Translations under genes and position numbers: made by a program | The notes under the pieces: generated by a model | Seen by the model: the letters and a program-made list of their open reading frames with translations, nothing else | Told to the model about the DNA's origin: nothing | Database searches by the model: none | DNA from: Candidatus Omnitrophota bacterium | GTDB taxonomy: Bacteria > Omnitrophota > Omnitrophia > Omnitrophales > Aquincolibacteriaceae | Length of the DNA stretch: 64,000 bases | Reading direction: 5' to 3' | Assembly: GCA_043718225.1 (NCBI GenBank) | Contig: JAYSWD010000001.1 | Span: 49,092-113,091, forward strand | Shown: piece after piece, positions 1 to 64,000 of the stretch | How positions within the stretch are numbered: position 1 is the first letter of the stretch | How the letters are laid out: every line of letters starts with the position of its first letter

Positions 1-1667
1 TGAGCTTTTGCTGGGAAAAGGAAAACGCCTGGTATGTGCCAGTTTCGGACGCAAGACATGCCGGCCCCGGAATTCCAGCCAATGTGGTTTTGGAAGCGAT
101 AAAACCCGTTTTGGAAGACGCGAAAATCGCCAAGTATGGACAAAATATTAAATATGACACGATTGTGATGAAGCGCGCGGGCGCGGAAGTCCGCGGGATT
201 ACTTTTGACACGATGATCGCGAGTTATTTAATTCAGCCGATCAAACGCAATCACAACCTTGATGACCTTGCGATGGAATATTTGTCGATGAAAAAAATTC
301 TCACAATGGCGCTTCTCGGCGAAGGCAAAAATCAAATCACGATGGATTTGGTGCCGCTCGCGCAAATCAAAGAATATGCCTGCGAAGATGCCGACGCGGT
401 TTGGCAGCTTGTGCCGGTTCTGAAACAGAAATTAAAAGAAAACAGTCTCGAAAAACTTTATGCCGATGTGGAGCTGCCACTCGCGGAAGTGCTGGCGCGC
501 TGCGAAATGAACGGCGTTAAAATCAATTCCGAATTTCTACGTGAACTGTCGATCCGCGCCAGCCGTGAAATCGAAGCGCTTGAAAAAAAAATATGGACGG
601 CTGCGGGCGGCGAATTCAATATCGGCTCGCCGAAACAGCTGGCCGAAATCCTTTTTGAAAAATTGAAATTACCGACGGTGCGTAAAACCAAAACCGGCTA
701 TTCGACGGATGCCGCCGTACTCGAAAAGCTGGCGGTTGAGCATCCGGTCGCGAGTGATGTTCTGGAATACCGCGAAAAAACGAAACTGCAGTCGACTTAT
801 CTCGATGCGCTGCCTGAAATCGTAAACCCCGAAACGGGTTTGATTCACACATCGTATAACCAGACGACCACCGATACCGGGCGTTTATCCAGCACGGAAC
901 CGAATCTGCAGAACATTCCGATAAAAACCGAAACCGGCCGACTGGTGCGCAAAGCTTTCATTTCCCGGTTTCCAAAAGGAAAAATTGTTTCGGCGGATTA
1001 TTCCCAGATTGAATTACGCGTGCTTGCGCATTATTCCGATGATCCAAATTTGAAAAAGGCTTTTGAGGAAGACCGCGACATTCACGCTTTTACGGCTACC
1101 GTGCTTTACGGTGTAAAAGAAAAAGATGTGACCCGCGAAATGCGCAATGCAGCGAAGACGATTAACTTTAGCGTGATTTACGGTAAGACGAGTTACGGCC
1201 TTTCCGGTAATCTGGGAATTTCAATAGCTGAGGCGGATTTGTTCATTAAAAATTATTTCAGTCGCTATCCGCGCGTGCATGATTTTATGGAAAGCCAGAA
1301 AGAAAAAGCAAAAGAACAGGGCTGGCTGACGACGATTCTCGGGCGGCGCTCTTATTTTCCTCAGATTCATGCGAAGAATATGATGCTGCGTAATTATGCC
1401 GAACGCGCCGCGATTAACGCGCCGCTGCAGGGTTCGGCCGCGGACCTGGTGAAAATCGCGATGATTCAGATTAATCAGGTGATGGAACAGGAAAAATATA
1501 AAAGCTTAATGATCATGCAGGTGCATGATGAACTTGTGTTTGACGTGCCTGCGGGCGAAGAAGACAAGCTGGCGAAAATGGTAAAAAAGGAAATGGAAGA
1601 AGCGTATGTCTTGCGAGTGCCTTTGAAAGCCGATGTCACGATCGGCGATTCCTGGTATAAGCAGTAA
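1..1667 (+). CDS. polA: DNA polymerase I, C-terminal part (3'-5' exo and polymerase domains); 5' end lies outside the window
   Basis: The ORF runs to the left edge. Pol A-family motifs are present (RNAAKTINFSVIYG, QVHDELVFDV) and the protein ends ..SWYKQ. Confidence 0.9.
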   Translation, partial: SFCWEKENAWYVPVSDARHAGPGIPANVVLEAIKPVLEDAKIAKYGQNIKYDTIVMKRAGAEVRGITFDTMIASYLIQPIKRNHNLDDLAMEYLSMKKILTMALLGEGKNQITMDLVPLAQIKEYACEDADAVWQLVPVLKQKLKENSLEKLYADVELPLAEVLARCEMNGVKINSEFLRELSIRASREIEALEKKIWTAAGGEFNIGSPKQLAEILFEKLKLPTVRKTKTGYSTDAAVLEKLAVEHPVASDVLEYREKTKLQSTYLDALPEIVNPETGLIHTSYNQTTTDTGRLSSTEPNLQNIPIKTETGRLVRKAFISRFPKGKIVSADYSQIELRVLAHYSDDPNLKKAFEEDRDIHAFTATVLYGVKEKDVTREMRNAAKTINFSVIYGKTSYGLSGNLGISIAEADLFIKNYFSRYPRVHDFMESQKEKAKEQGWLTTILGRRSYFPQIHAKNMMLRNYAERAAINAPLQGSAADLVKIAMIQINQVMEQEKYKSLMIMQVHDELVFDVPAGEEDKLAKMVKKEMEEAYVLRVPLKADVTIGDSWYKQ

Positions 1668-1695
1668 CATTTTGCGGCGCTCGAATAAAGAAGCA

Positions 1696-2292
1696 ATGAA
1701 AAAGCACAAAAGAAGGAAAAAATTAGTAGTCGGCATTACCGGCGGGTTCGGAACGGGGAAGAGCAAAGTCGCAGGACTTTTGCGCAAGCAGGGCTTTTTT
1801 GTTTTGGACGCGGACCGCGTAGCGCATGAAACTTTGCAGGCCACGAATCCTGTTTTTGAAAAAATCCGCGAAAAATTTTCCGACGCGTTTGTAAGCGGAT
1901 TTTTAGAGCGCCGCAAACTCGCGGAAATTGTTTTTAAAAACCCTTTGCGCTTGAAGCGCCTTGAGAAATTAATTCATCCTTATGTGCTGAAACGTCTGGT
2001 TAATGAAATCCGGAAATCAAAAAATAAAAGAATCGCCATCGAAGTTCCGCTGCTTTTTGAAGCTAAATTTCAAAAAATATTCGATTTCATCGTCACCGTT
2101 TTCGCGGGGACAAATGAAGCCGACGCCAGGCTTCAGGAACAGGGCTGGACGAAAACAGAAATCCGCCGCCGCCGCGCGGAGCAATGGCCGATTCACAAAA
2201 AAATGGCAAAGTCTGATTTTGTAATCAACAACTCGGGAACAAGAAAAGAAACAAGAAAACAAGTCCGCAAGCTTTTGAAAAAATTAACGTAA
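1696..2292 (+). CDS. coaE: dephospho-CoA kinase
   Basis: P-loop VVGITGGFGTGKS at the N-terminus and a size of ~199 aa. I chose the ATG at 1696, just after the polA stop, rather than the upstream in-frame Met that overlaps polA. Confidence 0.85.
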   Translation: MKKHKRRKKLVVGITGGFGTGKSKVAGLLRKQGFFVLDADRVAHETLQATNPVFEKIREKFSDAFVSGFLERRKLAEIVFKNPLRLKRLEKLIHPYVLKRLVNEIRKSKNKRIAIEVPLLFEAKFQKIFDFIVTVFAGTNEADARLQEQGWTKTEIRRRRAEQWPIHKKMAKSDFVINNSGTRKETRKQVRKLLKKLT

Positions 2293-2461
2293 AAAAATAA
2301 ATTTAAATCAATAAACTGATCAAAAAGTTTTAGACGCAAGGCTTGAGCGAGCGACCGCGGAGCCGTAGTAAAACCTACGGCGCACAAGGAAGCGAAGCTC
2401 GTAACGCAGCGGATAAGCTTTTTCATCGGTTTAAACAAAGAACAAAAAGGATCTAACTCAC

Positions 2462-3967
2462 ATGTCCACAAGAGAACGCCCCCCCCGCAACGATAATGGC
2501 GGTTCCCACCGCCGCCCATCTCATTCTGACCGCGACCGTCGTCCTTACGCCGGCGGAGGAGGCCAGGGCCAAGGAGGTTCTTCTTACAGTCAGGGAGGTT
2601 CCAACGGCGGTGACCGCCGTCCGCCCATGGCTCCGCGGCGCCCAAATTTCGACCGCGCAGAAGAAGGCGAAGATATGCAGCAAGTCGCTTTGAAACCCGG
2701 CGAAAAACCGCTTGATGTCGCAAGCTTGCGTAATCTTAAAGTTTTAGATTTGCAGGAACTCGCCGGAAAATTTAACATCGAAGGCATTACAGGGCTTAAA
2801 AAACAAGACCTCATGTTCAAGATTCTCGAAGCGCAAGCCAAACAATCAGGCATGATGTTCGGCGCAGGCGTGCTCGAAATTCTTGAAGACGGTTTCGGGT
2901 TTTTGCGTTCACCGGATTACAATTATCTTCCGTCACCGGATGATATTTATGTGTCTCCAAGCCAAATCCGCCGTTTTAGTTTGCGAACCGGTGATACCGT
3001 GAGCGGATTGATCCGTCCGCCGAAGGAAGGCGAAAGATATTTCGCTTTGCTCAAAGTCGAACTTGTGAACACGGAAGACCCCGAAAGTGTCCGTCACAAG
3101 ATTCCTTTCGACAATTTGACGCCGCTTTATCCGAACCGGCGCATTCAGCTTGAAACAAGCGCGGAAGATGTTTCGATGCGCGTCATGAATCTATTGACAC
3201 CGGCAGGTTTTGGCCAGCGCGGATTGATTGTGGCGCCGCCTTACAGCGGTAAAACAGTTTTGATGCAAAAAATAGCAAATAGCATTACAACGAACCATCC
3301 AGACGCATATTTAATCGTGCTTCTGATCGATGAACGCCCGGAAGAAGTTACTGACATGCAACGGTCTGTTAAGGGGGAAGTTGTGGCCTCAACCTTTGAC
3401 GAACCGGCTGAGCGCCATGTGCAGGTGGCCGAGATTGTATTGGAGAAAGCCAAGCGGCTGGTTGAGCATGGCAAAGACGTAATCATCCTTTTGGATAGCA
3501 TTACTCGTCTGGCCCGCGCTTATAACACCGTTGCACCTCACTCTGGCAAAATTTTGTCGGGTGGTGTAGACTCCAACGCTTTGCACAAGCCCAAACGCTT
3601 CTTCGGGGCCGCGCGCAACGTGGAAGAAGGCGGCAGTTTGACGATTATCGCGACTGCGCTTGTGGATACGGGATCGCGCATGGACGAAGTGATTTTTGAA
3701 GAGTTTAAGGGTACGGGCAATATGGAATTGCAGCTGGATCGCAATTTGTTCCAGCGCCGCATTTATCCGGCGATCGACGTGAAGAAGTCGAATACGCGCC
3801 GCGAAGAAGTCGTGGTGCCCGCGGACGAACTCAAACTGATGTGGATTTTGCGCAAGGTTTTGAACGAGTTGAATCCGACCGAAGCGATGGAGCTTTTGGT
3901 GGACCGCTTGAAGAAAACCAAATCCAACGCCGACTTTTTGGCGAGCATGAGCAAAGCGGATAAGTGA
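2462..3967 (+). CDS. rho: transcription termination factor Rho with an N-terminal Gly/Arg/Ser-rich low-complexity extension
   Basis: Rho N-terminal domain, RNA-binding domain and RecA-like ATPase ([24 protein letters not shown]). About 70 aa of RGG/GGS-rich sequence precede the conserved core. Confidence 0.9.
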
Positions 3968-4144
3968 CATGACGGCTTCATTTGCGGAGCGAAGCGAGCG
4001 CAAATGAAATTGCCGGAATGTCATCCCAGAAACGCGTAGCGTTATCTGGGATCCAGACAAATGAAAAATTGGATTCCCGCCGGAGTTTACCCTCGAGCGA
4101 CATCGGGGGCGGGAATGACAGAAAGATTTTACAGTATCATTTTT

Positions 4145-4168
4145 GCTCTGCGCCTTTGGCGCAACCGC
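4145..4168 (+). repeat. Family A short hairpin repeat (CTCTG-RGC-loop-GCY-CAACCGC)
   Basis: gctctgcgcctttggcgcaaccgc. Confidence 0.8.
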
Positions 4169-4245
4169 CGAAAGCAAAAAAGATTTTTTTGAAAACCGCA
4201 TGTTGAGTTTATCGAGACATGCAAAATGTGAACGAGGAAAAGAAA

Positions 4246-4614
4246 ATGAAAAAAGAAATTCACCCCGAATACCGCAAGGTCGTCTTTCGTGACGCCTCAA
4301 GCGATTTTATTCTGTTAACAAGCTCGACGGTTAAAACCACCGAAACGCATGTTTTGGACGGCGTCACTTATCCGTCATATTTGGTCGACATCACAAGCGC
4401 GTCGCACCCGTTTTTCACGGGCAAGCAGCGTATTATGGATACGGCCGGACGCATTGACCGCTTCAAGAAGAAGTTTCAGGACAAGGTCACCGTTGGCGCG
4501 AAAAGCTCTGTGGATGTGAAGGCCCAGAATGCCGCGAAGAAATCCAGCGTCGGATCGACGATCAGCGAAAAACTGAAGGCGCTTAAAGAAAAAGCCGCTG
4601 CTCAGAATTCTTAG
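4246..4614 (+). CDS. rpmE: 50S ribosomal protein L31, type B (no Cys zinc ribbon), with a Lys/Ala-rich C-terminal extension
   Basis: MKKEIHPEY...HPFFTGKQR signature with no CxxC pairs. GAGGAAAAG lies upstream of the ATG at 4246; the start could be 4219. Confidence 0.8.
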
Positions 4615-4623
4615 ACTGTTTCC

Positions 4624-4661
4624 AAAAAATCCCCGTTACTTTCGAGTAGCGGGGATTTTTC
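4624..4661 (+). terminator. Rho-independent terminator after rpmE
   Basis: aaaaaatccccgttactttcgagtagcggggattttt. Confidence 0.6.
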
Positions 4662-4668
4662 TATTTAG

Positions 4669-4692
4669 GCTCTGGGCGCTTCGCCCAACTGC
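4669..4692 (+). repeat. Family A repeat
   Basis: gctctgggcgcttcgcccaactgc. Confidence 0.8.
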
Positions 4693-4725
4693 TAACAATA
4701 ATTACATGCCGAGCTTTATCGAGGC

Positions 4726-5817
4726 GTGAAAGACATAACTGTGAAAATACGGGAAAGATTAGAAAAGCTGGTTTTAAGAAAAGGCGAGGTCGAGGCACAA
4801 TTGTCCGATCCCGTGACACTGCAGAATTCCACGCTGGTTCAAAAATTGACACGCGAACTTTCCTCAATCCGTCCGATCATTAAAAAATTCGCGGAATATA
4901 AAATGAGCGAAGCCCATCGCCACGCGCTTGACTCCGCATCCGATTCCGATCCCGAAATGGAAAAAATGATCCGCGAAGAAAAAGAAGCTCTCGACCAAAA
5001 ACTTGGAAGCCTTCAACTTGAGATGGAAGATTTATTTTTAAAGGGCAGTGAGCCCGACGCTTCGCGCGACGTGATCATGGAAATCCGCGCCGGAACAGGC
5101 GGAGAAGAAGCGGCGCTATTTGTTGGCGTGCTTGTGCGCATGTACGAATATTTCGCGGGCAAACACGGCCTTAAAACGGCGATGATGGAATCAAGCGAAA
5201 CCGAATTGGGCGGTTACAAAGAAGCTGTTTTTTCAATCGCCGGTGAAAACGCTTACAGCTACTTTCGATTTGAACGCGGCATTCATCGCGTTCAGCGGGT
5301 TCCCAAAACCGAATCCAGCGGACGCGTGCATACTTCCGCGGTTACCGTTGCGGTGCTTGCCGAAGTTTCCGAAGAAGAAGTCGAAATACTGCCGAAAGAT
5401 CTCAAAATTGACGTTTACCGTGCCGGCGGCAAAGGCGGACAGCATGTCAATAAAACCGAATCGGCTGTCCGTATTACGCATCTTCCGAGCGGTTTTGTCG
5501 TGACGTGTCAGGATGAAAGGTCCCAAATGAAGAATAAAGCCAGCGCAATGCGTGTATTGAGGGCGCGGCTTTTTGAATTCCAGCGCGCCAAGGAGCATGA
5601 CGCCCAGGCCAAGATTCGCAAAGAGCAGGTTGGAACCGGCGATAGATCGGGCAAAATACGCACCTATAACTATCCGGATCAACGGGTTACGGATCATCGA
5701 ATCGGTTTGACATTGCATAGTCTCGATGATATTCTCGACGGCTCTTTGGACCCTATTGTGGACGCCCTATGGCGCGCTGAAAGGGAAAAAAAGCTGACTC
5801 AGGCTAGCGATAGCTGA
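4726..5817 (+). CDS. prfA: peptide chain release factor 1
   Basis: GGQ motif (AGGKGGQHVNKTESAVRITHLPSG) and RF-1 domain architecture. The stop overlaps the start of prmC. Confidence 0.9.
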   Translation: MKDITVKIRERLEKLVLRKGEVEAQLSDPVTLQNSTLVQKLTRELSSIRPIIKKFAEYKMSEAHRHALDSASDSDPEMEKMIREEKEALDQKLGSLQLEMEDLFLKGSEPDASRDVIMEIRAGTGGEEAALFVGVLVRMYEYFAGKHGLKTAMMESSETELGGYKEAVFSIAGENAYSYFRFERGIHRVQRVPKTESSGRVHTSAVTVAVLAEVSEEEVEILPKDLKIDVYRAGGKGGQHVNKTESAVRITHLPSGFVVTCQDERSQMKNKASAMRVLRARLFEFQRAKEHDAQAKIRKEQVGTGDRSGKIRTYNYPDQRVTDHRIGLTLHSLDDILDGSLDPIVDALWRAEREKKLTQASDS

Positions 5818-6731
5818 TGCTGATCGGCGAAGCTTTATCTCTAGGAGAAAACCGGCTGAAACTTGCTGGCGTCCTTGAGGCTAGGACTGAATGCGAGCAT
5901 ATGTTGATGGAGCTGATGAACGCGAATCGTTCAGAAGTGCTGTTTTATATTAGCTCTGAGCAAAGCTCAACCGCGCCGTTTCATTTTGCCTCTGAGCCTT
6001 CGGCTCAAACGGCGAAGAGCAATTTGACGGCGCAGCAAGAGAAACAGTTTTTTGATTGGATTGCGAGCAGGGGAAAAAGAATTCCTTTGGCGTATTTGCT
6101 GGGCGATACGTTTTTTCATTCTTTGAAATTAAAAGTGGGACCGGGATGTTTGATTCCGCGGCCTGAAACAGAACGGTTGGTGGAAGCGGCGCTTAAGATT
6201 ATCCGCGAAGATAAATTGAATGCCCCGGTAATCATGGATATTGGAACGGGATCGGGCGCGATTGCGCTTGCGATTTTAGCCGCCGTGCCTGAGGCTAAAG
6301 CGGTGATGGTTGACTTTTCTGCGGAAGCTTTGAAGATTGCCCGTGAGAATACTGCGGAACTTGGATTTTTAGGCCGCGCTGAGTTAATTCACTCAGATTT
6401 ATATTTAAATATACCGTCTGATTTGAAAGTTAATTTGATTTTGTCGAATCCGCCCTATTTAACGGCCGAAGATTTGGCCGGCCTGCAGCCGGAAGTGGTT
6501 TTTGAGCCGCGAATGGCATTAGACGGCGGGAAAGACGGCTTGGATTTTTACCGGAAAATGATTCCGGATGCCGCAAAGTTTTTAAAGCCGCAAGGCTGGT
6601 TGGGATTTGAAGTCGGCGCCGGACAGGCCCAGGCAGTTAGCGCAGAGTTAAAGAGAAACGGTTATGAAGATCTGAGAATTATTAAAGATCATCAAGATAT
6701 AGAGCGCATAGTTTTAGCCCGAAAAGGTTGA
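5817..6731 (+). CDS. prmC: release factor glutamine N5-methyltransferase PrmC/HemK, carrying an in-frame ~20 aa insertion made of two Family A repeat copies
   Basis: NPPY motif (LSNPPYL), the SAM-binding MDIGTGSGAIA, and PLAYLLG..LIPRPETE. It aligns collinearly with E. coli PrmC except for the insertion SSTAPFHFASEPSAQTAKSN. Confidence 0.85.
   Translation: MLIGEALSLGENRLKLAGVLEARTECEHMLMELMNANRSEVLFYISSEQSSTAPFHFASEPSAQTAKSNLTAQQEKQFFDWIASRGKRIPLAYLLGDTFFHSLKLKVGPGCLIPRPETERLVEAALKIIREDKLNAPVIMDIGTGSGAIALAILAAVPEAKAVMVDFSAEALKIARENTAELGFLGRAELIHSDLYLNIPSDLKVNLILSNPPYLTAEDLAGLQPEVVFEPRMALDGGKDGLDFYRKMIPDAAKFLKPQGWLGFEVGAGQAQAVSAELKRNGYEDLRIIKDHQDIERIVLARKG
5943..5964 (+). repeat. Family A repeat, in-frame inside prmC
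   Basis: gctctgagcaaagctcaaccgc. Confidence 0.8.
5979..6004 (+). repeat. Family A repeat, in-frame inside prmC
   Basis: cctctgagccttcggctcaaacggcg. Confidence 0.75.
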
Positions 6732-6777
6732 AATGCATCGCCGGTCGGGCGTAAGCCCGGAGGCTTAAAAGATACCG

Positions 6778-8043
6778 ATGGACAAAATAATTGTAAAAGG
6801 CGGAGCCAAGTTAAAAGGCGAAGTCGAAATTTCAGGAGCAAAAAACTCCGCGCTGCCCTTGATGGCGGCGGCACTGCTTTCGCCGGATGAATCGATTTTT
6901 GAAAATGTGCCGAATCTGAGCGACATCATGACGATGTGCAAACTTTTGCGTTCGCTCGGCGCGCGTGTTACGTACGAAGACGGAACGCTTGCGATTAAGC
7001 CTGGCAAAAATTTAAAAGCATTCGCGCCTTATAAGTTAGTCAGCACGATGCGTGCTTCTGTTTGTGTTATGGGGCCATTGCTTGCACGGCTGGGTGAAAC
7101 AGAAGTTTCTTTGCCGGGCGGCTGTGTTATCGGGCCGCGTCCGATCGATTTACATTTAAAGGGCTTGGAAGCATTGGGCGCGAAGATTGAAATTCGCCAC
7201 GGTTATGTGCGTGCGAAAGCGGGACCGAAAATGCGCGGCGCGGAAATTTATCTCGGCGGGTCTTACGGCTCGTCTGTTTTGGCGACAGGCAATGTCATGA
7301 TGGCGGCGACATTGACGCCCGGTAAAACGATTATCGAAAGCGCCGCCTGCGAGCCTGAAGTTGTGGATCTCGCGAATTTTTTGAAAGCGATGGGCGCTAA
7401 AATTTCAGGTGAAGGTTCGCCGCGCATTGAAATCGAAGGCGTCAAAAAGTTGCACGGAGCCAATTATCGCGTCATACCGGATCGCATCGAAGCCGGAACT
7501 TTTATGTTTGCAGCGGCGATTACGGGCGGCGATTTGATGATTAAAAAAATGGAGCCGAGCCATCAGAACGCGGTGATTGATAAATTGCTGCAAACCGGTG
7601 TTAAAGTTGTGAAGTATAAAAACGCCGTGCGTGTTTCGCGCCGCGGAAAACTGAAAGCCGTCGATATGACGACATTGCCGTATCCGGCGTTTCCGACGGA
7701 TTTGCAGGCGCAAATGATGGCCTTGATGACAATTGCGCCGGGCATCAGCGTGATTACGGAAAAAATTTATCCGGATCGTTTCATGCATGTCAGCGAGCTC
7801 GGACGTATGGGCGCGAAGATCATTATGGAAGGCTCGACATCAGTTATTCATGGTGTAAAGAAATTGAGCGGCGCGCCGGTGATGGCATCTGATTTGCGCG
7901 CGAGCGCGGCGCTGGTTTTGGCGGGTTTGGTCGCGGACGGTGAAACGGAAATAAGCCGTGTTTATCATTTGGATCGCGGATATGACCGGTTGGAGCAGAA
8001 GCTTTTAAAAGTCGGCGCGTCTATAAGAAGAGTAAAAGAGTAA
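6778..8043 (+). CDS. murA: UDP-N-acetylglucosamine 1-carboxyvinyltransferase
   Basis: N-terminus MDKIIVKGGAKLKGEVEISGAKNSALP, EPSP-synthase-like fold, 421 aa. Confidence 0.9.
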   Translation: MDKIIVKGGAKLKGEVEISGAKNSALPLMAAALLSPDESIFENVPNLSDIMTMCKLLRSLGARVTYEDGTLAIKPGKNLKAFAPYKLVSTMRASVCVMGPLLARLGETEVSLPGGCVIGPRPIDLHLKGLEALGAKIEIRHGYVRAKAGPKMRGAEIYLGGSYGSSVLATGNVMMAATLTPGKTIIESAACEPEVVDLANFLKAMGAKISGEGSPRIEIEGVKKLHGANYRVIPDRIEAGTFMFAAAITGGDLMIKKMEPSHQNAVIDKLLQTGVKVVKYKNAVRVSRRGKLKAVDMTTLPYPAFPTDLQAQMMALMTIAPGISVITEKIYPDRFMHVSELGRMGAKIIMEGSTSVIHGVKKLSGAPVMASDLRASAALVLAGLVADGETEISRVYHLDRGYDRLEQKLLKVGASIRRVKE

Positions 8044-8067
8044 ACGCGAAGCGTTTTCTTTTACTCG

Positions 8068-8091
8068 GCTCTGCGCTTTTGGCGTAACCGC
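8068..8091 (+). repeat. Family A repeat
   Basis: gctctgcgcttttggcgtaaccgc. Confidence 0.75.
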
Positions 8092-8150
8092 GCAAAACTA
8101 GCAAATTGTAGATTAGTAGTTAGTAAGTAGTAATAAAGGGAGAAAAGAAA

Positions 8151-8408
8151 ATGGCAGTAAGAATTCGTATGAAGCGTTTTGGCGCGAAGAACCGTCCGCA
8201 ATGGCGCATTGTTGTCGCGGACGCAAAGTCACCGCGTGACGGCCGTTTCATCGAGGAAATCGGTTTTTATGACGCTCTTCCGAAAGAGGAAAAGTTTGTC
8301 TTGAAACAGGATCGTCTCGATCATTGGACCAAGGCCGGTGCTCAAGTTAGCATTTCGGTGAAAAGTCTGATTAAGAAGCAGCAGCGCAAGACCAAAGCGA
8401 AGGCGTAA
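8151..8408 (+). CDS. rpsP: 30S ribosomal protein S16
   Basis: MAVRIRMKRFGAKNRPQWRIVVAD signature. An RBS GGGAG lies upstream. Confidence 0.9.
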   Translation: MAVRIRMKRFGAKNRPQWRIVVADAKSPRDGRFIEEIGFYDALPKEEKFVLKQDRLDHWTKAGAQVSISVKSLIKKQQRKTKAKA

Positions 8409-8420
8409 CAGTTTTCTTTC

Positions 8421-8442
8421 GCTCTGGGCTTTGCCCAACCGC
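8421..8442 (+). repeat. Family A repeat
   Basis: gctctgggctttgcccaaccgc. Confidence 0.8.
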
Positions 8443-8475
8443 GACGCGGTTGTGGTGTATCCGCAGAGCAGCAAT

Positions 8476-9237
8476 ATGTTAGAAATTGATATCGTCACGT
8501 TGTTTCCGGATTTTTTCGAATCTCCGTTGAAACAGTCGCTTTTGAAGCGCGCGCAGGCCGACGGATTGATTAAAATCCGCGTGCATAATCTGCGCGATTG
8601 GGCGCGCGATAAGCATCACAAAACGGATGATTCGCCTTTTGGCGGCGGCCCCGGAATGGTGTTTAAGATCGAGCCAATGCATGAGTGCTTGAAAGAAATC
8701 GGTGCGGGAGCATGGAAAATTTTGCTCGATGCGCATGGCGAATTGCTGAAGCCAAAGTTGGCTGAAAGCCTCGCGCAGAAAAAGAAAATTGTTTTGATCG
8801 CGGGCCATTACGAAGGTATGGACTACCGCATTAAAGAACACCTGGTCGACCAAATGGTTTCGGTCGGTGACTTTATTACGATGGGCGGCGAAGCCCCGGC
8901 CTTGTGTTTGATTGAAGCGCTGACAAGGTTTGTTCCGGACGTGCTCGGAAACGAAGAATCGACGGCAGAAGAGAGTTTTAGCGGCGGGATGCTTGAATAT
9001 CCGCAGTATACGCGGCCGCGCGAATATAACGGTTGGGAAGTTCCCGAAGTTTTGTTTTCGGGAAATCATGCGAAGATAAAAAAGTGGCGTAATGAGACGG
9101 CGGAGAAATTGACGCGGAAGCACAGACCAGACTTACTACATTCTGCTTCTGCGCTGCCGGCGCAACCAGCGGATGAAGAGGGCAACAAAACCGTGAAGGT
9201 TAAGCTGAAAAGAGAAAGAGCTTCGAAAAAGAAATAA
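8476..9237 (+). CDS. trmD: tRNA (guanine37-N1)-methyltransferase
   Basis: SPOUT TrmD motifs (IVTLFPDFF, SPFGGGPGMV, LIAGHYEGMDYR). I chose the ATG at 8476 (MLEIDIV); the upstream in-frame stretch is Family A repeat sequence. The C-terminal tail contains a Family A copy in-frame. Confidence 0.85.
   Translation: MLEIDIVTLFPDFFESPLKQSLLKRAQADGLIKIRVHNLRDWARDKHHKTDDSPFGGGPGMVFKIEPMHECLKEIGAGAWKILLDAHGELLKPKLAESLAQKKKIVLIAGHYEGMDYRIKEHLVDQMVSVGDFITMGGEAPALCLIEALTRFVPDVLGNEESTAEESFSGGMLEYPQYTRPREYNGWEVPEVLFSGNHAKIKKWRNETAEKLTRKHRPDLLHSASALPAQPADEEGNKTVKVKLKRERASKKK
9147..9170 (+). repeat. Family A variant, in-frame in the trmD 3' end
   Basis: cttctgcgctgccggcgcaaccagc. Confidence 0.6.
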
Positions 9238-9250
9238 TAGTATTGTTTGG

Positions 9251-9275
9251 CCTTTGAGACGCTGTCTCAACCGGC
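9251..9275 (+). repeat. Family A-like variant
   Basis: ctttgagacgctgtctcaaccggca. Confidence 0.45.
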
Positions 9276-9313
9276 ATGCAGAGCAAAAATTTAAAGAAAT
9301 AATAATAGGAAAA

Positions 9314-9336
9314 TGCGGTTGGGCGAAAGCCCAGAG
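9314..9336 (-). repeat. Family A repeat, reverse orientation
   Basis: gcggttgggcgaaagcccagagc. Confidence 0.8.
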
Positions 9337-9354
9337 CAAAAAGGAGACAGGAAA

Positions 9355-9669
9355 ATGAATGTAATTCAAAAAATCGACGCAAAAACAAAAGCAAGCCGTC
9401 AAATCCCCGAGTTTCGCGTGGGCGACACTTTAAAAGTTCACTTGAAAGTGAAAGAGGGCAGCAAGACTCGCACGCAGATTTTCGAAGGCGTTTGTCTTCG
9501 CCGCCGCGGATCCGGTGCCGGAGCCAGCTTCGGTGTCATCAAGGATTCCCACGGCGACAAAGTGGAAAAGACTTTCCCGCTTTATACGCCCTCGATTGAA
9601 AAAATCGAAGTGACACGCACGGGTTCAGCCCGCCGCGCCAAGCTTTATTATTTGCGCGACCTGAAATAA
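9355..9669 (+). CDS. rplS: 50S ribosomal protein L19
   Basis: MNVIQKID...RVGDTLKVH signature with an RBS AAGGAGA upstream. The longer ORF start at 9313 would read through a reverse-oriented Family A repeat. Confidence 0.9.
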
Positions 9670-9690
9670 GAGCCAAGAGACTTCCTTTTT

Positions 9691-9713
9691 GCTCTGGGCT
9701 TTTGCCCAACCGC
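9691..9713 (+). repeat. Family A repeat
   Basis: gctctgggcttttgcccaaccgc. Confidence 0.8.
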
Positions 9714-9764
9714 ATGAGCTGAGCATGAGCAACTGCGGATCATTGGAAATGCTCGGATTAAGTT

Positions 9765-10508
9765 ATGGCCACAGTAGGGTCTTCCGAAACTCAAATTGAG
9801 TTATTTGATTTTGACAGGAAGGCCATTCTTTCCGGTGGTCAGGCCGAAGGCGATACTGTCGGTCGCTGGGCCGGAGTCGATGAGGCCGGCCGAGGACCGC
9901 TCGCGGGTCCTGTGGTTGCCGCCGCGGTCATTCTGATCTTTCCCGAAGGCCTTGAAGGCTTAAATGACTCCAAGAAGCTCACCGCTAAAAAACGAAAAAT
10001 GCTTTACAGCGAAATTATTTCGCGCCAGTTGGTGGGAATCGGCTTCGCCGACGAAAAAGAAATCGACACGATTAATATTCTGCGAGCGTCATTACTTGCC
10101 ATGAAGCGCGCCGTGCTTGATCTTTGCATTTCTCCGACCGGCCTTTTAATTGACGGAACTTATTCCACGGATTTACCTCTTCCGCAAAAAACAGTGATCG
10201 AAGGCGACGCCAAATCCGCGAGTATCGCCGCCGCCTCGGTCGTTGCGAAAGTCGTGCGGGACGCGTGGATGGAAAAATGTGATATCGAATATCCGCTTTA
10301 TGGTTTCGGGAAACACAAGGGCTATGGAACTAAGATTCATATGGATGCGCTAACGGAACATGGGCCATGCGCGATTCACCGCCGTAGCTTTGAGCCGGTG
10401 CGACGGCTACATTTAAGCTCTGAGCCAAGGCTCAACCGCACGGAAAATCCCAGCTCTGGAATTTTGCCCCTGTCTGCCGGCAGGCAGGCAACCACGCACA
10501 TGCCATGA
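9765..10508 (+). CDS. rnhB: ribonuclease HII with a ~35 aa C-terminal tail encoded by repeat elements
   Basis: AGVDEAGRGPLAGPVV and HRRSFEPV motifs. The tail after ..PVRRLHL is encoded by Family A copies plus a CTGCCGGCAGG palindrome. The start is uncertain, since an internal Met is possible. Confidence 0.8.
   Translation: MATVGSSETQIELFDFDRKAILSGGQAEGDTVGRWAGVDEAGRGPLAGPVVAAAVILIFPEGLEGLNDSKKLTAKKRKMLYSEIISRQLVGIGFADEKEIDTINILRASLLAMKRAVLDLCISPTGLLIDGTYSTDLPLPQKTVIEGDAKSASIAAASVVAKVVRDAWMEKCDIEYPLYGFGKHKGYGTKIHMDALTEHGPCAIHRRSFEPVRRLHLSSEPRLNRTENPSSGILPLSAGRQATTHMP
10417..10439 (+). repeat. Family A repeat, in the rnhB C-terminal tail
   Basis: gctctgagccaaggctcaaccgc. Confidence 0.8.
10469..10488. 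repeat. Family E GC palindrome (CTGYCYGCCGGCRGGCAGG)
   Basis: cctgtctgccggcaggcagg, in the rnhB tail, where it encodes ..AGRQA.. Confidence 0.55.
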
Positions 10509-10891
10509 AAATCAAACCGGTAGAGGCGGACTTTCATTTGTCGCTTGGAGACCGCGGTGAAATTATTGCCGCGGCATATCTGGTTGAAAGAGGATATAAG
10601 ATCCTGGAAAAAAAGGCGCGGACTCCTTACGGCGAACTGGACCTTATTGTGCGCACAAAGGACGCCGTGGTCTTTGTTGAGGTCAAAACAAGAAGCTCCC
10701 GGCAATTTGGCTTGCCCGAAGAAGCGGTTGAGGCTCAAAAGCAAAAGCAAATGATCCGGCTCGCGAATGGATACCTTCAAAAGAACGGCCTTTCCAAAAT
10801 GAAGGCGCGCTTTGATGTGATGTCTATACTTTATAATGGTGTCAATGAACCGCAAATCCGACACATTCAAAACGCTTTTGACGCGCAATAA
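10505..10891 (+). CDS. YraN-family (UPF0102) predicted endonuclease
   Basis: DLIVRTKDAVVFVEVKTRSS core typical of UPF0102. Its start overlaps the rnhB stop (ATGA). Confidence 0.75.
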   Translation: MKIKPVEADFHLSLGDRGEIIAAAYLVERGYKILEKKARTPYGELDLIVRTKDAVVFVEVKTRSSRQFGLPEEAVEAQKQKQMIRLANGYLQKNGLSKMKARFDVMSILYNGVNEPQIRHIQNAFDAQ

Positions 10892-10994
10892 CCTCTCAAG
10901 CGCTTAAAGGAGATGCCGATAGAAATATGCGCTGAATATGAGCAATTGCTTGAATGCGGCCTTTATTGTTCTTATAATCTGCGCCCAAGGAATT

Positions 10995-12320
10995 ATGTTT
11001 AATAAAATAAAACGTCAAAACACAGTTTGGGGAGCCGCCCTATTGGCCGTGCTTATTTTGCAGGCGGCACCGGCTTTTTCAGCCGCTCCCGACAAATATG
11101 CCCCGGTTTATGAAAAGCCGCTGAAGTCCTCGGCTTTGAAAGACCCGCTTTCTTATATTCTCGCGTTTCCTTTCGAACTCATCCGCTGGCCGATGAGCAA
11201 AAACCTTCTTTTCGTTGAGCAGCAGCATCTCGACCAAAAATTTAAATGGCTTTATACCTATCTCAAGAATCACGGTATTACGCCTTCTTTCGGTTATTCC
11301 GGAGGAACGGGATTTGAAACGGGATTGAAACTCGACCTTCCGCGGCTCACCGACTTAAAAACAAAATATCCTGATTTTATTTGGGATACGTGGATTAATT
11401 ACGGTCACGATGTTTATTTTCAAACCGGAACCGAAGTAGGCCTGGAGAAAATCGCCGGAACCGATTTTTTTGCTTCGGGCCTGGTTCAATATGAAAAACG
11501 TTTTCAGGAAGATTTTTACGGTATCGGTCCCGACACCAGCAAAGGTGAGGGAGTTTCCTACGAAATTGAAACGACAACTGTAGCCGGAAAAGCCGGATAT
11601 GAATTTTCGCCGAGTCTCAAGGCCATGACGCATATTAAGTACAGAAACATTAATGTCGGCGAAAGCGACGATGAAGGCAAAGGGCAGCTTGCCCAGTATG
11701 CCCCGGCTCGCCTGAATGGGTTTTCGGGCGACAGAATTTTGACCCTGGCGGGCGAGATCAAGCACGACACACGCGATTTTATTGACGCTCCGACCAAGGG
11801 CGGTTACCGGCAACTGTTTTTCGGCTATAACGAAGGGTTCGGAGATTCGCAGGCGCGCTATTTGACTTATCGCGCGGATATCGCGCAGTATCTAAAAGTG
11901 GGATCTGATCGCCGCATTCTCGCTTTGCGCGGATTAATGCAAATGCAGGATGAGTTTAACGGCGGTTATGTTCCTTTTTACGATTTATCTAAATTGGGCG
12001 GCTATGGAACGATGCCCCAGGTCAGCGAAACGTTGCGCAGTTACGGTGCCAACCGTTTTACCGGAAACAACCTTTTGCTTTTCAATATCGAATACCGTTT
12101 TGCGATTTGGGAGTATAAGGAATTACAGCTCGACGCCGTTCCGTTCTTGGATATCGGGCAGGTTTTCGGCGAGTGGAGCCGCTTCCAAATGAAGGATTTT
12201 AATGAGTCGTATGGTTTGGAATTCCGTGTCTATGTTGCGAGAACAGGCCTTTTAAATATTTCTGTCGCTCACGGCGACGAAGGCACGAACTTTTTTGTCC
12301 GCACCAAGAGAGCTTTTTAA
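10995..12320 (+). CDS. Omp85/surface-antigen-family outer membrane beta-barrel protein without POTRA repeats
   Basis: A signal peptide after the Met at 10995 (MFNKIKRQ..AAPAFSA), alternating beta-strand patterning, a C-terminal barrel signature and a terminal Phe (..FFVRTKRAF). Confidence 0.55.
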   Translation: MFNKIKRQNTVWGAALLAVLILQAAPAFSAAPDKYAPVYEKPLKSSALKDPLSYILAFPFELIRWPMSKNLLFVEQQHLDQKFKWLYTYLKNHGITPSFGYSGGTGFETGLKLDLPRLTDLKTKYPDFIWDTWINYGHDVYFQTGTEVGLEKIAGTDFFASGLVQYEKRFQEDFYGIGPDTSKGEGVSYEIETTTVAGKAGYEFSPSLKAMTHIKYRNINVGESDDEGKGQLAQYAPARLNGFSGDRILTLAGEIKHDTRDFIDAPTKGGYRQLFFGYNEGFGDSQARYLTYRADIAQYLKVGSDRRILALRGLMQMQDEFNGGYVPFYDLSKLGGYGTMPQVSETLRSYGANRFTGNNLLLFNIEYRFAIWEYKELQLDAVPFLDIGQVFGEWSRFQMKDFNESYGLEFRVYVARTGLLNISVAHGDEGTNFFVRTKRAF

Positions 12321-12321
12321 A

Positions 12322-13893
12322 ATGACAAGCATATTCAAAAAAATATTCGCGGCGATTCTGTTGGTTGCAGTCGCGCTGCCGTGCAATGCGCCGGCGGCAG
12401 AAACAGCCGATTACCGTAAACAGGAAACGCTGCCTTACAGAGATATTTACGAGCAAAATGTTCACAGTGAAATCGTCAATCAGCTCGACTTAAGCCGGCA
12501 GACGAGAAGGCTTTTTAACAAGCCTCTGCGCGCGGCCAATATTAATGCTTTTGATGAAGTTCCGGACTCCTCTTTTTTTACGAATCGCCACGCGCGCGCC
12601 GCTCTTTCCAAAGAGCAGCTCGCTAAAGGATTTGTTGAAAACAGCGGGCCTGATCTTGCGGGTGATTTAGCCGTGATAGGCGGAGAGATCGAAGGCGTGC
12701 ACCCAAGCTATTTTGTGAAGGATTCGCGCGGCGACCAGTATATTTTAAAATTTGATTCAGCCGAAAATCCGGAACTTTCTACCGCCGCGGAAATTATCGG
12801 CAGCCGCTTTTATCACGCGCTTGGTTATAACGTGCCGCAGTATACAATCGAGTTAATCTCGGCGGAAAAAGTAAAAGCGGCTGAAGGGTCTATGCTCCGC
12901 GATGACACGGGCTTCCGTAAACCGCTGACTCAGGAACGGCTCGATGAATATTTTCTTTTTTCGCCGCAAACCGCCGACGGATCCTACCGCGTTGCTGCAA
13001 GCAAAATTCTTACGGGAGAAAATAAAGGCTATTTCAGCCTTATCGGCCGCCGCAAAAACGACCCTGATGACATTATTAATCACCGTGACCGCAGGGAAAT
13101 CCGCGCTTTAGCCGTATTTGCCGCGTGGCTTAATAACAGCGGCGTCAGTGAAACCAATACGCTGGATGTTGTTGCGAATGAAAACGGGAAAATATTTTTA
13201 AAGCATTATTTGATTAATTTTAACGGCGTTCTCGGAAGCGCGGGACACGGGGCTAAGCCGCCGATGTACGGGCATGAATACATCGCCGATTTTAGCGACA
13301 TAGCCAAGGCCTTTTTTACATTGGGCTTTTGGGAAAAGCCCTGGCAAAAACGCTGGCGCGAAGCCGGCGAAAAACCGAATGACTCGACGGCGGTTGGATA
13401 TTTGGACAATCGCGAATTTAAGCCGGGTAAATATAAAAACCAATTACCTTACGAATCTTTTAAGCGCGTGACCCGCGCGGATGGATTTTGGGCGGCAAAG
13501 CAAATCGCCGCTTTCAGCGATGAAGATATTCGCACCATGGTCTCAGCCGGAAAATTAACTTCTTCCGAAGACGCCGAATTCATTTCAAAAAATCTTATAG
13601 AACGGCGCGATTTGATAACTCAATATTGGTTTTCGATGGCGGCGCCTTTGGATGACTTTAGCGTTGAATCCGGCAAACTCGTGTTTAAGGATTTAGCCAA
13701 GCCCGCAGCCTCTGTGTATTACGTCACAGCGTTAAATGAAAAAAATAAAGCTGTGAAGTCCTGGACGGTAAATGAACCGCGTATCAACGTAGACTCCAAT
13801 CAGACTTTAGAAGTCCGCACCTCCGAAAATGGCCCGTTTGTCCGCGTCGCTGTGAATGCGGACAATGTTCTCTCCGTTCGACACGAAGACTAA
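12322..13893 (+). CDS. hypothetical secreted protein (523 aa), signal peptide, translationally coupled to the upstream barrel gene
   Basis: The ATG at 12322 (MTSIFKKIFAAILLVAVALPCNA) comes 2 nt after the barrel gene's stop. I recognise no known family. Confidence 0.5.
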   Translation: MTSIFKKIFAAILLVAVALPCNAPAAETADYRKQETLPYRDIYEQNVHSEIVNQLDLSRQTRRLFNKPLRAANINAFDEVPDSSFFTNRHARAALSKEQLAKGFVENSGPDLAGDLAVIGGEIEGVHPSYFVKDSRGDQYILKFDSAENPELSTAAEIIGSRFYHALGYNVPQYTIELISAEKVKAAEGSMLRDDTGFRKPLTQERLDEYFLFSPQTADGSYRVAASKILTGENKGYFSLIGRRKNDPDDIINHRDRREIRALAVFAAWLNNSGVSETNTLDVVANENGKIFLKHYLINFNGVLGSAGHGAKPPMYGHEYIADFSDIAKAFFTLGFWEKPWQKRWREAGEKPNDSTAVGYLDNREFKPGKYKNQLPYESFKRVTRADGFWAAKQIAAFSDEDIRTMVSAGKLTSSEDAEFISKNLIERRDLITQYWFSMAAPLDDFSVESGKLVFKDLAKPAASVYYVTALNEKNKAVKSWTVNEPRINVDSNQTLEVRTSENGPFVRVAVNADNVLSVRHED

Positions 13894-13903
13894 GATCTCT
13901 CTA

Positions 13904-13925
13904 CTCTGAGCCTCAGCTCAACCGC
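13904..13925 (+). repeat. Family A repeat
   Basis: actctgagcctcagctcaaccgc. Confidence 0.8.
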
Positions 13926-13953
13926 AAAGTCTCATTCTAATATATAATTTGGC

Positions 13954-14979
13954 ATGACGAACTTTTCTGAAACAGTTAATTTAGCGGTAAAAAATTTACG
14001 TGATATTCTCACGTTGTCTTTTGATCACTCGGAAAATAAAGACGCGATTGTTGTCTTTGATAAAAACTGCGATTTGGCGAATTTGCTCACCGAAGCTTAC
14101 CGGCGTGTTTTGCCTCGGGCGCGGTTTATTGATTTTGAGACCATCAAACCCGAAGAAGCGTTGGCGCTTTTCGAAGTCCTCAAGCCGGGCGGCCTGGCAG
14201 TTTTAATTCAATCCACCAGCTTCCGTCTAAGTGCTTTTCGAATACGTATTGAGCTTTTCAATCTCTCGATTAAAGTGATTGAGCATCCGCATTTGAATAC
14301 CATGGAAGGCGACCAGATGCGCGTGTATGTCGATGCGCTGGCTTATGACGCGCCTTATTTCCGGAATACCGGCAATGCGCTGCGCACTCTGATTAACGGA
14401 GCTTCTTCGGGAGTTGTCGACAGCGGCGGCGATAAACTGGTTTTTGCCGCGGGTTTCGAGCCCGCAAAAATGAATGTCGGAGATTATTCAAGCATGAAAA
14501 ACATCGGCGGCCAATTTCCCATTGGCGAAGTTTTTACCGAATCAAAAAAACTGGAAGACGTCAACGGCCGCGTGCGCATTTTCGCTTTCGGCGATACGGG
14601 ATTCGTGGTGAACAAGCCGGAAAAACCGATCACACTTGTGATCGAAAATGGGCGCGTTACGGATGCGCTTGATTCGACGCCTGAATTTAATGAAGTGCTC
14701 GCGAATATTGTCGCGGATGAAAACGACGTTTGGGTGCGGGAATTGGGCTTTGGCTTAAACCGCGCATTTTCGCGCGACCGTATTGTAAGCGACATCGGAA
14801 GCTACGAGCGCATGTGCGGCGTCCATCTTTCGCTGGGCGCGAAACATTCTGTCTATGCTAAGCCCGACTTTGCTTTTTCACGCCGCACCGCACGGCATCA
14901 TGTCGATGTTTTTGCCGTAACGGAAGCGGTCATGCTTGATGAGAGGGTGATCTATAAGGACGGCGCTTGGTGTGTTTAA
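13954..14979 (+). CDS. hypothetical protein, possibly an aminopeptidase-like (M29-like) fold
   Basis: A long, well-supported ORF. The similarity to thermophilic aminopeptidases is weak and from memory only. Confidence 0.4.
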   Translation: MTNFSETVNLAVKNLRDILTLSFDHSENKDAIVVFDKNCDLANLLTEAYRRVLPRARFIDFETIKPEEALALFEVLKPGGLAVLIQSTSFRLSAFRIRIELFNLSIKVIEHPHLNTMEGDQMRVYVDALAYDAPYFRNTGNALRTLINGASSGVVDSGGDKLVFAAGFEPAKMNVGDYSSMKNIGGQFPIGEVFTESKKLEDVNGRVRIFAFGDTGFVVNKPEKPITLVIENGRVTDALDSTPEFNEVLANIVADENDVWVRELGFGLNRAFSRDRIVSDIGSYERMCGVHLSLGAKHSVYAKPDFAFSRRTARHHVDVFAVTEAVMLDERVIYKDGAWCV

Positions 14980-14991
14980 AGGGAGATTTAA

Positions 14992-15693
14992 ATGACGGAT
15001 AACAGCGAAGAAAATAAAAAAGTGGCGGCGGTATTAGGCGGTCTAGCGGATTCCGCAGGGCTAAAGGCTGAAGCGGAAAGAACGCTTTCCTCTCCGCGCC
15101 GGACCTATTCACTGTTTGGCAAAGTTCTTTTCTTTTGCATGGATTTTTTCTACGGCAAGCCGCGAACTTTTTCCAAGTTTAAAGTGCTTGAGGTGGTAGC
15201 ACGTGTGCCTTATCAGGCATGGGAGCATGTGGCCTATATTTCCATGACGCACACCTACGCATTGCCTGATTTTGCGCGCAGAATTTTTGATTTTATTCAG
15301 GAGGCGCGCCATCAGCAGGATAACGAGCAATGGCATCTGCTAATTCTTGAAGAATTAACCCAGAAAAAAGGAATCAAAGAAAATTTCTGGCTTTACCGGA
15401 TTCTCCCGCAATTCGGCGCGTTTTTTTATTACCATGTCAGCTGGCTGCTTTATGTGATTCAGCCGGCTTGGAGCTATGAACTGAACGCGGACTTTGAAGA
15501 CCATGCCGAACATGAGTACATGGAATTTGTGCGCGAAAACCCGGCTTTTGAAAACGAACCATTTGAAAGCACTTTCGAAAAAGATTACGGTTCTTTCAAA
15601 AGCTTAGCTGATTTATTGCGGCGAATCGGCTTGGATGAAAGGCAGCATAAGGAAGAAAGCATGCGAAGAATCGAAAAGGCGCGTTTCGCCTGA
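14992..15693 (+). CDS. alternative oxidase (AOX/PTOX-like) di-iron carboxylate ubiquinol oxidase
   Basis: Four AOX iron-ligand regions are present: LEVVARVP, NEQWH, EDHAEHEY and DERQH (the E...ExxH...E...ExxH pattern). The size is ~233 aa. Confidence 0.65.
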   Translation: MTDNSEENKKVAAVLGGLADSAGLKAEAERTLSSPRRTYSLFGKVLFFCMDFFYGKPRTFSKFKVLEVVARVPYQAWEHVAYISMTHTYALPDFARRIFDFIQEARHQQDNEQWHLLILEELTQKKGIKENFWLYRILPQFGAFFYYHVSWLLYVIQPAWSYELNADFEDHAEHEYMEFVRENPAFENEPFESTFEKDYGSFKSLADLLRRIGLDERQHKEESMRRIEKARFA

Positions 15694-15749
15694 CATCAAG
15701 GCTGTGAAGTTGCGCTTTAACCGGTGGATGTAGCCACAGGCCGAGGGCT

Positions 15750-15953
15750 TCATTTTTTTATTTTTAGTGACTTGAGATAAGCAAGCGCAAGATTGACGGC
15801 ATTTTTGAATGGCTTTGTATTGCGCTCCGCTTTTGCCATCCATAATCCACCTTGAGTGATAGTGTAACAAAAATCCACTAATGCCACTGCCGATGGATTT
15901 TTCTTGAGTCTGCCGACCGCCTGTTCTTTTCTGAAGAAATCAGCGAAAGCCAT
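15750..15953 (-). CDS. small hypothetical ORF (67 aa) in an otherwise empty 470 bp gap, with no clear RBS
   Basis: It is only the longest ORF in the 15694-16163 gap, and coding status is doubtful. Confidence 0.15.
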   Translation of the reverse strand: MAFADFFRKEQAVGRLKKNPSAVALVDFCYTITQGGLWMAKAERNTKPFKNAVNLALAYLKSLKIKK

Positions 15954-16163
15954 TTAAAGCCGTGCACACAGGAGAATTCGCTTTGGCTCAAGAAGGCGCT
16001 TCAGCCCGGATGACTTGGCGCATGTATGGAACAAATAATTTTATGAGTAAAGTTATCAATATTTTCATGAGTTGCGATAAAATGATAGGTGAACAATTCG
16101 AAAAAGGTCTTAATAGTTTAAAAACAATGCTTGAAAAAGCATAAACAATTTAAAAAGGAATCT

Positions 16164-16763
16164 ATGAAAAAACTAATTTTAACGCTTGGAATTTTAACGG
16201 TATTGAATGGCCAGGTTTCCTTTGCGGAAGAGGTGCCGACAGGAATGCCGCCGATGGACGAAAAAATGATTGAAGCTATGAAGCTCATGCAGCCGGGAGA
16301 AGATCATCGCAAATTGGATGTATTAGTCGGTAAGTTTAAAGCTAAGACGACAATGTGGATGAGCGCGGATGCGCCAGCTGAAATTTCGGAAGCAAGCAGC
16401 GAAACCAAATGGATTTTAGACGGACGGTTTATTCAACAGACTTTCAAAGGGCAATTTTTGGGCAGGCCCTTTGAGGGAATGGCGATCATAGGGTATGACA
16501 ATGTCGCGAAAGAATATACTTCAATTTGGATTGATAATATGGCCACAGGCGTGATGAAATCAACCGGGCAATATGATGCGGCCACGAAAACTTTCAAAGA
16601 AGAAGGTACTTTTTCTTGTCCTTTAACAGGCAAAAAAGATAATGCGCATAAGGGAATTACCAAAATTGTGGATGCTGACCATCACATTTTTGAAATGTGG
16701 CATGATGATGTGAAGACCGGTAAAAATTATAAAGCCATGGAAATCGTTTACGAGCGCGCATAA
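16164..16763 (+). CDS. secreted protein, DUF1579-like
   Basis: A signal peptide (MKKLILTLGILTVLNGQVSFA) and C-terminal similarity to DUF1579 proteins, from memory. Confidence 0.5.
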   Translation: MKKLILTLGILTVLNGQVSFAEEVPTGMPPMDEKMIEAMKLMQPGEDHRKLDVLVGKFKAKTTMWMSADAPAEISEASSETKWILDGRFIQQTFKGQFLGRPFEGMAIIGYDNVAKEYTSIWIDNMATGVMKSTGQYDAATKTFKEEGTFSCPLTGKKDNAHKGITKIVDADHHIFEMWHDDVKTGKNYKAMEIVYERA

Positions 16764-16796
16764 TTTCTCCGGCAATCAAAAATAAGGCGGTTCATA

Positions 16797-17225
16797 ATGT
16801 TTAAGAAGTTTTTCTCTGTATTGAATCATTCAACCTTCGGCGATATTGCGTTGCTTCTTTTGCGCCTCGTTACCGGTACCGCGTTTATTCTGCATGGCTG
16901 GGGCAAAATTCAGCATCCGCTTAATTGGATGGGGCCTGATGCGCCGGTTCCGGCCGTGCTGCAGTTTTTAGCGGCTTTTTCGGAATTCGGCGGGGGCATT
17001 GCGCTGATCCTCGGACTTTTGACGCCCCTTGCGGCGCTTGGACTCGCTTCCACGATGGCCGTGGCAGTGCATATGCATGCCATTGTCAGGAAAGATCCGT
17101 TTGTAAATCTGACGGGCGGCATGTCCTATGAACCCGCGCTCGGGTATTTGGCAATCGCGATTCTGATTATCGCGATGGGGCCAGGGAGATTCTCTCTCGA
17201 CTCGAAAATATTCGGTAAAAAGTAA
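16797..17225 (+). CDS. DoxX-family membrane protein
   Basis: LLLRLVTGTAFILHGWGKI and multiple TM segments, 142 aa. Confidence 0.7.
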   Translation: MFKKFFSVLNHSTFGDIALLLLRLVTGTAFILHGWGKIQHPLNWMGPDAPVPAVLQFLAAFSEFGGGIALILGLLTPLAALGLASTMAVAVHMHAIVRKDPFVNLTGGMSYEPALGYLAIAILIIAMGPGRFSLDSKIFGKK

Positions 17226-17244
17226 CAGCCTCCGTTCGGCTTTC

Positions 17245-17279
17245 GCAGCCTCAACCGGCTGTAAGACGGTTGAGGCTGC
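17245..17279 (+). terminator. 12 bp hairpin after doxX with no T-run, followed by TGCTATAAT
   Basis: gcagcctcaaccggctgtaagacggttgaggctgc. Confidence 0.4.
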
Positions 17280-17281
17280 TC

Positions 17282-17299
17282 TGCTATAATTCCACCATG
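17282..17299 (+). promoter_or_regulatory. Extended −10 box TGCTATAAT 6 nt upstream of the pabB ATG (leaderless-type arrangement)
   Basis: ctgctataattccaccATG. Confidence 0.35.
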
Positions 17300-18559
17300 A
17301 AACAGGATCGACTTTCTCCCTGGCAGGTTTATCAATCCATTTACGCCTCGCAAAAGGTGTCATTTTTTCTCGACAGCATCACTTATCAAAAGCCCAATCA
17401 GCGCTATTCTTTGATTGGCTGGAAGCCCGAAGCCGAGCTGATCCTGCATGAGAAAGATTTAAATGCCGCGGGATTAAAACGTCTGCGTGAATTTGTGCTG
17501 AAAAAAGGTTTTGTTTTCGGTTACTTCGGCTATGAAGCCGCTGCGCTATTTGATACGGTAAAGTTCAGGACTAAAAAATCTTCGGTGTATCCGGCTGTTT
17601 ATCTGGGTTGTTTTAAAAACCTCTGCCGTTATGACCATAAGCTGAAAAAATGGCATGGCCGAATTCCCACCAGTTTATCCGCGCCGCGCGAAAAACTCAA
17701 ATTCAATGGTTTTCGCCCTGAAATTTCAAAAGCCCGGTTTACGGCGAATGTGCGCCGCGCGAAAAAATATATCGAAGCGGGAGATATTTATCAGGCGAAC
17801 TTATCTCAAAAGTTTCTTTTTAATTATCAGGGCTCTCCGCTTGTGATTTATGACCGTCTGCGCCGAATCAACCCGTCGCCTTTTTCTTCATTCATTAAAA
17901 TTCGCGGGCTTGAAGTGGCGAGCTCGTCACCGGAACGGTTAGTACAAAAACGCGGAAGATTTTGTGAAACGCGCCCTATCGCAGGCACCTGTCCGCGACA
18001 TTTAAGCCTCCGCGCTAGCTGCGCGACCGGCGAACAAAAATTGGCAGAGTGGAGAGAAAAATTAATCGGCAGTAGCAAGGAACGCGCCGAACATTTAATG
18101 CTGGTTGATTTGGAAAGAAACGATTTGGGGCGTGTATGTGAATACCGCTCCGTGAAAGTGGAAGAGTTCATGACGCTTGAAAAGTATTCACATGTAGTGC
18201 ATTTGGTTTCGAGCGTCACCGGAAAACTGCGCAAAGACAAAGACGGCCTAAGCCTGCTTGCCGCGATGTTTCCCGGCGGCACGATTACGGGCTGCCCTAA
18301 AATCCGCTGCATGGAAATCATTGATGAGCTTGAGCCGTCGCGGCGGGGTCTTTATACCGGATCCATCGGCTATGTTATGCCGAACGGGGACATGGATTGG
18401 AATATTGTGATTCGCACTTTAGTTTTTAATGAGGGAAAGGGAAGCTTTCAAGTTGGAGCGGGGATTGTGCATGATTCGGAACCGGAAAAAGAATATTTAG
18501 AAACGCTCGCGAAGGGCGAAGCGATGATGCAGGCATTAGCCGAGGCAAGCGCAATCTGA
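17297..18559 (+). CDS. pabB: aminodeoxychorismate synthase component I (chorismate-binding enzyme, PabB/TrpE family)
   Basis: C-terminal chorismate-binding signature (FPGGTITGCPKIRCMEIIDELE, GLYTGSIGYV). It is adjacent to pabC and folC. Confidence 0.75.
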   Translation: MKQDRLSPWQVYQSIYASQKVSFFLDSITYQKPNQRYSLIGWKPEAELILHEKDLNAAGLKRLREFVLKKGFVFGYFGYEAAALFDTVKFRTKKSSVYPAVYLGCFKNLCRYDHKLKKWHGRIPTSLSAPREKLKFNGFRPEISKARFTANVRRAKKYIEAGDIYQANLSQKFLFNYQGSPLVIYDRLRRINPSPFSSFIKIRGLEVASSSPERLVQKRGRFCETRPIAGTCPRHLSLRASCATGEQKLAEWREKLIGSSKERAEHLMLVDLERNDLGRVCEYRSVKVEEFMTLEKYSHVVHLVSSVTGKLRKDKDGLSLLAAMFPGGTITGCPKIRCMEIIDELEPSRRGLYTGSIGYVMPNGDMDWNIVIRTLVFNEGKGSFQVGAGIVHDSEPEKEYLETLAKGEAMMQALAEASAI

Positions 18560-18562
18560 TGA

Positions 18563-18666
18563 AAAATGCTTGCTCACTGCGTTGCAAACAGCGCTCCCTT
18601 GTGCGACGTATTACCGCATACGCCTCCGCGGTCGCTTGTTTACGCCTTGTGCCCAAGCCTTTTTGA
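18563..18666 (+). repeat. Family B ~105 nt structured terminator-associated repeat (A5...CTGC.TCGTT...CCTTGTGCG...CCTCCGCGG...CGCCTTG...T5GA)
   Basis: Copy after pabB, with the conserved blocks tgcgttgcaaa, cccttgtgcg, gtattaccgcatacgcctccgcgg and cctttttga. Confidence 0.75.
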
Positions 18667-18703
18667 TCAGATTGTGTTATAAAATTATTATTTGGAGAAA
18701 TAA

Positions 18704-19564
18704 GTGAACTTTAAGTGTTATTTAGACGGAAAAGAAATTTTTGATCAGGGATTGATTTGCGCTTTTGACCAAAATGAAATTCCGGTTTTTGAATCACTGC
18801 GTGTTTATAACGGAGTTGTTTTTAGATTCGACGAGCATTTAAAACGCTTTGCCGAATCGTCAAAAGCTTGCGGATTAAATTTACCGCCTTCGGCGGTTTT
18901 GAAAACCGCGGTAGAAAAAGCTTTAAAGGCGCATAATGCGGCTGGCGGATTTATTCGCGTTAATTTCACGGATCAAAAAATTTTCATAATGATCGGGGAG
19001 CGAAAACACAAACCCGAAATTTACCGAACCGGCGTTGATCTTAAAACCTCTTCTTTCCGCATGCCGTCGCCAAGGGCCACCGATTCCCAGTCTAAAACGG
19101 GCAATTACCGTTTGCAGCTTTTAGCAACCAGAAGCGAACCACGAACCACGAGCCACGAACCACGTGGTGGCCAACAGCCACCGTACGAATGGCTTTTCCT
19201 CGATGAAAATCACTTTTTGACTGAATCGCGCGTGGGAAACTTTTTTATCGTAAAAAAAGGGGTGATTTTAACGCCCCCGGCCCGGTCGGTGCTGAATGGA
19301 ATCACTAGGGAAGTTGTGATAGAATGCGCCCGCGAATCGGGGCTTTTGGTGCAGGAAACTCCGCTGACCAGGCATGAAGCTTTCAATGCCGACGAAGCTT
19401 TCCTGACCAATACTTCGTGGGAAATTCTTCCGGTGCGTTCACTCGACGGCCGCGTGGTTCAACAAACGGTTCCCGGCCCGGTGACAAAAAAACTCACACA
19501 ATGTTTTCATAGAAAGGTGAGGGGTCGGAGGCCGACCCACTCATCCCCGCGCTGCGAAGCTTAG
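18704..19564 (+). CDS. pabC: aminodeoxychorismate lyase / class IV aminotransferase, with an in-frame heptanucleotide tandem repeat
   Basis: Class IV aminotransferase fold (ESLRVYNGVVFRFDEHLKRF..NFFIVKKGVILTP). The internal (CGAACCA)x4 repeat encodes PRTTSHEP. Confidence 0.7.
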   Translation: MNFKCYLDGKEIFDQGLICAFDQNEIPVFESLRVYNGVVFRFDEHLKRFAESSKACGLNLPPSAVLKTAVEKALKAHNAAGGFIRVNFTDQKIFIMIGERKHKPEIYRTGVDLKTSSFRMPSPRATDSQSKTGNYRLQLLATRSEPRTTSHEPRGGQQPPYEWLFLDENHFLTESRVGNFFIVKKGVILTPPARSVLNGITREVVIECARESGLLVQETPLTRHEAFNADEAFLTNTSWEILPVRSLDGRVVQQTVPGPVTKKLTQCFHRKVRGRRPTHSSPRCEA

Positions 19565-19679
19565 TCCCCGTGAAAGCGGGGAACGGGGATCTAGAAATGG
19601 ATCCCGGCTCTAGGGCCGGGATGACACTCCTGTTTATAAAAAGTAAAAATTACCGAGAGGTCAGAAAGGTTCAAATTGC

Positions 19680-21311
19680 ATGTCGTCAAAAAAAACTGCC
19701 AACCCACTGAAAAAAAATTCCGCGAAACTTTCGCGAGTTAAACGCGCGCTTATCTCTGTCTCGGATAAGGAGGGCTTAATTCCTTTCGCGAAAAATCTGC
19801 GCCGTTTCAAAGTCGAAATTATTTCCACAGGCGGCACACTCAAAGCCTTGAAAGAAGCCGGGATTCCCGCAATCGCGATTGACCAAGTTACCGGCTTTCC
19901 TGAAATGATGGACGGTCGCGTCAAAACTTTGCATCCCAAAATTCACGGCGGTCTTTTATATGTGCGCGGCAACAAGTCGCATGAAAAACAAGCCAAAGCC
20001 CACGGCATTACCGCGATTGATTTAGTGGTGGTGAATCTTTATCCGTTTGAAGCTGTTACTCAGGACCCGAACGTGGAGCTCGCGCATGCAATTGAGAATA
20101 TTGATATTGGCGGACCTTCCATGCTGCGTTCAGCCGCCAAAAATTTTAAATCAGTTACGGTCGTTACGGATCCAAATGACTATCACCGCGTACTGCTTGA
20201 GATGGACACTTATAAAGGCGCAACTTCATATGATTTGCGTTTCGAACTTGCGCGCAAAGTTTACGCACGTACATCCGCTTATGATGCGGCCATTGCGGCA
20301 CATTTGAATGCGGAAGTTTCTTCCAAAGAAGAAGTGCTGCCCGCATCGATTGTAGTAGGCCTAAAAAAAACTCAGGAATTACGCTACGGAGAAAACCCAC
20401 ATCAGCGTGCGGCATATTATTCAGTTTCCGGTTGCGCCGGAGGCGCAGAGGGAAAAAACAAGTTGGCATGGAAACAGCTGCACGGCAAAGAACTTTCTTA
20501 TAATAATTTGGTGGATATGGAAGCGGCGATCGAATGCTCCGCCGAATTTAAAGAACCCTCGATTTGCGTGATTAAACATACCAACCCATGCGGCCTGGCG
20601 CAAAATAAAAATCTCGTTCAGGCTGTGGATGAGGCGATTGATTCAGACCCCGTTTCCGCATTTGGCGGCATCGTTGGCATTAATCGCATTTGCACCGAAG
20701 AAGTCGCACAGCGGATTTTAGACCGCCTCGGTTTTTTTGAAATTATCGTTGCGCCCGGCTACAAACCGAAAGCGCTTGCAAAACTTCAGGCGCGTAAAAA
20801 TTTGCGCATTATGGAAGTTGCTGGGCTTGATAATCAATCCGGTTTTGAAATTAAATTGCTGCGCACAGGCGCATTGGTTCAGGAGAAGAATCATCCGATC
20901 CGTTTCCGGCTTGCGGAGTTCAAGAAAAACCTGAAATGGGTTACGAAACATAAACTCACTAAAGATAAATTGGATGAACTGGTTTTTGCCTATCAATGCG
21001 CGAAACTTGTGAAATCAAACGCGATTGTTTTGACACAAGGTTTTAAAACCGTCGGTGTGGGTGCGGGTCAAATGTCGCGGGTCGACTCGACAAAAATCGC
21101 CTGTGATAAAGCCGGCGCGAAAACACGCGGCGCTTTCGTCGGCAGTGATGCATTCTTTCCGATGCCTGACTCAATCGAATATGCCGCAAAGTTCGGCATT
21201 GAAGCTATCATCCAGCCGGGTGGATCGATCAAAGATCAAGATGCGATTGATACTTGCAATAAACTGGGAATAGCCATGGTCTTCACTGGCGAACGACACT
21301 TCAAACATTAA
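19680..21311 (+). CDS. purH: bifunctional AICAR transformylase / IMP cyclohydrolase
   Basis: MGS-like N-terminus (KRALISVSDKEGL) and AICARFT domain, 543 aa. Confidence 0.9.
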   Translation: MSSKKTANPLKKNSAKLSRVKRALISVSDKEGLIPFAKNLRRFKVEIISTGGTLKALKEAGIPAIAIDQVTGFPEMMDGRVKTLHPKIHGGLLYVRGNKSHEKQAKAHGITAIDLVVVNLYPFEAVTQDPNVELAHAIENIDIGGPSMLRSAAKNFKSVTVVTDPNDYHRVLLEMDTYKGATSYDLRFELARKVYARTSAYDAAIAAHLNAEVSSKEEVLPASIVVGLKKTQELRYGENPHQRAAYYSVSGCAGGAEGKNKLAWKQLHGKELSYNNLVDMEAAIECSAEFKEPSICVIKHTNPCGLAQNKNLVQAVDEAIDSDPVSAFGGIVGINRICTEEVAQRILDRLGFFEIIVAPGYKPKALAKLQARKNLRIMEVAGLDNQSGFEIKLLRTGALVQEKNHPIRFRLAEFKKNLKWVTKHKLTKDKLDELVFAYQCAKLVKSNAIVLTQGFKTVGVGAGQMSRVDSTKIACDKAGAKTRGAFVGSDAFFPMPDSIEYAAKFGIEAIIQPGGSIKDQDAIDTCNKLGIAMVFTGERHFKH

Positions 21312-21320
21312 GATTCGATG

Positions 21321-21426
21321 AAAAAACATCATCTGCTTCGTTCCAAACTTCGCAATCTGCGTGCTGCGTATTACCGCATACGCCTCCTTAATTGCTCGTT
21401 TGCGCCTTGCATCTAATGCTTTTTGA
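21321..21426 (+). repeat. Family B repeat
   Basis: Copy after purH: ctgcttcgttccaaa ... gcgtattaccgcatacgcctcc ... tgcgccttgca ... ctttttga. Confidence 0.75.
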
Positions 21427-21444
21427 TCGAATCTTCCACTCGAT

Positions 21445-22722
21445 ATGAATTATAAAGAATCGCTCCGTTACTTAAATTCTTTCATAAACTATGAGAAGAC
21501 TCCGCCGAAAAGCCATGCCGAGCTCAATCTTGAGCGCATGCGCCACGGTCTTGATGCTTTAAGCCACCCCGAGACAAATTTTTTTCCGGTTTTAATCGCG
21601 GGCACGGTCGGCAAAGGTTCAACCGGATTTTTTTTGGAGCAGATTCTTCAAAGCTCGAAAATATCTGCGGGCTTCTATCACTCTCCGCATATCGATGATA
21701 TTCGCGAGCGCATTCGTGTCCGCGGTGAAATGCTTTCAGAAAAAAAATGGGCTGAGGGCGTCACGCAAATTCAAAAACTTTTAAGGCAAAAACCTTTTCC
21801 AGAAAAATCGGGGACACCGACTTTCTTCGAAATGTTGACCTTGCTCGCGATTTGGATTTTTGCGGAACAAAAAATAAGAATCGGAATTTTCGAAATCGGT
21901 ATGGGCGGCAGGCTGGATGCGACCAATATTTTGGAAGCGCCGCTTTGTATTTTGACACGCATCGATTTTGACCATCAAGCTTTTTTAGGAAATACGCTGT
22001 CAAAAATCGCGCGGGAAAAAGCGGGCATTATTAAGTCAGCATCGGTTGTCGTTGCGGAGCCCCAGAATACCGACATATTGCAAATTTTTAGGAAGACTTT
22101 GTCAAAGCAAGGCCGCTTGATTATTTCCAAGCCCGTTTCTTTTCAACCCGGGTTGAACGGCGCATTTCAAAAGAAAAACGCCGGCAATGCTCAAGCGGCG
22201 GCAAAAATACTGGCGGAGCAATTTGATTTTTCGGTTAAAACGAAGGATATCAAAAAAGGCTTAAGCCAAAAAATATGGCCCGGAAGAATAGAAGTCTGCC
22301 GTTCCGGCAAACGCCAATTTTTAATGGATGCCGCGCACAATCCTGTGGGCTGCGAGGCTTTGGTGCAAACGCTCGCGGGCATGAAAAAGAAGCCGGCATA
22401 TATTCTTTTCAGCGTTTTACGGGATAAGGACAGCGTGGCCATGCTCAAGGCGTTGTCACAATTGAATATTCCCATTATTGTGGCGCCTTTGAAGCATGCG
22501 CGTTCCAAAAAACTGGCCGATTTGGCGGCGGAAGCGGAAGCCTATTTTGACCGGGTCATTCCATCGAAAAATAGTGCGCATGCGTTGGAAATTTTGAAGA
22601 AAATGGTCCGGCCGGCAGAAAGAGTTTTAGTCACCGGATCCTTTTATTTGTTAGGCGAAATTAGAAAAACCCTAAAAACCGCGCAGGTTCTTGAACCTGC
22701 GCGGTTAAAAGAGGGGCAATGA
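21445..22722 (+). CDS. folC: folylpolyglutamate synthase / dihydrofolate synthase
   Basis: Mur-ligase P-loop (IAGTVGKGST) and FolC architecture, within a folate gene neighbourhood. Confidence 0.85.
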   Translation: MNYKESLRYLNSFINYEKTPPKSHAELNLERMRHGLDALSHPETNFFPVLIAGTVGKGSTGFFLEQILQSSKISAGFYHSPHIDDIRERIRVRGEMLSEKKWAEGVTQIQKLLRQKPFPEKSGTPTFFEMLTLLAIWIFAEQKIRIGIFEIGMGGRLDATNILEAPLCILTRIDFDHQAFLGNTLSKIAREKAGIIKSASVVVAEPQNTDILQIFRKTLSKQGRLIISKPVSFQPGLNGAFQKKNAGNAQAAAKILAEQFDFSVKTKDIKKGLSQKIWPGRIEVCRSGKRQFLMDAAHNPVGCEALVQTLAGMKKKPAYILFSVLRDKDSVAMLKALSQLNIPIIVAPLKHARSKKLADLAAEAEAYFDRVIPSKNSAHALEILKKMVRPAERVLVTGSFYLLGEIRKTLKTAQVLEPARLKEGQ

Positions 22723-24095
22723 CAGAAAGTTTCGAAGATACAATCGCGGCCATCGCGACGCCGGTAGGCGAAGGCGGGATTGCGGTGATCCGCGTTAGCG
22801 GTGCCGCGTCTTTTTCTATTGTCCAAAAGATTTTTTACCCCGCAAAAGAGCAGGAGCTTAAAAATGCCGCGACGCATACGATCCACTTTGGTCAAATCGT
22901 CGGAAACGGCAAAACCGTGGATCAGGTTTTAGTTAGCCTTTTTAAAAATCCGCACAGTTATACCGGCGAAGAAACAGTCGAAATCAGCTGCCACGGCGGG
23001 TTAGTTGTGTCGCGTAAAATTTTGGAACTGCTTTATCAGTCCGGCGCGCGACCCGCGGAACCCGGTGAATTCACCAAGCGCGCATTTCTCAATGGCAAAA
23101 TTGATTTGACGCAGGCGGAAGCGGTGCTTGATTTGATTCGCGCCAAAAGCGATCGCGCACGCGAAATCGCAGTGCGGCAGCTTTCCGGCGCGCTTTCACG
23201 GCGCTTTAAAGACTTGCGTGACCGCATTATGAGCGTTTACGCGAATATGGAAGCATACTTGGACTTTCCTGATGAAGATTTAGAAATTGATATCCGCGAA
23301 GGCATGCAGAATCAGCTTACTGAAATAGAAAAAACGATGCGGACATTGATCAGCGGATTTTCGAAAAACAGTTTATTGCGCGAAGGCGCGTCAATTGTTC
23401 TGGCGGGAAAACCGAACGCGGGCAAGTCATCGCTTTTTAACGCGCTGCTTGAGCGTGACCGTGCGATTGTTTCCGATATTCCGAATACCACCCGTGATGT
23501 GATCGAAGAGCCGCTTGAAATCGGCGGATTTTGGCTGCGCCTTGCGGATACCGCGGGAATTGTTTCAACGCCCGAACATCCGCTGGATGAAATCAGCATG
23601 CGCCGCAGCCGCGAAGCGATCGAAAAATGTCATTTAGTTTTATTTATCGCGGATGGTTCGCGGCCTCTCGAAGAAGCGGATCGGACGGTGCTTTCTAGAA
23701 TTCCTGCCGGAAAGCCAAAATTTATTTTAACGAACAAGTCTGATTTACCGCAGCGACTTTCAAAGGAAAACCTCAAAGAGCTAGGCGAGACAATCGCGGT
23801 TTCAACCAAAACCGGACAAGGGCTGGATGTTTTGGAAGCACAGCTTGCTGCGTTTTTAGAAAAAAACACTTCCGATAACGGCGAGCAAATTACAAAGCTG
23901 CGCCATCAAAATGCATTAAACCAAGCGCTCGATGCGCTGGCGCGTGCGCGTATGGCCTATGATCAAAAGCTTTCATTGGAATTTGTGACGTTAGACCTGA
24001 AAGCGGCAATTGACGCGCTCGGAGAATTGATCGGCACTGTCTACTCGGAAGATTTATTGGATGTTATCTTTGCCCAATTCTGCATCGGTAAATAA
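22719..24095 (+). CDS. mnmE: tRNA modification GTPase MnmE
   Basis: GTPase motifs (GKPNAGKSSLFN, DTAG) and the C-terminal FCIGK signature. The start overlaps the folC stop. Confidence 0.9.
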   Translation: MTESFEDTIAAIATPVGEGGIAVIRVSGAASFSIVQKIFYPAKEQELKNAATHTIHFGQIVGNGKTVDQVLVSLFKNPHSYTGEETVEISCHGGLVVSRKILELLYQSGARPAEPGEFTKRAFLNGKIDLTQAEAVLDLIRAKSDRAREIAVRQLSGALSRRFKDLRDRIMSVYANMEAYLDFPDEDLEIDIREGMQNQLTEIEKTMRTLISGFSKNSLLREGASIVLAGKPNAGKSSLFNALLERDRAIVSDIPNTTRDVIEEPLEIGGFWLRLADTAGIVSTPEHPLDEISMRRSREAIEKCHLVLFIADGSRPLEEADRTVLSRIPAGKPKFILTNKSDLPQRLSKENLKELGETIAVSTKTGQGLDVLEAQLAAFLEKNTSDNGEQITKLRHQNALNQALDALARARMAYDQKLSLEFVTLDLKAAIDALGELIGTVYSEDLLDVIFAQFCIGK

Positions 24096-24210
24096 AAATT
24101 CATTGAAAACTTTCCGTCTGCGTTGTTGCGAACTGCGCTTTGTCGTGCGGCGTATTACCGCAGACGCCTCCTCCCGCACTTATTCGCGCCCAGCATCTAG
24201 GGATTTTTGA
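24096..24210 (+). repeat. Family B repeat
   Basis: First of two tandem copies after mnmE: tctgcgttgttgcgaa ... gcggcgtattaccgcagacgcctcc ... atttttga. Confidence 0.7.
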
Positions 24211-24225
24211 ATGAATCGCGAGTGA

Positions 24226-24330
24226 TTCGGCATTATCTGCGGTGTTGCGCCCATCGCTTCTTTACTCGGCGTATTGCCCCGATATGCCTCCGCAGAAGGT
24301 CGAGCGCGCCTTGCCGCTGAACTTTTTTGA
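24226..24330 (+). repeat. Family B repeat
   Basis: Second tandem copy after mnmE: tctgcggtgttgcgc ... ggcgtattgcccc ... cctccgc ... gcgcgccttgcc ... cttttttga. Confidence 0.65.
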
Positions 24331-24411
24331 GAAGAAATTAACAGACGAAGGTTTTCTCAAAAAAAGCCGAAAATCTAAAGTGGATTTTAAAATTAACAAG
24401 CCAAGCAAAGC

Positions 24412-26151
24412 ATGAACTCCGACGAACAAATTACAAAAGACCAGCTGTTTTCACGCATTAAGCAGCGGAAGCAGCTGCTTGTTAAAAGACAAATGGTTGT
24501 GGCGGTGCTAGCCCTTGTTTTTGGCGGCCTGTTTGCAATGAAGGTTTTTGAACCGCTCGAATTTTTTTTCCTGGATAGCTGGCTTTCGCGGGCGCAGTGG
24601 AAAACAGAAACGAGCGTTGTTTTGGTGCCGATTACGGAAAAAAGCATTCAGCTCATCGGTAAATTGCCCTGGCCTCCTTCCCAGTATTCCGCAGTCCTGG
24701 AACTTTTAGCTGCTTGGAATGCGCGTGCTGTTTATATTGACCGTCATTTTGCGGAAAATTGGCCTGCCGAAGAATGGCAGCCGCTTTTAAAAATATTGCT
24801 AAAACGCAAAATCCCTGTTTTTTTTGCTTCCGGTGAATCATCCGGAGGGAAGACGATGAACTATCGAAATCCGCTTTCAGATTCAAAACCAGACACGGTT
24901 GATCTGCCGAAACAAATCAGTAAATATGCATTTTTTGGACACCGGGAATTAATGTCAGGGAAAGATCATGTTTTTCGCTTTTGGCAGCCCTGGATTAAAG
25001 ACAGCCGGGGGTTGACCCATCATTTAGCAGCATTGACCATGCTTATGGATCTCCGTTTTAATTTCAAGGACCGGGCGCTCGTGCGGTCATCAAGAAAAGA
25101 AATGCGGTTAATTCCCTGGAACCGTGTTCGCTTCGAAACTTGGCCACGTGTCGAGTTTTCGGATTTAATGCAAAACTATGTTCCCGCGCGCGACGGAATT
25201 CCTTCGCTGCTACCCACCACTTTATTTAATGACAAAGTTATTTTTATCGGCCAGGTGGATGAACCGCACGCAGGCTCAGGGTTAACGCCATGGAGAGAAG
25301 CCGTTGCTCCGATTGAAACCATGGCTGCAATTTATGACGGCTTGGGACGGCCGGGGTGGAACCTGAGTGTGATGGCGCCTTTTTGGGGATGCATTGTGTT
25401 TTTTATTTTGGTTGCGGGCCTGTTGATTGCATGGGTCGGAGTTTGCGCCGGAATGCGCTTTTGGCTGGGTTGGTTTGGACTGCTTTTTCTCGTGGCTTTG
25501 ACATGGGGCAGTTTTGTATTTTTCAAAACATGGTTTCCTTTTGCCGGGGTATTTTTGTTTTTATTAATTGCGGGTGCGGTTCTTTTTGCTTTTGAATCGA
25601 TTTATGCAGCGGGCGAACGCTCGGCATTATTTCACTTTGCGACGCGCGACGGATTAACAAATATTTATTCCATCCGTCATTTTCGTTTGATAATGAATCA
25701 AGTTACCCGTGAAGCGGCGATGAGATCCGAAGCATTGGCGGTTATTTTAATCGACATCGATTATTTCAAAAAAATCAATGACAGCTACGGCCATGCGGCG
25801 GGAGATAGGGTGATAAAAAAAACGGCGGAAGTGATCGAGGCGTCAATCAGGCAAAAAAGGACCTTTAAAGACGTTGATTTTCTTGCGCGGTATGGTGGTG
25901 AAGAATTTATCATTTTAATGCGCCGATCTTCGCTTGAAAATGCGGGCTTGGTTGCTGAGCGGATTCGAAACGCAATCGGACAAACGCATTTTGAGTGGCA
26001 GCTTAAGCGCGTTTTTGTAACTGTAAGTTTGGGCGTCGCCGTATTACATGAAGGTGAAAATGTTCCCGACCCCATGGTGCATCGAGCCGACAAGGCGCTT
26101 TATCGCGCCAAAGAAGCCGGGCGTAATTGTGTTTGTGTCGAGGAAGTGTAA
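24412..26151 (+). CDS. membrane diguanylate cyclase: CHASE2-like periplasmic sensor, TM bundle and GGDEF domain
   Basis: The N-terminal TM and ~250 aa periplasmic region are followed by three or four TM segments and a GGDEF domain (RYGGEEFIIL). Confidence 0.75.
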   Translation: MNSDEQITKDQLFSRIKQRKQLLVKRQMVVAVLALVFGGLFAMKVFEPLEFFFLDSWLSRAQWKTETSVVLVPITEKSIQLIGKLPWPPSQYSAVLELLAAWNARAVYIDRHFAENWPAEEWQPLLKILLKRKIPVFFASGESSGGKTMNYRNPLSDSKPDTVDLPKQISKYAFFGHRELMSGKDHVFRFWQPWIKDSRGLTHHLAALTMLMDLRFNFKDRALVRSSRKEMRLIPWNRVRFETWPRVEFSDLMQNYVPARDGIPSLLPTTLFNDKVIFIGQVDEPHAGSGLTPWREAVAPIETMAAIYDGLGRPGWNLSVMAPFWGCIVFFILVAGLLIAWVGVCAGMRFWLGWFGLLFLVALTWGSFVFFKTWFPFAGVFLFLLIAGAVLFAFESIYAAGERSALFHFATRDGLTNIYSIRHFRLIMNQVTREAAMRSEALAVILIDIDYFKKINDSYGHAAGDRVIKKTAEVIEASIRQKRTFKDVDFLARYGGEEFIILMRRSSLENAGLVAERIRNAIGQTHFEWQLKRVFVTVSLGVAVLHEGENVPDPMVHRADKALYRAKEAGRNCVCVEEV

Positions 26152-26184
26152 AATAATTTTTTTTATAAACAAAAATAAAGCTCG

Positions 26185-27960
26185 ATGATCAATTTAGACG
26201 AGCCCCTTACAACCGACCAGCTCTTTAGCCGTACCAAGCAGCGTCAGAATCTTTTAATTAAACGCCAAATTTTAACGTCAGTTTGCGCGCTGGTTTTCGG
26301 TGTGTTGCTTTTTTCGCGAACACTTGAACCGTTAGAGACAGCGCTTCTCGATGGATGGCTTTCGCGCACGCAGACAGAGGGCGCGCCGAAAATTGTTCTC
26401 ATTTCTGTTTCCGGCAAAAGCATCAGTCAAATCGGCAAATGGCCCTGGCCGCCTTTTCAGCATGCCGTGATGCTTGAATTACTTCAGCGCTTTGGAGCGC
26501 GTTCGGTTTATATTGACCATCCTTTTTCTGAAGCGTGGCGGGAAGAAGAGCAAAAACCGCTTACAACCGTTCTTGCCCGGCATCAAATGCCGGTTTTTTT
26601 TGCCGCGAATTACAGTCCTCGTTTTGAAAACGCCGGTCCCGGCCTTACGATTTTAAAGCAAGAAGGCCCGGCAAAAATGGAATGGGTGCGGCCTGTTCCG
26701 GAAATCGCGGAACTTGCGGCCTTCGGACACCGGCAGCTCAAGCCCGAACAAGACAGGGTTTTTCGCTTTTGGCAGCCGTGGCTGGAAGGACAGGAAGTTT
26801 CTTACCCACTTGCCGCGGTTAAGATGAACATGGAAACGCAAGCGAACCTTCGCGACAGCTCGCTGCTCAATTCTAACGAAACAGGAAAGCGTTTAATTCC
26901 CTGGAACCAAGCGCGTTATAAAAGTTGGCTGCGAATTGAATTTTCAGATTTAGTGGAAAGTTACCTGGCGATGCGCGAAGGCATGCGCCCCGCGATAACA
27001 GCCGAGATCTTTAAAGGCCGCGATGCTTTTATCGGCCTCGCGGATGAAGCCCAAGCGTTTTCAGGTTTGACACCGTGGCATCAAACCGTTTTTCCTTTTG
27101 AAGTTATGGCGGCCATTTTTGACGGGTTAAATCATCCGGGCCACAACATACGCCGCGTGGCGGGCGCGTATGCTCCGCTTATTTTTCTGCTTGCCGCGGC
27201 CGGAGTGCTTATTTTTTGCACAGGCAGAGCGGTTGGCCCTTTTTTTTGGATGGTTTGGGCAGGATTACTTTTCGGCGTGGTTTTAGCCTGGGCTATTTTC
27301 GTTTTTTTATTGATTTGGCTGCCTTGCGCGGCAGTGCTTTTATTTCTTTTAGTTTCAGGCGCGGCTATTTTTGCTTTTGACGCTTTGCATGCAAGACAGC
27401 AGCATTCGGCTCTTTTTCACCTCGCCACGCGCGATGGATTAACCAATTTATATGTGATCCGGCATTTTCGCGTCATCATGAATCAACTGACGCGCGAGGC
27501 CTGTGCTCGCAAAGAGCCGATTGCGGTTATTCTCATGGACATCGATCATTTCAAAATAATCAACGACACTTATGGCCACCCCGCGGGGGACATGGTGTTG
27601 AAAAAAACCGCACAGGCGATACAGGCCGCGGTCCGTCAAAAACGAATGTTTAAAGACATCGATTTTGTCGCGCGTTATGGCGGAGAAGAATTTATTGTCC
27701 TTGTCCGGCGCAATTCGCTTGAAATGGTATCTTCTAGGATCGCGGAACGGATTCGAAAGGCGATTCAGGAAACTCATTATGAATGGGAAGGAGAGCGCAT
27801 TTTTGTGACCGCCAGTTTTGGTGTTGCGGTTTTAAATGAAGGTGAAAATATTCCCGATGCCATGGTTCACCGCGCGGATAAAGCGCTTTATCTCGCGAAG
27901 CAAAATGGCCGTAACCGGGTTTGCACTGAGAACGATGTCAGGGGTGTCAAGGAAGCCTGA
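26185..27960 (+). CDS. membrane diguanylate cyclase, tandem paralog of the preceding gene
   Basis: It has the same architecture and is collinear with 24412-26151 (DQLFSRTKQR.., RYGGEEFIVL). I judge roughly 45% identity by eye. Confidence 0.75.
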   Translation: MINLDEPLTTDQLFSRTKQRQNLLIKRQILTSVCALVFGVLLFSRTLEPLETALLDGWLSRTQTEGAPKIVLISVSGKSISQIGKWPWPPFQHAVMLELLQRFGARSVYIDHPFSEAWREEEQKPLTTVLARHQMPVFFAANYSPRFENAGPGLTILKQEGPAKMEWVRPVPEIAELAAFGHRQLKPEQDRVFRFWQPWLEGQEVSYPLAAVKMNMETQANLRDSSLLNSNETGKRLIPWNQARYKSWLRIEFSDLVESYLAMREGMRPAITAEIFKGRDAFIGLADEAQAFSGLTPWHQTVFPFEVMAAIFDGLNHPGHNIRRVAGAYAPLIFLLAAAGVLIFCTGRAVGPFFWMVWAGLLFGVVLAWAIFVFLLIWLPCAAVLLFLLVSGAAIFAFDALHARQQHSALFHLATRDGLTNLYVIRHFRVIMNQLTREACARKEPIAVILMDIDHFKIINDTYGHPAGDMVLKKTAQAIQAAVRQKRMFKDIDFVARYGGEEFIVLVRRNSLEMVSSRIAERIRKAIQETHYEWEGERIFVTASFGVAVLNEGENIPDAMVHRADKALYLAKQNGRNRVCTENDVRGVKEA

Positions 27961-28022
27961 AACTTTCGCGTGGGTGGACACTCTGATTTCTCTGCGCTAC
28001 CATATGCCTCTTGCACAACCGG

Positions 28023-28109
28023 GGAGAGGTGGCAGAGTGGTTGAATGCGCTAGTCTCGAAAACTGGTATGCCCGCAAGGGTATCGGGGGTTCGAATCCCC
28101 CCCTCTCCG
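28023..28109 (+). tRNA. tRNA-Ser (anticodon CGA), class II with a long variable arm
   Basis: Acceptor GGAGAGG/CCTCTCC, anticodon loop CTCGAAA, T-arm GGGGGTTCGAATCCCCC, discriminator G. CCA is not encoded. Confidence 0.85.
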
Positions 28110-28230
28110 GTTCTAAATATGCCCTTGCCTGCTGCGTTACGCTCCCTCAAATTTTCTCAACGTACATTTTAAGGTAAGCCTTAAAAATTTTCGGTCGCAA
28201 GCCTTGCATTCAAGGGCATCTTTAGAACCG
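28110..28230 (+). repeat. Family B-like variant directly after tRNA-Ser, enclosed by a 19 bp inverted repeat (ggttctaaatatgcccttg / caagggcatctttagaacc)
   Basis: cctgctgcgttacgctccct ... cgcaagccttgcattca, inside a long stem. Confidence 0.6.
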
Positions 28231-28236
28231 CTAAAT

Positions 28237-28407
28237 GGAGTGGGGATTCGAAGTGAGGAGCCCAAACCATCAAGTTGACCGAAGGAAAAATCTGACTTAA
28301 TGTCAGGTTTTGAAAGAGGGAAGACAAGGGGCGACGAGTGGCCGACCTGGAAAGAGTGCGGCGACTAGCCGACACGAATGGAGGGCGCCGTTAATCCCCC
28401 TCTCTCC
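28237..28407 (+). repeat. Family C ~170 nt tRNA-downstream element whose 3' end near-duplicates the tRNA-Ser T-arm and acceptor 3' half
   Basis: Shares aaatctgacttaatgtcag and agtgcggcgactagccgacacgaatgga with the copy at 34901-35068. It ends aatccccctctctccg, compared with aatcccccctctccg in the tRNA. Confidence 0.6.
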
Positions 28408-28508
28408 GTATCGATTCCGCTAATTGAAATCATGCTTGCTAGAACAGAGTGGCGTTAATTCCCTGGCAGATGCTTTTATTTTATTTGAAGAGGGAACGCT
28501 CTCACGTT

Positions 28509-30062
28509 ATGATTTCCCCAATGAATTTCACTGCGAAACGCTCGCCGTCCTTTATTTTAATTTTATTTTTTCCGCTTATTTTGCTTTCTGCATGCTCCAA
28601 GAAAAATGAAGTTTCACCTGCCGTAGATACGCTTATTTTAAAAAACGGCGGAAAAATTCAATGCGAAATTATTAAAGAAGATGAAACAAAAATAACCGTT
28701 CAATATCAGGGCGGGCTGGTCGATTTCACGCGCGCGGAAATTCAAACGATTTTGCATGATCAGCAAACCGTGAAAACGGAAGATGGTATTGAGACCTCAG
28801 TTGATCGCGGCGAGACCCGGCTTGCGAAGAATTATCCTTATGTGCGCACAACGGATGGCAAGGCGCATTATGGCAAGAAGCTTCGCAAGGAAGGCGCCAA
28901 TTTTATTTTTGAAAGCGCGGATGAAGCGTCTGAAACGATTCCTCAAGATAAAATCGAAAAAATACTGCTTTGGCCCGCCGCGGATCAAAAAACTTTAAGT
29001 AAAGATTTTCAAAAAATGATCGAGAAAAATCCAAAAAAAATTTACCATTTAGACCCTTACGTTATTTATTCGGATGTGGAATCCTCGGATTTTGTCTTAT
29101 ATCGCAATGCCGTTGAGGGTGCTTATCATCGTTTCATGACTTATTTTTTTGAATTGGTGGATACCGAGCACGCGCCAGATTGGGGGCTGGGCGTAATTCT
29201 CTACGGTAAGTACGAGGATTATCTTAAAAGCGGAGGGCCGCCTAAAACGGCGGGATATTATCGGTCCGATGATCACGTTTTGCGGCTTTACAATGTCCGC
29301 GAAATGGAAATGGTCAAATGGGTTTTGGGAGTGGAAGAAAAATTTGGATCCGAGGTCGGAAAAAAATTAACCAATATCGAGGCTTCAAACAGCGGGGCTG
29401 AAACCGGTAAATGGCGGGCTTATGACTTTTATGAGAAGCTTCAACACGCGGTTGAAAAAGACCGGCTGCGCATCGAACAAACCGCCCGCTCGGAAACCAT
29501 GGAAACAATTCGGCATGAAGGCACGCATCAGATTTTAAATTTATTTGGAATTGACCGGGATTTTCGTGGAGTTTGGTTTTCTGAAGGAATGGCGGATTAT
29601 CTTTCTCCCTCCGAGCCGAATGGGATTGTGCTCAGCCGCATGATGTCGCTTAAATCGGAATTGGAAGATGGGCATAAACTTCTTCCGTTGGATTACATGA
29701 TGAGCATGCCTTCCGGCGGACATATTTATAATTTCAAAGATTTTCATCTTACGGGCCAGTTTTATTCTCAGAGCTGGGCGTTTGTCCACATGTTGATGAA
29801 TCATTATCGCGTGCCTTTTATAGCCTATATGGCGGAGCTCAAGGTGCAGGATAAAAAATTTGATGTGACGCAAGACAAGGCTCTTTTCCAGAAACATATC
29901 GGTAAAAAGCTTTCCGAGCTGGATGAAGAGCTTGAGGCTTATGTCGCTGAACTTGGCAGTCAAATGGATGAAGAGGAGTATCTCTTTTTCAAACATGCGG
30001 GGCTTAGGGGCCAGCAGCAAAAAAAAGACTTTGAGGACTCGATTCAAAACCTGCGGCATTGA
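28509..30062 (+). CDS. lipoprotein with an HExxH zinc-metallopeptidase motif (DUF1570-like)
   Basis: Lipobox LLSAC after the Met at 28509, and IRHEGTHQ as an HExxH motif. The nearest family match is uncertain. Confidence 0.5.
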   Translation: MISPMNFTAKRSPSFILILFFPLILLSACSKKNEVSPAVDTLILKNGGKIQCEIIKEDETKITVQYQGGLVDFTRAEIQTILHDQQTVKTEDGIETSVDRGETRLAKNYPYVRTTDGKAHYGKKLRKEGANFIFESADEASETIPQDKIEKILLWPAADQKTLSKDFQKMIEKNPKKIYHLDPYVIYSDVESSDFVLYRNAVEGAYHRFMTYFFELVDTEHAPDWGLGVILYGKYEDYLKSGGPPKTAGYYRSDDHVLRLYNVREMEMVKWVLGVEEKFGSEVGKKLTNIEASNSGAETGKWRAYDFYEKLQHAVEKDRLRIEQTARSETMETIRHEGTHQILNLFGIDRDFRGVWFSEGMADYLSPSEPNGIVLSRMMSLKSELEDGHKLLPLDYMMSMPSGGHIYNFKDFHLTGQFYSQSWAFVHMLMNHYRVPFIAYMAELKVQDKKFDVTQDKALFQKHIGKKLSELDEELEAYVAELGSQMDEEEYLFFKHAGLRGQQQKKDFEDSIQNLRH

Positions 30063-30140
30063 GTCTGATGCATTTTCGAATCTATAAGACTTTCTTTTTA
30101 TTCAGAAATTAATTTGGTCTTCAAAAAACTTGATTTGAGT

Positions 30141-30178
30141 TTGCTCGGACAGTCCTCGCTTCGCTGCGGAACTCGCAA
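30141..30178 (+). repeat. Family D 35 nt motif (GCTCRRACAGTCCTCG.CTTCGC.TGCGGAACTCGC), left end of a ~410 bp element
   Basis: ttgctcggacagtcctcgcttcgctgcggaactcgcaa, enclosed by the ACTTGATT / AATCAAGT stem. Confidence 0.6.
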
Positions 30179-30513
30179 CTCCCAATCAAGTTTTCTGAAA
30201 ATATCCTCGCAAGTGGGGGTGTAGGCTGTAAGCAGAGAAAAAAGGCTGAGCCACGCTCTTCGTCAAAATGCGATAGAGTTAAATAAAAACGATATCCCTC
30301 GAACTTCAAAGAATTTTCCCATGATCTTTTTTCATGGCGCTGCTGAGCCGCGCCATGAAAAAGTATTATTGGAAACTTCACCAGCTGGTTCGAGGTATTT
30401 AATTAGCAAAAGAACGCGGAGCTTTCGAGTAAGTTGATATGCGCAACTTGTTTCTCCTTTCATAGCCCACATCCCCATCTTTGTTGCTATGTCGTCAGGG
30501 CAGAGGCTTAGCA

Positions 30514-30551
30514 TGCGAGTTCCGCAGGCCAAAGGCCGAGGACTGTTTGAG
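30514..30551 (-). repeat. Family D motif, inverted copy at the right end of the element
   Basis: The reverse complement reads gctcaaacagtcctcggcctttggcctgcggaactcgc. Confidence 0.6.
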
Positions 30552-30651
30552 CAGGCGAAGCTTCTGCTCGGGCGACCAAGCTATTTTATAAAAGAGATTA
30601 TTTTTTGAATACAAGAGCTAGTTACCATTCACTATCCACGAGTCACAATTC

Positions 30652-30672
30652 GCTGCTATAATGACCCCCATG
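30652..30672 (+). promoter_or_regulatory. Extended −10 box TGCTATAAT 7 nt upstream of the second dnaX ATG (leaderless-type arrangement)
   Basis: gctgctataatgacccccATG. Confidence 0.35.
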
Positions 30673-32436
30673 GCAGCCAAAGAATCTCCCAAACCCTCAG
30701 GTTATCTTGTTTTCGCGCGTAAATACCGCCCTCAGACTTTTGACGAAGTCGTCGGGCAGCAATCCACGCTGACAACGCTTAAAAACGCGCTGGCTTCGGG
30801 ACGTATCCCGCAAAGTTTTATTTTCTCAGGTTCCCGCGGCGTCGGAAAGACATCCGTCGCGCGTATTCTCGCGAAAGCTTTGAACGCGTCCGGCGGAGCA
30901 AACCCCGATTTTGACCGTAAAGACGCGGCTGCCCGTGAAATTGAAGAAGGCCGCTCCATGGATGTGCTTGAAATTGACGGCGCATCCAATCGCGGCATCG
31001 AAGAAATCCGTTCCTTGCGCGAAACCGTTAAATTCAAACCCGCATCCGGCGCGTATAAAATTTATATTATCGATGAAGTCCATATGCTCACAACCGAAGC
31101 GTTCAATGCTTTGCTCAAAACGCTTGAAGAGCCGCCACCGCATGTAAAATTTATTTTCGCGACAACTGAAATTCACAAAGTGCCGCTGACGATTCTTTCG
31201 CGCTGTCAGCGTTTTCATTTTCGCCGGCTCACCGCGGATGAAATTGTTGAGAAACTGGTCGATATCGCGAAAATTGAAAAAATCAAATGCGACAAAGACG
31301 CACTTTATTTAATCGCGCGCGCGAGTGACGGAGCGCTGCGTGACGCTGAAAGCCTGCTGGATCAAATTTCCAGTTTTTCCGACGGTGAAATTAAAGAAGA
31401 ATCCGTTCTGACATTGCTCGGAATTGCCTCCGACAAAATCAATGAAACTCTGATCGAAGCGGTGAAGGCGCGCAGCGGCCAGGATATTTTGGCCGTGATT
31501 CAATCTTTTTATGAAAGTGGCGGCGACTTGCTTCAGCTTTCGCGCGGATTTTTTGAAATTTTAAGGCATTTGCTTGTGCTGCAGCATGTCAAAGACACAC
31601 AGGGTTTAATCGAAGCGGGACCCGCGATGCTTGAAATGTTGAAAAAACATAAAGCCTCTTTTAGCGAAGCCGAAATTTTACTCGGCCTTGCCATCTTCCA
31701 AAACCTGCAGGCTGATTTGCGCCGGCCCGTAACCGCGCCGCGCTTCATGGTTGAAGCCGCTTTTTTAAAATTGATTTATGCCGACGGCATGCGTTCCGTA
31801 AACGAACTGATTTCTAATTTCTCCCTGCCTGCCGCCCGGCCGGTGAGCGAGCCGCAACCGGCAATACCAAAACGAAATATTTCTTCTGCTCCGGCTCAGC
31901 AAAACGTTCCACAGCCGCCGATTAAATCTCAGTCTGTCGCTCCGGTAAAACCTTCAACATACAATGAACCCAAAGCGCAGATCCAACCTAGGGTTGGTGG
32001 CTCGGGAACAGAGACGCTGGTTGCGCCTTTGGCGCAGAAGCAAAATGAAATAGCAATTGAACAGGTTAAGACGGCTTGGCCGAACGTGATTGAATCCGTC
32101 AAACAAAAGCGCATGTCCACCGGCATTTTTCTTTCCGAGGCCGAACCTGTCGAAGTAGATGACACTGTGATTATTTTAGGGCTTCCCGAAGAGTTTAAAT
32201 TTCATAAGGAGAGCCTTGAAAAAGATAACAATAAAAAACTGGTCGAAGATTGTTTTTCAGAAAGTATCGGAACCAAAGTCCGCGTGCGTTTTGTCGTGAC
32301 ACAGCAAGCTGCCGTCGAAAGACCGGCACCCCGGCCCGTGACGCTTCCTTCGGAGTCCGAAAAACGGGAGCTGCCAGATATTATTACGAAAGCGCTGGAT
32401 GTTTTTGACGGCGCTAAAATCGTTCGTGCTGAATAA
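30661..32436 (+). CDS. dnaX: DNA polymerase III subunit gamma/tau
   Basis: AAA+ clamp-loader motifs (GSRGVGKTS, DEVHMLT, SRCQRF). The start may be the second ATG at 30670. Confidence 0.9.
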   Translation: MTPMAAKESPKPSGYLVFARKYRPQTFDEVVGQQSTLTTLKNALASGRIPQSFIFSGSRGVGKTSVARILAKALNASGGANPDFDRKDAAAREIEEGRSMDVLEIDGASNRGIEEIRSLRETVKFKPASGAYKIYIIDEVHMLTTEAFNALLKTLEEPPPHVKFIFATTEIHKVPLTILSRCQRFHFRRLTADEIVEKLVDIAKIEKIKCDKDALYLIARASDGALRDAESLLDQISSFSDGEIKEESVLTLLGIASDKINETLIEAVKARSGQDILAVIQSFYESGGDLLQLSRGFFEILRHLLVLQHVKDTQGLIEAGPAMLEMLKKHKASFSEAEILLGLAIFQNLQADLRRPVTAPRFMVEAAFLKLIYADGMRSVNELISNFSLPAARPVSEPQPAIPKRNISSAPAQQNVPQPPIKSQSVAPVKPSTYNEPKAQIQPRVGGSGTETLVAPLAQKQNEIAIEQVKTAWPNVIESVKQKRMSTGIFLSEAEPVEVDDTVIILGLPEEFKFHKESLEKDNNKKLVEDCFSESIGTKVRVRFVVTQQAAVERPAPRPVTLPSESEKRELPDIITKALDVFDGAKIVRAE

Positions 32437-32437
32437 C

Positions 32438-32525
32438 GGTGACAAGGTGACATGTGACAAGTGACCGAAATAAAAAATCGAGCGATATCTTTTATCCGTC
32501 ACCCGTCATCCGTCACCCGTCACTT
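32438..32525. promoter_or_regulatory. Mirrored arrays of four GTGAC(A) direct repeats at 8 bp period filling the dnaX-recR spacer
   Basis: ggtgacaaggtgacatgtgacaagtgacc, then a central ATAAAA..gatatc..TTTTAT palindrome, then ccgtcacccgtcatccgtcacccgtcac. Confidence 0.5.
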
Positions 32526-32530
32526 CTCTT

Positions 32531-33130
32531 ATGAAGGCATATCACGATACTTTAAATGAACTGATCGAAGCCATTGCCGAACTGCCCGGCCTCGGGAAGC
32601 GTTCGGCCGAGCGTATCGCGATGTATCTGTTGAAAGCGGAGAAAAGCGAATGCCTGCGCCTTTCCGAATTAATTATACAGCTGCGCGACAAAACTCAATT
32701 TTGCAAAATCTGCAATCATTACAGCGACGGCGAGATTTGTCCGGTTTGCGCTGACCCGAGCCGCGACACAGGCCTGATTTGTGTTGTGGAAGATCCGCGT
32801 GATTTAATCGCGCTTGAAAAGACCGGAACTTATTCGGGGCAGTACCATGTTTTGCTCGGCGTGATTTCGGCTTTGGACGGTATCGGACCCGAAGAGATTC
32901 AGCTCGCGGGGCTTTTAGAGCGCGTCAAGAAAGGTAAAATCCGCGAAGTCATTCTAGCGACGAATCCCAACACCGAAGGCGACACGACCGCTTTCTATAT
33001 CACAAAGATTTTAAAACCGCTCGGCATTAAAACTACGCGCATCGCCCGCGGAGTGCCGGTGGGCAATCATCTCGAATATACCGATGCCGCGACTTTATCC
33101 CGCGCCCTCGAAGGCCGAGTGACAGCTTGA
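32531..33130 (+). CDS. recR: recombination protein RecR
   Basis: C4 zinc finger (CKICNHYSDGEICPVC) plus Toprim domain. No ybaB-like gene lies between dnaX and recR. Confidence 0.9.
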   Translation: MKAYHDTLNELIEAIAELPGLGKRSAERIAMYLLKAEKSECLRLSELIIQLRDKTQFCKICNHYSDGEICPVCADPSRDTGLICVVEDPRDLIALEKTGTYSGQYHVLLGVISALDGIGPEEIQLAGLLERVKKGKIREVILATNPNTEGDTTAFYITKILKPLGIKTTRIARGVPVGNHLEYTDAATLSRALEGRVTA

Positions 33131-33139
33131 AGACCGCTG

Positions 33140-33245
33140 AAAAAAGTCATTTGCCGCGTTGCAAACCTCGCTTCCTCCCGCGATGTATTACCGAATACAC
33201 CTTGGTCGGGCGCTTGTTTGCGCCTTGCAACTGATCTTTTTTGAT
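33140..33245 (+). repeat. Family B repeat
   Basis: Copy after recR: ttgccgcgttgcaaa ... cttcctcccgcgatgtattaccgaatacacc ... tgcgccttgca ... cttttttga. Confidence 0.75.
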
Positions 33246-33282
33246 CAGTCTTTCCAAAATGAGGTTTTAAAAAGGAGATTTT

Positions 33283-33837
33283 GTGAAAAAAACAGCGGTT
33301 TTTATTTTAATGGTAATCGCTGGCATGTCTTTGGCATGGGCGCAAGAAACAACAGAAGAGTGGACCGCGGCAAGAATGGAATATGCCAAATCAAAAAACT
33401 ATAATTCACTTATCCAGAGCAGCTCAGAGAGAAAGGCAGTGATGGAGGCCTTTAAAGCCGAAGATTATGAAAAAACAATTAATTTAGGGTTGAAATGGCT
33501 GGAAAAAAATCCGACAGATATTAGAGGGCTGCATGTTGTCGGAGTTTCATACGATAAATTGGGAAAAATAGAAGAAGCTAAAAAATATTTGAATAACCGC
33601 AACAAAATCTGCGATTCAATCGCCGCTTCAGGTGACGGGCGTACGCTCGAAACCGCTTTTTTAATGTTATCAACTGCAGAAGTCCATGATTTTATAAATA
33701 TTCTTGGCGCTCAAAACTGTAAATACGTTTTGCAGCCAGGCGGCGGTGATCGGGCTGATTGTAATACTCCCGAGGGCCGTGAGATTTCTATCTATTTCAA
33801 ATATATTTCCGAATATTGGTCGGGCTTACTGAGATAA
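33283..33837 (+). CDS. hypothetical secreted protein (184 aa)
   Basis: Signal peptide MKKTAVFILMVIAGMSLAWA, a TPR-like helical region and a Cys-containing C-terminus. Confidence 0.5.
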   Translation: MKKTAVFILMVIAGMSLAWAQETTEEWTAARMEYAKSKNYNSLIQSSSERKAVMEAFKAEDYEKTINLGLKWLEKNPTDIRGLHVVGVSYDKLGKIEEAKKYLNNRNKICDSIAASGDGRTLETAFLMLSTAEVHDFINILGAQNCKYVLQPGGGDRADCNTPEGREISIYFKYISEYWSGLLR

Positions 33838-33855
33838 TTCAAATTAAGGAAAAGA

Positions 33856-34650
33856 ATGAAGTCTTTTGAAGGTAAGACAGTTTTAATTACGGGCGCGTCT
33901 TCGGGTATCGGAAAAGTTTTCGCGGAAAAGTTCGCGGCATCCAAAGCCAAAATTTTATTGACTGCGCGCCGCGAAGACAGGCTCCATCAATTATCCAAAG
34001 ATTTATCCGCGCGTTACGGTGTTGAAGTTCATTATTTAAAAGCTGATTTGTGCGCCGCGGACGCGCCGCGGCAGATTTATGAATGGTCGAAATCCGGAAA
34101 TTTTAAAGTGGACCTGCTCGTGAATAACGCGGGCTTCGGACGTTACGGCCGCTTTGACGAAATGCCGGCGGAGGAACTGCAGGCGATGATGCAGGTGAAT
34201 ATTCAGTCGCTTGTCTGGCTGACGCGCCTTTATTTGCCCGAAATTAAATCACGCAAGGGCGGTATTATTCAAATTGCTTCTACAGCAGCCTTTCAGCCGC
34301 TGCCGTATCTCGCGCTGTATGCTGCGACGAAATCATTCGTTAAAAGTTTTTCCGAAGCGATTTGGTCCGAAAACCGCGACGTGCGGATTTTCTGTTTATG
34401 TCCCGGCAACACGCAGTCGGAGTTTCACGATCTTGCGGGAATTCATCAGAAAAAAGTTTTTTTGCGCGCTTCGACTGAAGACCTTGTCCAGTACGGGCTC
34501 AATAAATTTTTAAATTCAAACAACCCCACAGGAGTTCACGGATGGGCCAATGCCGGCGTGGCCTTTTCCAACCGCTTGATTCATACGCGGCTTGGGCTTT
34601 GGGTTGCGCGTAAAATCTATGAAATCCGCACGGAAAATAAGCAGAAATAG
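33856..34650 (+). CDS. short-chain dehydrogenase/reductase (SDR)
   Basis: TGASSGIG Rossmann motif, NNAG and a YxxxK-type catalytic region. Confidence 0.85.
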   Translation: MKSFEGKTVLITGASSGIGKVFAEKFAASKAKILLTARREDRLHQLSKDLSARYGVEVHYLKADLCAADAPRQIYEWSKSGNFKVDLLVNNAGFGRYGRFDEMPAEELQAMMQVNIQSLVWLTRLYLPEIKSRKGGIIQIASTAAFQPLPYLALYAATKSFVKSFSEAIWSENRDVRIFCLCPGNTQSEFHDLAGIHQKKVFLRASTEDLVQYGLNKFLNSNNPTGVHGWANAGVAFSNRLIHTRLGLWVARKIYEIRTENKQK

Positions 34651-34702
34651 AGCTTAAACATTGATTCTGAGACTCGTCTTGATTAGAATACCGCTCTCTT
34701 GC

Positions 34703-34773
34703 GCGGGTATTGCTTAATGGTAAAGCGCTAGCCTTCCAAGCTAGTTATGAGGGTTCGATTCCCTCTACCCGCT
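34703..34773 (+). tRNA. tRNA-Gly (anticodon TCC)
   Basis: Acceptor GCGGGTA/TACCCGC, anticodon loop CTTCCAA, T-arm GAGGGTTCGATTCCCTC. Confidence 0.8.
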
Positions 34774-34897
34774 CTCGGTTTCTAAAAAGAACCGTCTGCT
34801 GCGTTATCACCTTCGCTCCCTTGTGCGGAGTAATTAGCATTACACCTCCGCGATCGCTCGGCGACGCCTTGCATTCAGGCTCTTTTGAGAAACCGAG
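34774..34897 (+). repeat. Family B repeat directly after tRNA-Gly, enclosed by a 20 bp inverted repeat (ctcggtttctaaaaagaaccg / ggctcttttgagaaaccgag)
   Basis: tctgctgcgttatcaccttcgctcccttgtgcgg ... cacctccgcg ... cgccttgcattca. Confidence 0.7.
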
Positions 34898-34900
34898 CGG

Positions 34901-35068
34901 ATAACGGGGGAATCGAACGGGAGGCGCGATTAGTTTTAATGATTTAGTATGAAAAAATCTGACTTAATGTCAGATTTTTTTGTGATAAATGCGTTATGAG
35001 CGCCGGGAGGCGAGTCGAAGTAAGTGCGGCGACTAGCCGGCACGAATGAAGACCGCTCGATTCCTTGT
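34901..35068 (+). repeat. Family C element downstream of tRNA-Gly
   Basis: Blocks gggggaatcgaac, aaaatctgacttaatgtcagatttttt and agtgcggcgactagccggcacgaatgaag. It ends ..cgattcc. Confidence 0.6.
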
Positions 35069-35151
35069 GTTTTTAATCACTTAAAAAATGATCTAACCCA
35101 TTCATATTAAATGACTTCCAGCTTGAATACAAGGCCTGCCTGAGCCATTCT

Positions 35152-35179
35152 TTGACTTTTGACCTGAAAAACCTATAAT
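35152..35179 (+). promoter_or_regulatory. Sigma70-like promoter of the nusA-infB operon (TTGACT-16-TATAAT)
   Basis: TTGACT at 35152 and TATAAT at 35174. Confidence 0.45.
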
Positions 35180-35246
35180 AACCCCGTTTTGACGCCCGAA
35201 AACTACTAGGGCGAACGCAGTCATTTTAATGTTTTAGATTTTGATA

Positions 35247-35278
35247 AGAAGTGGGCTTTGACCCACTTCTTTTTTTTC
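35247..35278 (+). terminator. Leader hairpin plus T-run between the promoter and nusA (attenuator-like)
   Basis: agaagtgggctttgacccacttcttttttttt: a 9 bp stem followed by T8, 43 nt before the nusA ATG. Confidence 0.5.
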
Positions 35279-35320
35279 CGCTGAAAGTGTTTTGTTCGCT
35301 TTGCGAACCGGGGAGCATGT

Positions 35321-36586
35321 ATGTCGCAGGAGCTTTTGTCATCGTTGGAATATATCGAAAAAGAAAAGGGCGTTTCGCGCGAAGTCCTTTTTGACGCGAT
35401 TCGTCACGCCTTAATTTCCGCTTTACGTAAATCTTTTCCACAGTACGGCGAAGATTTTGACGTGCAAATCGATCCTCAAACGATGCGCATTCAATTATTG
35501 CGCGCCGGAAAACCTTTTCAAGATCCGCATTTCGGGCGCATCGCCGCACAAACCGCGAAGCAGGTCATCATTCAGAAAATCCGCGAAGCACAGCGGGATT
35601 CTATTTTTGATGAATTTACCGCGAAGCAAGGCGATATCGTGAACGGTACCGTTCATCGCGTGGACGCGCGCGCCATTGTTGTGGACTTCGGAAAAACTGA
35701 AGGAATTCTGCCTGCCCGTGAAATGTCCCCGGCGGATCAATACCGCCAAGGCAATGTCATCCGCGCTTTTGTGCTCGAAGTGAATCGTACGCCGCGCGGC
35801 CCGGAAATCATTCTTTCTCGCACGCATCCTGATTTCGTAAAAAAACTTTTTGAGCTCGAAGTTCCCGAAATCGCGGACAAACTTGTTTTGATTAAGGGCG
35901 TCGCGCGTGAGGCGGGCTCGCGCAGCAAGGTCGCCGTTGTTTCTTCGGATCCCAAAATCGACTGCGTTGGTTCCTGTGTGGGCGTACGCGGGCAGCGCGT
36001 GAAGAATATCGTGCGCGAACTGGAAGGCGAAAAAATTGATATTGTTCCGTACTCCGAAAAAATCGAAGAATTTATTAAAAGCGCGATGTCGCCGGCGGAA
36101 ATTTTTGAAATGAAACTTGACCGTCAGCGGCTAGTTGCCGACTTGCTTGTTAAAGATGACCAGCTTTCGCTGGCGATTGGAAAGCGGGGACAAAATGTGC
36201 GCCTTGCTTCCAAACTTGTGGGATGGACGATTGATGTTCGCAGCGAAGGCCAGCGCGCGGCTCTGGACGTGCTGCCCGGAATTGATGCCGCGGTGATTCA
36301 AACATTGAAGGCCGGCGGAATTTTATCTATCAAAGATGTTTTGAAGTCATCTCCCGAACAGCTGTCGCAGATTGCCGGGCTCGACTTGGCAACCGCGCAA
36401 AAAATTTTACAAGCCGCGGAAGCAACCAAGGCCGTAAAAGTTGAACCGGAAAAAGAAATACCAGTCGCAACTGAAAATATTGATGCGGTATCCGAAAATG
36501 AAAGTCCCGCTGTGGACAGTCAGCCCGAAGCAGAGAAGCCGTCTCATTCTTCCTCTGAGCCCTTGGCTCAACCGGATAAGGACTAA
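35321..36586 (+). CDS. nusA: transcription termination/antitermination factor NusA, C-terminal tail ending in a Family A repeat
   Basis: NusA N-terminal, S1 and two KH domains. The tail ..SSEPLAQPDKD is encoded by the CTCTGAGC..GCTCAACCGG element. Confidence 0.9.
   Translation: MSQELLSSLEYIEKEKGVSREVLFDAIRHALISALRKSFPQYGEDFDVQIDPQTMRIQLLRAGKPFQDPHFGRIAAQTAKQVIIQKIREAQRDSIFDEFTAKQGDIVNGTVHRVDARAIVVDFGKTEGILPAREMSPADQYRQGNVIRAFVLEVNRTPRGPEIILSRTHPDFVKKLFELEVPEIADKLVLIKGVAREAGSRSKVAVVSSDPKIDCVGSCVGVRGQRVKNIVRELEGEKIDIVPYSEKIEEFIKSAMSPAEIFEMKLDRQRLVADLLVKDDQLSLAIGKRGQNVRLASKLVGWTIDVRSEGQRAALDVLPGIDAAVIQTLKAGGILSIKDVLKSSPEQLSQIAGLDLATAQKILQAAEATKAVKVEPEKEIPVATENIDAVSENESPAVDSQPEAEKPSHSSSEPLAQPDKD
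36553..36576 (+). repeat. Family A repeat, in the nusA C-terminal tail
   Basis: cctctgagcccttggctcaaccgg. Confidence 0.75.
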
Positions 36587-36591
36587 TTATT

Positions 36592-38856
36592 ATGCGCGTT
36601 CATGAGCTTGCGAAGCAAATTGATAAAACGAGCAAAGAGATTATCGCTGAATTTGAAAAAATCGGCGTTTCCTTAAAGAGCCATATGTCTGTTATTCCCG
36701 ACGGAGCACTGCATCAATTAGCCTCTGCGTCTGCGACGAAACCGGCGGCAACAGCACCACAGTCCGTTCCAAAAAATGAAGAAGCAAAACAAAAAACAGC
36801 AGCCGGTAAAGCTTCTGCCCCCGCGCCAAAAGCGCAGCCGGCAGCAGCCAAACAAAAAGAAACCCCTAAAAAAGAAATCGCGCCCGCTCCGACGGTTGCC
36901 GCTCCTGTTGTTAAAAAAGAAGAGATAAAGCCCGTGGCGGAAGTAAAAGCGCCTGCGCCCGCAGCCGCTTCCATTGCCGCAGCCGTGCCGAAAGCAGCGT
37001 CTGCGCCGGCACCTGTTCCGTCTCGCTCTGCCTCTGGGCCTGCAGCCCAACCGACAAAAACGCCATATGAACGGCCGCGCGTGGAAGAAGTTCTGCCTCA
37101 AAAAGTGACATTGGCATTCCCGATTACGGTCGGAAATTTTTCTCAAGCCACTGGCCGCAAGGTCGCGGAAATTATTAAAACTCTGATGAAAATCGGCGTT
37201 ATGGCAAATGTGAACCAGCTCCTCAACGAAGAAATCGGAATGGGGCTCGCTTCCGCGTTAAGCATTGAAATTGAAAAAGAACAGGATGAAATCGAAGCTT
37301 TGCTGCGTGACTCGGCTCAGAGCGAAGACCCTACAAAATTAAAATTCCGTCCTCCCGTTGTAACAATGATGGGCCATGTTGATCACGGCAAAACATCACT
37401 TTTAGATGCGATCCGCAAAACGAGCGTCGCTTCCCGTGAAAAAGGATTTATTACGCAGCATATCGGCGCTTATGGCGTAGATGTTCCGGGCAAAGGGCAT
37501 GTGACTTTTCTTGATACACCGGGCCACGAAGCTTTTACCGCCATGCGTGCGCGCGGCGCGAACGTGACGGACATTGTGGTGCTTGTGGTTGCGGCGGATG
37601 ACGGCATTATGCCCCAAACAGTGGAGGCGATCGCGCATGCGCGCGAAGCCGGTTGTCCTATTATCGTCGCGATCAATAAAATTGATTTACCCGCGTCGAA
37701 TCTTGAAAAAGTAATGGGCGGCTTACAGAAAGCTGATTTAACTCCCGAAGAATGGGGCGGAAAAACGATTTGCGTGAAAGTCTCCGCGAAAACCGGTGCC
37801 GGAATCGACGAGCTTTTGGATATGCTTTTGCTGCAAGCGGAAGTTTTGGAATTAAAAGCTAACCCCGACCGTTTTGCAGTGGGAACTATTATTGAAGGCC
37901 ACTTGTCAAAAGGCAGCGGCCCCGCGGCAACCGTGATCGTTCAGAACGGAACTTTGAAAACAGGCGATATTATCGTCGCAGGCCCGAACATGGGCCGCGT
38001 ACGCGCGCTGCGTGATGATTTGGGTAAACATATGAAAGAAGCGGGACCGTCTTATGCCGCGGAAGTCATGGGGCTTGACGGCGTACCCGCCGCGGGCGAA
38101 ATTTTTCACGTTGCGCCGGATGAAAAAATCGCGCGCCGTTTCGCGGAAAAGAAAAGACTCGAATTGCGCGAAAAAGAGATGCATTCGGCCAGCAAACATA
38201 TGTCGCTTGAAAGTGTTTACGAAAAAATTTCCGAAGGTAATTTTAAAGAACTTAAATTAATTGTTAAAGCGGACGTGCAGGGTTCGATCGAAGCTTTGCG
38301 CGACGCTCTCGAGCGCCTTTCAACCGAAATGTGCCGTGTCCATATTATTCACAGCGTTGCCGGCGGCATCAATGAATCCGACGTCATGCTTGCGGCGGCG
38401 AGTGACGCCATCATTATCGGTTTTCATGTGCGCGCGGACGCGAAAGCCAAAGTGCTTGCGGACCGCGAAGGCGTGGATTTACGCTATTATGGAATTATTT
38501 ATGAAGCCGTAGAGAACGTAAAAATGGCCATGGAAGGAATTCTATCACCGACGCTTACGGAAAAAATAGTCGGGACGATTGAAGTTCGCCAGATTTTCAA
38601 ATCTTCAAAAGTAGGCACAATCGGCGGCGCTAAAGTTAAAAAAGGCACGGTCACACGCTCCAATCAAATCCGCGTACTGCGCGACAATGTGGTGTTGTTT
38701 GAAGGTAAGCTGGCATCGCTTAAGCGTTTCAAGGATGACGTTCGTGAGGTCAAAGAAGGCTTCGAATGCGGCGTTGCGGTGGAAGGCTTTAATGATTTGC
38801 AGCCCGGAGATCTTATAGAAGCTTTCCATATTGAAAAAACTGCGACCAAACTTTAA
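36592..38856 (+). CDS. infB: translation initiation factor IF-2
   Basis: Ala/Pro-rich N-terminal region, a G-domain (GHVDHGKTSLLD, DTPGHEAF, NKID) and C-terminal domains. Confidence 0.9.
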   Translation: MRVHELAKQIDKTSKEIIAEFEKIGVSLKSHMSVIPDGALHQLASASATKPAATAPQSVPKNEEAKQKTAAGKASAPAPKAQPAAAKQKETPKKEIAPAPTVAAPVVKKEEIKPVAEVKAPAPAAASIAAAVPKAASAPAPVPSRSASGPAAQPTKTPYERPRVEEVLPQKVTLAFPITVGNFSQATGRKVAEIIKTLMKIGVMANVNQLLNEEIGMGLASALSIEIEKEQDEIEALLRDSAQSEDPTKLKFRPPVVTMMGHVDHGKTSLLDAIRKTSVASREKGFITQHIGAYGVDVPGKGHVTFLDTPGHEAFTAMRARGANVTDIVVLVVAADDGIMPQTVEAIAHAREAGCPIIVAINKIDLPASNLEKVMGGLQKADLTPEEWGGKTICVKVSAKTGAGIDELLDMLLLQAEVLELKANPDRFAVGTIIEGHLSKGSGPAATVIVQNGTLKTGDIIVAGPNMGRVRALRDDLGKHMKEAGPSYAAEVMGLDGVPAAGEIFHVAPDEKIARRFAEKKRLELREKEMHSASKHMSLESVYEKISEGNFKELKLIVKADVQGSIEALRDALERLSTEMCRVHIIHSVAGGINESDVMLAAASDAIIIGFHVRADAKAKVLADREGVDLRYYGIIYEAVENVKMAMEGILSPTLTEKIVGTIEVRQIFKSSKVGTIGGAKVKKGTVTRSNQIRVLRDNVVLFEGKLASLKRFKDDVREVKEGFECGVAVEGFNDLQPGDLIEAFHIEKTATKL

Positions 38857-38957
38857 TTCGCTGAAAAATGTTCATCTGCTTCGTCAGTCGCTTCGCTTCC
38901 TTGTGCGGGTATTGCCGCATACGCCTCCGCGGGCGCTCGCGACTTCCTCGCGTCTAA
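38854..38957 (+). repeat. Family B repeat
   Basis: Copy after infB: atctgcttcgtcag ... cttccttgtgcgggtattgccgcatacgcctccgcggg ... tttttttga. Confidence 0.75.
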
Positions 38958-39002
38958 ATTTTTTTGAGCGAATTTAATATTTTTTGAATTTAGGAATTAT
39001 TT

Positions 39003-39398
39003 ATGCAGGGAAAAAGAGTTGATCGCGTGGGCCAGCTGGTTCAACAGGAAATGAGCAAGCTGATTTTAGGGCGCACCAAAGACCCCCGGATTGGATTTAC
39101 AACCGTGACGCATGTAAAAATGACGGCTGATTTAAAATCGGCGGTTGTGTTTGTCAGCGTCATGGGCACTGAAAAAATAAAACAAAATACGATCGCGGGA
39201 CTTGAACATGCGCGCGGTTTTTTTCAGCATGAAATCGGCGAAGCTCTTAAGCTGCGGTTTACTCCTAAAATCCAATTTGAACTTGACCGCTCCATTGACC
39301 GCAGTTTGGAAATCGATCAAATCTTAAAGAAAGTGACCCCGGCCAATTTGCCGGCGGAATCATCGGCTGAATTATCACAAGAAGAGGACGCTTCATGA
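39003..39398 (+). CDS. rbfA: ribosome-binding factor A
   Basis: RbfA KH-like core (RVGQLVQQEMSKLI, LRFTPKIQFELD). Confidence 0.85.
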   Translation: MQGKRVDRVGQLVQQEMSKLILGRTKDPRIGFTTVTHVKMTADLKSAVVFVSVMGTEKIKQNTIAGLEHARGFFQHEIGEALKLRFTPKIQFELDRSIDRSLEIDQILKKVTPANLPAESSAELSQEEDAS

Positions 39399-40138
39399 GC
39401 ACGCCCGTGCCACTTTCCGTGTCAGCGGATATTAACGGTATTTTGCTGGTTGATAAGCCTACCGGATGGACTTCGCATGATGTCTGTGCTTTTGTGCGCG
39501 GACGTTTTAGGATTCCGAAAGTTGGGCATGCCGGAACGCTTGATCCCAATGCAACCGGGCTTTTAGTATTGCTTTTGGGCCGGTTTACGCGCCAGTCCGC
39601 AGATTGGAGTTCTTGCGACAAAGATTATGAAGGGGCCATGGAACTTGGCGTCGAAACAGACAGCCACGACCGCCAGGGCAAGGTCACGAGAGAAGCTCCT
39701 GCGGATCACATCACTGAAGCGGCCGTCAAAGACGGAATGAAAAAATTTGTCGGAGAAATCATGCAGATTCCGCCGATGGTCTCGGCTGTAAAGCACCAGG
39801 GCAAACGTTTGTATGAACTCGCGCGCAAAGGACAAGTGGTCGAACGCGAAAGCCGTCCCGCGATTGTGTATGGCTGGGATTTTCTGGAAAAGAACGGCAA
39901 TTTCATCAAATTTAAATGTTCCGTTTCCAAAGGAACTTATGTGCGTACGCTTGCCGATGATTTGGGCCATCAATTAGGCTGCGGCGCGGTACTCGCTGAA
40001 TTGCGGCGCACGCGTTGCGGCCCTTTCAAAATTGAAAACAGCGTCCGCGTGGATCAGCTCAAAGAAATGCTCAGCGAAGATTTTCCCGCGCGTGTGCTGA
40101 TTCCTTCCGCCGCTGCAGCGAAGCCGCCGATTCAATAA
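39395..40138 (+). CDS. truB: tRNA pseudouridine(55) synthase
   Basis: Catalytic motif GHAGTLDPNATGLLVL. The start overlaps the rbfA stop. Confidence 0.9.
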   Translation: MSTPVPLSVSADINGILLVDKPTGWTSHDVCAFVRGRFRIPKVGHAGTLDPNATGLLVLLLGRFTRQSADWSSCDKDYEGAMELGVETDSHDRQGKVTREAPADHITEAAVKDGMKKFVGEIMQIPPMVSAVKHQGKRLYELARKGQVVERESRPAIVYGWDFLEKNGNFIKFKCSVSKGTYVRTLADDLGHQLGCGAVLAELRRTRCGPFKIENSVRVDQLKEMLSEDFPARVLIPSAAAAKPPIQ

Positions 40139-40142
40139 AAGC

Positions 40143-41132
40143 ATGCGGATTTTTAAGGTAACGGCGTCATTTAAAAAAATTACCAAACGGCCGCTTGTTC
40201 TTGCGCTCGGAAATTTTGACGGTATTCACCGGGGGCATCAAAAGCTTTTAGATTATGTTGTCAGCCAGGCAAAGAAACTGCATGGTTGCGCGGCAGTGTT
40301 TACTTTTCAAGAGCATCCGCAAGCGATTTTGCATCCGGAACATGCGCCCGAAAGCCTGCAAGCGCTTGAGCAAAAACTGGCGCTTTTCCGAGCGCGCGGA
40401 ATCGAGATTTCTTTTTTACAGAATTTTGATTCGCGTTTTTCGATGCTTTCGGCGGAAGAGTTTGTAAAAAAAATTCTTGTTAAGCAGCTTGGCATTCGCG
40501 AGATTTGCCTCGGTTATAACGCGCGTTTTGGCCGCGGGCGGGAAGGCGATGCAGATCTTCTCCGTAAGCTGGGCAAAGAATGCGGTTTTAAGGTTTTTCA
40601 GGCGCGGCCTGTCGCTTGGCGGGGAGTGCCGGTTTCAAGTACGGCGGTCAGAAAAGCCGTACATGCGGGGAAAATGAACCTCGCGGCGCAATTATTGGGG
40701 CGGCCGTGGAGCGTAGCGGGTATCATCAAGCGCGGAAGTGCGCGCGGGGAAAAACTGGGGTTTGCTACGGCGAACATGGATTTAAATAAATATGCACGCC
40801 CGGCTTTTGGAGTTTATGCCGTCCATGTGCTGCTACATAATATTGCCTCTGCGCCTAAGGCGCAACCGGCGCAGCGTCGTTCAGCCTCTGGGCTCACCCA
40901 ACCGGCATTTTGCAACGGTGTGGCGAATTTTGGATTGAGGCCTACTTTTGGAGGAACGGTAAAGCCTGTTTTGGAAACCCATCTTTTTAATTTTAAGAAA
41001 AACATTTACGGAAAAAAAATAGAAGTATTTTTTGTGAAGCGCCTGAGAAATGAAAAAAAATTTACCTCCAAAGAAGAGCTCGCGAAACAAATTCAAAAAG
41101 ATATTCGTGCCGCGAAGGTCGCGTTGAAATAA
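40143..41132 (+). CDS. ribF: bifunctional riboflavin kinase / FMN adenylyltransferase, with a ~20 aa in-frame insertion made of two Family A repeats
   Basis: N-terminal FMNAT (GNFDGIHRGHQ) and C-terminal riboflavin kinase (GVYAV..GVANFGLRPTF). The insertion ASAPKAQPAQRRSASGLTQPA sits in a loop that is absent from E. coli RibF. Confidence 0.85.
   Translation: MRIFKVTASFKKITKRPLVLALGNFDGIHRGHQKLLDYVVSQAKKLHGCAAVFTFQEHPQAILHPEHAPESLQALEQKLALFRARGIEISFLQNFDSRFSMLSAEEFVKKILVKQLGIREICLGYNARFGRGREGDADLLRKLGKECGFKVFQARPVAWRGVPVSSTAVRKAVHAGKMNLAAQLLGRPWSVAGIIKRGSARGEKLGFATANMDLNKYARPAFGVYAVHVLLHNIASAPKAQPAQRRSASGLTQPAFCNGVANFGLRPTFGGTVKPVLETHLFNFKKNIYGKKIEVFFVKRLRNEKKFTSKEELAKQIQKDIRAAKVALK
40846..40870 (+). 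repeat. Family A repeat, in-frame inside ribF
   Basis: gcctctgcgcctaaggcgcaaccggc. Confidence 0.75.
40884..40906 (+). repeat. Family A repeat, in-frame inside ribF
   Basis: gcctctgggctcacccaaccggc. Confidence 0.75.
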
Positions 41133-41134
41133 AA

Positions 41135-41791
41135 ATGAATCAAAAAAAAAGTTCTTACAAGCTTCCGGTTGATAGACGCGCGTTCCCCGGTGTTGTTTTG
41201 CTTATTATTTTAAGTGGAATCAGTTTATTTTTGGTTCCGGCGAACATTGTTTTTTTTGCGACGTTGTTTTGCCTGTTTTTGCACGTTTCTTTTTTTCGTG
41301 ATCCTTGCCGCAAACCGGCGGGTGAGGGCGTCCTGTCGCCGGCGGACGGCAAAATTATCGAAATCAGCATATGCGATGAACCGCGTTTTATAGGCGCTAA
41401 AGCGGTCAAAATCGGAATTTTCCTTTCCGTTTTGAATGTGCATGTGAACCGCATGCCCTGGAACGGTACTTTGGAGTGGCAGGAACATGTCCCCGGAAAA
41501 TTTCTCGACGCGCGTGACCCGGAATCGTCCAAGCAGAATGAAAGCAATTGGATGGGCTATTATGATGGCAGCCGAAAGTTTATTGTGAGGCAGATTTCCG
41601 GGATGATCGCGCGGCATATTCACTGGGATGTTAAAAAGGGCGAAACGCTTGCGCGGGGCGCTAAAATAGGTATGATTTGCTATGGATCCCGGGCGGAACT
41701 TTATCTTCCGGCGGAAGAATTTGAAACCTCGGTTCATCTGGGGGATGATGTGAAATCAGCCGAAACGGTCGTGGGAGTATGGAAAAAATAA
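41135..41791 (+). CDS. psd: phosphatidylserine decarboxylase (short/archaeal-type proenzyme)
   Basis: SPADGKI, VHVNRMP and the C-terminal GSR self-cleavage-like region, with pssA adjacent. Confidence 0.75.
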   Translation: MNQKKSSYKLPVDRRAFPGVVLLIILSGISLFLVPANIVFFATLFCLFLHVSFFRDPCRKPAGEGVLSPADGKIIEISICDEPRFIGAKAVKIGIFLSVLNVHVNRMPWNGTLEWQEHVPGKFLDARDPESSKQNESNWMGYYDGSRKFIVRQISGMIARHIHWDVKKGETLARGAKIGMICYGSRAELYLPAEEFETSVHLGDDVKSAETVVGVWKK

Positions 41792-42516
41792 ACGAACGCA
41801 CAAAACGGAAAATGAGATTCGCGCCGGCTGATGCCGCGACATCCATGAACTTGGTTTGCGGACTGCTGTCGATGGTGATGGCGGCGCATGATCAGCCGTA
41901 TCATGCGATTTGGCTGATTGTGATGGCGATGGTGTTTGATTCGGTGGACGGCAATCTTGCCAAGATGTTCAACACCGTTTCGGAATTTGGCCGTGAGCTC
42001 GATTCGCTCGCCGATATGGTTTCATTCGGAACCGCGCCCGCTTTTCTATTCGCGGAATTATTTATTCAGCCGGAATTTTCATTTATCGCTTTTTTAGCGC
42101 CGGCAACTTATACAGTTTGTGCCGCAATAAGGCTTGCGCGCTTTAATCTTCGTCCGCCAATGAAGGGCTATTTTCAGGGGTTGCCGTCGCCTTCCGCGGC
42201 TTTGGGAGTAGTCATGTTTGCGCTCGCGGGACTTCATAATGGCTGGTTCGGTTACCCGCTTTTCTCAGGAATTTCACTTTTGTTCATGGGCAGCCTGGCA
42301 GTTTTAATGGTGAGCTATATTCCTTATCCTAAACCCTTCGGTGAATCCTATGAGATTTGGAAACCTTTTATGGCATTGGCTGGAACAGCTTTTCTTTTAT
42401 CTTGGGCGGTGTTTGACCGCGAGATTGGGTTTTTGACTTTGATGCTGGTCTACATAATTGGCTCACCCTTTTACGGTCTTTCGCTTAGCAAAAAGGCACA
42501 AACCGCACTTAATTGA
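41779..42516 (+). CDS. pssA: CDP-alcohol phosphatidyltransferase (phosphatidylserine synthase-like)
   Basis: CDP-OH P-transferase motif D..DG..AK...G...D...D and multiple TM segments. The start overlaps the psd 3' end. Confidence 0.75.
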   Translation: MEKINERTKRKMRFAPADAATSMNLVCGLLSMVMAAHDQPYHAIWLIVMAMVFDSVDGNLAKMFNTVSEFGRELDSLADMVSFGTAPAFLFAELFIQPEFSFIAFLAPATYTVCAAIRLARFNLRPPMKGYFQGLPSPSAALGVVMFALAGLHNGWFGYPLFSGISLLFMGSLAVLMVSYIPYPKPFGESYEIWKPFMALAGTAFLLSWAVFDREIGFLTLMLVYIIGSPFYGLSLSKKAQTALN

Positions 42517-42531
42517 TTGCCGGTTTGTTTT

Positions 42532-42553
42532 GCTCTGACCCCTGGCTTAGCCG
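42532..42553 (+). repeat. Family A-like variant
   Basis: gctctgacccctggcttagccg. Confidence 0.4.
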
Positions 42554-42730
42554 AATACCTGAGACATAACCATTGATATAGAATATAGTTACATTAACTT
42601 AGCATAAGTGTACTTCGAAAGATTAACGGCTGAGCCTTCCAATATAAATCTTTACAATTTTAAACCGCCTAGAGTACAATCCTCGGCTCAAAGAAGAAGA
42701 ATCAAGACAGACGAAGAGGAATAAAAAAAC

Positions 42731-43000
42731 ATGGCATTGACGAAAGAAAAAAAGAAAGAAACGATCGACAAATTTAAGATCAACAAGAACGATGCCGGCT
42801 CTGCTGCCGTTCAGGTTGCCATTTTAACCGAAAGAATTAATGGTCTTTCCGGTCATTTTGAAAAAAATAAAAAAGATAATCATTCCCGTCGCGGACTTTT
42901 GACGATGGTTGCCCGCCGTAAGACACTTTTGACTTACGTGATGCGGCAAGATCCGAAGAAACATGCGGATCTCCTCGAAAAGCTGAATCTGCGCAAGTAA
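42731..43000 (+). CDS. rpsO: 30S ribosomal protein S15
   Basis: GSAAVQVAILTERINGLSGHF signature, 89 aa. Confidence 0.9.
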   Translation: MALTKEKKKETIDKFKINKNDAGSAAVQVAILTERINGLSGHFEKNKKDNHSRRGLLTMVARRKTLLTYVMRQDPKKHADLLEKLNLRK

Positions 43001-43016
43001 GCACTGTTTTGTTTTT

Positions 43017-43039
43017 GCTCTGCGTTGAATACAACCGCA
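43017..43039 (+). repeat. Family A degenerate copy in the rpsO-pnp spacer
   Basis: gctctgcgttgaatacaaccgc. Confidence 0.55.
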
Positions 43040-43089
43040 CTGCGATACACTTCAAATTATTAACAACTAACACAAACGGAATTTAATTT

Positions 43090-45279
43090 ATGTTGAACCC
43101 TAAGCAAGTGTCTTTCAATCTCGGCGGACGCGAATATATTCTTGAAACAGGTAAAGTTGCCCGTCAGGCCAGCGGGTCAGTGCTCGTAAAATGTGGCGAC
43201 AGCGTTGTGCTTGTCGCGGTTGTCGGCGCTCCGGAATCGGAAACTCCACGCGATTTTTTTCCTTTAACCGTGGATTTTCGTGAACGCGCTTATGCCGCAG
43301 GCCGTTTTCCGGGCGGATATTTCAAGCGTGAAGGCAAAGCATCCGAGCGCGAAGTTTTAGTTTCGCGTTTGATTGACCGCCCGATCCGCGCGCTTTTCCC
43401 TAAGAATTACCGCAGCGAAGTCAGCGTTTCGATCATGGTGCTTTCATCTGATCCCGATGCACAGACCGATATCATGGCGATGATCGGAGCTTCGGCTGCG
43501 ATTCACATCTCAGACATTCCTTTTGCCGAACCGATGGGTTCGGTGCGTGTCGGACTCATTGACGGTAACTTTGTCATTAATCCATCCGCCGCGGAACTTG
43601 AAACCAGCGATTTGGATCTTGTTATGGCCGGCACTAAAAATGCCGTCGGCATGCTTGAAGCGGGCGCAAATGAAATTTCCGAAGAAAAAGTTTTCGAAGC
43701 GATTCAATTCGGCCATAAAGCCATTCAGGAAGTTATTGCCGCGCAGCAAAAACTTTTTGACTTGGTGAAACCGATTAAGCGTGTTGTTAAAGGCGTTCAG
43801 ATCAACGAAGAATACGTGAATAAAATCACCGAAAGCCTCGGCTCTGAATTTAAGAATGTTTTCGGCAAGAAAACAAAAGTTGAGCAGGATGCAGTTTTAG
43901 GCGCGATTAAAGAAAAAGCGCTCGCGCTTTTTGACACTACAAGCGCCGATTTTAAGAAAGCCGATTTCATCGAAGCTTTCGCTAAAGTTGAAAAGAAAAA
44001 AGTCCGCGAAGGATATATTAAGGACAACAAGCGCGTCGACGGCCGCGGTTTCTACGATATTCGCCAAATTGTATGCGAAGTCGGAATGCTGCCCCGCACA
44101 CACGGTTCCTCGCTTTTTACACGCGGTCAAACGCAGAGTTTGGGCGTTGCGACGCTTGGCACAGGCCAGGACGAGCAGACGGTTGATTTGCTGCATGGGC
44201 CGACTTCCAAGAGTTTCCTTTTGCATTACAACTTTCCTTCATTTAGCGTGAATGAATCCAAGCCGGATCGCGGGCCGGGCCGCCGCGAAGTAGGGCATGG
44301 CGCATTGGCAGAACGGGCTTTATCGCCTGTGATTCCTTCGCCTGAAGATTTTCCGTACACCATTCGCGTTGTTTCCGATATTTTGGAATCAAACGGTTCA
44401 AGTTCAATGGCGAGTGTTTGCGCCGGAACTTTGGCTTTGATGGATGCAGGCGTACCGATTAAGTCGCCAGTTTCCGGAATCGCGATGGGCCTTGTTACCG
44501 ACGGCGATGAATTCCGTGTATTAACGGACATTGCCGGTATCGAAGACCATCTGGGCGATATGGATTTCAAAGCCGCCGGAACAATCAACGGTCTTACGGC
44601 AATTCAAATGGATTTGAAGCTTTCGGGAATCAGTGAAAAAATTCTCAAAACAGCTTTTGATGATTCGAAAAAAGCGCGCCTCACGATCATGAAACTTTTG
44701 ACGGATTGCATCTCTGAGCCGAAAAAAGAAGTTTCCGAATTCGCTCCGCGTATTACGACCATCCAGGTTGATCCCGAGAAAATCGGCGAAATCATCGGCC
44801 CTGGCGGAAAGAATATCCGTAAGCTTGTCGAAGAAACCGGCGCCAAGATTGATATTTCCGATGACGGCAGCATCAATATTTCCGCGGTTAATAAAACCAG
44901 CGTCGATGCCGCAATCGCCAAAATTCAATCGATTACCGAAGAACCCGAAGTCGGCAAAACCTATGACGCGGAAGTGAAGAAGCTGACATCGTTCGGCGCA
45001 TTCTGCGAAATTATTCCGGGCAAAGACGGATTGTTGCACGTTTCTGAAATGGCCGACGGCTTTGTGAAAAGCCCCGGTGATTATTTGAAAGTGGGCGACA
45101 AAGTTACCGTTCAGGTTGTCGGTGTTGATGACCGCGGCAAAGTTTCTTTGAGTGTGAAAGCGATTAATCCTGCGGGACTTCCGCTTTTGCCTGAAAGCGA
45201 ACGCGTTATGATCGAAGCTGAAGCTCCGCGCGGTGACCGCGGCGGACGCGGCGGCGGTTTTCGCGGCGGTAGACGCTGA
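43090..45279 (+). CDS. pnp: polyribonucleotide nucleotidyltransferase (PNPase)
   Basis: Two RNase PH domains, a KH and an S1 domain, and an RGG-rich C-terminus, downstream of rpsO. Confidence 0.9.
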   Translation: MLNPKQVSFNLGGREYILETGKVARQASGSVLVKCGDSVVLVAVVGAPESETPRDFFPLTVDFRERAYAAGRFPGGYFKREGKASEREVLVSRLIDRPIRALFPKNYRSEVSVSIMVLSSDPDAQTDIMAMIGASAAIHISDIPFAEPMGSVRVGLIDGNFVINPSAAELETSDLDLVMAGTKNAVGMLEAGANEISEEKVFEAIQFGHKAIQEVIAAQQKLFDLVKPIKRVVKGVQINEEYVNKITESLGSEFKNVFGKKTKVEQDAVLGAIKEKALALFDTTSADFKKADFIEAFAKVEKKKVREGYIKDNKRVDGRGFYDIRQIVCEVGMLPRTHGSSLFTRGQTQSLGVATLGTGQDEQTVDLLHGPTSKSFLLHYNFPSFSVNESKPDRGPGRREVGHGALAERALSPVIPSPEDFPYTIRVVSDILESNGSSSMASVCAGTLALMDAGVPIKSPVSGIAMGLVTDGDEFRVLTDIAGIEDHLGDMDFKAAGTINGLTAIQMDLKLSGISEKILKTAFDDSKKARLTIMKLLTDCISEPKKEVSEFAPRITTIQVDPEKIGEIIGPGGKNIRKLVEETGAKIDISDDGSINISAVNKTSVDAAIAKIQSITEEPEVGKTYDAEVKKLTSFGAFCEIIPGKDGLLHVSEMADGFVKSPGDYLKVGDKVTVQVVGVDDRGKVSLSVKAINPAGLPLLPESERVMIEAEAPRGDRGGRGGGFRGGRR

Positions 45280-45287
45280 TTCGTTTT

Positions 45288-45310
45288 GCCTCTGCGCAAA
45301 GCGCAACCGA
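45288..45310 (+). repeat. Family A repeat
   Basis: gcctctgcgcaaagcgcaaccga. Confidence 0.75.
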
Positions 45311-45326
45311 CGACAATTATATTTTT

Positions 45327-45358
45327 GCTCTGAGCTGCGCTCAACCGCGGCTCAGAGC
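45327..45358 (+). repeat. Family A repeat with a head-to-head partial inverted copy
   Basis: gctctgagctgcgctcaaccgcggctcagagc. Confidence 0.8.
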
Positions 45359-45390
45359 AAACTTTTTTTAGGGAAACTGTTTTTATTTAG

Positions 45391-45412
45391 TTCTGGGCTT
45401 CGCCCAACCACA
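45391..45412 (+). repeat. Family A repeat
   Basis: ttctgggcttcgcccaaccaca. Confidence 0.7.
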
Positions 45413-45423
45413 GGAAGAGAAAT

Positions 45424-45870
45424 ATGAGCATGCAAATCTCCGTTAAAACATTGCCGCATTTTGAGGGTTTGGAGCTTCCTAAATATCAGACCGAGGGGTC
45501 AGCCGGTTTAGATCTTACGGCGGCATGCCGCGAGGATATTATTATTCGCTGCGGAGAACGCAAGCTTGTCCCTACGGGAATGTGCATCTCCATTCCGCAA
45601 AATTACGAAGTTCAAATCCGTCCGCGCAGCGGCCTCGCCTTGAAAAATGGCATCACATTGCCTAACTCACCGGGCACGATTGATTCGGATTACCGCGGCG
45701 AGCTGCAGGTGATTTTAATGAATCTTGGAAATGAACCCTTTACGGTCAAACGCGGTATGCGTATCGCTCAAATGATTGCCGCGCCTGTTGTCAAAGCCAA
45801 TTTGGTGTCTGTCGACAACTTGGAAGACACGGTTAGAGCCGCGGGCGGCTTTGGCAGCACAGGACATTAA
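45424..45870 (+). CDS. dut: dUTP diphosphatase
   Basis: dUTPase motifs (GSAGLDL, RPRSGLA, GTIDSDYRGE). Confidence 0.9.
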   Translation: MSMQISVKTLPHFEGLELPKYQTEGSAGLDLTAACREDIIIRCGERKLVPTGMCISIPQNYEVQIRPRSGLALKNGITLPNSPGTIDSDYRGELQVILMNLGNEPFTVKRGMRIAQMIAAPVVKANLVSVDNLEDTVRAAGGFGSTGH

Positions 45871-45963
45871 GCAAGTTTCTGCGCATAATAAACTGCGTTT
45901 AGTGCTTAGGAATTTCAAGCATCTTTCCGATAATATGAGAGCTCTATCTCAATTGTTGTTTTG

Positions 45964-45989
45964 GTTCTGCGCTTTTGGCGCAACCACGG
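45964..45989 (+). repeat. Family A repeat
   Basis: gttctgcgcttttggcgcaaccacgg. Confidence 0.7.
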
Positions 45990-46022
45990 TAAAATTTCTA
46001 AAATAACTTTATATTGGCTTAA

Positions 46023-46046
46023 GCGGTTGAGCCTTCAGCTCAGAGC
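46023..46046 (-). repeat. Family A repeat, reverse orientation
   Basis: gcggttgagccttcagctcagagc. Confidence 0.8.
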
Positions 46047-46056
46047 AAAAAATATC

Positions 46057-48450
46057 ATGCGAAAAGAACGAATCAATGAAATCTGGGGCGTGTTTTTTTT
46101 GCTGTTGGGCCTTTTTGCTCTTTGCAGTCTGATCGGTTTCAACCGGCTTGATATTCCTTTTTATACCTCGCATCCGAATAATCCCGTCAAAAATTACACG
46201 GGCATTATCGGAGCCTACACTTCGTTCGGACTTTATCTCAGTTTTGGCTGGAGCGCATTTGTTGTTCCTATTCTTTTTTTAATTTGGGCTTGGAGTTTTC
46301 TTAAGCAGCGTGTTCCGGATAAACGTTTTTTAAAATTTCTCGGCCTTTTCGCGGCGATAGCGGCGAGCGCCACTCTTTTTTCGGTTTTAGCTTCCGACGA
46401 AAATCGTATTACCGCGGGCGGCTGCCTCGGGCATGTGACGGCAACTTATCTGCTGAAATATTTCGGATTTGCGGGAAGTCTGATCGTTTCTTTTTGCACA
46501 TTGATGCTCGCGCTTATTTTAGCGACGGACTATCTGCTTTTCCCGCTTATTGAAGCGGTGGCACAGCTTGCCGCTCATGCGCTTATGGGTGTGTGGCCTT
46601 ATTTTTCGCGCGCCGGCGAAGCTTTTGCGGGCATTTTTTCTTTTTTGAGTAAAACCGATGAACGCCCGAAGAAAAGCCGCGAGCCGCATGTCAAAGCTGA
46701 AAAAGAAAAGCCCCTGCCCGGCCGGCAGGCAGGCAAGAAAGAAACGGAAGTACCAAGGCCCGCTTTGGACGCAAAAATTCTCAACCAGCCGATTAAAGTA
46801 AAAGCTTACCGTCCGGAAGCCGGTGCCGAAGAATTAAAACAGAAAGAAATGTTAGCTGCCGCGGAAACAGCGAGATCCGCGAGTAAGCCCGCCATTCTCA
46901 AAGCAAAATTAGACCAGCCTAAAGCCGAGGCTCCTGTGTCCGAAGATTCTTTTAAAGGCGTGATCGGATCCGCGGCAAAGAAAAAATATGTTCTGCCGCC
47001 GCCGAGCCTTTTAACACGCCCGCCCGCGGCGAAAGCTTCGAATGATAATCTCGAAGCGAATTCAAAAATTATTGAGCAAACCTTGTCTGAGTTCGGCATC
47101 GAGGTGAAGGTCACCGAAGTTGAGCAGGGCCCCGTCATCACCCGTTATGAACTCTTGCCCGCGCCCGGTGTGAAGCTGAATTCAATTTCCAATCTCGCGG
47201 ACAACCTGGCTTTGGCGCTAAAAGCGTCGAGCGTGCGCATGATTATTCCGATTCCGGGTAAATCGGCGGTGGGGATTGAAATTCCGAACTCCGTAACCAA
47301 CATGGTTTATTTGCGCGAGCTTGTGGAAACGCCCGAATTTAATGCCGGCAAGCATCCGCTGCCGCTTATCTTAGGCAAAGACACAAGCGGACGGCCTTTG
47401 CTATCCGATTTAAGCGGAATGCCGCATATGCTGGTTGCGGGAACCACGGGCAGCGGAAAAACAGTTTGCGTGAACGCGATTATCGGCGGCTTGCTTTTTT
47501 CAAAAACACCCGATGAGCTTAAATTTGTGATGGTTGATCCGAAGATGGTGGAAATGGCGGTTTACAATAAAATTCCGCATATGTTGACGCCGGTTGTGAC
47601 TGATGTCAGAAAAGCCGCGCACGCGATCAATTGGGTGGTGCAAGAAATGGAAAAGAGATACCGGCTTTTATCGACTGTCGGCGTAAGAAACATCAGCGCG
47701 TTCAACGCGCGCGTGATCAGCGAAGAAGATCAGCTGCAGCTTGATATCGCGGACGCGAAGACTTCAGAAAATCTTATTCCGGCAAAGCTGCCTTACATTG
47801 TGGTGATCATCGACGAGCTTGCGGATTTGATGATGACGATGCGTGATAAAGTCGAAGGACCGATTTGCCGCCTGGCGCAGCTTTCGCGTGCGGTCGGGAT
47901 TCATTTGATTCTCGCCACACAGCGCCCGTCGGTGGATGTTATCACGGGTGTAATCAAGGCGAATTTTCCGGCGCGTATTTCATTTAAGGTTTCTTCCAAA
48001 GTGGATTCACGCACGGTTTTGGACGGAAATGGCGCGGATCAACTGCTCGGCAAAGGTGACCTGTTGTTTTTAAAGCCGGGAGAAGCGAAGTTAATTCGCG
48101 GCCAGGCGCCGTTTGTTTCGGATGAAGAAATACGTGACGTTGTCGACTACTGGGCAAAGCAGGGCAATCCGGAATTTCTTCAGGAATTAATCGCGCCGGT
48201 TGAAAAAAAAGCGGGCGAGGGCAGCGGTGAAAAAGATGAGCTTTACGACGAAGCCCTGCGGGTAGTCGTCGAAACGCGAGTTGCTTCCACATCCAATCTG
48301 CAGCGCCGCATGGGGCTTGGCTATACGCGCGCCGCGCGAATTATGGACCAGCTTGAATCTCAGGGCGTAATAGGCCCTTCGCAGGGCGCCAAAGCGCGCG
48401 AAGTCTATATGCCCAATCCCAATGCCGAAACTCCTGCCACCACCGAATAA
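46057..48450 (+). CDS. ftsK: DNA translocase FtsK
   Basis: N-terminal TM segments, a Pro/Ala/Lys-rich linker, a motor domain (GTTGSGKT Walker A) and a gamma winged-helix C-terminus. I chose the start at 46057 (MRKERINEIW). Confidence 0.85.
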   Translation: MRKERINEIWGVFFLLLGLFALCSLIGFNRLDIPFYTSHPNNPVKNYTGIIGAYTSFGLYLSFGWSAFVVPILFLIWAWSFLKQRVPDKRFLKFLGLFAAIAASATLFSVLASDENRITAGGCLGHVTATYLLKYFGFAGSLIVSFCTLMLALILATDYLLFPLIEAVAQLAAHALMGVWPYFSRAGEAFAGIFSFLSKTDERPKKSREPHVKAEKEKPLPGRQAGKKETEVPRPALDAKILNQPIKVKAYRPEAGAEELKQKEMLAAAETARSASKPAILKAKLDQPKAEAPVSEDSFKGVIGSAAKKKYVLPPPSLLTRPPAAKASNDNLEANSKIIEQTLSEFGIEVKVTEVEQGPVITRYELLPAPGVKLNSISNLADNLALALKASSVRMIIPIPGKSAVGIEIPNSVTNMVYLRELVETPEFNAGKHPLPLILGKDTSGRPLLSDLSGMPHMLVAGTTGSGKTVCVNAIIGGLLFSKTPDELKFVMVDPKMVEMAVYNKIPHMLTPVVTDVRKAAHAINWVVQEMEKRYRLLSTVGVRNISAFNARVISEEDQLQLDIADAKTSENLIPAKLPYIVVIIDELADLMMTMRDKVEGPICRLAQLSRAVGIHLILATQRPSVDVITGVIKANFPARISFKVSSKVDSRTVLDGNGADQLLGKGDLLFLKPGEAKLIRGQAPFVSDEEIRDVVDYWAKQGNPEFLQELIAPVEKKAGEGSGEKDELYDEALRVVVETRVASTSNLQRRMGLGYTRAARIMDQLESQGVIGPSQGAKAREVYMPNPNAETPATTE
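46713..46733. repeat. Family E-like GC palindrome inside the ftsK linker
   Basis: cctgcccggccggcaggcagg, encoding LPGRQAGK. Confidence 0.4.
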
Positions 48451-48456
48451 ACCATT

Positions 48457-48564
48457 GAAAAAGGGCTTCTGCGTCGTTGCAAAAATCTCACTTCCTTGTG
48501 CGGCGCACGTTTCTAGTACGCCTCCGCGGGCGTTCGTTGGCGCCTTGCATAACCACCTTTTTGA
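48457..48564 (+). repeat. Family B repeat
   Basis: Copy after ftsK: ttctgcgtcgttgcaaaa ... cttccttgtgcgg ... tacgcctccgcggg ... gcgccttgca ... cctttttga. Confidence 0.75.
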
Positions 48565-48603
48565 ATGCCTTTTGTGTTTTGAGATTCTGCAAATGAGGCA
48601 TTT

Positions 48604-48624
48604 GCGGTTGAGCTTGCTCAGAGC
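48604..48624 (-). repeat. Family A repeat, reverse orientation
   Basis: gcggttgagcttgctcagagc. Confidence 0.8.
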
Positions 48625-48686
48625 CAAATATAGAAGGGGAGCGCTGGTTTTCGGGGATGTCAAACCAACGCTCCCGGGGTTGATCA

Positions 48687-48706
48687 CCTGCCCGCCGGCG
48701 GGCAGG
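48687..48706. repeat. Family E GC palindrome, perfect over 20 nt
   Basis: cctgcccgccggcgggcagg. Confidence 0.55.
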
Positions 48707-48829
48707 GAAGGTTAACAAAATAATTAAAGCAATCCTCGTGCCATGTTTTTTCTCAAGAGAGCGGGTGCATGGAATAGGTTTTTTTGAACATTTATGTGTT
48801 TTTGGTGATAGTTTTTGTGGGCTTGAAAA

Positions 48830-48990
48830 GCAACAATGTCCCGTCCAACTTGTTTTTAAGCCCGACACAGCACCGAGGTATATTCTTATATCGCCTATAG
48901 CGATTTAAATTTTAACGAAGGGCCAGGTCCGTCCGACTTGTTTTTAAACCGGACACGGCACGGAGCATTGTTTTCAAATGGCTTTAAGCC
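48830..48990 (+). promoter_or_regulatory. Two ~40 nt direct repeats plus short palindromes, ~200-330 bp upstream of phoB
   Basis: Repeat 1 (48838-48877) is gtcccgtccaacttgtttttaagcccgacacagcaccgagg. Repeat 2 (48926-48966) is gtccgtccgacttgtttttaaaccggacacggcacggagc. The palindromes atcgcctatagcgat and aatggctttaagccatt lie alongside, and the pair is flanked by caacaatg / cattgtt. Confidence 0.4.
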
Positions 48991-49162
48991 ATTTGAATTA
49001 AAAGGAAGCGCCAGTGTCAAGAACGTGTAAATTCATTTTCCGCCTCTCGCAATCAAAGGCGCACTTGTGTATGATTCACCGAGGAAGAAGCCGGTTTTAA
49101 GAAATTAAGTGATAGTAATAAAGCTTAAACCTTATCACTTATAACTTATTACCAAAGGACCC

Positions 49163-49864
49163 ATGCCTAAAAAAATTCTGATTGTTGAAGACGAGCCGGC
49201 CATTCACGAGCTTGTAAAATATAACCTTCAAAAAGAAGGTTATACGGTTCTATCCGCTTATGACGGGAGCGCGGGCGCTGATGTAGCCCGCGATCAAAAG
49301 CCGGATTTGATTTTACTCGATATTATGCTGCCTAAAATGGATGGTATCGAAGTTTGCAAAATGCTTAAAAGCAATACGCGCACCTCTGGCATTCCGATTA
49401 TTATGGTGACCGCAAAATCTGAGGAAGCCGATAAGGTTTTAGGCCTTGAAATCGGAGCGGACGATTACCTAGCTAAGCCATTCGGAGTCCGCGAGCTTTT
49501 GGCGCGCATCAAAGCTGTTTTGCGCCGGCAAAAGAAAAGCGGGAGTTCAGGCGGAAAAGAGTTGTTTGAGCTGGGCGAACTTATTTTGGATGACGGAAGG
49601 CATGAGGCGACTTTAAAGGGCAAGCCTCTTTACCTGACCTCAAAAGAATATGATTTGCTTAAAGCCTTGCTTGAGGCAGACGGACGTGTTCTAAGCCGCG
49701 ACCAGCTGCTTGACCAGGTATGGGGTTATGAGCACTCCGAAAACATCGAAACCCGCACCATCGATATGCATGTCGGGCAATTACGCAAGAAACTAAAAAC
49801 CGAATCCGAACGGATTATTACGGTTAAAAATGTCGGCTACCGGATCGAACCTGATTCCCGATGA
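49163..49864 (+). CDS. phoB: OmpR/PhoB-family response regulator
   Basis: The receiver domain aligns closely with E. coli PhoB (ILIVEDE, LILLDIMLP, GADDYLAKPF). A winged-helix C-terminus follows. Confidence 0.8.
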   Translation: MPKKILIVEDEPAIHELVKYNLQKEGYTVLSAYDGSAGADVARDQKPDLILLDIMLPKMDGIEVCKMLKSNTRTSGIPIIMVTAKSEEADKVLGLEIGADDYLAKPFGVRELLARIKAVLRRQKKSGSSGGKELFELGELILDDGRHEATLKGKPLYLTSKEYDLLKALLEADGRVLSRDQLLDQVWGYEHSENIETRTIDMHVGQLRKKLKTESERIITVKNVGYRIEPDSR

Positions 49865-51135
49865 GTTTGTCCGCCGTTAGTTTTCTTCTCGGCCTCTTAA
49901 TCGTTTCATTCGTTTCCTTGCTTTTGCTCGGGAGAAAGGCGGGGCAAGACCGCAAAACTCTGGATGCGTGCTCCGAGCTTCTTCAAGATATTTTTAAAAT
50001 GATGGGCGAGCCTTCCACGGTGACGCGCATTCTTTCCCAGGAAACGCCCGATCAGGAATTAACGCGCCTCAAATATCTACTCGAAAAAAAAGTTCACGCA
50101 GCCCTTTTAGAAAACACCGCGTTGAAATTTATCTTGAGCGGGTTACCGGACGGGTTAATCGCGGTGGACGCAGCGCGGAATGTTCTTTTTTGTAATCGCG
50201 AGTATTGCGAATTAGCGGCGCTGCCTGTCGAAACGCATGAAGGAAAAAAACTGTTTGAGATTTTACGGTATCACATTGCGCTGACCGAGGCCGAAAAATT
50301 TCTGAATAAAACACAAAACAACTTTTTTGAAACCGAACTTTTAACGGGCGCGGGCAAAACATTGCGCATGCGCATTGTGCGGCTGCAGCAAGAGTCATCG
50401 CTCACGGCTATTTTTGTTTTTTCCGATATTTCAGACCTGAAAAAACTAGAAACGATGCGGCGTGATTTTGTGGCAAATGTGTCGCATGAGTTACGCACCC
50501 CTTTGACCTCAATACATGGGTTCATCGAAACGCTTCTGGACGGCGCGGGAGAAGAGGCGGTAACGCGCAAGAAATTTTTAAATTTAATGAAAACCGATTC
50601 GGAGCGGCTGCGCCGGCTGATCGAAGATTTATTGACCCTTTCGCGCGTAGAAAGCCAGACTCGCGATTTTGAAAAACGACCGCTTAATGCAGAAGCTGAA
50701 ATACACGCAGTTCTTGAGCTTTTTGAGCTTCGTTTGCGGCAAAAAAAGCTGATTCTAAAAAAACAAACTGAACCTAATTTGACTTTAACGGCAAATCAAG
50801 ACCAGTTTCGCCAGGTGCTTATTAACTTATTGGACAACGCCGTTAAATTTACTCCCGAAGACGGGGTGATTTCAATTTCAGCTGCCTCTTCCACGAATGA
50901 ACAAATCGAAATTCGGGTCGCGGATTCAGGTCCGGGAATTCATCCCGATAATCACGAAAAAGTATTTCAAAGATTTTTCCGAGAAGACAAAGCGCGTTCA
51001 CGTGAGACAGGCGGTACCGGGCTTGGGCTTGCGATTGTGAAACATATCATGGAAGCCCATCGAGGGCGGGCGCGTTGTGAAGCTGCGCCTGATAAACGCG
51101 GTTCGGTTTTTATTCTTTCATTTCCTTCCAATTAA
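49861..51135 (+). CDS. phoR: sensor histidine kinase (PhoR-like)
   Basis: N-terminal TM, a PAS-like region, HisKA (SHELRTPL) and HATPase_c (GGTGLGLAIV). It overlaps the phoB stop. Confidence 0.75.
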   Translation: MSLSAVSFLLGLLIVSFVSLLLLGRKAGQDRKTLDACSELLQDIFKMMGEPSTVTRILSQETPDQELTRLKYLLEKKVHAALLENTALKFILSGLPDGLIAVDAARNVLFCNREYCELAALPVETHEGKKLFEILRYHIALTEAEKFLNKTQNNFFETELLTGAGKTLRMRIVRLQQESSLTAIFVFSDISDLKKLETMRRDFVANVSHELRTPLTSIHGFIETLLDGAGEEAVTRKKFLNLMKTDSERLRRLIEDLLTLSRVESQTRDFEKRPLNAEAEIHAVLELFELRLRQKKLILKKQTEPNLTLTANQDQFRQVLINLLDNAVKFTPEDGVISISAASSTNEQIEIRVADSGPGIHPDNHEKVFQRFFREDKARSRETGGTGLGLAIVKHIMEAHRGRARCEAAPDKRGSVFILSFPSN

Positions 51136-51187
51136 GATCCTGCAAAGCTCTTTGCATTAAATAAAATTGGGATGTGCTCATAAAAGG

Positions 51188-51238
51188 AATACAAATTTAC
51201 TCAAAAGTTGCCTTTTTAGGAAAAACTCGTAAATTCGT
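51188..51238. terminator. Long AT-rich hairpin between the convergent phoR and membrane-transporter genes
   Basis: ggaatacaaatttac ... gtaaattcgtattcc: a 14/15 bp stem with a 28 nt loop. Confidence 0.4.
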
Positions 51239-51247
51239 ATTCCTTAT

Positions 51248-52306
51248 TTAAAACCCATAAGCAAGCGCAAGTCCGCCGATCAAAAGCCCTAATGCTAGCT
51301 TAATAACCTTAATCACAATGACATCGCGCTTGGGATAAGGCAAGAGAGGCAGAATTCCGTGGCCTTCCTGAACGATCGAATTTGCGAGTAAAATCGAAAA
51401 GGGAATTGCGCCTTGCGAAAAAAGAACCGCGAAAGTTAAATGCGGGCCCGAAACGGGAAGCAGACCGATTAGCAAAGCAAAAACCAGCGTCTGCCAGAGG
51501 TTTTGGCTCAGCCAGGAATGCAGCCCCACATATTGCCCGCCCACTTTTAAAAGCAGTAGGGTTCCGGCTGTCCAAAGAGCGAATTTTGGTAAATGATGTT
51601 TGATGATATGCTCCCAAACATGTTCCTCAAGATAATGTCCGGAAGTTTTTAGGAAAATCCAAAGTGAAGAAAGCAGCGCGAAAGCGGTGAACCATGTTTC
51701 GCCGCGCTCATGTTGGCCGTGGCTTTCATGCGCATGGCCTATAAATTCAGGGTGATGGATCCAGCCGAGAATCAGCGCGGCAGAGAGGCTCAGCATAATG
51801 GCGGAAAGAATCCAGCGCAGGTTCGCGGCTGAAATTGAATAACCGGATTTTTCATGATGATGGGAATGGTCACTGTCTTCGCCGTGCATCGGTAATTCAT
51901 GGAAAAGAGGAGAAGTTTTTTCAAAATTTGGAAAGAAACGGTCAAAAAGCGCGCCTACAGAAAAACCGAGAATGATCAGCAGGGCAAAAAGAAAAAGCGC
52001 CTTTTGAGGAAAAAGCGCGAGCATAAAAAACCCCTCATCGCCGGTTGCCGCGATCATTCCCGCCAAAAGCGCACCGAATGAGTAAAGACGATGAGTGTAA
52101 AGCGAAACGTTGATAAAAGAGCCAAAACAGCCTGGAAGCCCCCCCAGAACCGTTGCTGAAACATATTGGTGATGAGGATGTTTCTTCAGGTGTTCCGCCG
52201 CGCGGCCATGCGTTAAAGTATTAAGATAGTCCGCCCAAAGCAGCATCACAAAAGCGAGCGCGAGAAACCAAATGGTGTCGTTCAGTAAATCCATTAGAAA
52301 AACCAT
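51248..52306 (-). CDS. polytopic membrane protein with His-rich loops (putative heavy-metal transporter)
   Basis: About ten predicted TM segments and the loops EDSDHSHHHEKSG and GHAHESHGQHERGE. Confidence 0.45.
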   Translation of the reverse strand: MVFLMDLLNDTIWFLALAFVMLLWADYLNTLTHGRAAEHLKKHPHHQYVSATVLGGLPGCFGSFINVSLYTHRLYSFGALLAGMIAATGDEGFFMLALFPQKALFLFALLIILGFSVGALFDRFFPNFEKTSPLFHELPMHGEDSDHSHHHEKSGYSISAANLRWILSAIMLSLSAALILGWIHHPEFIGHAHESHGQHERGETWFTAFALLSSLWIFLKTSGHYLEEHVWEHIIKHHLPKFALWTAGTLLLLKVGGQYVGLHSWLSQNLWQTLVFALLIGLLPVSGPHLTFAVLFSQGAIPFSILLANSIVQEGHGILPLLPYPKRDVIVIKVIKLALGLLIGGLALAYGF

Positions 52307-52409
52307 ATTTGTATTGTAGCAGGATCACTGGGGTCAGAGCAGCTGTTTCACTTGTTTGCGTAGCAAAACTTTCTGTCCCCAGCGAGTGATGCAGTATAAT
52401 TCCAAGTAT

Positions 52410-53117
52410 ATGAAGCAAGATTTACAGGAAAGACAAATCGGCTCGCCCTTGGTTCCGCCGCATGGCGAAAAGAAAGTGCTGCTGCATTCCTGCTGCGCGC
52501 CTTGTTCGGGCTCAGTAATCGAAGATATGCATAAAGCGGGGATTGAGCTCACGGTTTATTTTTATAATCCCAACATTCATCCCATCGAAGAATACCTTTT
52601 GCGCAAAGATGAAAATATCCGCTATGCCGAAAAATTAGGAATTCCTTTTATTGACGCGGATTACGATGACAAACGCTGGTTTGAAACGATGAAAGGCCAT
52701 GAGCGTGACCCGGAGCGAGGTGAGCGCTGTTCCATGTGTTTTGAAATGCGTTTCGTCAAAACCGCGGAATACGCGGCGCAAAATGATTTTAAAGTGATTA
52801 CAAGCTGTCTGGGCATTTCACGCTGGAAAGATTTTAATCAAGTGACGAATGCCGGTATCAAAGCCGCGTCGCTTTATCCCGGTGTTAAGTATTGGGATTA
52901 TAATTGGCGCAAAGAAAATGGTTCGTCACGCATGATTGAAATATCTAAGAAAGAAGAATTTTATCAACAGCAGTATTGCGGTTGCGCGTACTCTCTGCGC
53001 GATACCAACGCATGGCGTGTTTCGAAGGGGCGCGACAAAGTCGAATTAGGCAAAGATTATTATAAGGCCGCTGAAAAATCCGCCGAAATTTGCCGCAATC
53101 CTATCGGATTAAAATAA
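52410..53117 (+). CDS. queH: epoxyqueuosine reductase QueH (DUF208)
   Basis: Conserved Cys pattern HSCCAPCS...CSMCFEMR...CGCAYS. Confidence 0.7.
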
Positions 53118-53147
53118 AAAACCCCGGGCCGAAGCCCGGGGTTTTTG
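53115..53147. terminator. Bidirectional intrinsic terminator between queH (+) and the small minus-strand ORF
   Basis: aaaaaaccccgggccgaagcccggggttttt. Confidence 0.8.
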
Positions 53148-53163
53148 AATTTCTTAGATTCGA

Positions 53164-53448
53164 TTAAATTTTCCCGTCCCACCGGCCGCCTTTACGGTCA
53201 ATGAGAGCATCCCAACCCGACCAAAGCTGGAATATGCCTGTTAAGCCGAGTGCGGCATGAGTCCAATTTTTCTTTGGAGGATTTCCGTTGATGTATTGTC
53301 CAATGCCTGGCCACACAAGAAGTGATAATAAACCAGTAACTACGGTTTTTCCTCTAATTTCTCCATGAGTTGCGGTGTTAACAGCCCAAGCACTGGGAGA
53401 AGCGAGTAATGTGAACGCGATCAAGAGCACGGCGAATATTTTCTTCAT
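53164..53448 (-). CDS. small exported/membrane protein (94 aa)
   Basis: A signal or anchor MKKIFAVLLIAFTLLASPSAWA plus a second hydrophobic segment. It shares a bidirectional terminator with queH. Confidence 0.45.
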   Translation of the reverse strand: MKKIFAVLLIAFTLLASPSAWAVNTATHGEIRGKTVVTGLLSLLVWPGIGQYINGNPPKKNWTHAALGLTGIFQLWSGWDALIDRKGGRWDGKI

Positions 53449-53569
53449 AGAGGCTCCCTTATTTGTGTTATTTATTGCAAATCGATTCATTGAATGCGCT
53501 TCCATCATAGGATTCAGAAACGCGATTTACAATCTATTTAAAAAAAAGGCATCGAGTATAATAAGCTGC

Positions 53570-54526
53570 ATGAAAAACAACTTTGACCACGTCCTTTTGA
53601 TCGGTTTTGGCGGGCCTGAAAAGACCGAAGATGTCATGCCTTTTCTGCGCCAGGTGACCGCGGGCCGCGATGTTCCGGATGAGCGTCTGCAATCCGTAGC
53701 AAAGCATTATGAAATGATTGGCGGCAAATCGCCTTACAACGCATGGGCTTCGCGGCTGCAAAAGGATCTCGCCAAACTGCTCGGCACCGAACGGCCCGTT
53801 TTTTTGAGCTATCGTAATACCGCGCCGTTTTTAAAAGATGTGTTGCTTGATATTCATGACCGCGGCCTGAAAAAAGGAGTCGGGGTTATTCTCGCGCCTT
53901 TCCGCAGTCCCGTGAGCTGCCGGCGTTATAAAGAAAACATCCATGAGGCGCTGCATCAAAACGGCATCATGGATTTAAATTATATTTATCTGCCCGCCTG
54001 GTATCACCACCCGGAGCTTATTAAAATCATTTCCGACGCCGTTAAGGGTGCGGTACAAAAAATTCCTTCCGGTATCCGGCAGGGGACGGAAGTTATTTTT
54101 ACATGCCACTCCATTCCGTTGATGATGGAAAAGGACTGCCACATTTGTATTTTTAGTGCTGAATATGAAGCGGCGAGCAGATTAGTCGCGGATAGCGCGG
54201 GTTTGTTTGATTGGAAACATGTTTATCAGTCTCGGAGCGGCAATCCCGAACAGCCGTGGCTTGAACCGGATATTCTTGCGACGATTAAGGCCGCCGCGGC
54301 TTCAGGCAAGAAAGCTGTTCTGGTCATTCCGATGGGCTTTTTGAGCGATAACGCGGAAGTTTTATATGATCTTGATATTGAAGCTAAAAAATTAGCGGAA
54401 GAATTGGGCCTTCAATTTTACCGCGTTCCAACGCCCGGTAATCATAAAGCGCTTACGGAGCTTTTCGCGGACCTAATTCAGGATGTTTTAAAAAGCGGCC
54501 GCAATAAAAATACCTGTTCGGTTTAA
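53570..54526 (+). CDS. hemH: ferrochelatase
   Basis: LLIGFGGPE N-terminus and chelatase fold, ~318 aa. It could be a coproporphyrin-type enzyme. Confidence 0.7.
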   Translation: MKNNFDHVLLIGFGGPEKTEDVMPFLRQVTAGRDVPDERLQSVAKHYEMIGGKSPYNAWASRLQKDLAKLLGTERPVFLSYRNTAPFLKDVLLDIHDRGLKKGVGVILAPFRSPVSCRRYKENIHEALHQNGIMDLNYIYLPAWYHHPELIKIISDAVKGAVQKIPSGIRQGTEVIFTCHSIPLMMEKDCHICIFSAEYEAASRLVADSAGLFDWKHVYQSRSGNPEQPWLEPDILATIKAAAASGKKAVLVIPMGFLSDNAEVLYDLDIEAKKLAEELGLQFYRVPTPGNHKALTELFADLIQDVLKSGRNKNTCSV

Positions 54527-54531
54527 TTTTT

Positions 54532-54553
54532 GCTCTGAGCTACGCTCAGCCGC
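54532..54553 (+). repeat. Family A repeat
   Basis: gctctgagctacgctcagccgc. Confidence 0.75.
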
Positions 54554-54585
54554 GATTTAATTTGCTTTGGGGCGCAATTGCGTTT

Positions 54586-55797
54586 TTAATCTTTGAATTC
54601 TTCTTCCATCAGTTCGGGCAAAAAGGAAAGCGAATCTTCCTGTCGGACATCCGGCAGGCCTTTTTGTTTGTGAAGTGATTCAATTTTCTTCAGCGGCTTT
54701 TCCAGTTTGTTTTGGCGTGTCGTCGTCAGCAAATCAAACTCTTCCTTTGCCTTTTCAAGTTTGTCGCCCAGGCTTTCCATTTTCTTGGTGTATTCGCCCC
54801 ATTGTTTTTTGAATTCAACCAGCAGGGAGAGAATTTCATTCGAGGTTTTTTCGAGAGAAAAATTATCGACCGCCTGGCGAATGACGGCAAGCACGGCGAA
54901 TAACGTTAGCGGAGAACAGAACACAACTTTGTTTTTCAGGCCTTCTTCCAGAAGGTTTTGATTTTTTTCATGAATAAAAGAATAAATCGTTTCATTAGGT
55001 ATAAACAATAAAACGTAATCCAGCGTGCTTTGATCCGGATCAATGTAATCGCGCGTCGTCACTTCTTTAATACGCGCCTTCACGTCCCTGAAAAAACTGT
55101 TCAAACAACTTTCTTTTTCGACTTCGCCCGCGGCTTCCAAGTATTTGCTGTAATTCGCCGCCGGAAATTTGACGTCCATGTTCAATTTTAAATTTTTAGG
55201 CAAAAGAAAAGTAAAGTCGGGCCGCGAGCCGGCGGATTCAATCGTTTTTTGCTTGAGGTAATTGATGTTTTCGATAAATCCGGCGATACGGAGAATGTCT
55301 TCCGCGATTCTTTCGCCCCATTGTCCGCGGGCTTTGTTGTTTGACAGCGCTTCATTCAGAGTTTGTGTGGTGCGGATCAGGTCGGAGGTTCTTTCGTTCG
55401 TTGTTTTTAGCTGATTCGTCAATTCTCCAAATTTTTGTTCGCGGTCTTTTTCAAGCGCGCTGACAAGCTTTGTAACGTCTTCTAATTTTTTAGAAACCTG
55501 GGAAATATCTTTCTCGATCAGCTGCTTTTTTTTATCGAGTTCAGCGGAATTGGTGCCAGTCTGGCTTTCCAATTTTTCTTTCGCGAGCTTTAAAAATTCC
55601 GAAGAGTTCTGAGAAAGTGCTTCGAGCGATAGTTTGCCGAAACTGTTTTGGAGCTGAATTTGGGACTCCTGGAACATTTCTGAAGCGAGGTCTTTGGCGG
55701 TTTGATGGCGATACAGTTTTAAAATGTATGCCAGCCCCAAACCCAAAACAAGCCCGGCTCCGAACACCAAAACAAAAGTCAATAAAGAGGTCGTCAT
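54586..55797 (-). CDS. rmuC: DNA recombination protein RmuC
   Basis: N-terminal TM, a long coiled coil and a C-terminal RmuC nuclease-like domain (DYVLLFIPNETIYSF). Confidence 0.75.
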   Translation of the reverse strand: MTTSLLTFVLVFGAGLVLGLGLAYILKLYRHQTAKDLASEMFQESQIQLQNSFGKLSLEALSQNSSEFLKLAKEKLESQTGTNSAELDKKKQLIEKDISQVSKKLEDVTKLVSALEKDREQKFGELTNQLKTTNERTSDLIRTTQTLNEALSNNKARGQWGERIAEDILRIAGFIENINYLKQKTIESAGSRPDFTFLLPKNLKLNMDVKFPAANYSKYLEAAGEVEKESCLNSFFRDVKARIKEVTTRDYIDPDQSTLDYVLLFIPNETIYSFIHEKNQNLLEEGLKNKVVFCSPLTLFAVLAVIRQAVDNFSLEKTSNEILSLLVEFKKQWGEYTKKMESLGDKLEKAKEEFDLLTTTRQNKLEKPLKKIESLHKQKGLPDVRQEDSLSFLPELMEEEFKD

Positions 55798-55858
55798 AGC
55801 CGAAATTATACAACAGAGGCCCGCGAGGGGATGCTATACTTTTTTTAAGAGGTTATTC

Positions 55859-56485
55859 ATGGATTTTGCGATTCTTTGTTTTTCATCTTTGATGGCGATA
55901 GTCGATCCGATCGGGTTAATACCCGCTTTTTTGGCGATTACCCCGGGAAAGTCCGCCGCCGACCGGGTGCGTATTTCCGCAATGGCCTGCACATTAACCT
56001 TTCTTGTTCTCTCCGTTTTTGCCTTTTTTGGAAAGGTGATTCTCAAGCTGCTTTCGGTTACTTTGCCGGCCTTCCAAATCGCGGGGGGAATACTGCTTTT
56101 TTTCATCGCGATTGATATGTTGAACGCCCGGATGACGGGTGTCAGACAGACCCAGGAAGAACAGGATGAAGGCGCGGATAAAACCGATATTGCCGTCACG
56201 CCGCTGGCGATACCCATGCTCGCCGGGCCCGGTGCGATCACCACGGTCATGATTTTAGCGAATCATGTTACTAGCTGGATGGACGGGATGGTGATGCTGC
56301 TTGCGATTCTATCCGTATCGCTCATTTCATTTTTTGTTTTCTATATGGTTTCGATGCGGGCGACGCTTATAAGCGGCATTGTCCAAAAGATTTTTACTCG
56401 CCTGATGGGGCTTTTGCTGGCCGCCATGTCGGTTCAATTTATCCTGAATGGCTTGGCCGAATCCGGTTTGTTAAGCTCCTTTTAG
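55859..56485 (+). CDS. MarC-family (UPF0056) membrane protein
   Basis: MDFAILCFSSLMAIVDPIGLIPAFLAIT, six TM segments. Confidence 0.75.
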   Translation: MDFAILCFSSLMAIVDPIGLIPAFLAITPGKSAADRVRISAMACTLTFLVLSVFAFFGKVILKLLSVTLPAFQIAGGILLFFIAIDMLNARMTGVRQTQEEQDEGADKTDIAVTPLAIPMLAGPGAITTVMILANHVTSWMDGMVMLLAILSVSLISFFVFYMVSMRATLISGIVQKIFTRLMGLLLAAMSVQFILNGLAESGLLSSF

Positions 56486-56574
56486 TCCGCAATTTACTTT
56501 TACCCCCCTCCCATGTAATATAGCGCTCCCGTTTCGGGCGATTGACGCTTTTATTGTTAGTTAAGGAGGACATT

Positions 56575-57195
56575 ATGATTGAATTATATTATGCCGCGCC
56601 GTCGATTTATGGCCGCAAAGTTTTGGCTGTTTTGGATGAAAAGAACCTGGATTACACAATTAAAAATATCGCTTGGGGCGACAATAAAAAAGAAGAATAT
56701 TTGAAGCTTAATCCCAACGGTGAGTTTCCGACAATGACCGATGACGGGGAGACTATCTATGAGTCAACCGCGATCATTGAGTATCTGAACGATGAATATC
56801 CCGAGCCCGCGCTTTTGCCGGAAGCTTCCGCGGAACGCGCCCGCGTCCGTATCGTCAGTGCTTATTGCGATTTGCATTTTTACAAGGCGGTCATTAAATG
56901 CGTCCTCAAAAAACGCGCGAACGAAGAAATCACGGAAGAATTAATCGCGGGCGTTGCCGAAGGCGTGAAGCGTCTTGATACTTATCTCGGCAAGCAAGAA
57001 TATATCGCCGGAAAATTTTCTTTAGCGGATTGCACCGTCATGGCGGGGCTGGCTTCTTTGGAGGGGCTCGCAATAGCCGACAAAGTCGGTATCACGCCTA
57101 AGCTTCGCCAATATTGGGATCGTCTGAAAAGACGCCCCGGCTATAAAGGCGCTAGTCTTTTTACCGTCAAAGAAGAAACTGTCGTATCACAATAA
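56575..57195 (+). CDS. glutathione S-transferase family protein
   Basis: A GST N-terminal thioredoxin-like fold (IELYYAAPSIYGRKV) and C-terminal helical domain. The Met at 56575 follows an RBS AAGGAGGA. Confidence 0.7.
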   Translation: MIELYYAAPSIYGRKVLAVLDEKNLDYTIKNIAWGDNKKEEYLKLNPNGEFPTMTDDGETIYESTAIIEYLNDEYPEPALLPEASAERARVRIVSAYCDLHFYKAVIKCVLKKRANEEITEELIAGVAEGVKRLDTYLGKQEYIAGKFSLADCTVMAGLASLEGLAIADKVGITPKLRQYWDRLKRRPGYKGASLFTVKEETVVSQ

Positions 57196-57257
57196 AAAGC
57201 AGGCTCTTTATGTCAAGAGCTGTTCATTCCAACACAATAACTGGAAGGATATAGCAG

Positions 57258-57677
57258 ATGAAAGTTTTGAAGGAATTTAAAGACTTCGCGATGAAGGGCA
57301 ATGTGGTCGATATGGCTGTCGGTGTCATTATCGGCGGCGCGTTCGGAAAAATCGTAAGTTCGCTCGTCAATGACATCATCATGCCGCCTATCGGCAAGCT
57401 TCTAGGCGGTGTGGATTTCACCAGCTTGTTTATCGATATGAGCGGTGTCGGATACGCTTCATTGGCCGAGGCCCAGAAGGCCGGCGCCGCGACGATTAAT
57501 TACGGTGTGTTCTTGAACACGATTATTAATTTCGTTATTGTCGCCTTCTGTTTGTTCCTTGTGATCAAAGGCATGAATGCGCTGAAGAAAAAAGAAGAGG
57601 CCAAACCCGGAGTTCCGGTTGCGGCGCCGCGTAATGAAATCTTGCTTGAAGAAATCCGCGACCTGTTACGTAAATAA
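57258..57677 (+). CDS. mscL: large-conductance mechanosensitive channel
   Basis: [33 protein letters not shown] signature. Confidence 0.9.
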
Positions 57678-57681
57678 TTAA

Positions 57682-57701
57682 CTCTGCGCTACGCGCAACC
57701 G
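57682..57701 (+). repeat. Family A repeat
   Basis: ctctgcgctacgcgcaaccg. Confidence 0.7.
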
Positions 57702-57710
57702 TAAATTACT

Positions 57711-57741
57711 AGGGCGGCGCTAATAGCGCCGCCCTTTTTTA
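57711..57741 (+). terminator. Rho-independent terminator after mscL
   Basis: agggcggcgctaatagcgccgcccttttttt: an 11 bp GC stem plus T6. Confidence 0.85.
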
Positions 57742-57757
57742 TTTAACCTAAGAAAAA

Positions 57758-57793
57758 CTCCCGGGGTTAGGAGTGATCTCCTAACCCCGGGAG
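57758..57793. promoter_or_regulatory. Perfect 14 bp inverted repeat upstream of the MFS transporter gene
   Basis: ctcccggggttagg agtgatct cctaaccccgggag, with no T-run. Confidence 0.4.
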
Positions 57794-57823
57794 TTGAGAT
57801 GGTTCAGAATGAAATTATTTTCG

Positions 57824-57845
57824 TGGTTGAGCCATAGGCTCAGAA
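57824..57845 (-). repeat. Family A repeat, reverse orientation
   Basis: tggttgagccataggctcagaa. Confidence 0.7.
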
Positions 57846-57865
57846 CAAAAGCAACACTGATCTGG

Positions 57866-59170
57866 ATGCCGGAAAAACACCGTAAAAGCCTCGAGGCTTC
57901 CTGGAAGGAAGGCATTCCCGGCAATATCATGCTGACCTTGACGGAGTTCTATCTTACGCCTTACGCGCTTTTCCTCGGCGCGCCGCATGCCGCGATCGGT
58001 ATGCTCGTGGCATGGCCCAGCCTGTTAGGGTCTTTTTTCCAATTATTCGCGGCGGAAAGAGTTCGGCACGCCAAGAGCCGGCTGAAATTTTTGATTACCA
58101 TGGCCCGCGTTCAGGGATTTTTACTGATAGCGTCCGCGGGACTTTGTTTTTGGAAAGGCATGATTCCGGTTTTTATTTTAACGCTGATTACGGTTTTATT
58201 TAAAATCGTCGGCAACTGGATCGCCGCCGCCTGGGGCAGTTTGATGAGCGATTATCTTGAACCGCATGAACGCGGGCGCTATATGGGCGACCGCCAATTG
58301 ATTGTCGGGCTGGCTGGAATGGCGGCTTTATTTACCGCGGGAATTTTTCTGGATTGGGTTCGCCCTTATTCCGCACGGCTTGGATTCGGCCTGCTTTTTC
58401 TTTTGACCGGAATAGCAAGGCTGATTTCAGCGCATCTTTTTCGCCATATGGAAGATATTCCTTATGAAGAAAAACCCGAAAGCCGGTTTACGTTTTGGAT
58501 GTTTATCAAACGTTTTCGGCAAAGCAACTTCGTCAGGTTCGTCATGTTTTCGGCGGGAATTATGTTCGCGACGCAGATTTCCGCGCCCTACTTCGGTGTT
58601 TATATGCTGGAAGATTTAAAATTTAATTATTTCCAGTACATGTCTATTTACCTGGTGGTTATCATCGCCGTTCTGGCCGGCTCGCCGTTATGGGGCCGCA
58701 TTGCCGATCGTGTGGGCAATGCGCGCGTGCTTAAATTAACGGGCGGATTGATTCCGCTTATTCCGCTTCTCTGGTGCCTTTCGACGAACTGGTATTTTTT
58801 GCTCGCCGTCCAGATGTTCGGCGGATTTATTTGGGGCGGTTACAACCTTTGCTCCGCCAATTTTATTTTGGACAGCGTCCGGCCCGAAAAGCGCGTGCGC
58901 TGTTTAAGTTATTTCAATCTGATCAGCGGCACGGCACTTTTTTTAGGCGCGTCTTTGGGAGGCTTTCTCGCGGAACGGCTTCCACCGCTGAACGGGTACT
59001 CGATGATCACTTTATTTTTGGTTTCAGGTATATTGCGGCTTTTTTTCTATGCGCTTCCGCTGAACCGTTTTAAGGAAGTACGCGCGCATGTGCAGAAGGT
59101 TTCAAGCCGGGAATTATTTTTCAGCGTGCTCGGAATTCAGGTAACGCCTTCGGCCCAAGAGCAGGATTAA
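57866..59170 (+). CDS. MFS-family transporter
   Basis: Twelve predicted TM segments and an MFS-like loop motif. The start at 57866 is downstream of a reverse Family A repeat. Confidence 0.65.
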   Translation: MPEKHRKSLEASWKEGIPGNIMLTLTEFYLTPYALFLGAPHAAIGMLVAWPSLLGSFFQLFAAERVRHAKSRLKFLITMARVQGFLLIASAGLCFWKGMIPVFILTLITVLFKIVGNWIAAAWGSLMSDYLEPHERGRYMGDRQLIVGLAGMAALFTAGIFLDWVRPYSARLGFGLLFLLTGIARLISAHLFRHMEDIPYEEKPESRFTFWMFIKRFRQSNFVRFVMFSAGIMFATQISAPYFGVYMLEDLKFNYFQYMSIYLVVIIAVLAGSPLWGRIADRVGNARVLKLTGGLIPLIPLLWCLSTNWYFLLAVQMFGGFIWGGYNLCSANFILDSVRPEKRVRCLSYFNLISGTALFLGASLGGFLAERLPPLNGYSMITLFLVSGILRLFFYALPLNRFKEVRAHVQKVSSRELFFSVLGIQVTPSAQEQD

Positions 59171-59181
59171 CAGCAGTGGAA

Positions 59182-60123
59182 TTAAAAGGAACCGGGCCGC
59201 GGGTCATGGGGTTCGCCGGGCTTTTTATGCAATATCGAAACAAGAATTGACACCCCGATCAGCCCCGCCACGACCCCAAGCGAAATGCCGATCGGAATAT
59301 GATAGTAATGCGAAATCAGCATTTTGACGCCGATGAAAGCCAGTACCGCGGAAAGCCCGAATTTTAAATATTCGAACATTTTAATGACGCCTGCCAAAGC
59401 GAAATAAAGCGACCGCAGTCCAAGAATCGCAAAAATATTCGAAGTGTAAACAATAAAAGAATCTTTGCTGATCGCAAGCACCGCCGGAATCGAATCCATG
59501 GCAAAAACAAGATCGGTGAGCTCAACGCAGATCAAAGCGACAAACAGCGGCGTGATGAATGTCTTGCCGTCGATTTTTAGAATAAACCGCCCGTTCTCGG
59601 CGTTAGGCGCGACCGGAAACATTTTCGTGACGAGTTTCAAGACGGGGTTTTTTTCGGGATGCATTTCCTTTTCTTTTTCAAAAGCCATTTTCAGGCCGGT
59701 ATAAAGCAGGAAAGCGCCAAAAATATAAATAATAAAATGGAATTTATTGATGAGAAAAAGGCCGGCTGTAATAAAGAAAGCGCGCATTACTAGCGCGCCG
59801 AGAATGCCCCAGAATAAAATTTTATGCTGATATTGGTCCGGTACGCGGAAATATTGAAAAATGAGAATGAAAACAAAGAGATTGTCTACGGACAAGGATT
59901 CTTCAATCAAGTACGCGGCAAAAAACTCCAAGGCGGATTGCTGGCCTTTAACAAAAAAGACACCGATTCCGAAAAGAACGGCCAGCGAAATCCAAAAGGC
60001 GCTTTGCCATAAAGCCTCTTTAACTTTTATGGCATGCGGCCGCTTATGCATAAGGGTTAGATCCAGCGTCAAAAGTGTAATGACGGCGGCATTAAATAAA
60101 ATCCAAGGCCAAAGGGTATTCAT
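59182..60123 (-). CDS. TerC-family integral membrane protein
   Basis: TerC signature (ESLSVDNLFVF, DLVFAMDSIPAVLAI). Confidence 0.75.
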   Translation of the reverse strand: MNTLWPWILFNAAVITLLTLDLTLMHKRPHAIKVKEALWQSAFWISLAVLFGIGVFFVKGQQSALEFFAAYLIEESLSVDNLFVFILIFQYFRVPDQYQHKILFWGILGALVMRAFFITAGLFLINKFHFIIYIFGAFLLYTGLKMAFEKEKEMHPEKNPVLKLVTKMFPVAPNAENGRFILKIDGKTFITPLFVALICVELTDLVFAMDSIPAVLAISKDSFIVYTSNIFAILGLRSLYFALAGVIKMFEYLKFGLSAVLAFIGVKMLISHYYHIPIGISLGVVAGLIGVSILVSILHKKPGEPHDPRPGSF

Positions 60124-60207
60124 GGGGAGAGATCATAACTGCCGTTTGACTTCCAATCAAGTGAGAATAGAATAAGCCCTGTTATAAACAAGTTTTTGGG
60201 AGGAATT

Positions 60208-60675
60208 ATGAAGATTGATATCGGAATTGAAAAAAAGGACCGCAAAGAAATCGCCGACGGGCTTTCGAAGCTGCTGGCAGACACTTACACGCTTTATCTT
60301 AAAACGCATAATTTTCATTGGAATGTAACGGGGCCGATGTTCCAAACATTACATCTTATGTTTGAAACGCAATACAACGAACTTGCGCTTGCGGTTGATT
60401 TAATCGCGGAACGAATCCGTGCTTTGGGTTTTCCCGCGCCGGGAAGCTATAAAGAGTTTTCCAAGCTGGCCTCGATTAAAGAAGCGAGCGGTGTTCCCAA
60501 AGCCACCGATATGATCCGTCAGCTGGTTGACGGGCAGGAAGCGGTTGTTCGAACCGCGCGCGCGGTATTTCCCGCGGTGGAACGGGTGAGCGATGAACCG
60601 ACGGCGGATCTTTTAACGCAGCGCATGCAGATACACGAAAAAACGGCTTGGATGCTGAGAAGTTTAATAAGCTGA
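60208..60675 (+). CDS. dps: Dps (DNA protection during starvation) ferritin-like protein
   Basis: [23 protein letters not shown] ferroxidase-centre motifs. Confidence 0.85.
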
Positions 60676-60736
60676 TTTTTTCCTGTCATTTCCAGCTTAG
60701 TCGAGAGTCTATAAGGCTCAAAAAAATTCTATCGCT

Positions 60737-60772
60737 GGCTCAAACAGTCCTCGGCTTCGCCTGCGGAACTCG
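60737..60772 (+). repeat. Family D motif, third copy between dps and the R-M island
   Basis: gctcaaacagtcctcggcttcgcctgcggaactcgc, enclosed by the ctcaaaaaaattctatc / gataggatttttttgag stem. Confidence 0.6.
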
Positions 60773-61068
60773 CCATTGATAGGATTTTTTTGAGTTCATC
60801 GCTCAAGGGGTGGAGGCTTAAAAAGGAGAAACAAGGCGAAGAATGCCGAGTTGCTCGAAGGCGCTTTTATTTTATCTGCGGATACCTGCCTCGAATCTTT
60901 GAATAGTTTCCCATCATACGGTCTTTCCTCGATTCCACGCGAATCGCGGAAAGACGGACGTATCTCCGTCCTTTGGCGGAGGCGCTAAAGGAGGCGGGGA
61001 TTGACTCACATGCTGCGCAGTGGTATCAAAATAGTAGTTAGTATTTTTTATTTAAGCCGATAACTCTT

Positions 61069-61680
61069 TTGATGAAAATCATAAAAATAACCACGCTTAT
61101 TGAATCTGGGCCTTTTTCCAAATCAGATATCTTGGAAAAAATTCTTAAAGAAATTTATTCCTCCATCGAGAAAATTGAACACCCAAAAGGATCTGGTAAA
61201 TTTATTTTACATGACCAATGCGGAAAGAAGCGGGGCGAAGGTAATGGCGTTAAACCCATTAAGCTATTGTGCATGAAATTTTTAAAGCAGGCGGGATGGG
61301 AGTTGGAAACCAGAGAGCCGGTATCCTCTGAAAAGCACCCTGGCCCTATCGATGCCGCACTGAAAGTGGCGGGAAGATTATTTTGTTTTGAATGGGAAAC
61401 TGGAAATATTTCGTCTAGCCATAGAGCCTTAAATAAAATGGCAATAGGCATTTTGAAAGGGCGACTTATAGGTGGAGTATTAGTTTTGCCATCAAGGGCA
61501 ATGTATCATTACCTTACCGATCGAGTTGGAAATTTTCAAGAAATAGAGCCTTACTTTCTTTTGTGGAAATCGTTATCTGTTAAAGAGGGTTATCTCGCGG
61601 TAATTGAAATTGAACATGACGGAGTGAGTAAAAAAGTAAAACGAATACCCAAAGGGACAGATGGGCGAGCGTTAAATTAA
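61069..61680 (+). CDS. Type II restriction endonuclease, BamHI-like
   Basis: Collinear similarity to R.BamHI as I remember it, including PID...FEWETGNISSSHRALNKM (the D/E.E catalytic triad), YLTDRVGNFQEIEPYF and IPKGTDG. GC is about 35% against roughly 50% for the window. Confidence 0.7.
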   Translation: MMKIIKITTLIESGPFSKSDILEKILKEIYSSIEKIEHPKGSGKFILHDQCGKKRGEGNGVKPIKLLCMKFLKQAGWELETREPVSSEKHPGPIDAALKVAGRLFCFEWETGNISSSHRALNKMAIGILKGRLIGGVLVLPSRAMYHYLTDRVGNFQEIEPYFLLWKSLSVKEGYLAVIEIEHDGVSKKVKRIPKGTDGRALN

Positions 61681-62829
61681 AAGCAAATTTTCTTTTTTGT
61701 TTTGTTCTATTCGTCTAATGATGGGGAAGCAGTCTTCGATTTCGCACCCAATCCACCGACGCTTTAGTCTTTCTGCTGCATAGTAAGTGGTCCCACCGCC
61801 ACCAAATGGATCAAAAACCAAATCATTTTCCTGAGTCGCAATTTTTAAGACGCGCTCAAGCAATTTGACAGATAATTCATTTGCTGGACGAGCTTTGTTT
61901 TTTTTGTGACGCACAGGAGGAATATCATCCCACACATCTGTAAGATTTAATCCCAACGGATTTAAAAATTTTCTATGCCCGCCATAATCTTTTATATCGC
62001 CACCGCAATGTCTGCATTTTGGAATGGGGACGCGCAGATGATTAAAAGTTTGAGGCTTGCCCTTGGTGAAATAGAGCAAACTGTAGTGCGAGGGGTACAA
62101 ACGGCCCGGAATGGGAAGGGAAAGCTTGATGTTGACGGCGATCCAGTGGCGAAATGTTAATTGTTTAATGAGAAACGAAGAGTAGTAAACATTCCATTTT
62201 GGGATGTTGTATACAAAAAGACTTCCTCCTGGCTTTAATATGCGAACGCATTCTTCCAGCCACTGATATGACCACTGTAAATATTTTTCTTCCGCTAGAT
62301 TGTCGTTAACTTTCGCACCATAGTTTTTATTTAAATTAAATGGCGGGTCAGCAAAAATGCAGTCGATGGATTCAGTGTCAATTTTAGGGAGCAGGTCTAA
62401 ACAGTCGGCTTTATACAATTTTCCCAAAGAGCTTTCATAGATAGGTTGCAATGACTTCTCTTCTTGGATTTCTCTTTCATAGTTATAGACAGAGAAACTT
62501 TCCCGCAAAACAGAGGCAGCTTCTGATGGGTGCTCGTGAAAAATTTTGTAAATATCTTTTGGTAATTTTCCAGTAGCCAGGCGCAGACGATCGATGTCTT
62601 GTTTGAAGTATTTAGATACTTTTTTAAGAAGTTTGTCTGAAGGCGGAACAGAGCCCTTTTCAACTCGGCTTAGATAAGCGTGGTCGACTTGAATTTTTTC
62701 TGAAAACTTTCGAATGCTGAGCTTTTGATTCAATCTAATTTTTTTGATTACATTTTGAGGAGCCAAGATTTCTCCAGGTGTTGACTTGATTTGTCCACAC
62801 ATTGTTGCATTTTTAAGACGACCTTGCAA
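61672..62829 (-). CDS. DNA methyltransferase (beta-class amino-MTase, N4-cytosine or N6-adenine) with an N-terminal XRE-type HTH
   Basis: Motif IV DPPF (IFADPPFNLN) precedes motif I FDPFGGGGTT, which marks the beta class. The N-terminal IKKIRLNQKLSIRKFSEKIQVDHAYLSRVEKG is an HTH. The gene is convergent with the R gene and overlaps it. Confidence 0.75.
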   Translation of the reverse strand: MQGRLKNATMCGQIKSTPGEILAPQNVIKKIRLNQKLSIRKFSEKIQVDHAYLSRVEKGSVPPSDKLLKKVSKYFKQDIDRLRLATGKLPKDIYKIFHEHPSEAASVLRESFSVYNYEREIQEEKSLQPIYESSLGKLYKADCLDLLPKIDTESIDCIFADPPFNLNKNYGAKVNDNLAEEKYLQWSYQWLEECVRILKPGGSLFVYNIPKWNVYYSSFLIKQLTFRHWIAVNIKLSLPIPGRLYPSHYSLLYFTKGKPQTFNHLRVPIPKCRHCGGDIKDYGGHRKFLNPLGLNLTDVWDDIPPVRHKKNKARPANELSVKLLERVLKIATQENDLVFDPFGGGGTTYYAAERLKRRWIGCEIEDCFPIIRRIEQNKKENLLLI

Positions 62830-62870
62830 ATACTTTTCTTAAGAGATCGGCAAAATTTGGAGTATTTTCC

Positions 62871-62946
62871 TGACTGCCGGTCGGCAGACAAAAGTATTTC
62901 GAATTAGTCTTTGGTCGTTGGTCCCTTCCCTGCCGGCAGGCAAGGG
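62871..62946. repeat. Two Family E GC palindromes at the right border of the R-M island
   Basis: tgactgccggtcggcagaca and cccttccctgccggcaggcaaggg. Confidence 0.5.
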
Positions 62947-62958
62947 ATAATCGTGAGT

Positions 62959-64000
62959 CTAGCTGACTTGCAGCAGCAGGCCTTTGAGGTATTCGCCTTC
63001 GGGGTGATAAATCGAAACTGGATGGTCGAGAGCATGGCCGGTTTTGGTGAGGATTTTCACCGCGCGCTTCGCGTCTTTTGCGGCACCGAAGATAATCTTT
63101 TGAAATAAATCCGGGCTAATAAATGAAGAGCAAGATGCCGTATAAAGAAAACCACCAGACGCAATCTTCTTCATAGCTTCCAAATTAATATCTTTGTAGC
63201 CGCGCGCGGCCTGTTGAATTTGGTTTTTGTTTTTACAGAAAGCCGGAGGATCCAAAATAATCAGGTCGGGTTCAAAAACATTTTCCCTTAAAAACTCAAA
63301 GACGTCTCTTTTTTCAATAAAGTGCGGAATCTTTGGAAAGTTAAGGCGCATATTCTCTTCGGCGGCTTCTGTGGCGAATTCAGAAATATCGACGGACATA
63401 ATTTCTTTGGCATGGCCGGCGGCCGCGGCGACCGAGAACCCGCCGCTATAACAAAAACAATCGAGAACTTTTCTGTCTTTCGCGATGCCGCGGATCAAAT
63501 TTCTGTTTTCGCGTTGATCTAAAAAGAAGCCCGTTTTCTGAGTCGTTTTCCAGTCAATCAAAAAATGCAGCGCATTTTCTGAAATTTCTGTTTGATCGGG
63601 AAGCGTTCCCGCCAAAATAGTATTTTCATTTTTTAAGCCTTCCAATTCACGTTCTTTCATGCCTTTTTCAAAAACGGCGCGGAGCGGAAAAAGATTTTTA
63701 AAAACTGAGAGAATTTCCTTTTTGTATTTATCTATGCCCGCGGTTGAAAATTGCAATACAAGAACATCGCAATAAAGGTCGGCGGTTAACCCGGGCAATC
63801 CGTCGCCCTCGGAATTAATTAACCGGCAGGCGTTTGTTTGATTATTTAAAATTTGGATTTTGCGCAGCGAAACCGCGGACTCAATTTTATTTTTTAAAAA
63901 ATCCGTGTTAATTTCGGTTTTTTCGAATGCCAGCATGCGGACCGTGATTTGAGATTTGGGATTAAAGTAGCCGATTCCTAAAAAGTCGCCCGAAGCCGAT
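62959..64000 (-). CDS. rlmI: 23S rRNA m5C methyltransferase RlmI-like (PUA plus SAM-MTase); the 5' end continues beyond the window
   Basis: LDCFCYSGGFSVAAA, DLIILDPPAFCK, a PUA-like N-terminal region. The reading frame stays open past 64000 and aligns with E. coli RlmI. Confidence 0.75.
   Translation of the reverse strand, partial: SASGDFLGIGYFNPKSQITVRMLAFEKTEINTDFLKNKIESAVSLRKIQILNNQTNACRLINSEGDGLPGLTADLYCDVLVLQFSTAGIDKYKKEILSVFKNLFPLRAVFEKGMKERELEGLKNENTILAGTLPDQTEISENALHFLIDWKTTQKTGFFLDQRENRNLIRGIAKDRKVLDCFCYSGGFSVAAAAGHAKEIMSVDISEFATEAAEENMRLNFPKIPHFIEKRDVFEFLRENVFEPDLIILDPPAFCKNKNQIQQAARGYKDINLEAMKKIASGGFLYTASCSSFISPDLFQKIIFGAAKDAKRAVKILTKTGHALDHPVSIYHPEGEYLKGLLLQVS

What the first reader, a model, noticed from the sequence alone, without database searches (positions are those of the whole stretch)
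18563..48564. A ~105 nt GC-rich structured repeat (Family B) behind nine + strand genes, always in the same orientation and ending in a T-run
Copies follow pabB, purH, mnmE (two in tandem), tRNA-Ser, recR, tRNA-Gly, infB and ftsK. All share ordered blocks: A5, (T)CTGC.TCGTTGCAAA, CYTCCTTGTGCGG, GTATTRCCGCATACGCCTCCGCGG, GCGCCTTGCA and CTTTTTGA. Several copies are enclosed in an additional outer stem that pairs the A-run with the T-run. The strict orientation relative to transcription and the terminal U-tract suggest a complex intrinsic terminator that has been propagated as a repeat. A small ncRNA family made at 3' UTRs is the alternative. None occur in the mixed-strand last 13 kb.
Basis: seen in the sequence. 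Interest (0 to 1): 0.75.

Follow-up and report, generated by a model that had tools for sequence, protein, structure and literature searches.

The report
Stop-codon-anchored hairpin repeat of Omnitrophota
A previously undescribed ~125-base repeat that folds into one long hairpin has been inserted exactly at the 3' end of many housekeeping genes and tRNAs in a small group of uncultured Omnitrophota bacteria; it resembles the REP and TRIT gene-end palindromes of other bacteria more than a normal transcription terminator.

Summary
The repeat is real, and it is larger and more regular than described. The unit is about 121-125 nt. It forms one rod-like hairpin whose outer arms lie beyond the A-run and the T-run. 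A covariance model finds 10 copies in the window. It also finds about 27 more copies in related Candidatus Omnitrophota MAGs and metagenome contigs, and none elsewhere.

Base pairing is kept by massive compensatory change: 92% of cells are paired, against 32-49% in slid controls. A ~45-nt apical core, the A/T runs and a tandem G.A loop stay constant in sequence.

Thirty-three of 37 copies start within -10 to +5 nt of the upstream gene's stop codon, or at a tRNA 3' end, in sense orientation. Syntenic relatives show empty sites, so the element was inserted.

It is not a canonical terminator:
- The T-run is paired inside the stem.
- The helix next to the T-run is weak.
- Many copies lie 6-32 nt before the next start codon inside conserved operons such as infB|rbfA and pabB|pabC.

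Wobble pairs are not favoured, so the sequence gives no sign of selection on the sense RNA.

Best reading: a new REP/TRIT-like gene-end palindromic element, once mobile, acting as a 3'-end or intercistronic hairpin or leaky attenuator. Its function is inferred, not shown.

The parts
2313..2432 (-). Family B copy c10, full length and inverted relative to both flanking + strand genes (coaE ends 2292, rho starts 2462).
   Evidence: Covariance model R1: 105.1 bits, E=1.8e-23; sequence read; flanking genes from Pfam.
18553..18673 (+). Copy c1 after pabB. The pabB stop codon TGA (18557-18559) lies inside the outer left arm. The stem extends to 18550-18676.
   Evidence: 121.4 bits; MFE rod, z=-5.2; ORF end.
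18553..18560 (+). c1 outer left arm AATCTGAT, which pairs with 18666-18673 (ATCAGATT). In the family this arm varies between copies but stays complementary.
   Evidence: family pair counts for columns 1-9 with 125-132.
18561..18566 (+). c1 'GAAAAA': the G.A internal-loop residues plus the A-run. The three central A:U pairs are nearly invariant in the family.
   Evidence: Pairs 12:122, 13:121 and 14:120 are A:U in 28-30 of 30 copies; coordinates.
18594..18631 (+). c1 conserved apical core (CTCCCTTGTGCGA / CGTATTACCGCATACG / CCTCCGCGG). It comprises a 7-bp apical hairpin plus conserved asymmetric internal loops.
   Evidence: Alignments A4 and A7; the apical stem covaries, U:A to G:C in a subfamily (column 66:74).
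18659..18666 (+). c1 'CTTTTTGA': the T-run, paired to the A-run, plus the second G.A loop residues.
   Evidence: T-run lengths of mostly 4-6 nt across copies.
21312..21433 (+). Copy c2 after purH (stop ends at 21311), 12 nt before the next gene, a Mur-ligase/folC-like gene starting at 21445.
   Evidence: 118.2 bits.
24097..24217 (+). Copy c3 after mnmE (stop ends at 24095).
   Evidence: 101.9 bits; the orthologous site in L027 is empty, with a 64-nt spacer.
24233..24330 (+). Copy c4, in tandem with c3. It is 5'-truncated, with no outer left arm and no A-run.
   Evidence: 35.9 bits, model positions 18-104; nhmmer 24232-24335.
28108..28230 (+). Copy c5, a member of the divergent tRNA-linked subfamily. 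It starts at the last bases of tRNA-Ser (28023-28109).
   Evidence: 83.6 bits; MFE rod, z=-6.3; nearest relatives are L027:11641 and L031:3978.
33131..33251 (+). Copy c6 after recR (stop ends at 33130), 32 nt before a DUF4919 gene.
   Evidence: 105.9 bits. The same site in relatives is empty (L024, L037, L033) or holds unrelated hairpins.
34776..34895 (+). Copy c7, 2 nt after tRNA-Gly (34703-34774). The stem extends into the tRNA 3' end (34772-34899).
   Evidence: 111.3 bits. The orthologous site is filled in L031 and L027, and holds a simple A-run/hairpin/T-run in L030.
38855..38974 (+). Copy c8 between infB (stop ends at 38856) and rbfA (starts 39003).
   Evidence: 117.3 bits. The orthologous junction is filled in L030, empty in L024 (23-nt spacer), and holds another repeat in L031.
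48449..48571 (+). Copy c9 after ftsK (stop ends at 48450). The next + strand gene is 592 nt away.
   Evidence: 93 bits; Pfam FtsK.

Best explanation
Family B is a lineage-specific dispersed palindromic element of about 121-125 nt. It is of the same general kind as REP/REPIN, mycobacterial TRIT and ERIC/Correia elements, and is confined to a small subclade of Candidatus Omnitrophota.

Shown:
- Each copy is one long imperfect hairpin. Its pairing is maintained by compensatory change.
- An apical ~45-nt core, an A4-6/T4-6 pair of runs in fixed orientation and a tandem G.A internal loop are conserved in sequence.
- Copies were inserted, because empty orthologous sites exist, precisely at the 3' boundary of genes (a stop codon or a tRNA 3' end). 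About 90% are in the sense orientation.
- Copies are old and diverged, with no recent burst, yet they remain recognisable where the flanking non-coding DNA has randomised.

Inferred:
- The element is co-transcribed with the upstream gene.
- It acts as a very stable 3'-end or intercistronic RNA hairpin: a barrier to 3'-to-5' exonucleases and at most a leaky, possibly bidirectional, terminator or attenuator.
- In this way it would partition expression between neighbouring genes without abolishing read-through.
- The conserved core and loops would serve as a binding site for a protein, either a host factor or the enzyme that once mobilised the element.

How it reached stop codons so precisely is not explained.
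For: Structure:
- Single-sequence folds give the same rod in 7 of 9 copies, with z-scores from -3 to -6.
- In 31 copies, 91.9% of cells are paired against 32-49% when partners are slid. There are 226 double-change cells against 21-43, and 0 of 500 shuffles reach the observed values.
- An independent MAFFT/RNAalifold run recovers the inner helices.

Anchoring:
- 28 of 37 copies follow a CDS whose stop codon ends -10 to +5 nt from the element start; 22 of them are within -2 to +1.
- 5 follow tRNA or tRNA-like 3' ends.
- The distance to the next gene ranges from 6 to 592 nt, so genome compaction alone does not explain the anchoring.

Insertion:
- infB|rbfA, recR and mnmE junctions are empty in syntenic relatives, with identical C-termini and stop codons.

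Maintenance:
- Mean pairwise identity is 65%, with no clustering by genome or locus.
- Orthologous filled sites (infB|rbfA in the window and L030; purH|folC in the window and L027; tRNA-Gly in the window, L031 and L027) keep the element although the adjoining spacers no longer align.

Niche:
- In sister genomes the same post-stop positions hold other hairpins, namely GC hairpins and an AT-rich rod-like repeat.

Analogy:
- TRIT is a conserved palindromic motif narrowly placed around the stop codon (PMC3152330).
- REPs lie downstream of ORFs and can supply the stop codon (PMC3733652).
- REPIN hairpins show compensatory changes (PMC3116915).
Against: - There are no expression data, so transcription, 3' ends and any effect on stability are all inferred.
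- Wobble pairs are not enriched. Outside two columns with a conserved U.G, there are 18 G.U against 40 A.C among 1131 cells.
- The antisense strand folds better than the sense strand in 23 of 30 copies (p=0.0015). The pairing constraint therefore looks strand-symmetric (DNA-like) rather than specific to a sense RNA.
- The covarying outer stem lies beyond the T-run, which neither a stabiliser nor a terminator role requires.
- Three copies, representing two independent cases, are not in the sense/after-gene configuration.
- No partner protein was identified.
Confidence: 0.45

Rival explanations
1. Purely selfish, non-autonomous mobile DNA (REPIN/PATE-like). The hairpin forms in single-stranded DNA and is the substrate of an unidentified transposase. 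The conserved apex and loops are its binding site, and orientation and position reflect the insertion mechanism. There is no host function.
For: - Pairing is almost purely Watson-Crick and strand-symmetric.
- The outer stem lies beyond the T-run.
- Presence/absence varies among close relatives, and several unrelated hairpin repeat families colonise the same sites.
- The sense strand of the element is always the strand with positive GC skew, which is the lagging-strand template for co-oriented genes.
- Some variants carry extra hairpins inserted at one internal position.
Against: - There are no near-identical copies. The best identity between non-orthologous copies that are not re-sampled from the same organism is about 82-84% (L005, L014:185 and L019 reach 86-96% and were not resolved), and the mean is 65%.
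- The termini are the least conserved part, and there are no target-site duplications.
- No transposase lies in the window, and no half-elements flank an ORF in about 0.5 Mb.
- Old copies are kept where neutral DNA has randomised, in otherwise compact genomes.
- No sequence motif is shared by the targets (TAA, TGA, TAG, tRNA ends) that would explain the precise anchoring.
Confidence: 0.25
2. Efficient Rho-independent terminator propagated as a repeat. The rod is the terminator hairpin and the T-run is the U-tract where transcripts end.
For: - The position is directly behind genes and behind two tRNA genes.
- The A-run and T-run are conserved in fixed orientation while neighbouring pairs covary freely.
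- In L030 a simple A-run/hairpin/T-run occupies the site where the window has copy c7.
- The palindromic design could act in both directions, as proposed for TRIT.
Against: - The U-tract is paired, the stem continues beyond it, and the adjacent helix is weak.
- None of the seven copies in the scanned 17-36 kb stretch is called by a terminator scan that does find the nusA-leader terminator.
- At least 13 copies lie 6-32 nt before the next start codon, inside operons that are contiguous in relatives.
- No conserved promoter lies in the 3' half of the element.
- By analogy, TRIT sites overlap few mapped 3' ends in M. tuberculosis.
Confidence: 0.1
3. RNA processing or translational-coupling device. 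In read-through polycistronic RNA, the closed rod brings the upstream stop codon next to the downstream ribosome-binding site. It is either opened by the terminating ribosome or cut by a double-strand-specific RNase, as Correia/NEMIS elements are by RNase III.
For: - The left arm lies within a ribosome footprint of the stop codon in most copies.
- The right arm is 6-32 nt from the next start codon in many.
- A long, nearly perfect Watson-Crick helix with conserved internal loops fits a dsRNA-specific enzyme.
Against: - Copies behind tRNAs, at convergent gene ends and hundreds of nt from the next gene have no downstream cistron to couple.
- The inverted copies are not explained.
- The idea was not tested in any way.
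Confidence: 0.1
4. A family of small regulatory RNAs derived from 3' UTRs, with the conserved core acting as a seed.
For: The position is in a 3' UTR. The A-rich 5' and U-rich 3' flanks resemble Hfq- or ProQ-type ligands (inference only).
Against: - The conserved core is mostly base-paired within the rod.
- Dozens to hundreds of copies with one seed would be unusual.
- There is no Rfam relative.
- There is no strand-specific wobble signal.
Confidence: 0.04

Closest known systems
TRIT (Tuberculosis Rho-independent terminator motif; Gardner et al. 2011, RNIE paper, PMC3152330)
   Same: A conserved, palindromic, multi-copy motif (147 copies) tied to gene termini. Its distribution around the stop codon is very narrow, about -8, overlapping the end of the CDS. 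[quoted passage not shown]
   Different: TRIT is restricted to Mycobacterium, and there is no sequence or model match here. TRIT is largely bidirectional, whereas Family B is about 90% sense-oriented, is longer, and has a conserved apex with a variable base. Whether TRIT terminates is doubtful: there is minimal overlap with mapped 3' ends.
REP / REPIN elements with RAYT transposases
   Same: Extragenic palindromes, mostly downstream of ORFs, that sometimes supply the stop codon (PMC3733652). They are long hairpins with common compensatory changes, persist for long periods, and are vertically inherited (PMC3116915).
   Different: Family B has no terminal GTAG or CGTC tag. REPINs have highly conserved ends and a variable middle, and Family B is the reverse. 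REP stems often show G.T pairs, whereas Family B does not favour them. No RAYT was found, though this was not searched genome-wide.
ERIC and Correia/NEMIS elements (about 100-155-bp imperfect palindromes of Enterobacteria and Neisseria)
   Same: Similar size. They are co-transcribed intergenic hairpins inside operons or UTRs, reported to affect mRNA processing, stability and termination (from established knowledge, not tested here).
   Different: Those elements have conserved terminal inverted repeats and TA target duplications and occur in both orientations. Family B has variable termini, no target duplication, a strong orientation bias and stop-codon anchoring.
Canonical (bidirectional) intrinsic terminators
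   Same: The A-run, hairpin, T-run layout, and the position behind genes and tRNAs.
   Different: The hairpin is about 95 nt long and is weak next to the T-run. An extra covarying stem lies beyond the T-run. Many copies sit inside operons just before the next start codon.

Membership tests
Canonical Rho-independent terminator | A compact G+C-rich stem (about 5-14 bp, loop 3-8 nt) ending 0-2 nt before the U-tract | tested here: not met
   The terminator scan of 17-36 kb calls none of the seven Family B copies there, though it finds the nusA-leader terminator at 35246-35271. The pairs nearest the T-run (17:117, 18:116) are Watson-Crick in only 16/29 and 13/29 copies.
Canonical Rho-independent terminator | A single-stranded U-tract at the 3' end of the element | tested here: not met
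   The T4-6 run pairs with the A-run (A:U in 28-30 of 30 copies). It is followed by a G.A loop and a covarying 9-11 bp outer arm.
Canonical Rho-independent terminator | Location at the ends of transcription units | tested here: not met
   At least 13 copies lie 6-32 nt upstream of the next co-oriented start codon. These include infB|rbfA, pabB|pabC and purH|folC, junctions that are uninterrupted in relatives.
Canonical Rho-independent terminator | Transcript 3' ends map to the U-tract | not testable with these tools
   No transcriptome data are available.
REP (GTAG / CGTC superfamilies) | A short stem-loop tagged at one end by an unpaired GTAG or CGTC | tested here: not met
   No such tag lies at either terminus in 31 aligned copies. 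GTAG occurs only inside the apical stem of one subfamily.
REPIN | Two inverted, highly conserved REP ends separated by a less conserved spacer | tested here: not met
   The pattern is the opposite: the termini are the most variable part and the apex the most conserved.
REPIN | A cognate single-copy RAYT (Y1 transposase) gene flanked by the repeats | not tested
   No transposase was found among the 40 window ORFs scanned with Pfam. The rest of the genome is not available.
REPIN | A long hairpin with compensatory changes, located extragenically | tested here: met
MITE | Conserved terminal inverted repeats plus direct target-site duplications | tested here: not met
   The flanks are complementary, extending the stem by 1.2 bp on average against 0.47 in shuffles. 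They are not direct repeats, and the termini are variable.
MITE | A related autonomous IS with the same ends | tested here: inconclusive
   nhmmer found no half-elements flanking an ORF in about 0.5 Mb of held sequence. No complete genome was available.
Integron attC site | R''/R' core sites (RYYYAAC ... GTTRRRY) at the ends, next to mobile cassettes and an integrase | tested here: not met
   No such cores appear in the aligned outer arms, judged by eye and not by a motif scan. The flanking genes are housekeeping genes in conserved synteny.
TRIT | A match to the mycobacterial TRIT motif; restricted to Mycobacterium | tested here: not met
   Different phylum. No Rfam family is matched at gathering or E<=10 thresholds. 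Only the positional behaviour is shared.
Any Rfam 15 family | A covariance-model match | tested here: not met

The most novel reading that the evidence does not exclude
Family B, together with the unrelated hairpin repeats that occupy the same positions in sister genomes, could represent a new type of bacterial mobile element. It would integrate as a hairpin precisely at the 3' boundary of gene products, meaning stop codons and mature tRNA 3' ends. It would use a targeting mechanism that reads the end of a gene rather than a DNA sequence motif, for example through RNA 3' ends or terminating ribosomes. Alternatively, it could be the recognition signal of a lineage-specific, protein-dependent 3'-end formation system.
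Probability: 0.15. Interest if true: 0.8.

Novelty: new variant of a known kind. Interest (0 to 1): 0.55.

Why it matters
Omnitrophota are an almost wholly uncultured phylum, and nothing is known about how their transcripts end or how repeats spread in their compact genomes. This element gives a clean, statistically overwhelming example of a conserved nucleic-acid structure. Its position rule is extremely sharp: it sits at the stop codon or at a tRNA 3' end.

If it acts on RNA, it is a lineage-specific device for setting expression ratios inside operons. If it acts on DNA, its gene-end targeting is unexplained by known transposition mechanisms.

It also offers an independent parallel to mycobacterial TRIT and to REPs that abut stop codons. 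That parallel suggests a general but unexplained association between palindromic repeats and stop codons. The covariance model can be used directly to annotate these genomes and to avoid spurious ORF calls across the repeats.

Tried and rejected
1. Outer stem as an inverted duplication of the target. Rejected: identical or near-identical arms recur at unrelated loci (AATTTATTG in L010 and L011; AGACCGCTG in window c6 and L004).
2. Direct target-site duplications. None were found; the flanks only extend the stem.
3. Insertion into the loop of a pre-existing terminator hairpin. Rejected: the empty infB|rbfA site in L024 has no hairpin, the arms are related within the family, and the A/T runs lie inside the outer arms, not outside them.
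4. A hybrid promoter using the TTGA of the conserved TTTTTGA as a -35 box. It fits only c1 and is inconsistent at c2, c6 and c8 on reading the sequence.
5. Protein coding. The spurious ORF 2193-2723(-) 'matches' other copies only through the repeat, and 1-nt indels between copies exclude a reading frame.
6. Wobble and strand-energy tests to show a sense-strand RNA. They gave no sense-strand signal, and if anything the reverse. Several of the C:A mismatches recur in one column, so the events are not independent, and I do not read this as evidence for an antisense RNA.
7. Separating transcription from replication orientation by local GC skew. The two are confounded: the sense strand of the element always has positive skew, as do coding strands.
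8. A search for a master element or for half-elements around an ORF. None were found.
9. Searches of viral contigs, plasmids and phages. No match.
10. Three metagenome pattern hits (L017, L020, L023) were chance matches inside coding sequence.
11. A plain MAFFT alignment of 31 copies mis-registers the outer arms by 1 nt, so RNAalifold drops them. The outer stem rests on single-sequence folds, direct reading and the model-based alignment.
12. Literature searches for Omnitrophota repeats or structured RNAs returned nothing relevant.

Full report
**Observation**

A repeat search and direct reading confirm nine + strand copies between 18.5 and 48.6 kb. They follow pabB, purH, mnmE (two in tandem), tRNA-Ser, recR, tRNA-Gly, infB and ftsK. 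Gene identities were checked with Pfam and ARAGORN.

Each copy folds on its own into one long imperfect hairpin. Seven of the nine have z-scores of -3 to -6 against dinucleotide shuffles. The unit is larger than described. The A-run and T-run are paired to each other and are enclosed by a further 9-11 bp stem in every full copy.

A covariance model built from eight copies recovers all nine. It also finds a tenth full copy (105 bits) on the minus strand at 2313-2432, between coaE and rho, both of which are + strand genes. The element is not GC-rich: 44-52% GC against 47% for the window.

**Distribution**

- No Rfam family matches at gathering or permissive thresholds.
- An exact-pattern scan of one genome per GTDB species found the apical motif only in three Candidatus Omnitrophota MAGs.
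- A metagenome scan found nine more contigs that carry the element and three chance hits inside genes.
- Viral contigs, plasmids and phages gave nothing.
- More distant Omnitrophota with the same gene order lack the element.
- Literature searches found no description.

**Structure**

On 31 copies aligned to the model, 91.9% of pair cells are standard pairs, against 32-49% when partners are slid by 1-3 columns. Thirty-three of 41 pairs show double changes. There are 226 such cells against 21-43 in the slid controls, and no shuffle out of 500 reaches the observed values.

This alignment is fitted to the model. However, single-sequence folds, an independent MAFFT/RNAalifold run for the inner helices and plain reading of the arms all agree with it. 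Pairing extends 1.2 bp beyond the model ends on average, against 0.47 for mismatched flanks (p<0.0005).

The following do not covary but are conserved in sequence:
- a ~45-nt apical core;
- three A:U pairs of the A-run/T-run, in fixed orientation;
- a symmetric G.A/G.A internal loop (TGAAAA...TTTTGA);
- two U.G positions.

**Position**

Of 37 distinct copies:
- 28 follow a CDS whose stop codon ends -10 to +5 nt from the element start, 22 of them within -2 to +1;
- in six, the stop codon ends 7-10 nt inside the element's left arm; four of these use the stop at the arm/A-run junction (TGA, or TAA in L007);
- five follow tRNA or tRNA-like 3' ends;
- one is cut by the end of its contig.

The distance to the next gene ranges from 6 to 592 nt. 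The anchoring is therefore one-sided and is not a by-product of short spacers.

There are two independent exceptions. One is the inverted window copy upstream of rho. The other is a copy in a divergent intergenic region abutting the ribosome-binding site of a minus-strand gene; it is conserved at 92% identity between two genomes.

**Insertion history**

Contigs encoding RecR proteins 81-93% identical to the window's give syntenic loci.

| Junction | Filled with Family B | Empty | Other content |
|---|---|---|---|
| infB\|rbfA | window, L030 | L024 (23-nt spacer, same C-terminus and stop codon) | L031: unrelated AT-rich rod-like repeat |
| recR 3' end | window | L024, L037, L033 | L030, L031: GC hairpins; L035, L036, L038, L039: the AT-rich repeat; L027: 105-nt spacer with no Family B hit, not characterised |
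| purH\|folC | window, L027 | | |
| mnmE 3' end | window (two copies) | L027 | |
| tRNA-Gly 3' end | window, L031, L027 | | L030: short A-run/hairpin/T-run |

The element was therefore inserted precisely after intact stop codons, and several hairpin families compete for the same niche.

Copies cluster neither by genome nor by locus. Mean identity is 65% and the best non-orthologous pairs reach about 82-84% (apart from L005/L014:185/L019, at 86-96%, which may be the same organism re-sampled). Orthologous filled sites have different outer arms that are still complementary, while the neighbouring spacers no longer align. The copies are old and constrained, and did not arise in a recent burst.

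**Is it a terminator?**

For:
- its position behind genes and tRNAs;
- the fixed A-run/T-run;
- the simple terminator-like hairpin at the orthologous tRNA-Gly site in L030.

Against:
- The T-run is paired and followed by a covarying arm that a terminated RNA would lack.
- The helix next to the T-run is the weakest.
- A terminator scan calls none of the seven copies in the 17-36 kb stretch it covered, but finds a textbook terminator and a near-consensus promoter in the nusA leader. This organism therefore uses ordinary signals.
- At least 13 copies lie 6-32 nt before the next start codon, in junctions that are contiguous operons in relatives. The 3' half of the element holds no conserved promoter.

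Efficient termination is therefore unlikely. Leaky termination cannot be excluded.

**RNA or DNA?**

Outside the two conserved U.G columns there are 1035 Watson-Crick cells, 18 G.U, 40 A.C and 38 other cells. The antisense strand folds better than the sense strand in 23 of 30 copies (mean 3.5 kcal/mol, p=0.0015). A structure selected only in the sense RNA should favour G.U over A.C, and this one does not.

Part of the A.C excess comes from recurrent mismatches in one column, so I treat the result only as absence of a sense-RNA signature. The conserved non-canonical features (U.G, tandem G.A) are stabilising only on the sense strand, whether RNA or DNA. Local GC skew cannot separate gene orientation from replication orientation.

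**Comparison with known elements**

The closest behaviour is that of mycobacterial TRIT. It is a conserved palindromic motif with 147 copies and a very narrow distribution around the stop codon, for which a binding factor was proposed (PMC3152330). Later Term-seq found little overlap between TRIT and mapped 3' ends.

REPs also lie mainly downstream of ORFs and can supply the stop codon (PMC3733652). REPIN hairpins show compensatory changes (PMC3116915).

Family B fails the defining tests of each class:
- no GTAG or CGTC tag;
- a conserved apex with variable ends, the reverse of a REPIN;
- no conserved terminal repeats or target duplications, so not a MITE;
- no attC core sites and no cassette context;
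- not a compact hairpin with a free U-tract.

It is therefore a new variant of the gene-end palindromic repeat kind, not a member of a described family.

**Verdict**

The terminator interpretation is only partly supported.

I commit, at 0.45, to this reading: a once-mobile, now maintained, co-transcribed 3'-end or intercistronic hairpin that protects or attenuates rather than terminates, with a conserved protein-binding core. A purely selfish ssDNA-hairpin element is the main rival, at 0.25. How the element is placed so exactly at stop codons and tRNA ends is unexplained, and is the most interesting open point.

Noticed in passing
window 4140-4173, 4664-4697, 5943-6017, 8063-8096, 8411-8443, 9141-9174, 9686-9719, 13906, 36547-37059, 40841-40874, 43007-43039, 45279-45412, 45959-45992, 54522-54554, 57684: A second, short hairpin repeat ('Family A'): T-rich lead, then GCTCTG-N-GC, a 3-6 nt loop, then GC-N'-CAACCGC. 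N and N' covary (CTGCGC/GCGCAA, CTGAGC/GCTCAA, CTGGGC/GCCCAA). There are about 16 copies on the + strand and a few on the minus strand. Many sit 5-25 nt after stop codons, for example after rpsO, pnp (three in a row) and ferrochelatase. This looks like another gene-end hairpin family in the same genome.
   Followed up: partly
L031:7762-7925, L035:863-987, L036:667-803, L038:2704-2842, L039:764-902: An unrelated AT-rich repeat of about 140-165 nt (…CTAAATCCTAAATAAATTC … GAATTTAGATATTAGGATTTAG…). It also folds as a rod and also starts directly after stop codons (infB in L031; recR in four sister genomes), at sites where the window carries Family B.
   Followed up: partly
window 34896-35075 and 28231-28410; L031:3800-3977; L027:11762-11935; L030:5460-5650: A conserved ~170-nt module follows tRNA-Gly and tRNA-Ser, downstream of the Family B copy where there is one. 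It starts with an inverted copy of that tRNA's T-arm (GGGAATCGAAC for Gly, GGGGATTCGAA for Ser). It contains a hairpin flanked by A and T runs (CTGACTTAATGTCAG) and the block GCGGCGACTAGCCGRCRCGAATGRAG. In L027 and L031 it ends in a direct copy of the tRNA 3' end (…GATTCCCTCTACCCGCTCCA), which is followed by another Family B copy. There is no Rfam match. It could be an unknown ncRNA or the scar of tRNA-targeted integration.
   Followed up: partly
L024:9568-9638 versus window 34703-34774; L027:5863-5951 versus window 28023-28109: tRNA-Gly(UCC) in L024 and tRNA-Ser(CGA) in L027/L028 are inverted relative to the same genes in the window, although the flanking protein genes are collinear. These look like small local inversions, perhaps between the inverted tRNA-arm copies noted above.
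   Followed up: no
window 35152-35179 and 35246-35279: The nusA leader has a near-consensus sigma-70 promoter (TTGACT-16-TATAAT). It is followed by a textbook terminator or attenuator (AAGAAGTGGGC TTTG ACCCACTTCTT plus T8). The terminator is conserved in L030 and L031. This shows that the organism uses ordinary signals.
   Followed up: partly
L007:1436-1586, L027:1199-1352 (same as L028:352-505), L022:3921-4126: Family B variants carry an extra 30-87 nt hairpin inserted at the same internal position, between the CGC and TTCC blocks. This site tolerates or attracts insertions.
   Followed up: partly
window 18607-18617 and the equivalent position in most copies: The apical segment CGTATTACCGC is the exact complement of GCGGTAATACG, the universally conserved 530-loop region of 16S rRNA. 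That rRNA sequence is recalled from memory and was not checked against this organism's rRNA. The subfamily with a GTAGGTTTTTAC apex lacks the complementarity, so it is probably coincidence.
   Followed up: no
window 24412-26151 and 26185-27960: Two tandem paralogous CHASE2-GGDEF diguanylate cyclase genes, about 73% identical in DNA. Relatives L024 and L027 have one copy.
   Followed up: no
window 48841-48926 and 48929-49014: An 86-nt tandem duplication (74% identity) lies in the long spacer between copy c9 and the response-regulator gene. Each unit contains a small hairpin.
   Followed up: no
window 2193-2723 (-) and 48187-48868 (-): Long minus-strand ORFs run across Family B copies. One 'matches' other loci in tblastn only through the repeat. 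These are spurious ORFs of the kind that automatic annotation of these genomes is likely to call.
   Followed up: yes

What the first reader, a model, noticed from the sequence alone, without database searches (positions are those of the whole stretch)
28110..28410. tRNA-Ser is followed by a composite element that ends in a near-copy of the tRNA 3' end, the signature of an integration footprint
Downstream of tRNA-Ser there is a Family B-like hairpin and then a ~170 nt Family C element. That element ends aatccccctctctccg, which matches the tRNA T-arm and acceptor 3' half (aatcccccctctccg) at 17 of 19 positions. A tRNA gene and a downstream direct repeat of its 3' end are the classic attL/attR pattern of tRNA-targeting integrative elements. 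The enclosed span here is only ~290 bp, which fits a deletion remnant or a tiny non-autonomous element.
Basis: seen in the sequence. Interest (0 to 1): 0.7.

Follow-up and report, generated by a model that had tools for sequence, protein, structure and literature searches.

The report
Tiny structured element inserted at tRNA ends
The stretch after tRNA-Ser is one intact copy of a small, protein-less, RNA-like structured element. In a group of Omnitrophota bacteria it is found only at the 3' ends of tRNA genes, where it duplicates the tRNA's own tail. It is probably a new miniature mobile element rather than the leftover of a large island.

Summary
AATCCCCCTCTCTCCG (28393-28408) matches the tRNA-Ser 3' end (28094-28109) at 15 of 16 positions; 0.02 such matches are expected by chance. 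It is not a one-off. A second copy of the ~170-nt 'Family C' element follows tRNA-Gly in the same window (34901-35080). Nine further full or partial copies follow tRNA-Ser, tRNA-Gly or tRNA-Pro in related Candidatus Omnitrophota assemblies. All 11 copies in 218 kb lie just downstream of a tRNA gene on its strand.

Each copy starts with 8-11 nt complementary to its own tRNA's T-loop and T-stem. Full copies end in a 7-26-nt direct copy of that tRNA's sequence starting in the T-loop; the longest run to the discriminator or beyond.

The core folds into helices with strong covariation (19 of 35 pairs compensatory; 15 G·U against 1 A·C, favouring the tRNA-sense strand). Orthologous sites are filled or empty, tandem arrays occur, and some copies are decaying.

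No integrase, transposase or Rfam family was found. The best reading is a non-autonomous unit that inserts at the T-loop, probably by a recombinase acting in trans. 'Deletion remnant' is rejected. The mechanism is inferred, not shown.

The parts
28023..28109 (+). tRNA-Ser(CGA), intact. No CCA is encoded in this genome.
   Evidence: ARAGORN; Rfam tRNA model, 59.4 bits.
28094..28109 (+). DR1: the last 16 nt of tRNA-Ser (AATCCCCCCCTCTCCG). It runs from the T-loop 3' part through the T-stem 3' strand and acceptor 3' strand to the discriminator.
28110..28229 (+). Family B (B2 subtype) long hairpin. Its arms are GTTCTAAATATGCCCTTG and CAAGGGCATCTTTAGAAC. It is a terminator-like structured element and forms the tRNA-proximal part of the inserted unit.
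   Evidence: RNAfold. Alignment of 11 B copies: 15 of 22 pairs have compensatory changes. Related units carry B1, B2 or a plain terminator hairpin in this position.
28242..28253 (+). X': GGGGATTCGAAG, the reverse complement of tRNA-Ser TTCGAATCCCC (28090-28100). It is the 5' strand of helix P1 and pairs with AATCCCC of DR2. GGAG at 28237-28240 can pair with CTCC at 28404-28407.
   Evidence: It covaries with the T-loop variant of the neighbouring tRNA in every copy.
28286..28311 (+). Central hairpin of the C core (AAAAATCTGAC TTAAT GTCAGGTTTT). It resembles a terminator.
   Evidence: Compensatory variants are CATGAC/GTCATG in L001 and GCGGAC/GTCCGC in L016.
28340..28389 (+). Long 3' hairpin of the C core, with purine-rich internal loops and apical loop GACUA. 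It contains the most conserved segment, AGTGCGGCGACTAGCCGACACGAATGGAG.
   Evidence: Helices 3 and 4: 11 of 16 pairs have changes on both sides, for example GCGGC/GCCG against GCCGC/GCGG.
28393..28408 (+). DR2: AATCCCCCTCTCTCCG, matching DR1 at 15 of 16 positions. Its first 7 nt form the 3' strand of P1; the rest is a largely unpaired tail.
28235..28414 (+). Whole Family C element (X' + core + DR2), as delimited by the covariance model.
   Evidence: cmsearch, 146.6 bits, E = 2e-37, full-length match.
34703..34774 (+). tRNA-Gly(TCC), the anchor of the second copy in the window.
34775..34897 (+). Family B (B1 subtype) hairpin of the second unit.
   Evidence: (D3, D4, I6).
34901..35080 (+). Second Family C copy. 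X' (GGGGGAATCGAAC) is at 34906-18 and the central hairpin at 34953-79. The tRNA-Gly copy is reduced to TCGATTCC at 35057-64, and the tail beyond it has decayed.
   Evidence: 159.9 bits.

Best explanation
The ~300 bp after tRNA-Ser is one intact copy of a small, protein-less insertion unit. The unit is confined, as far as I could see, to a genus- or family-level clade of Candidatus Omnitrophota.

A unit has two parts. The first is a terminator-type hairpin: Family B here, a plain hairpin at tRNA-Pro. The second is a ~150-nt core that folds on the tRNA-sense strand into a closing helix P1, a central hairpin and a long 3' hairpin.

The unit sits in the T-loop of a tRNA gene. The tRNA keeps a complete 3' end (DR1). 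A second copy of the T-loop-to-discriminator segment (DR2), up to 16-26 nt where the tail survives, ends up at the far side of the unit.

Shown: the anatomy, the exclusive tRNA linkage, the matching of both ends to the neighbouring tRNA, the covariation, filled and empty orthologous sites, tandem arrays and decay.

Inferred: the unit is, or recently was, mobile and non-autonomous. It inserts by site-specific recombination with the crossover in the 7-nt T-loop, as phage Ms6 does with its 26-nt attP core, using a recombinase supplied in trans. The folded single strand pairs X' with the T-loop part of the repeat. This presents a duplex copy of the target, which would explain why a strand-specific structure is conserved and why X' tracks each tRNA's T-loop. 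That logic resembles CTX-phage or integron attC sites.
For: 1. The repeat is real and non-random.
2. The family has 11 full or partial copies in 218 kb from the window and 11 related loci. All lie directly downstream of a tRNA on the tRNA strand, and none lies elsewhere.
3. The direct repeat always starts in the T-loop and matches the neighbouring tRNA.
   - Ser: 15/16 (window) and 16/16 (L010).
   - Gly: 25/25 (L006) and 19/19 (L016).
   - Pro: 13/13 (L001) and 19/20 (L020).
   - In Ser (window, L010) and Gly (L016) the identity stops exactly at the discriminator; in Pro (L020) it stops at the ARAGORN-called tRNA end, within one base of it.
4. X' follows the T-loop variant: TTCGAAT pairs with ATTCGAA, TTCGATT with AATCGAA, and TTCAAAT with ATTTGAA.
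5. Gain or loss happens as a block.
   - At RodA-tRNA-Pro-desaturase, L020 is filled and L022 is empty.
   - L014 has an extra ~290-nt block that the near-identical L010 and L013 lack.
   - L006 tRNA-Ser is empty.
6. L016 DR2 carries CCA plus a flank like the L006 tRNA-Gly end, whereas the tRNA-proximal copy lacks CCA. This fits a displaced original 3' end.
7. Tandem arrays exist (L014 with two copies; L010 with one copy plus a stub). Truncated copies exist in L010, L013 and L004. This is typical of dispensable, selfish DNA.
8. Core structure: 95.2% of cells are paired, against 81% after shuffling and about 40% after sliding. Nineteen of 35 pairs show double changes, against 2-6 in the slid controls. 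G·U 15 against A·C 1.
9. Core similarity does not follow tRNA type. L020-Pro against L016-Gly is 72%, while L001-Pro against L020-Pro is 57%. This points to movement between tRNA species.
10. Precedent: Ms6 uses a 26-nt attP core running from the T-loop to the tRNA-Ala 3' end. Strand exchange occurs in the 7-nt T-loop, and the phage can be retargeted by editing the core (PMC1762012). In tRNA islands, a regenerated target plus a displaced fragment mark the ends (PMC4383910).
Against: - No recombinase, transposase, reverse transcriptase or TnpB-like gene lies in the unit, in the 64-kb window or in the fetched neighbourhoods of this clade.
- No larger autonomous relative carrying a C core was found.
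- A classical double-strand integrase reaction needs neither the covariation-supported fold nor the G·U strand bias.
- An element that carries its own tRNA 3' end should be tied to one tRNA, yet the same core family sits at three.
- The DR2 tail is 19/20 identical between L006 and L016 while the unpaired core is only 50/87 identical. This hints at a function for the tail beyond being a footprint.
- No circular or excised form has been seen.
- I could not scan whole genomes. Only three tRNA species were sampled, and all data come from metagenome assemblies.
Confidence: 0.5

Rival explanations
1. RNA-mediated retro-insertion. The unit is co-transcribed with the tRNA. X' acts as an internal guide that pairs with the near-universal T-loop sequence. 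A nick in the T-loop primes reverse transcription of the element RNA, and a second nick about 19 nt downstream, just after the discriminator, creates a target-site duplication. The reverse transcriptase and nuclease act in trans. Both repeat copies then come from the target, so retargeting to any tRNA is automatic.
For: - The same core family sits at Ser, Gly and Pro with perfectly matched repeats.
- Cores do not cluster by tRNA type.
- The folded strand is the transcribed (tRNA-sense) strand, with 15 G·U against 1 A·C.
- No separate promoter is predicted, so read-through from the tRNA promoter is the likely source of RNA.
- Repeat length varies (13-26 nt), and in Ser, Gly-L016 and (within one base) Pro-L020 the identity ends at the discriminator.
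Against: - No reverse transcriptase was seen in any fetched locus.
- To my knowledge, no bacterial target-primed non-LTR system is known apart from group II introns.
- A terminator-like hairpin stands between the tRNA and C.
- L016 DR1 and DR2 differ in their flanks: CCA is present only in DR2. That fits an element-borne DR1 better than a simple duplication.
Confidence: 0.15
2. Resident non-coding RNA gene, not mobile. C would be an RNA that works on or with its neighbouring tRNA or tRNA gene. Candidate roles are a guide RNA whose 3' tail equals the tRNA sequence after GGTT (as in CAST homing crRNAs or TnpB omega-RNA), an antisense or decoy pair (X' against the T-loop, the tail as a tRNA 3' mimic), or a processing or termination device. 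Its ends would co-evolve with the tRNA by selection or by templated correction within the long quasi-palindrome.
For: - Structure conservation is strong.
- Synteny at tRNA-Gly holds across all seven genomes sampled.
- The Ser copies in the window and in L010 share derived features. Even so, their X' and tail each match their own genome's tRNA variant.
- The tail is conserved 19/20 between L006 and L016.
- CAST elements do home to tRNA genes using a separate guide (PMC11656645).
Against: - Copies are dispensable. They are absent at orthologous Pro and Ser sites and truncated in L010, L013 and L004.
- Tails are lost in L014, L010-Gly and the window Gly copy.
- Tandem duplicates exist.
- No effector gene lies nearby.
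- No promoter is predicted.
- The tail does not form a conserved acceptor-like helix.
- No Rfam family matches.
Confidence: 0.2
3. Deletion remnant of a conventional large tRNA-integrated genomic island or prophage. attL and attR would have been brought together after loss of the cargo and the integrase.
For: - The tRNA plus 3'-end repeat pattern is present.
- tRNA genes in this phylum are island targets. In L039, tRNA-Pro is interrupted by an island with HTH_17, SNase and Prim-Pol genes.
Against: - The enclosed sequence is a conserved family with compensatory base changes. It is found at three tRNA species and in at least five genomes, always at about the same size of 200-300 bp.
- Independent deletions would not converge on the same structured 150 nt.
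Confidence: 0.03
4. Chance resemblance or low-complexity (C/T-rich) coincidence.
For: The repeat is C- and T-rich.
Against: - 0.02 matches are expected, and 0 of 100 shuffles gave 2 or more.
- The same relation holds for Gly and Pro tRNAs, whose sequences are different.
Confidence: 0.01

Closest known systems
T-loop-class tRNA integration by tyrosine integrases (for example mycobacteriophage Ms6; islands mapped by Islander)
   Same: - An intact tRNA is followed by a displaced copy of its 3' end.
- The identity block starts in the 7-nt T-loop and runs to the tRNA 3' end (16-26 nt here; 26 nt in Ms6, PMC1762012).
- Sites are filled or empty, and tandem accretion occurs.
   Different: - The unit is only ~200-300 bp, with no integrase or any other gene.
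- The same core family occurs at three different tRNA species.
- The core is a strand-specific folded structure.
- An inverted copy of the T-loop (X') lies ~150 nt upstream of the displaced repeat.
CIMEs and other non-autonomous att-flanked elements mobilised in trans
   Same: - The element is flanked by att-type direct repeats.
- It lacks recombination genes.
- It can sit in tandem with related units.
   Different: - CIMEs are kilobases of decayed ICE sequence.
- This element is a compact, conserved, structured ~150-nt core.
- No autonomous partner has been identified.
Folded single-strand recombination sites (CTX phage attP hairpin used by XerCD; integron attC) (from my own knowledge)
   Same: - The order of repeats in the integrated state is direct, inverted, ~150-nt structured loop, direct.
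- The two arms can pair to rebuild a duplex copy of the chromosomal target.
- Structure is conserved more than sequence.
- Tandem arrays occur.
   Different: - The target is a tRNA T-loop, not dif or attI.
- No phage genes, Rep protein or IntI are present.
- A single-stranded DNA form is purely hypothetical here.
Guide RNAs that direct mobile elements to tRNA genes (CAST homing 'delocalized crRNA'; TnpB omega-RNA)
   Same: - A conserved scaffold is followed at its 3' end by a sequence identical to the tRNA gene.
- That sequence lies just after GGTT of the T-arm.
- CASTs home next to tRNA genes through such a guide (PMC11656645).
   Different: - No Cas12k, TnpB, Tn7 genes or transposon ends are nearby.
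- Part of the 'guide' is base-paired with X'.
- The element lies ~50-145 nt from its own target.
- There is no sequence or Rfam similarity.

Membership tests
tRNA-integrated genomic island or integrative element (tyrosine integrase) | A regenerated intact tRNA plus a displaced 3' fragment as a direct repeat bounding the element | tested here: met
   DR1 at 28094-28109 and DR2 at 28393-28408 match 15/16. The same holds at Gly and Pro loci.
tRNA-integrated genomic island or integrative element (tyrosine integrase) | The identity block starts in a symmetric loop (T-loop or anticodon loop) and runs towards the tRNA 3' end | tested here: met
   Repeats start at T-loop positions ~55-58. They end at the discriminator in Ser (window, L010) and Gly (L016), within one base of it in Pro (L020), and at CCA+GTC in L006.
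tRNA-integrated genomic island or integrative element (tyrosine integrase) | An integrase gene inside the element, next to one att site | tested here: not met
   No gene lies between the repeats, and the only ORFs there are spurious. Pfam finds no integrase among the ORFs scanned across the 64-kb window. None appears among the called genes of related loci.
tRNA-integrated genomic island or integrative element (tyrosine integrase) | Presence or absence at orthologous sites | tested here: met
   L020 filled against L022 empty. L014 against L010 and L013. L006 tRNA-Ser empty.
tRNA-integrated genomic island or integrative element (tyrosine integrase) | An excised circular form with a single att, and integrase-dependent integration | not testable with these tools
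   This needs read-level or experimental data.
Non-autonomous att-flanked element (CIME-like) | An autonomous relative that shares the att site and sequence and supplies the recombinase | tested here: inconclusive
   None was found among the fetched loci. The exact-pattern scans found only one related genome locus (L001), no true metagenome match and no viral match. Phage and plasmid BLAST were negative. Whole genomes could not be scanned.
MITE | Constant terminal inverted repeats and a short fixed-length target duplication | tested here: not met
   The terminal inverted segments (X' and the start of DR2) change with the tRNA. The duplication is 13-26 nt.
IS200/IS605-type PATE or omega-RNA | No target duplication, insertion 3' of a fixed short motif, and a tnpA or tnpB partner | tested here: not met
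   A long direct repeat is present. No TnpA or TnpB was found in the window. No Rfam hit.
Any curated RNA family (Rfam 15) | A covariance-model match at or near the gathering score | tested here: not met
   Only the two tRNAs pass the gathering score. E-value searches of three copies give only inconsistent weak hits.
Structured RNA (generic) | Helices supported by compensatory changes, with a strand bias from G·U pairs | tested here: met
   Nineteen of 35 pairs are compensatory, and 0 of 500 shuffles reach the observed score. Slid controls give 2-6. G·U 15 against A·C 1.
tRNA-like structure or minihelix mimic | A conserved acceptor-like helix formed by the 3' tail | tested here: not met
   The tail is unpaired in most copies. 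No tRNA-model hit falls on C. ARAGORN finds no tmRNA.

The most novel reading that the evidence does not exclude
A ~300-nt single-stranded (RNA or DNA) hairpin or circle-type element with no protein of its own. It would recognise the near-universal tRNA T-loop by base-pairing through X' and integrate there. It could therefore hop between different tRNA genes and re-create matching ends each time. That would make it a minimal, nucleic-acid-guided tRNA-targeting integration system of a kind not yet described in bacteria.
Probability: 0.15. Interest if true: 0.9.

Novelty: new variant of a known kind. Interest (0 to 1): 0.62.

Why it matters
If this is a mobile unit, it is among the smallest tRNA-targeting insertion elements known to me. 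It is unusual because a conserved, strand-specific fold sits between an inverted and a direct copy of the target. That arrangement suggests the nucleic acid itself presents or recognises the integration site, and it may explain how one family serves several tRNA species.

Such an element would give a compact natural example of retargetable site-specific insertion. It would also be a handle on mobile DNA in Omnitrophota, an uncultured phylum.

If it is instead a resident RNA, it is an undescribed tRNA-linked RNA class whose two ends track its neighbour tRNA.

Both readings can be tested with existing read sets and metatranscriptomes.

Tried and rejected
- **Rfam.** A gathering-threshold scan of the window and E-value scans of three copies matched no family.
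- **tmRNA or pseudo-tRNA reading of C.** ARAGORN and the tRNA model do not hit it.
- **Exact-pattern scans of public collections with the conserved core.**
  - The genome collection gave one true hit, L001.
  - The metagenome collection gave only two chance hits in a high-GC response-regulator gene, L002 and L003.
  - Three viral scans gave none or only chance 16-mers.
- **BLAST against phage and plasmid collections.** No match.
- **Search for a partner enzyme in the window.** Pfam on 40 ORFs found only housekeeping genes and a BamHI-type restriction-modification pair.
- **More distant relative.** L039 (RodA 62% identical) has no C. Instead an ordinary island cuts tRNA-Pro in the anticodon arm.
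- **Own promoter for C.** None is predicted.
- **MITE, IS200/IS605 and CAST readings.** Rejected as memberships; see the membership table.
- **Wasted look-ups.** The window's own NusA and P0124 were 'not on record'.
- **Literature.** Searches found no description of such an element.

Full report
**1. Observation**

tRNA-Ser(CGA) lies at 28023-28109 on the + strand (ARAGORN; Rfam, 59.4 bits). Its last 16 nt, AATCCCCCCCTCTCCG (28094-28109), recur as AATCCCCCTCTCTCCG at 28393-28408, a 15 of 16 match. With up to two mismatches these are the only two hits in the window. Dinucleotide shuffles expect 0.02.

Between the repeats lie two things. One is a ~120-nt hairpin of the window's 'Family B' (28110-28229). 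The other is a ~170-nt 'Family C' element.

**2. It is a family, and it is always at tRNA genes**

The repeat search and a direct reading showed a second C copy downstream of the window's only other tRNA, tRNA-Gly(TCC) at 34703-34774.

An exact-pattern scan of one genome per species found a third copy downstream of tRNA-Pro(TGG) in an uncultured-bacterium MAG (L001).

NusA and RodA homologues identify the organism as Candidatus Omnitrophota. They also let me fetch syntenic loci from relatives with NusA 79-90% identical.

A covariance model built from nine copies found 11 full or partial copies in 218 kb of this clade. Every one lies just downstream of a tRNA-Ser, tRNA-Gly or tRNA-Pro gene on the tRNA's strand. 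None lies elsewhere.

The family was not found in several other places:
- a more distant Omnitrophota locus;
- IMG/VR;
- the JGI metagenome collection, by exact-pattern scan;
- phage and plasmid collections;
- Rfam 15.

**3. Anatomy**

Each full copy ends in a direct copy of its own tRNA's sequence, starting in the T-loop:

| tRNA | Locus | Repeat | Match |
|---|---|---|---|
| Ser | window | AATCCCCC(C/T)CTCTCCG | 15/16 |
| Ser | L010 | AATCCCTCCCTCTCCG | 16/16 |
| Gly | L006 | TCGATTCCCTCTACCCGCTCCAGTC | 25/25 |
| Gly | L016 | (T-loop to discriminator) | 19/19 |
| Pro | L001 | CGAATCCTGCTAC | 13/13 |
| Pro | L020 | TCAAATCCTGCCA(T/A)CCCGAT | 19/20 |

In Ser (window, L010) and Gly (L016) the identity stops exactly at the discriminator base; in Pro (L020) it stops within one base of it.

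Each copy begins with X', 8-11 nt that are the reverse complement of the T-loop plus the first bases of the T-stem 3' strand. X' follows the local T-loop variant: TTCGAAT pairs with ATTCGAA, TTCGATT with AATCGAA, and TTCAAAT with ATTTGAA.

Between the tRNA and X' there is always a terminator-like hairpin. At Ser and Gly it is a Family B element of subtype B1 or B2. At Pro it is a plain hairpin.

**4. The core is a folded single strand**

RNAalifold on nine copies predicts three elements:
- P1, formed by X' with the start of DR2;
- a central hairpin;
- a long 3' hairpin with purine-rich internal loops.

Counting gives these figures:
- 95.2% of cells are paired, against 81% after shuffling and about 40% when partners are slid.
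- Nineteen of 35 pairs have changes on both sides, against 2-6 in the slid controls.
- 0 of 500 shuffles reach the observed covariation score.

G·U pairs outnumber A·C 15 to 1, so the tRNA-sense strand is the one that folds.

The part of DR2 beyond P1 is mostly unpaired and forms no conserved acceptor-like helix. No sigma-70-type promoter is predicted for C. Any RNA would therefore come from read-through of the tRNA promoter.

**5. It behaves as an insertion that comes and goes**

At the orthologous RodA-tRNA-Pro-desaturase site, L020 and L001 carry the unit. L022 does not, and L018 (where the tRNA is inverted) does not either.

L006 tRNA-Ser has no unit, although the same genome has one at tRNA-Gly.

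L014 carries an extra ~290-nt block (B1 + X' + core) between the tRNA-Gly 3' end and its B2 flank. The otherwise near-identical L010 and L013 lack this block. After the block the sequences re-align.

In L016 the distal repeat carries CCA and a flank like the tRNA-Gly end of L006. The tRNA-proximal copy lacks CCA, as expected if the distal copy is the displaced original end.

Arrays exist: two full copies in L014, and one full copy plus a stub at L010 tRNA-Ser. Truncated copies also exist: L010-Gly keeps only the 3' half, L013 only X', and L004 only the 5' half.

Core similarity (56-72% between loci) does not follow tRNA type.

**6. Interpretation**

Two readings are excluded.
- A deletion remnant of a large island is excluded by the conserved, covarying core, which recurs at three tRNA species.
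- Chance is excluded by the shuffle result and by the recurrence of the pattern.

The repeat geometry matches T-loop-class tRNA integration. Phage Ms6 uses a 26-nt attP core from the T-loop to the tRNA-Ala 3' end, exchanges strands in the 7-nt T-loop, and can be retargeted by editing that core (PMC1762012). In tRNA islands, a regenerated target plus a displaced fragment mark the ends (PMC4383910).

I therefore favour a non-autonomous insertion unit that uses a recombinase supplied in trans.

The integrated order is direct repeat, hairpin, inverted T-loop copy, ~150-nt structured segment, direct repeat. From my own knowledge, this is the order left by elements that integrate as a folded single strand whose arms rebuild the target duplex, such as CTX phage attP. 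That would account for the strand-specific structure and for X' tracking the T-loop. This step is inference only.

Three points argue against the favoured reading:
- No recombinase was found anywhere I could look (and the gene tables).
- One core family serves three tRNAs.
- The DR2 tail is 19/20 identical between L006 and L016, while the unpaired core is 50/87. This suggests the tail may have a function.

Two rivals remain open.
- A retro-insertion with a ~19-nt target duplication. This would make retargeting automatic.
- A resident tRNA-linked RNA, for example a guide whose 3' end equals the tRNA sequence after GGTT, as in CAST homing (PMC11656645).

**7. Verdict**

This is a new variant of tRNA-targeted insertion. 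It is absent from Rfam, and I found no published description in four literature searches.

Limits: only three tRNA species and about 0.2 Mb of this clade were accessible. All sequences come from metagenome assemblies, although the pattern recurs in at least six independent assemblies. No expression or excision data exist.

Noticed in passing
window 2293-2395(-), 18581-18666, 21341-21426, 24125-24210, 24245-24330, 33158-33244, 34803-34888, 38882-38967, 48479-48564, 28130-28215: 'Family B' is a ~90-120-nt long hairpin with a conserved core (CTGCTGCGTTA...GCCTTGCAT). Its A-run and T-run arms are specific to each copy and end in TTTTTGA. It sits right after stop codons or tRNAs, mostly on the gene strand. 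There are two subtypes, and 15 of 22 predicted pairs show compensatory changes. It looks like an elaborate intrinsic-terminator or 3'-UTR RNA family that is not in Rfam.
   Followed up: partly
window 4140-4173, 4664-4697, 5984-6017, 8063-8096, 9141-9174, 9686-9719, 36547-36580, 40841-40874, 45959-45992 and others (families D1, D7 and D13): A short REP-like hairpin repeat, CTCTG(C/G)GC-N4-GC(G/C)CAACCGC, occurs more than 15 times in intergenic DNA. It is also seen in the relative L020.
   Followed up: no
window 34650-35320, compared with L004, L006, L010, L013 and L014 (opposite strand) and L016 (same strand): The whole module of tRNA-Gly promoter, tRNA-Gly, B, C and repeat lies between the SDR gene and nusA. 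It is inverted in some genomes relative to others, and the pattern does not follow NusA similarity. This suggests repeated flipping.
   Followed up: partly
window 28107-28112 and 34771-34776, compared with L006 and L010: The tRNA-Ser and tRNA-Gly genes of the window do not encode CCA, whereas the orthologous genes in L006, L010 and L013 do. In L016 the CCA survives only in the displaced repeat. Insertion of the unit seems to go with loss of the encoded CCA.
   Followed up: partly
window 24412-26151 and 26185-27960: Two tandem paralogous CHASE2-GGDEF diguanylate cyclase genes, about 73% identical at the DNA level, lie just upstream of tRNA-Ser. The relatives have one copy.
   Followed up: no
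L039 11170-11700 and downstream to 21083: In a more distant Omnitrophota genome, tRNA-Pro is cut after the anticodon arm. It is followed by a >9-kb island with HTH_17, SNase and Prim-Pol/PriCT_1/AAA_25 genes. This is an ordinary integrative element at the same tRNA, and it has no Family C core.
   Followed up: partly
window 48841-49014: Two tandem 86-88-nt repeats, 74% identical, lie upstream of a response-regulator and histidine-kinase gene pair.
   Followed up: no
window 61069-62829: A BamHI-family restriction endonuclease gene lies next to an HTH-fused N4/N6 DNA methylase gene on the opposite strand.
   Followed up: no
L004 1-165: In the closest relative, the tRNA-Gly C copy is replaced after its central hairpin by unrelated sequence that encodes the C-terminus of an unidentified ORF (...SIEMENAVRGF*). 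The contig ends there, which may mark an assembly break at a repeat or mobile element.
   Followed up: partly

What the first reader, a model, noticed from the sequence alone, without database searches (positions are those of the whole stretch)
30063..30660. 600 bp non-coding gap containing a ~410 bp element bounded by inverted 35 nt repeats
The motif ..ACAGTCCTCG(G)CTTCGC(C)TGCGGAACTCGC occurs at 30141 on the + strand. Its reverse complement occurs at 30514, and the two enclose an AT-richer segment that has only short spurious ORFs. The arrangement resembles terminal inverted repeats of a non-autonomous element. The left copy is also wrapped in an 8 bp outer stem (ACTTGATT / AATCAAGT).
Basis: seen in the sequence. 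Interest (0 to 1): 0.55.

Follow-up and report, generated by a model that had tools for sequence, protein, structure and literature searches.

The report
Paired hairpin repeats upstream of dnaX
The gap before dnaX holds two back-to-back copies of a structured repeat, each ending in a long hairpin whose small conserved junction recurs, unannotated, in bacteria of at least six phyla, so it is a new kind of REP-like element whose function is still unknown.

Summary
Window 30104-30591 is a ~490-bp quasi-palindrome made of two diverged ~250-nt units placed back to back. The same hairpin occurs twice more in the window (60724-60787 and 51185-51244). It also occurs in Omnitrophota (the window's phylum), Coriobacteriia, Bdellovibrionota, Planctomycetota, Dormibacterota and others, and no Rfam 15 family matches it.

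Only the junction 5'-CGAGU…CUGUYUGAG-3' is conserved. The outer and inner stems covary freely. Stem mismatches are strand-biased: 98 are G·U on one strand against 21 on the other, so one strand is selected to fold. All 20 adjacent inverted pairs share one orientation.

Orthologous dnaX gaps either carry the pair, with compensatory stem changes (relatives at 84% and 77% DnaX identity), or lack it (79%, 77%, 76%). I found no target-site duplication, no transposase and no conserved ORF.

Best reading: a new REP/REPIN-like, strand-specific hairpin repeat recognised by an unidentified factor. Paired small-RNA genes is the main rival. The classical TIR-bounded MITE interpretation is only partly supported.

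The parts
30104..30355 (-). Half-unit A, read on its folding (F) strand. In order: half of the central palindrome, the conserved blocks (GGGAAAA, TTCGAGG, CTTTTTTCTC, AGCCTACACCCCC), then hairpin A and U6.
   Evidence: Three-way and eleven-way alignments. The nhmmer body profile scores E 1e-36 and 8e-28.
30337..30591 (+). Half-unit B, read on its F strand. It has the same block order as A and ends in hairpin B, ~95 nt before the dnaX start codon.
30120..30199 (-). Hairpin A. Outer stem P1 is 30120-30144/30175-30199 and the conserved core is 30143-30176. The tip on the F strand is GCGAAGC.
   Evidence: the repeat finder pair I2. Covariance model hit at 30129-30190, 64.6 bits, E 1e-15.
30499..30575 (+). 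Hairpin B. Outer stem is CAGAGGCTTAGCATG/CAGGCGAAGCTTCTG and the conserved core is 30515-30552. The tip is GGCCAAAGGCC.
   Evidence: Covariance model hit at 30501-30566, 66.3 bits, E 3e-16. Its outer stem shows compensatory changes against the ortholog in L127.
30311..30379 (.). Central palindrome between the two half-units. On either strand it reads U-run, stem, loop, stem, A-run.
   Evidence: the repeat finder pair I1, 34-nt arms, 82% complementary. An equivalent central hairpin of different sequence occurs in L121, L127 and L041.
60699..60945 (-). Solo half-unit C, between the Dps gene and a BamHI-like restriction gene. It has the same body blocks. Hairpin C is at 60717-60794 (core 60738-60773), followed by U7.
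   Evidence: Covariance model 65.8 bits. nhmmer E 1e-32.
51185..51244 (-). Solo hairpin D. It has a variant inner helix and no body, and starts 3 nt after the stop codon of the minus-strand ArsP_2 gene (51248..52306). It belongs to the same subfamily as L003:3087 and L041:2083.
   Evidence: Covariance model 25.2 bits, E 1.5e-4. Sequence read. BLAST gives 83% identity to L003. The flanks are not orthologous.

Best explanation
**What it is (well supported).** The gap contains one copy of a composite repeat. Two diverged ~250-nt units (~65-70% alike) lie back to back. Each ends in a long hairpin of a family found across phyla. In that family only the asymmetric junction is conserved: 5'-(G/A)CGAGU(U)-[variable inner hairpin, often tipped GCGNAGC]-(A)CUGUYUGAG(C/U)-3'. 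Both the outer and the inner stems covary. I call the strand that reads this way F.

**How it most likely works (inferred).** I read it as a REP/REPIN-like element.
- The hairpin folds as a single strand on the F strand only. Whether the folded molecule is DNA or RNA is unresolved.
- The junction is probably the recognition site of an unidentified trans-acting protein.
- That recognition would keep the structure under selection and allow occasional duplicative spread, mainly as inverted doublets whose F strands point outward.
- The hairpins lodge at gene boundaries, often abutting stop codons, where they probably also block transcription in both directions.

In this Omnitrophota lineage the doublet carries an extra ~150-nt body per unit, with conserved blocks and a long-range helix. 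The dnaX copy is old, because related genomes share it.
For: **Repeat family**
- The window holds four copies.
- The exact core is found in 117+ genome loci, and 90 of 126 instances have an outer stem (median 24 bp, maximum 63).
- About 20 chance hits are expected by my calculation, which matches the stem-less hits inside coding sequence.

**Structure, not sequence, is conserved**
- In the outer stem P1, 15 of 16 pairs change on both sides. The covariation score is 0.41, against 0.14 in shuffles (0 of 500 reach it) and at most 0.25 in slid controls.
- The inner helix has six alternative pairings: CCGC/GAGG, CUGCG/CGCAG, CGGA/UCCG, UGCC/GGCA, CUGG/CCAG and CGCCG/CGGCG.

**Strand specificity**
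- On the F strand there are 98 G·U against 21 A·C stem mismatches (p = 4e-13). The bias is seen in four of the five lineage groups; Bdellovibrionota is about even at 9:6.
- The F strand folds better in 73 of 86 hairpins.
- The body helix GGGAAAC:GUUUCU has a G·U closing pair in 9 of 11 units and A-U to G-C swaps.

**Doublets**
- All 20 adjacent inverted pairs have F strands pointing outward and none the opposite way. About 12 are independent, from three phyla.
- Body-plus-hairpin pairs recur in L003 (two pairs), L041, L121 and L127.

**Spread**
- A subfamily sharing the inner helix and the inner part of P1 sits at non-orthologous loci.
- Recent bursts are seen in Planctomycetota and in Coriobacteriia families.
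- One copy lies in frame inside an ABC-F gene.

**Long-term maintenance at dnaX**
- The pair is present in L127 (84% DnaX identity) and L121 (77%), with compensatory changes in P1, the inner helix and the central hairpin.
- It is absent in L129, L120 and L123.

**Placement and novelty**
- The outer stem starts -16 to +50 nt from a stop codon in most low-GC loci.
- There is no Rfam match.
Against: - No candidate enzyme was found. There is no recurrent neighbouring protein family in ~75 loci. The 142 nearest ORFs hit 127 Pfam families, none more than three times and all the recurrent ones housekeeping. Whole genomes could not be searched.
- In the window's lineage the copies share neither outer nor inner stems. 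That fits an old, selected structure better than recent copy-and-paste.
- There are no target duplications and no defined termini.
- Conserved sequence blocks and a long-range helix in the body look like a functional RNA.
- The F strand is usually antisense to the gene whose stop codon the hairpin abuts. Co-directional contexts split 18 to 5. No model I have explains this cleanly.
- The replication-strand bias is weak: 36 to 24, p = 0.16.
- My exact-match search pattern inflates the apparent sequence conservation across phyla.
Confidence: 0.45

Rival explanations
1. Divergent pair of small-RNA genes. Each half-unit would be transcribed on its F strand from the centre outward, giving a ~200-230-nt structured RNA. 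The conserved-junction hairpin would act as terminator and protein-binding 3' module. C-rich and CUCC blocks could act as anti-Shine-Dalgarno seeds.
For: - The body has ordered conserved blocks separated by variable linkers, and a covarying long-range helix whose G·U pair forms only on the F strand.
- The solo unit C keeps the same blocks without a partner.
- U6-7 follows the F-strand hairpin in 6 of 11 units.
- Stems at the orthologous locus evolve by compensatory change.
- The outward F orientation of every pair fits divergent transcription.
Against: - There is no sigma-70-type promoter at any pair centre beyond chance.
- The TATAAT-like box ends only 0-2 nt before GGGAAAC, too close for that helix to be part of the transcript.
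- Compact pairs with 51-65-nt spacers leave no room for a promoter or an RNA body.
- The body is undetectable outside this lineage.
- Near-identical multicopy bursts and an in-frame insertion in a gene are not how RNA genes behave.
- GCGNAGC tips are much more stable as DNA than as RNA (PMC13037366).
- No expression data are available.
Confidence: 0.25
2. Purely host-level punctuation. The hairpins would be bidirectional transcription terminators or insulators, or mRNA 3'-end stabilisers, at gene boundaries. This resembles what was proposed for mycobacterial TRIT hairpins. The junction would bind a termination or RNA-decay factor.
For: - The outer stem starts -16 to +50 nt from stop codons and fills the space between convergent genes in L031, L075 and at window copy D.
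- A-run/U-run arms flank hairpins A and C on both strands.
- TRIT is a precedent for a high-copy hairpin of conserved sequence at stop codons (PMC3152330).
Against: - 9 of 42 classifiable copies lie between divergent genes.
- The selected strand is usually antisense to the abutting gene.
- The terminator scan finds nothing in the gap.
- High-GC copies lack U-tracts.
- This model does not explain the doublets, the fixed pair orientation or the amplification bursts.
Confidence: 0.12
3. Single-stranded-DNA signal. The F-strand hairpin would be extruded or exposed as ssDNA and serve as a priming site or hairpin promoter. Precedents are the G4 complementary-strand origin, RSF1010 ssiA/ssiB and phage N4 virion RNA polymerase promoters. 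Pairs would face inward.
For: - About half of all tips are C(GNA)G or GCGNAGC mini-hairpins.
- This motif is far more stable in DNA than in RNA, and is known from exactly these ssDNA signals (PMC13037366, PMC3201870).
- The hairpin is strictly strand-specific and the pair orientation is fixed.
- There is a weak bias to the G-poor strand: 31 to 15 where |skew| > 0.02.
Against: - The copies are chromosomal, high in number and sited at gene ends. They are not in plasmids or phages: one chance hit in IMG/VR, and only non-significant partial matches in plasmids.
- No dedicated primase or single-subunit RNA polymerase was seen nearby.
- The overall strand bias is not significant (p = 0.16).
Confidence: 0.06
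4. Classical MITE. A ~410-bp non-autonomous transposon bounded by 35-nt terminal inverted repeats and moved by a DDE transposase.
For: - There are inverted repeats, a non-coding interior, multiple copies, and empty sites in relatives.
Against: - There are no target-site duplications in 5 pairs.
- The repeats are internal to hairpins, and homology extends beyond them.
- Solo hairpins are common.
- The two ends have unrelated outer stems.
- No transposase was found.
- Strand-asymmetric mismatches would not be expected for double-stranded TIR recognition.
Confidence: 0.04
5. Self-cleaving ribozyme or another catalytic RNA built on the conserved junction.
For: - The pattern is the one seen for small ribozymes: a conserved junction, freely covarying stems, and a patchy multi-phylum, multicopy distribution.
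- CUGUYUGAG faintly resembles the hammerhead CUGAUGAG, and ACAGUCC resembles the hairpin-ribozyme substrate. I recalled both resemblances from memory.
Against: - The junction is two-way only, with no third stem and no loop-B domain.
- No Rfam ribozyme model matches, even at E ≤ 10.
- The hammerhead-like word is on the F strand and the hairpin-ribozyme-like word is on the opposite strand.
Confidence: 0.03

Closest known systems
REP elements and REPINs (REP doublets forming hairpins) with their RAYT transposases
   Same: - Both are short extragenic palindromic units in high copy number, mostly arranged as inverted doublets with a preferred orientation and spacing.
- Singlets co-occur with doublets.
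- Both show long vertical persistence with occasional bursts.
- In both the single-stranded hairpin is the presumed active form (PMC3116915, PMC3337134).
   Different: - There is no sequence resemblance to known REPs and no GTAG-type 5' tetranucleotide (from my own knowledge).
- Here the conserved part is an internal junction, and the stems are free to vary. REP families conserve the stem sequence within a genome.
- Doublet spacers reach 300-430 nt and, in this lineage, carry a conserved body.
- No RAYT gene was seen next to any of ~90 copies.
- The same core spans at least 6 phyla.
TRIT, the 'Tuberculosis Rho-independent terminator' hairpin of Mycobacterium
   Same: - Both are abundant hairpins with an unusually conserved sequence.
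- Both are palindromic and bidirectional, and positioned tightly at stop codons.
- A binding factor was proposed for TRIT, and its function is uncertain (PMC3152330).
   Different: - TRIT is restricted to one genus and conserves the stem sequence.
- This family is multi-phylum, conserves only a junction, is strand-asymmetric and forms oriented doublets.
- I could not compare the sequences directly.
Palindromic MITE-like repeats (Correia/CREE, ERIC/IRU, RUP, Rickettsia RPE)
   Same: - These are non-coding, intergenic, hairpin-forming and multicopy.
- They show presence/absence between relatives.
- They occasionally insert in frame into genes, as RPEs do (compare L117).
   Different: - Those elements have defined TIRs and target duplications, and each is confined to a narrow taxon (from my own knowledge).
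- Here there are no target duplications, no defined ends, and the outer stems are unrelated between copies.
ssDNA hairpin signals with GCGNAGC mini-hairpins (G4 complementary-strand origin, RSF1010 ssiA/ssiB, N4 virion RNA polymerase promoters)
   Same: - Both are strand-specific hairpins tipped by C(GNA)G triloops.
- RSF1010 uses two such sites on opposite strands (PMC13037366).
   Different: - Those are single, origin- or promoter-specific sites on phages and plasmids, each with a dedicated enzyme.
- This family is chromosomal and high in copy number, and has a different conserved junction.

Membership tests
TIR-type MITE (non-autonomous DDE transposon) | Terminal inverted repeats that define the element ends | tested here: not met
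   The 35-nt repeats lie inside two separate hairpins. Unit homology continues 20-40 nt beyond them. The same motif also occurs singly.
TIR-type MITE (non-autonomous DDE transposon) | Target-site duplication flanking the element | tested here: not met
   The longest shared direct words in the flanks of 5 pairs are 3-6 nt, in AT-rich sequence.
TIR-type MITE (non-autonomous DDE transposon) | Related autonomous element with a transposase sharing the ends | tested here: inconclusive
   None was found in 117 loci of up to 8 kb each. Whole genomes could not be scanned.
REP/REPIN-RAYT system | Short palindromic extragenic repeat in many copies per genome | tested here: met
   There are 4 copies in 64 kb and 4 copies in 8 kb of L003. 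Several genomes contribute many loci.
REP/REPIN-RAYT system | Inverted doublets with fixed orientation as the predominant higher-order unit | tested here: met
   20 of 20 adjacent inverted pairs share one orientation, and spacer lengths cluster.
REP/REPIN-RAYT system | A RAYT (Y1/HUH transposase) gene flanked by the repeats | tested here: inconclusive
   It is not among the recurrent neighbours. The Pfam summary lists only the top 25 families, and whole genomes were not searched.
REP/REPIN-RAYT system | Stem sequence conserved within a genome (sequence population around a master copy) | tested here: inconclusive
   This is met in Coriobacteriaceae RUG13125, Eggerthellaceae MGBC165261 and the Planctomycetota MAGs. 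It is not met in the window's lineage or in Bdellovibrionales VAR_61, where every stem differs.
IS200/IS605-derived PATE | Subterminal hairpins at both ends on the same (top) strand | tested here: not met
   The paired hairpins fold on opposite strands in all 20 pairs.
Any Rfam 15 RNA family | Covariance-model match at the gathering score | tested here: not met
   There is no hit at the motif in the window or in 16 loci from five lineages. At E ≤ 10 only miRNA-like noise appears.
Intrinsic (Rho-independent) terminator | Short GC-rich stem followed directly by a U-tract | tested here: inconclusive
   The consensus scan finds none in the gap. U6-7 follows the F-strand hairpin in 6 of 11 units. 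High-GC copies lack U-tracts.
Hammerhead ribozyme | Three-way junction with CUGANGA, GAAA and UH core strands | tested here: not met
   The junction is two-way, with strands CGAGU and CUGUYUGAG. No Rfam hammerhead model matches.
Integron attC site | Conserved R''/R' boxes at the base of the hairpin with a variable central part | tested here: not met
   The layout is the opposite: the base (P1) is variable and the middle is conserved. The attC definition is from my own knowledge.
Kink-turn RNA motif | Tandem sheared G·A pairs directly after a 3-nt bulge | tested here: inconclusive
   5'-CGAG-3'/3'-GAGU-5' could form tandem G·A pairs next to P1. The unpaired stretch on the 3' strand is 4-6 nt, however, and is not adjacent in the standard way. 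No three-dimensional test was possible.
TRIT (Mycobacterium) | TRIT consensus sequence | not tested
   The consensus is available only as a figure in PMC3152330. The paper reports that TRIT is restricted to Mycobacterium.

The most novel reading that the evidence does not exclude
The conserved junction hairpin is the recognition element of a so far undescribed system shared by at least six bacterial phyla. One possibility is a new ssDNA-hairpin mobility, priming or promoter system with no linked gene. The other is a new protein-binding or catalytic RNA module. Under this reading the oriented doublets are its functional unit rather than decayed junk.
Probability: 0.3. Interest if true: 0.85.

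Novelty: new variant of a known kind. Interest (0 to 1): 0.66.

Why it matters
**What is new.** Small palindromic repeats such as REP, REPIN, TRIT and Correia elements are each known from narrow taxa, and for most the mechanism and partner enzyme are still debated. Here a single hairpin junction is shared by Omnitrophota, Coriobacteriia (including cultured gut isolates such as Ellagibacter, Enteroscipio and Olsenella), Bdellovibrionota, Planctomycetota, Dormibacterota and others. It has strong covariation, a clear folding strand and a strict doublet orientation, yet it is absent from Rfam.

**Why that helps.** These features make it directly testable in cultivable hosts.
- Which strand and which nucleic acid is active?
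- What binds the junction?
- Does the doublet move?

**Possible payoff.** The answers could reveal a new class of mobile or regulatory element. They would also improve the annotation of intergenic regions and gene 3' ends in poorly studied phyla.

Tried and rejected
- **Known RNA upstream of dnaX (SRP RNA, tmRNA, RNase P).** Rejected: the only RNA genes found in the window are two tRNAs.
- **Conserved small ORF in the gap or in the units.** Rejected: frames and start codons differ between units A, B and C (read directly from the sequences). Cross-locus peptide hits are short and in mixed frames.
- **A linked enzyme.** I ran all-against-all clustering of 2009 ORFs, inspected the top clusters and scanned the 142 nearest ORFs against Pfam. 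Only housekeeping families recur.
- **Coding capacity of the ~750-nt Planctomycetota repeat.** No consistent frame is open across copies, codon periodicity is weak (44:33:28) and no frame matches Pfam.
- **Phage or plasmid origin.** IMG/VR gave one chance hit inside coding sequence. Phage records gave nothing meaningful. Enterobacterial plasmids share a 19-23-nt partial match, 27 of 31 positions by eye, but at E ~0.3-0.9 and in a different context. I kept this only as a weak lead.
- **Body homology across phyla.** Block order looked similar in Planctomycetota by eye, but nhmmer does not support it.
- **Sigma-70 promoters at pair centres.** None beyond chance.
- **L104 'circularly permuted tandem array'.** This is only a local 57-nt duplication.
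- **UUCG tetraloops as evidence for RNA on the other strand.** Rejected once the register showed triloops and the mismatch asymmetry pointed to the F strand.
- **Literature searches.** Searches for the core sequence and for a described element found nothing.
- **Replication-strand bias.** Only a weak trend.
Full report
**1. Observation**

The gap 30063-30660 lies between a DUF1570-family ORF (28449..30062) and dnaX (30661..32436), which is followed by recR. The ACTTGATT/AATCAAGT stem is part of a 25-nt arm pair, 30120-30144/30175-30199.

This is far more than chance.
- The 14-mer CTGCGGAACTCGCA occurs 4 times with up to 2 mismatches, against 0.64 expected.
- The 456-nt region folds at -178 kcal/mol (z = -8.25) on the + strand and -167 kcal/mol (z = -7.2) on the - strand.

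Rfam 15 finds only two tRNAs in the window. Nothing credible appears in the gap even at E ≤ 10. Promoter and terminator consensus scans find nothing there.

**2. Anatomy in the window**

A self-BLAST found a third motif copy at 60738-60773, wrapped in its own, unrelated outer stem. Aligning the two gaps and then three oriented segments showed the real organisation.
- Gap 1 consists of two ~250-nt units placed back to back: A at 30104-30355 and B at 30337-30591. They are about 65-70% alike.
- The second gap holds one solo unit, C, at 60699-60945.
- A covariance model later found a fourth, diverged hairpin, D, at 51185-51244. It starts directly after the stop codon of a minus-strand gene.

The '410-bp element bounded by 35-nt repeats' is therefore a ~490-bp quasi-palindrome. 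Its two ends are hairpins, and the 35-nt repeat is the conserved core of each hairpin.

**3. The hairpin family**

I scanned one genome per species (GTDB) for CAGTCCTCG-N2-20-TGCGGAACTCG. By my estimate about 20 chance matches are expected in 596 Gb. That number fits the roughly 30 hits that lack a stem and lie in coding-looking, GC-rich sequence.

The other 90 instances each sit in a long outer stem, median 24 bp and up to 63 bp by the scoring. The rescoring extended some stems to 72 bp. The stem differs in sequence from copy to copy.

The carriers are:
- Coriobacteriia (52 instances, including cultured isolates)
- Omnitrophota (12)
- Bdellovibrionota (9)
- Planctomycetota (9)
- Dormibacterota (3)
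- single MAGs of other phyla

DnaX homologs place the window itself in Candidatus Omnitrophota.

On 53 non-redundant copies, 15 of 16 outer-stem pairs change on both sides. The covariation score is 0.41, against 0.14 in shuffles (0 of 500 reach it) and at most 0.25 in slid controls.

Copies found by the model, rather than by my exact pattern, show that the inner helix also covaries: CCGC/GAGG, CUGCG/CGCAG, CGGA/UCCG, UGCC/GGCA, CUGG/CCAG and CGCCG/CGGCG. What is truly conserved is the junction 5'-(G/A)CGAGU(U)…(A)CUGUYUGAG(C/U)-3'. No Rfam family matches in any lineage.

**4. One strand is selected to fold**

In 86 distinct outer stems, the strand reading CAGTCCTCG… carries 98 A·C against 21 G·T mismatches (p = 4e-13). 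On the complementary strand (F), these are 98 G·U against 21 A·C.
- The bias is seen in four of the five lineage groups. In Bdellovibrionota it is about even (9:6).
- The F strand folds better in 73 of 86 cases.
- The usual leading-strand C-to-T mutation bias would produce the opposite asymmetry. GC skew shows that the + strand is the leading strand throughout the window.

On the F strand about half of all tips are C(GNA)G triloops, most often GCGAAGC. This 'mini-hairpin' is far more stable as DNA than as RNA. It is known from ssDNA priming sites and from hairpin promoters (PMC13037366, PMC3201870). DNA against RNA therefore remains open.

**5. Doublets and the extended unit**

A profile of the ~150-nt 'body' finds it next to hairpins only in this Omnitrophota lineage, and nearly always as inverted pairs. 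L003 has two pairs, and L041, L121 and L127 have one each. L129 has one solo unit.

Read on the F strand, the 11 half-units share an ordered set of features:
- half of the central palindrome
- an A-run
- a TATAAT-like box
- GGGAAAC
- TTCGAGG
- CTTCGAG
- CTTGTTTCTCC
- AGCCNCCACCCC
- the hairpin, followed by U6-7 in 6 of 11 units

RNAalifold adds a long-range helix, GGGAAAC:GUUUCU. It has A-U to G-C swaps, and a G·U closing pair in 9 of 11 units.

Across all model hits, all 20 adjacent inverted pairs have their F strands pointing outward and none the opposite way. About 12 pairs are independent, and they come from Omnitrophota, Planctomycetota and Coriobacteriia. Spacers cluster at 51-65, 151-188, 297-313 and 369-429 nt.

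In two Planctomycetota MAGs the pair is part of a ~750-nt repeat. Six copies were recovered, at 88-96% identity, with sharp ends, no TIRs and no coding signal.

**6. Orthologous locus**

Upstream of dnaX the pair is present in L127 (DnaX 84% identical) and in L121/L122 (77%).

It is absent in three relatives:
- L129 (79%), where DUF1570 and dnaX are 12 nt apart
- L120 (76%), with a 78-nt gap
- L123 (77%)

The closest relative, L118 (86%), has a rearranged locus with a single hairpin.

Where the pair is present, the outer stems, the inner helices and the central hairpin all differ but still pair. For example, the right-hand outer stem is CAGAGGCTTAGCATG/CAGGCGAAGCTTCTG in the window and TAGGAGTTCAGCATG/CAGGCTGAACTCCTA in L127. 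That is six compensatory or restoring changes.

The 'empty' sites retain junction-like words: GCGAGCTGTTTTTGA in L120 and GTTTGAGC in L129. I cannot tell whether these are deletion scars or insertion targets.

**7. Mobility and partners**

Evidence for duplicative spread:
- A subfamily (inner helix UGCC/GGCA plus inner outer-stem AUUUA/UAAAU) sits at non-orthologous loci in three genomes.
- Recent bursts are seen in some genomes.
- One copy lies in frame inside an ABC-F gene.

Evidence against a simple transposon:
- There are no target duplications.
- No recurrent neighbouring protein family was found. I tested clustering of 2009 ORFs, and the 142 nearest ORFs hit 127 Pfam families with none more than three times.
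- IMG/VR and the phage records hold no real copy, and plasmid records gave only non-significant partial matches.

Placement is mostly intergenic, and the outer stem often starts -16 to +50 nt from a stop codon. However, 9 of 42 classifiable copies lie between divergent genes. The F strand is usually antisense to the abutting gene. The replication-strand bias is weak.

**8. Interpretation**

The descriptive picture is solid: a new, widespread, strand-specific hairpin repeat with a conserved junction, and this gap holds an old doublet of it.

For mechanism, I favour a REP/REPIN-like element recognised by an unidentified factor. This reading accounts for the copy number, the oriented doublets together with singlets, the subfamilies, the bursts, the presence/absence pattern and the patchy multi-phylum distribution (PMC3116915).

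The main rival is a pair of divergent small-RNA genes. The conserved body blocks and the long-range helix support it. The lack of promoters, the compact doublets with 51-65-nt spacers and the absence of the body elsewhere weaken it.

A pure terminator or insulator role, an ssDNA priming or promoter signal, a classical MITE and a ribozyme all rank lower.

**9. Unexplained**

- Why each copy has its own long, near-perfect outer stem.
- Why the folding strand is antisense to the abutting gene.
- What enforces the doublet orientation.

**10. Caveats**

- My exact-match pattern biases the cross-phylum sample toward the canonical core.
- Gene calls in high-GC loci are rough.
- No expression data or whole genomes were available.

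Noticed in passing
window 30657-30672, and the dnaX starts of L118, L121, L123 and L127: A TATAATG word overlaps the annotated dnaX ATG and is conserved in the relatives. A second in-frame ATG follows at 30670. dnaX may therefore be transcribed as a leaderless mRNA from that -10-like box.
   Followed up: no
window 61069-62829: A BamHI-like restriction endonuclease gene (61069..61680) and a convergent HTH-N6/N4 DNA methylase gene (61672..62829, minus strand) sit immediately next to solo unit C.
   Followed up: partly
L118 5339-6000, compared with window 28023-28109: In the closest relative (DnaX 86% identical) the DUF1570 gene is missing and tRNA-Ser(cga) is inverted. Only one hairpin copy remains, so the locus has been rearranged around the repeat.
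   Followed up: partly
L117 (Gordonibacter MAG) 4042-4102: The hairpin lies in frame inside a 621-aa ABC-F ATPase ORF (…AQSLKQSSLRCGTRL…), between the ATPase domains and the C-terminal coiled coil. This recalls the Rickettsia palindromic elements that insert into genes.
   Followed up: no
L125 4001-4019 and L126 3001-3023 (IncN and other enterobacterial conjugative plasmids): CCGCAGCGAAGCGAGGACT recurs in unannotated plasmid DNA at 2-4 places per plasmid. By eye it matches 27 of 31 positions of the core. E is ~0.3-0.9 and the context differs, so this may be coincidence.
   Followed up: partly
L011 6348-6584 (-): A raiA RNA (RF03072, 150.7 bits) in an Eggerthellaceae MAG, unrelated to the repeat.
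   Followed up: no
L029 and L114, right end of the ~750-nt Planctomycetota repeat: The element's right-end word, CCTTGCAGYCCC, is partly repeated in the flanking DNA of two copies. This hints at a preferred insertion sequence or an end duplication.
   Followed up: no
L104 5343-5459: A 57-nt tandem duplication (2.1 copies, 100% identical) inside one Myxococcota copy makes the two core halves alternate.
   Followed up: yes
window 24412-27960: Two adjacent paralogous CHASE2-GGDEF diguanylate cyclase genes. The arrangement is conserved in L118.
   Followed up: no
L010, L052, L057 and L065 (Eggerthellaceae MGBC165261): A further 70-90-nt repeat is shared at variable distance from the hairpin. It is probably a second repeat family in that genome.
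   Followed up: no
L120 5939-5953 and L129 3834-3841: The 'empty' dnaX sites keep junction-like words: GCGAGCTGTTTTTGA in L120 and GTTTGAGC in L129. They could be deletion scars or insertion targets.
   Followed up: partly
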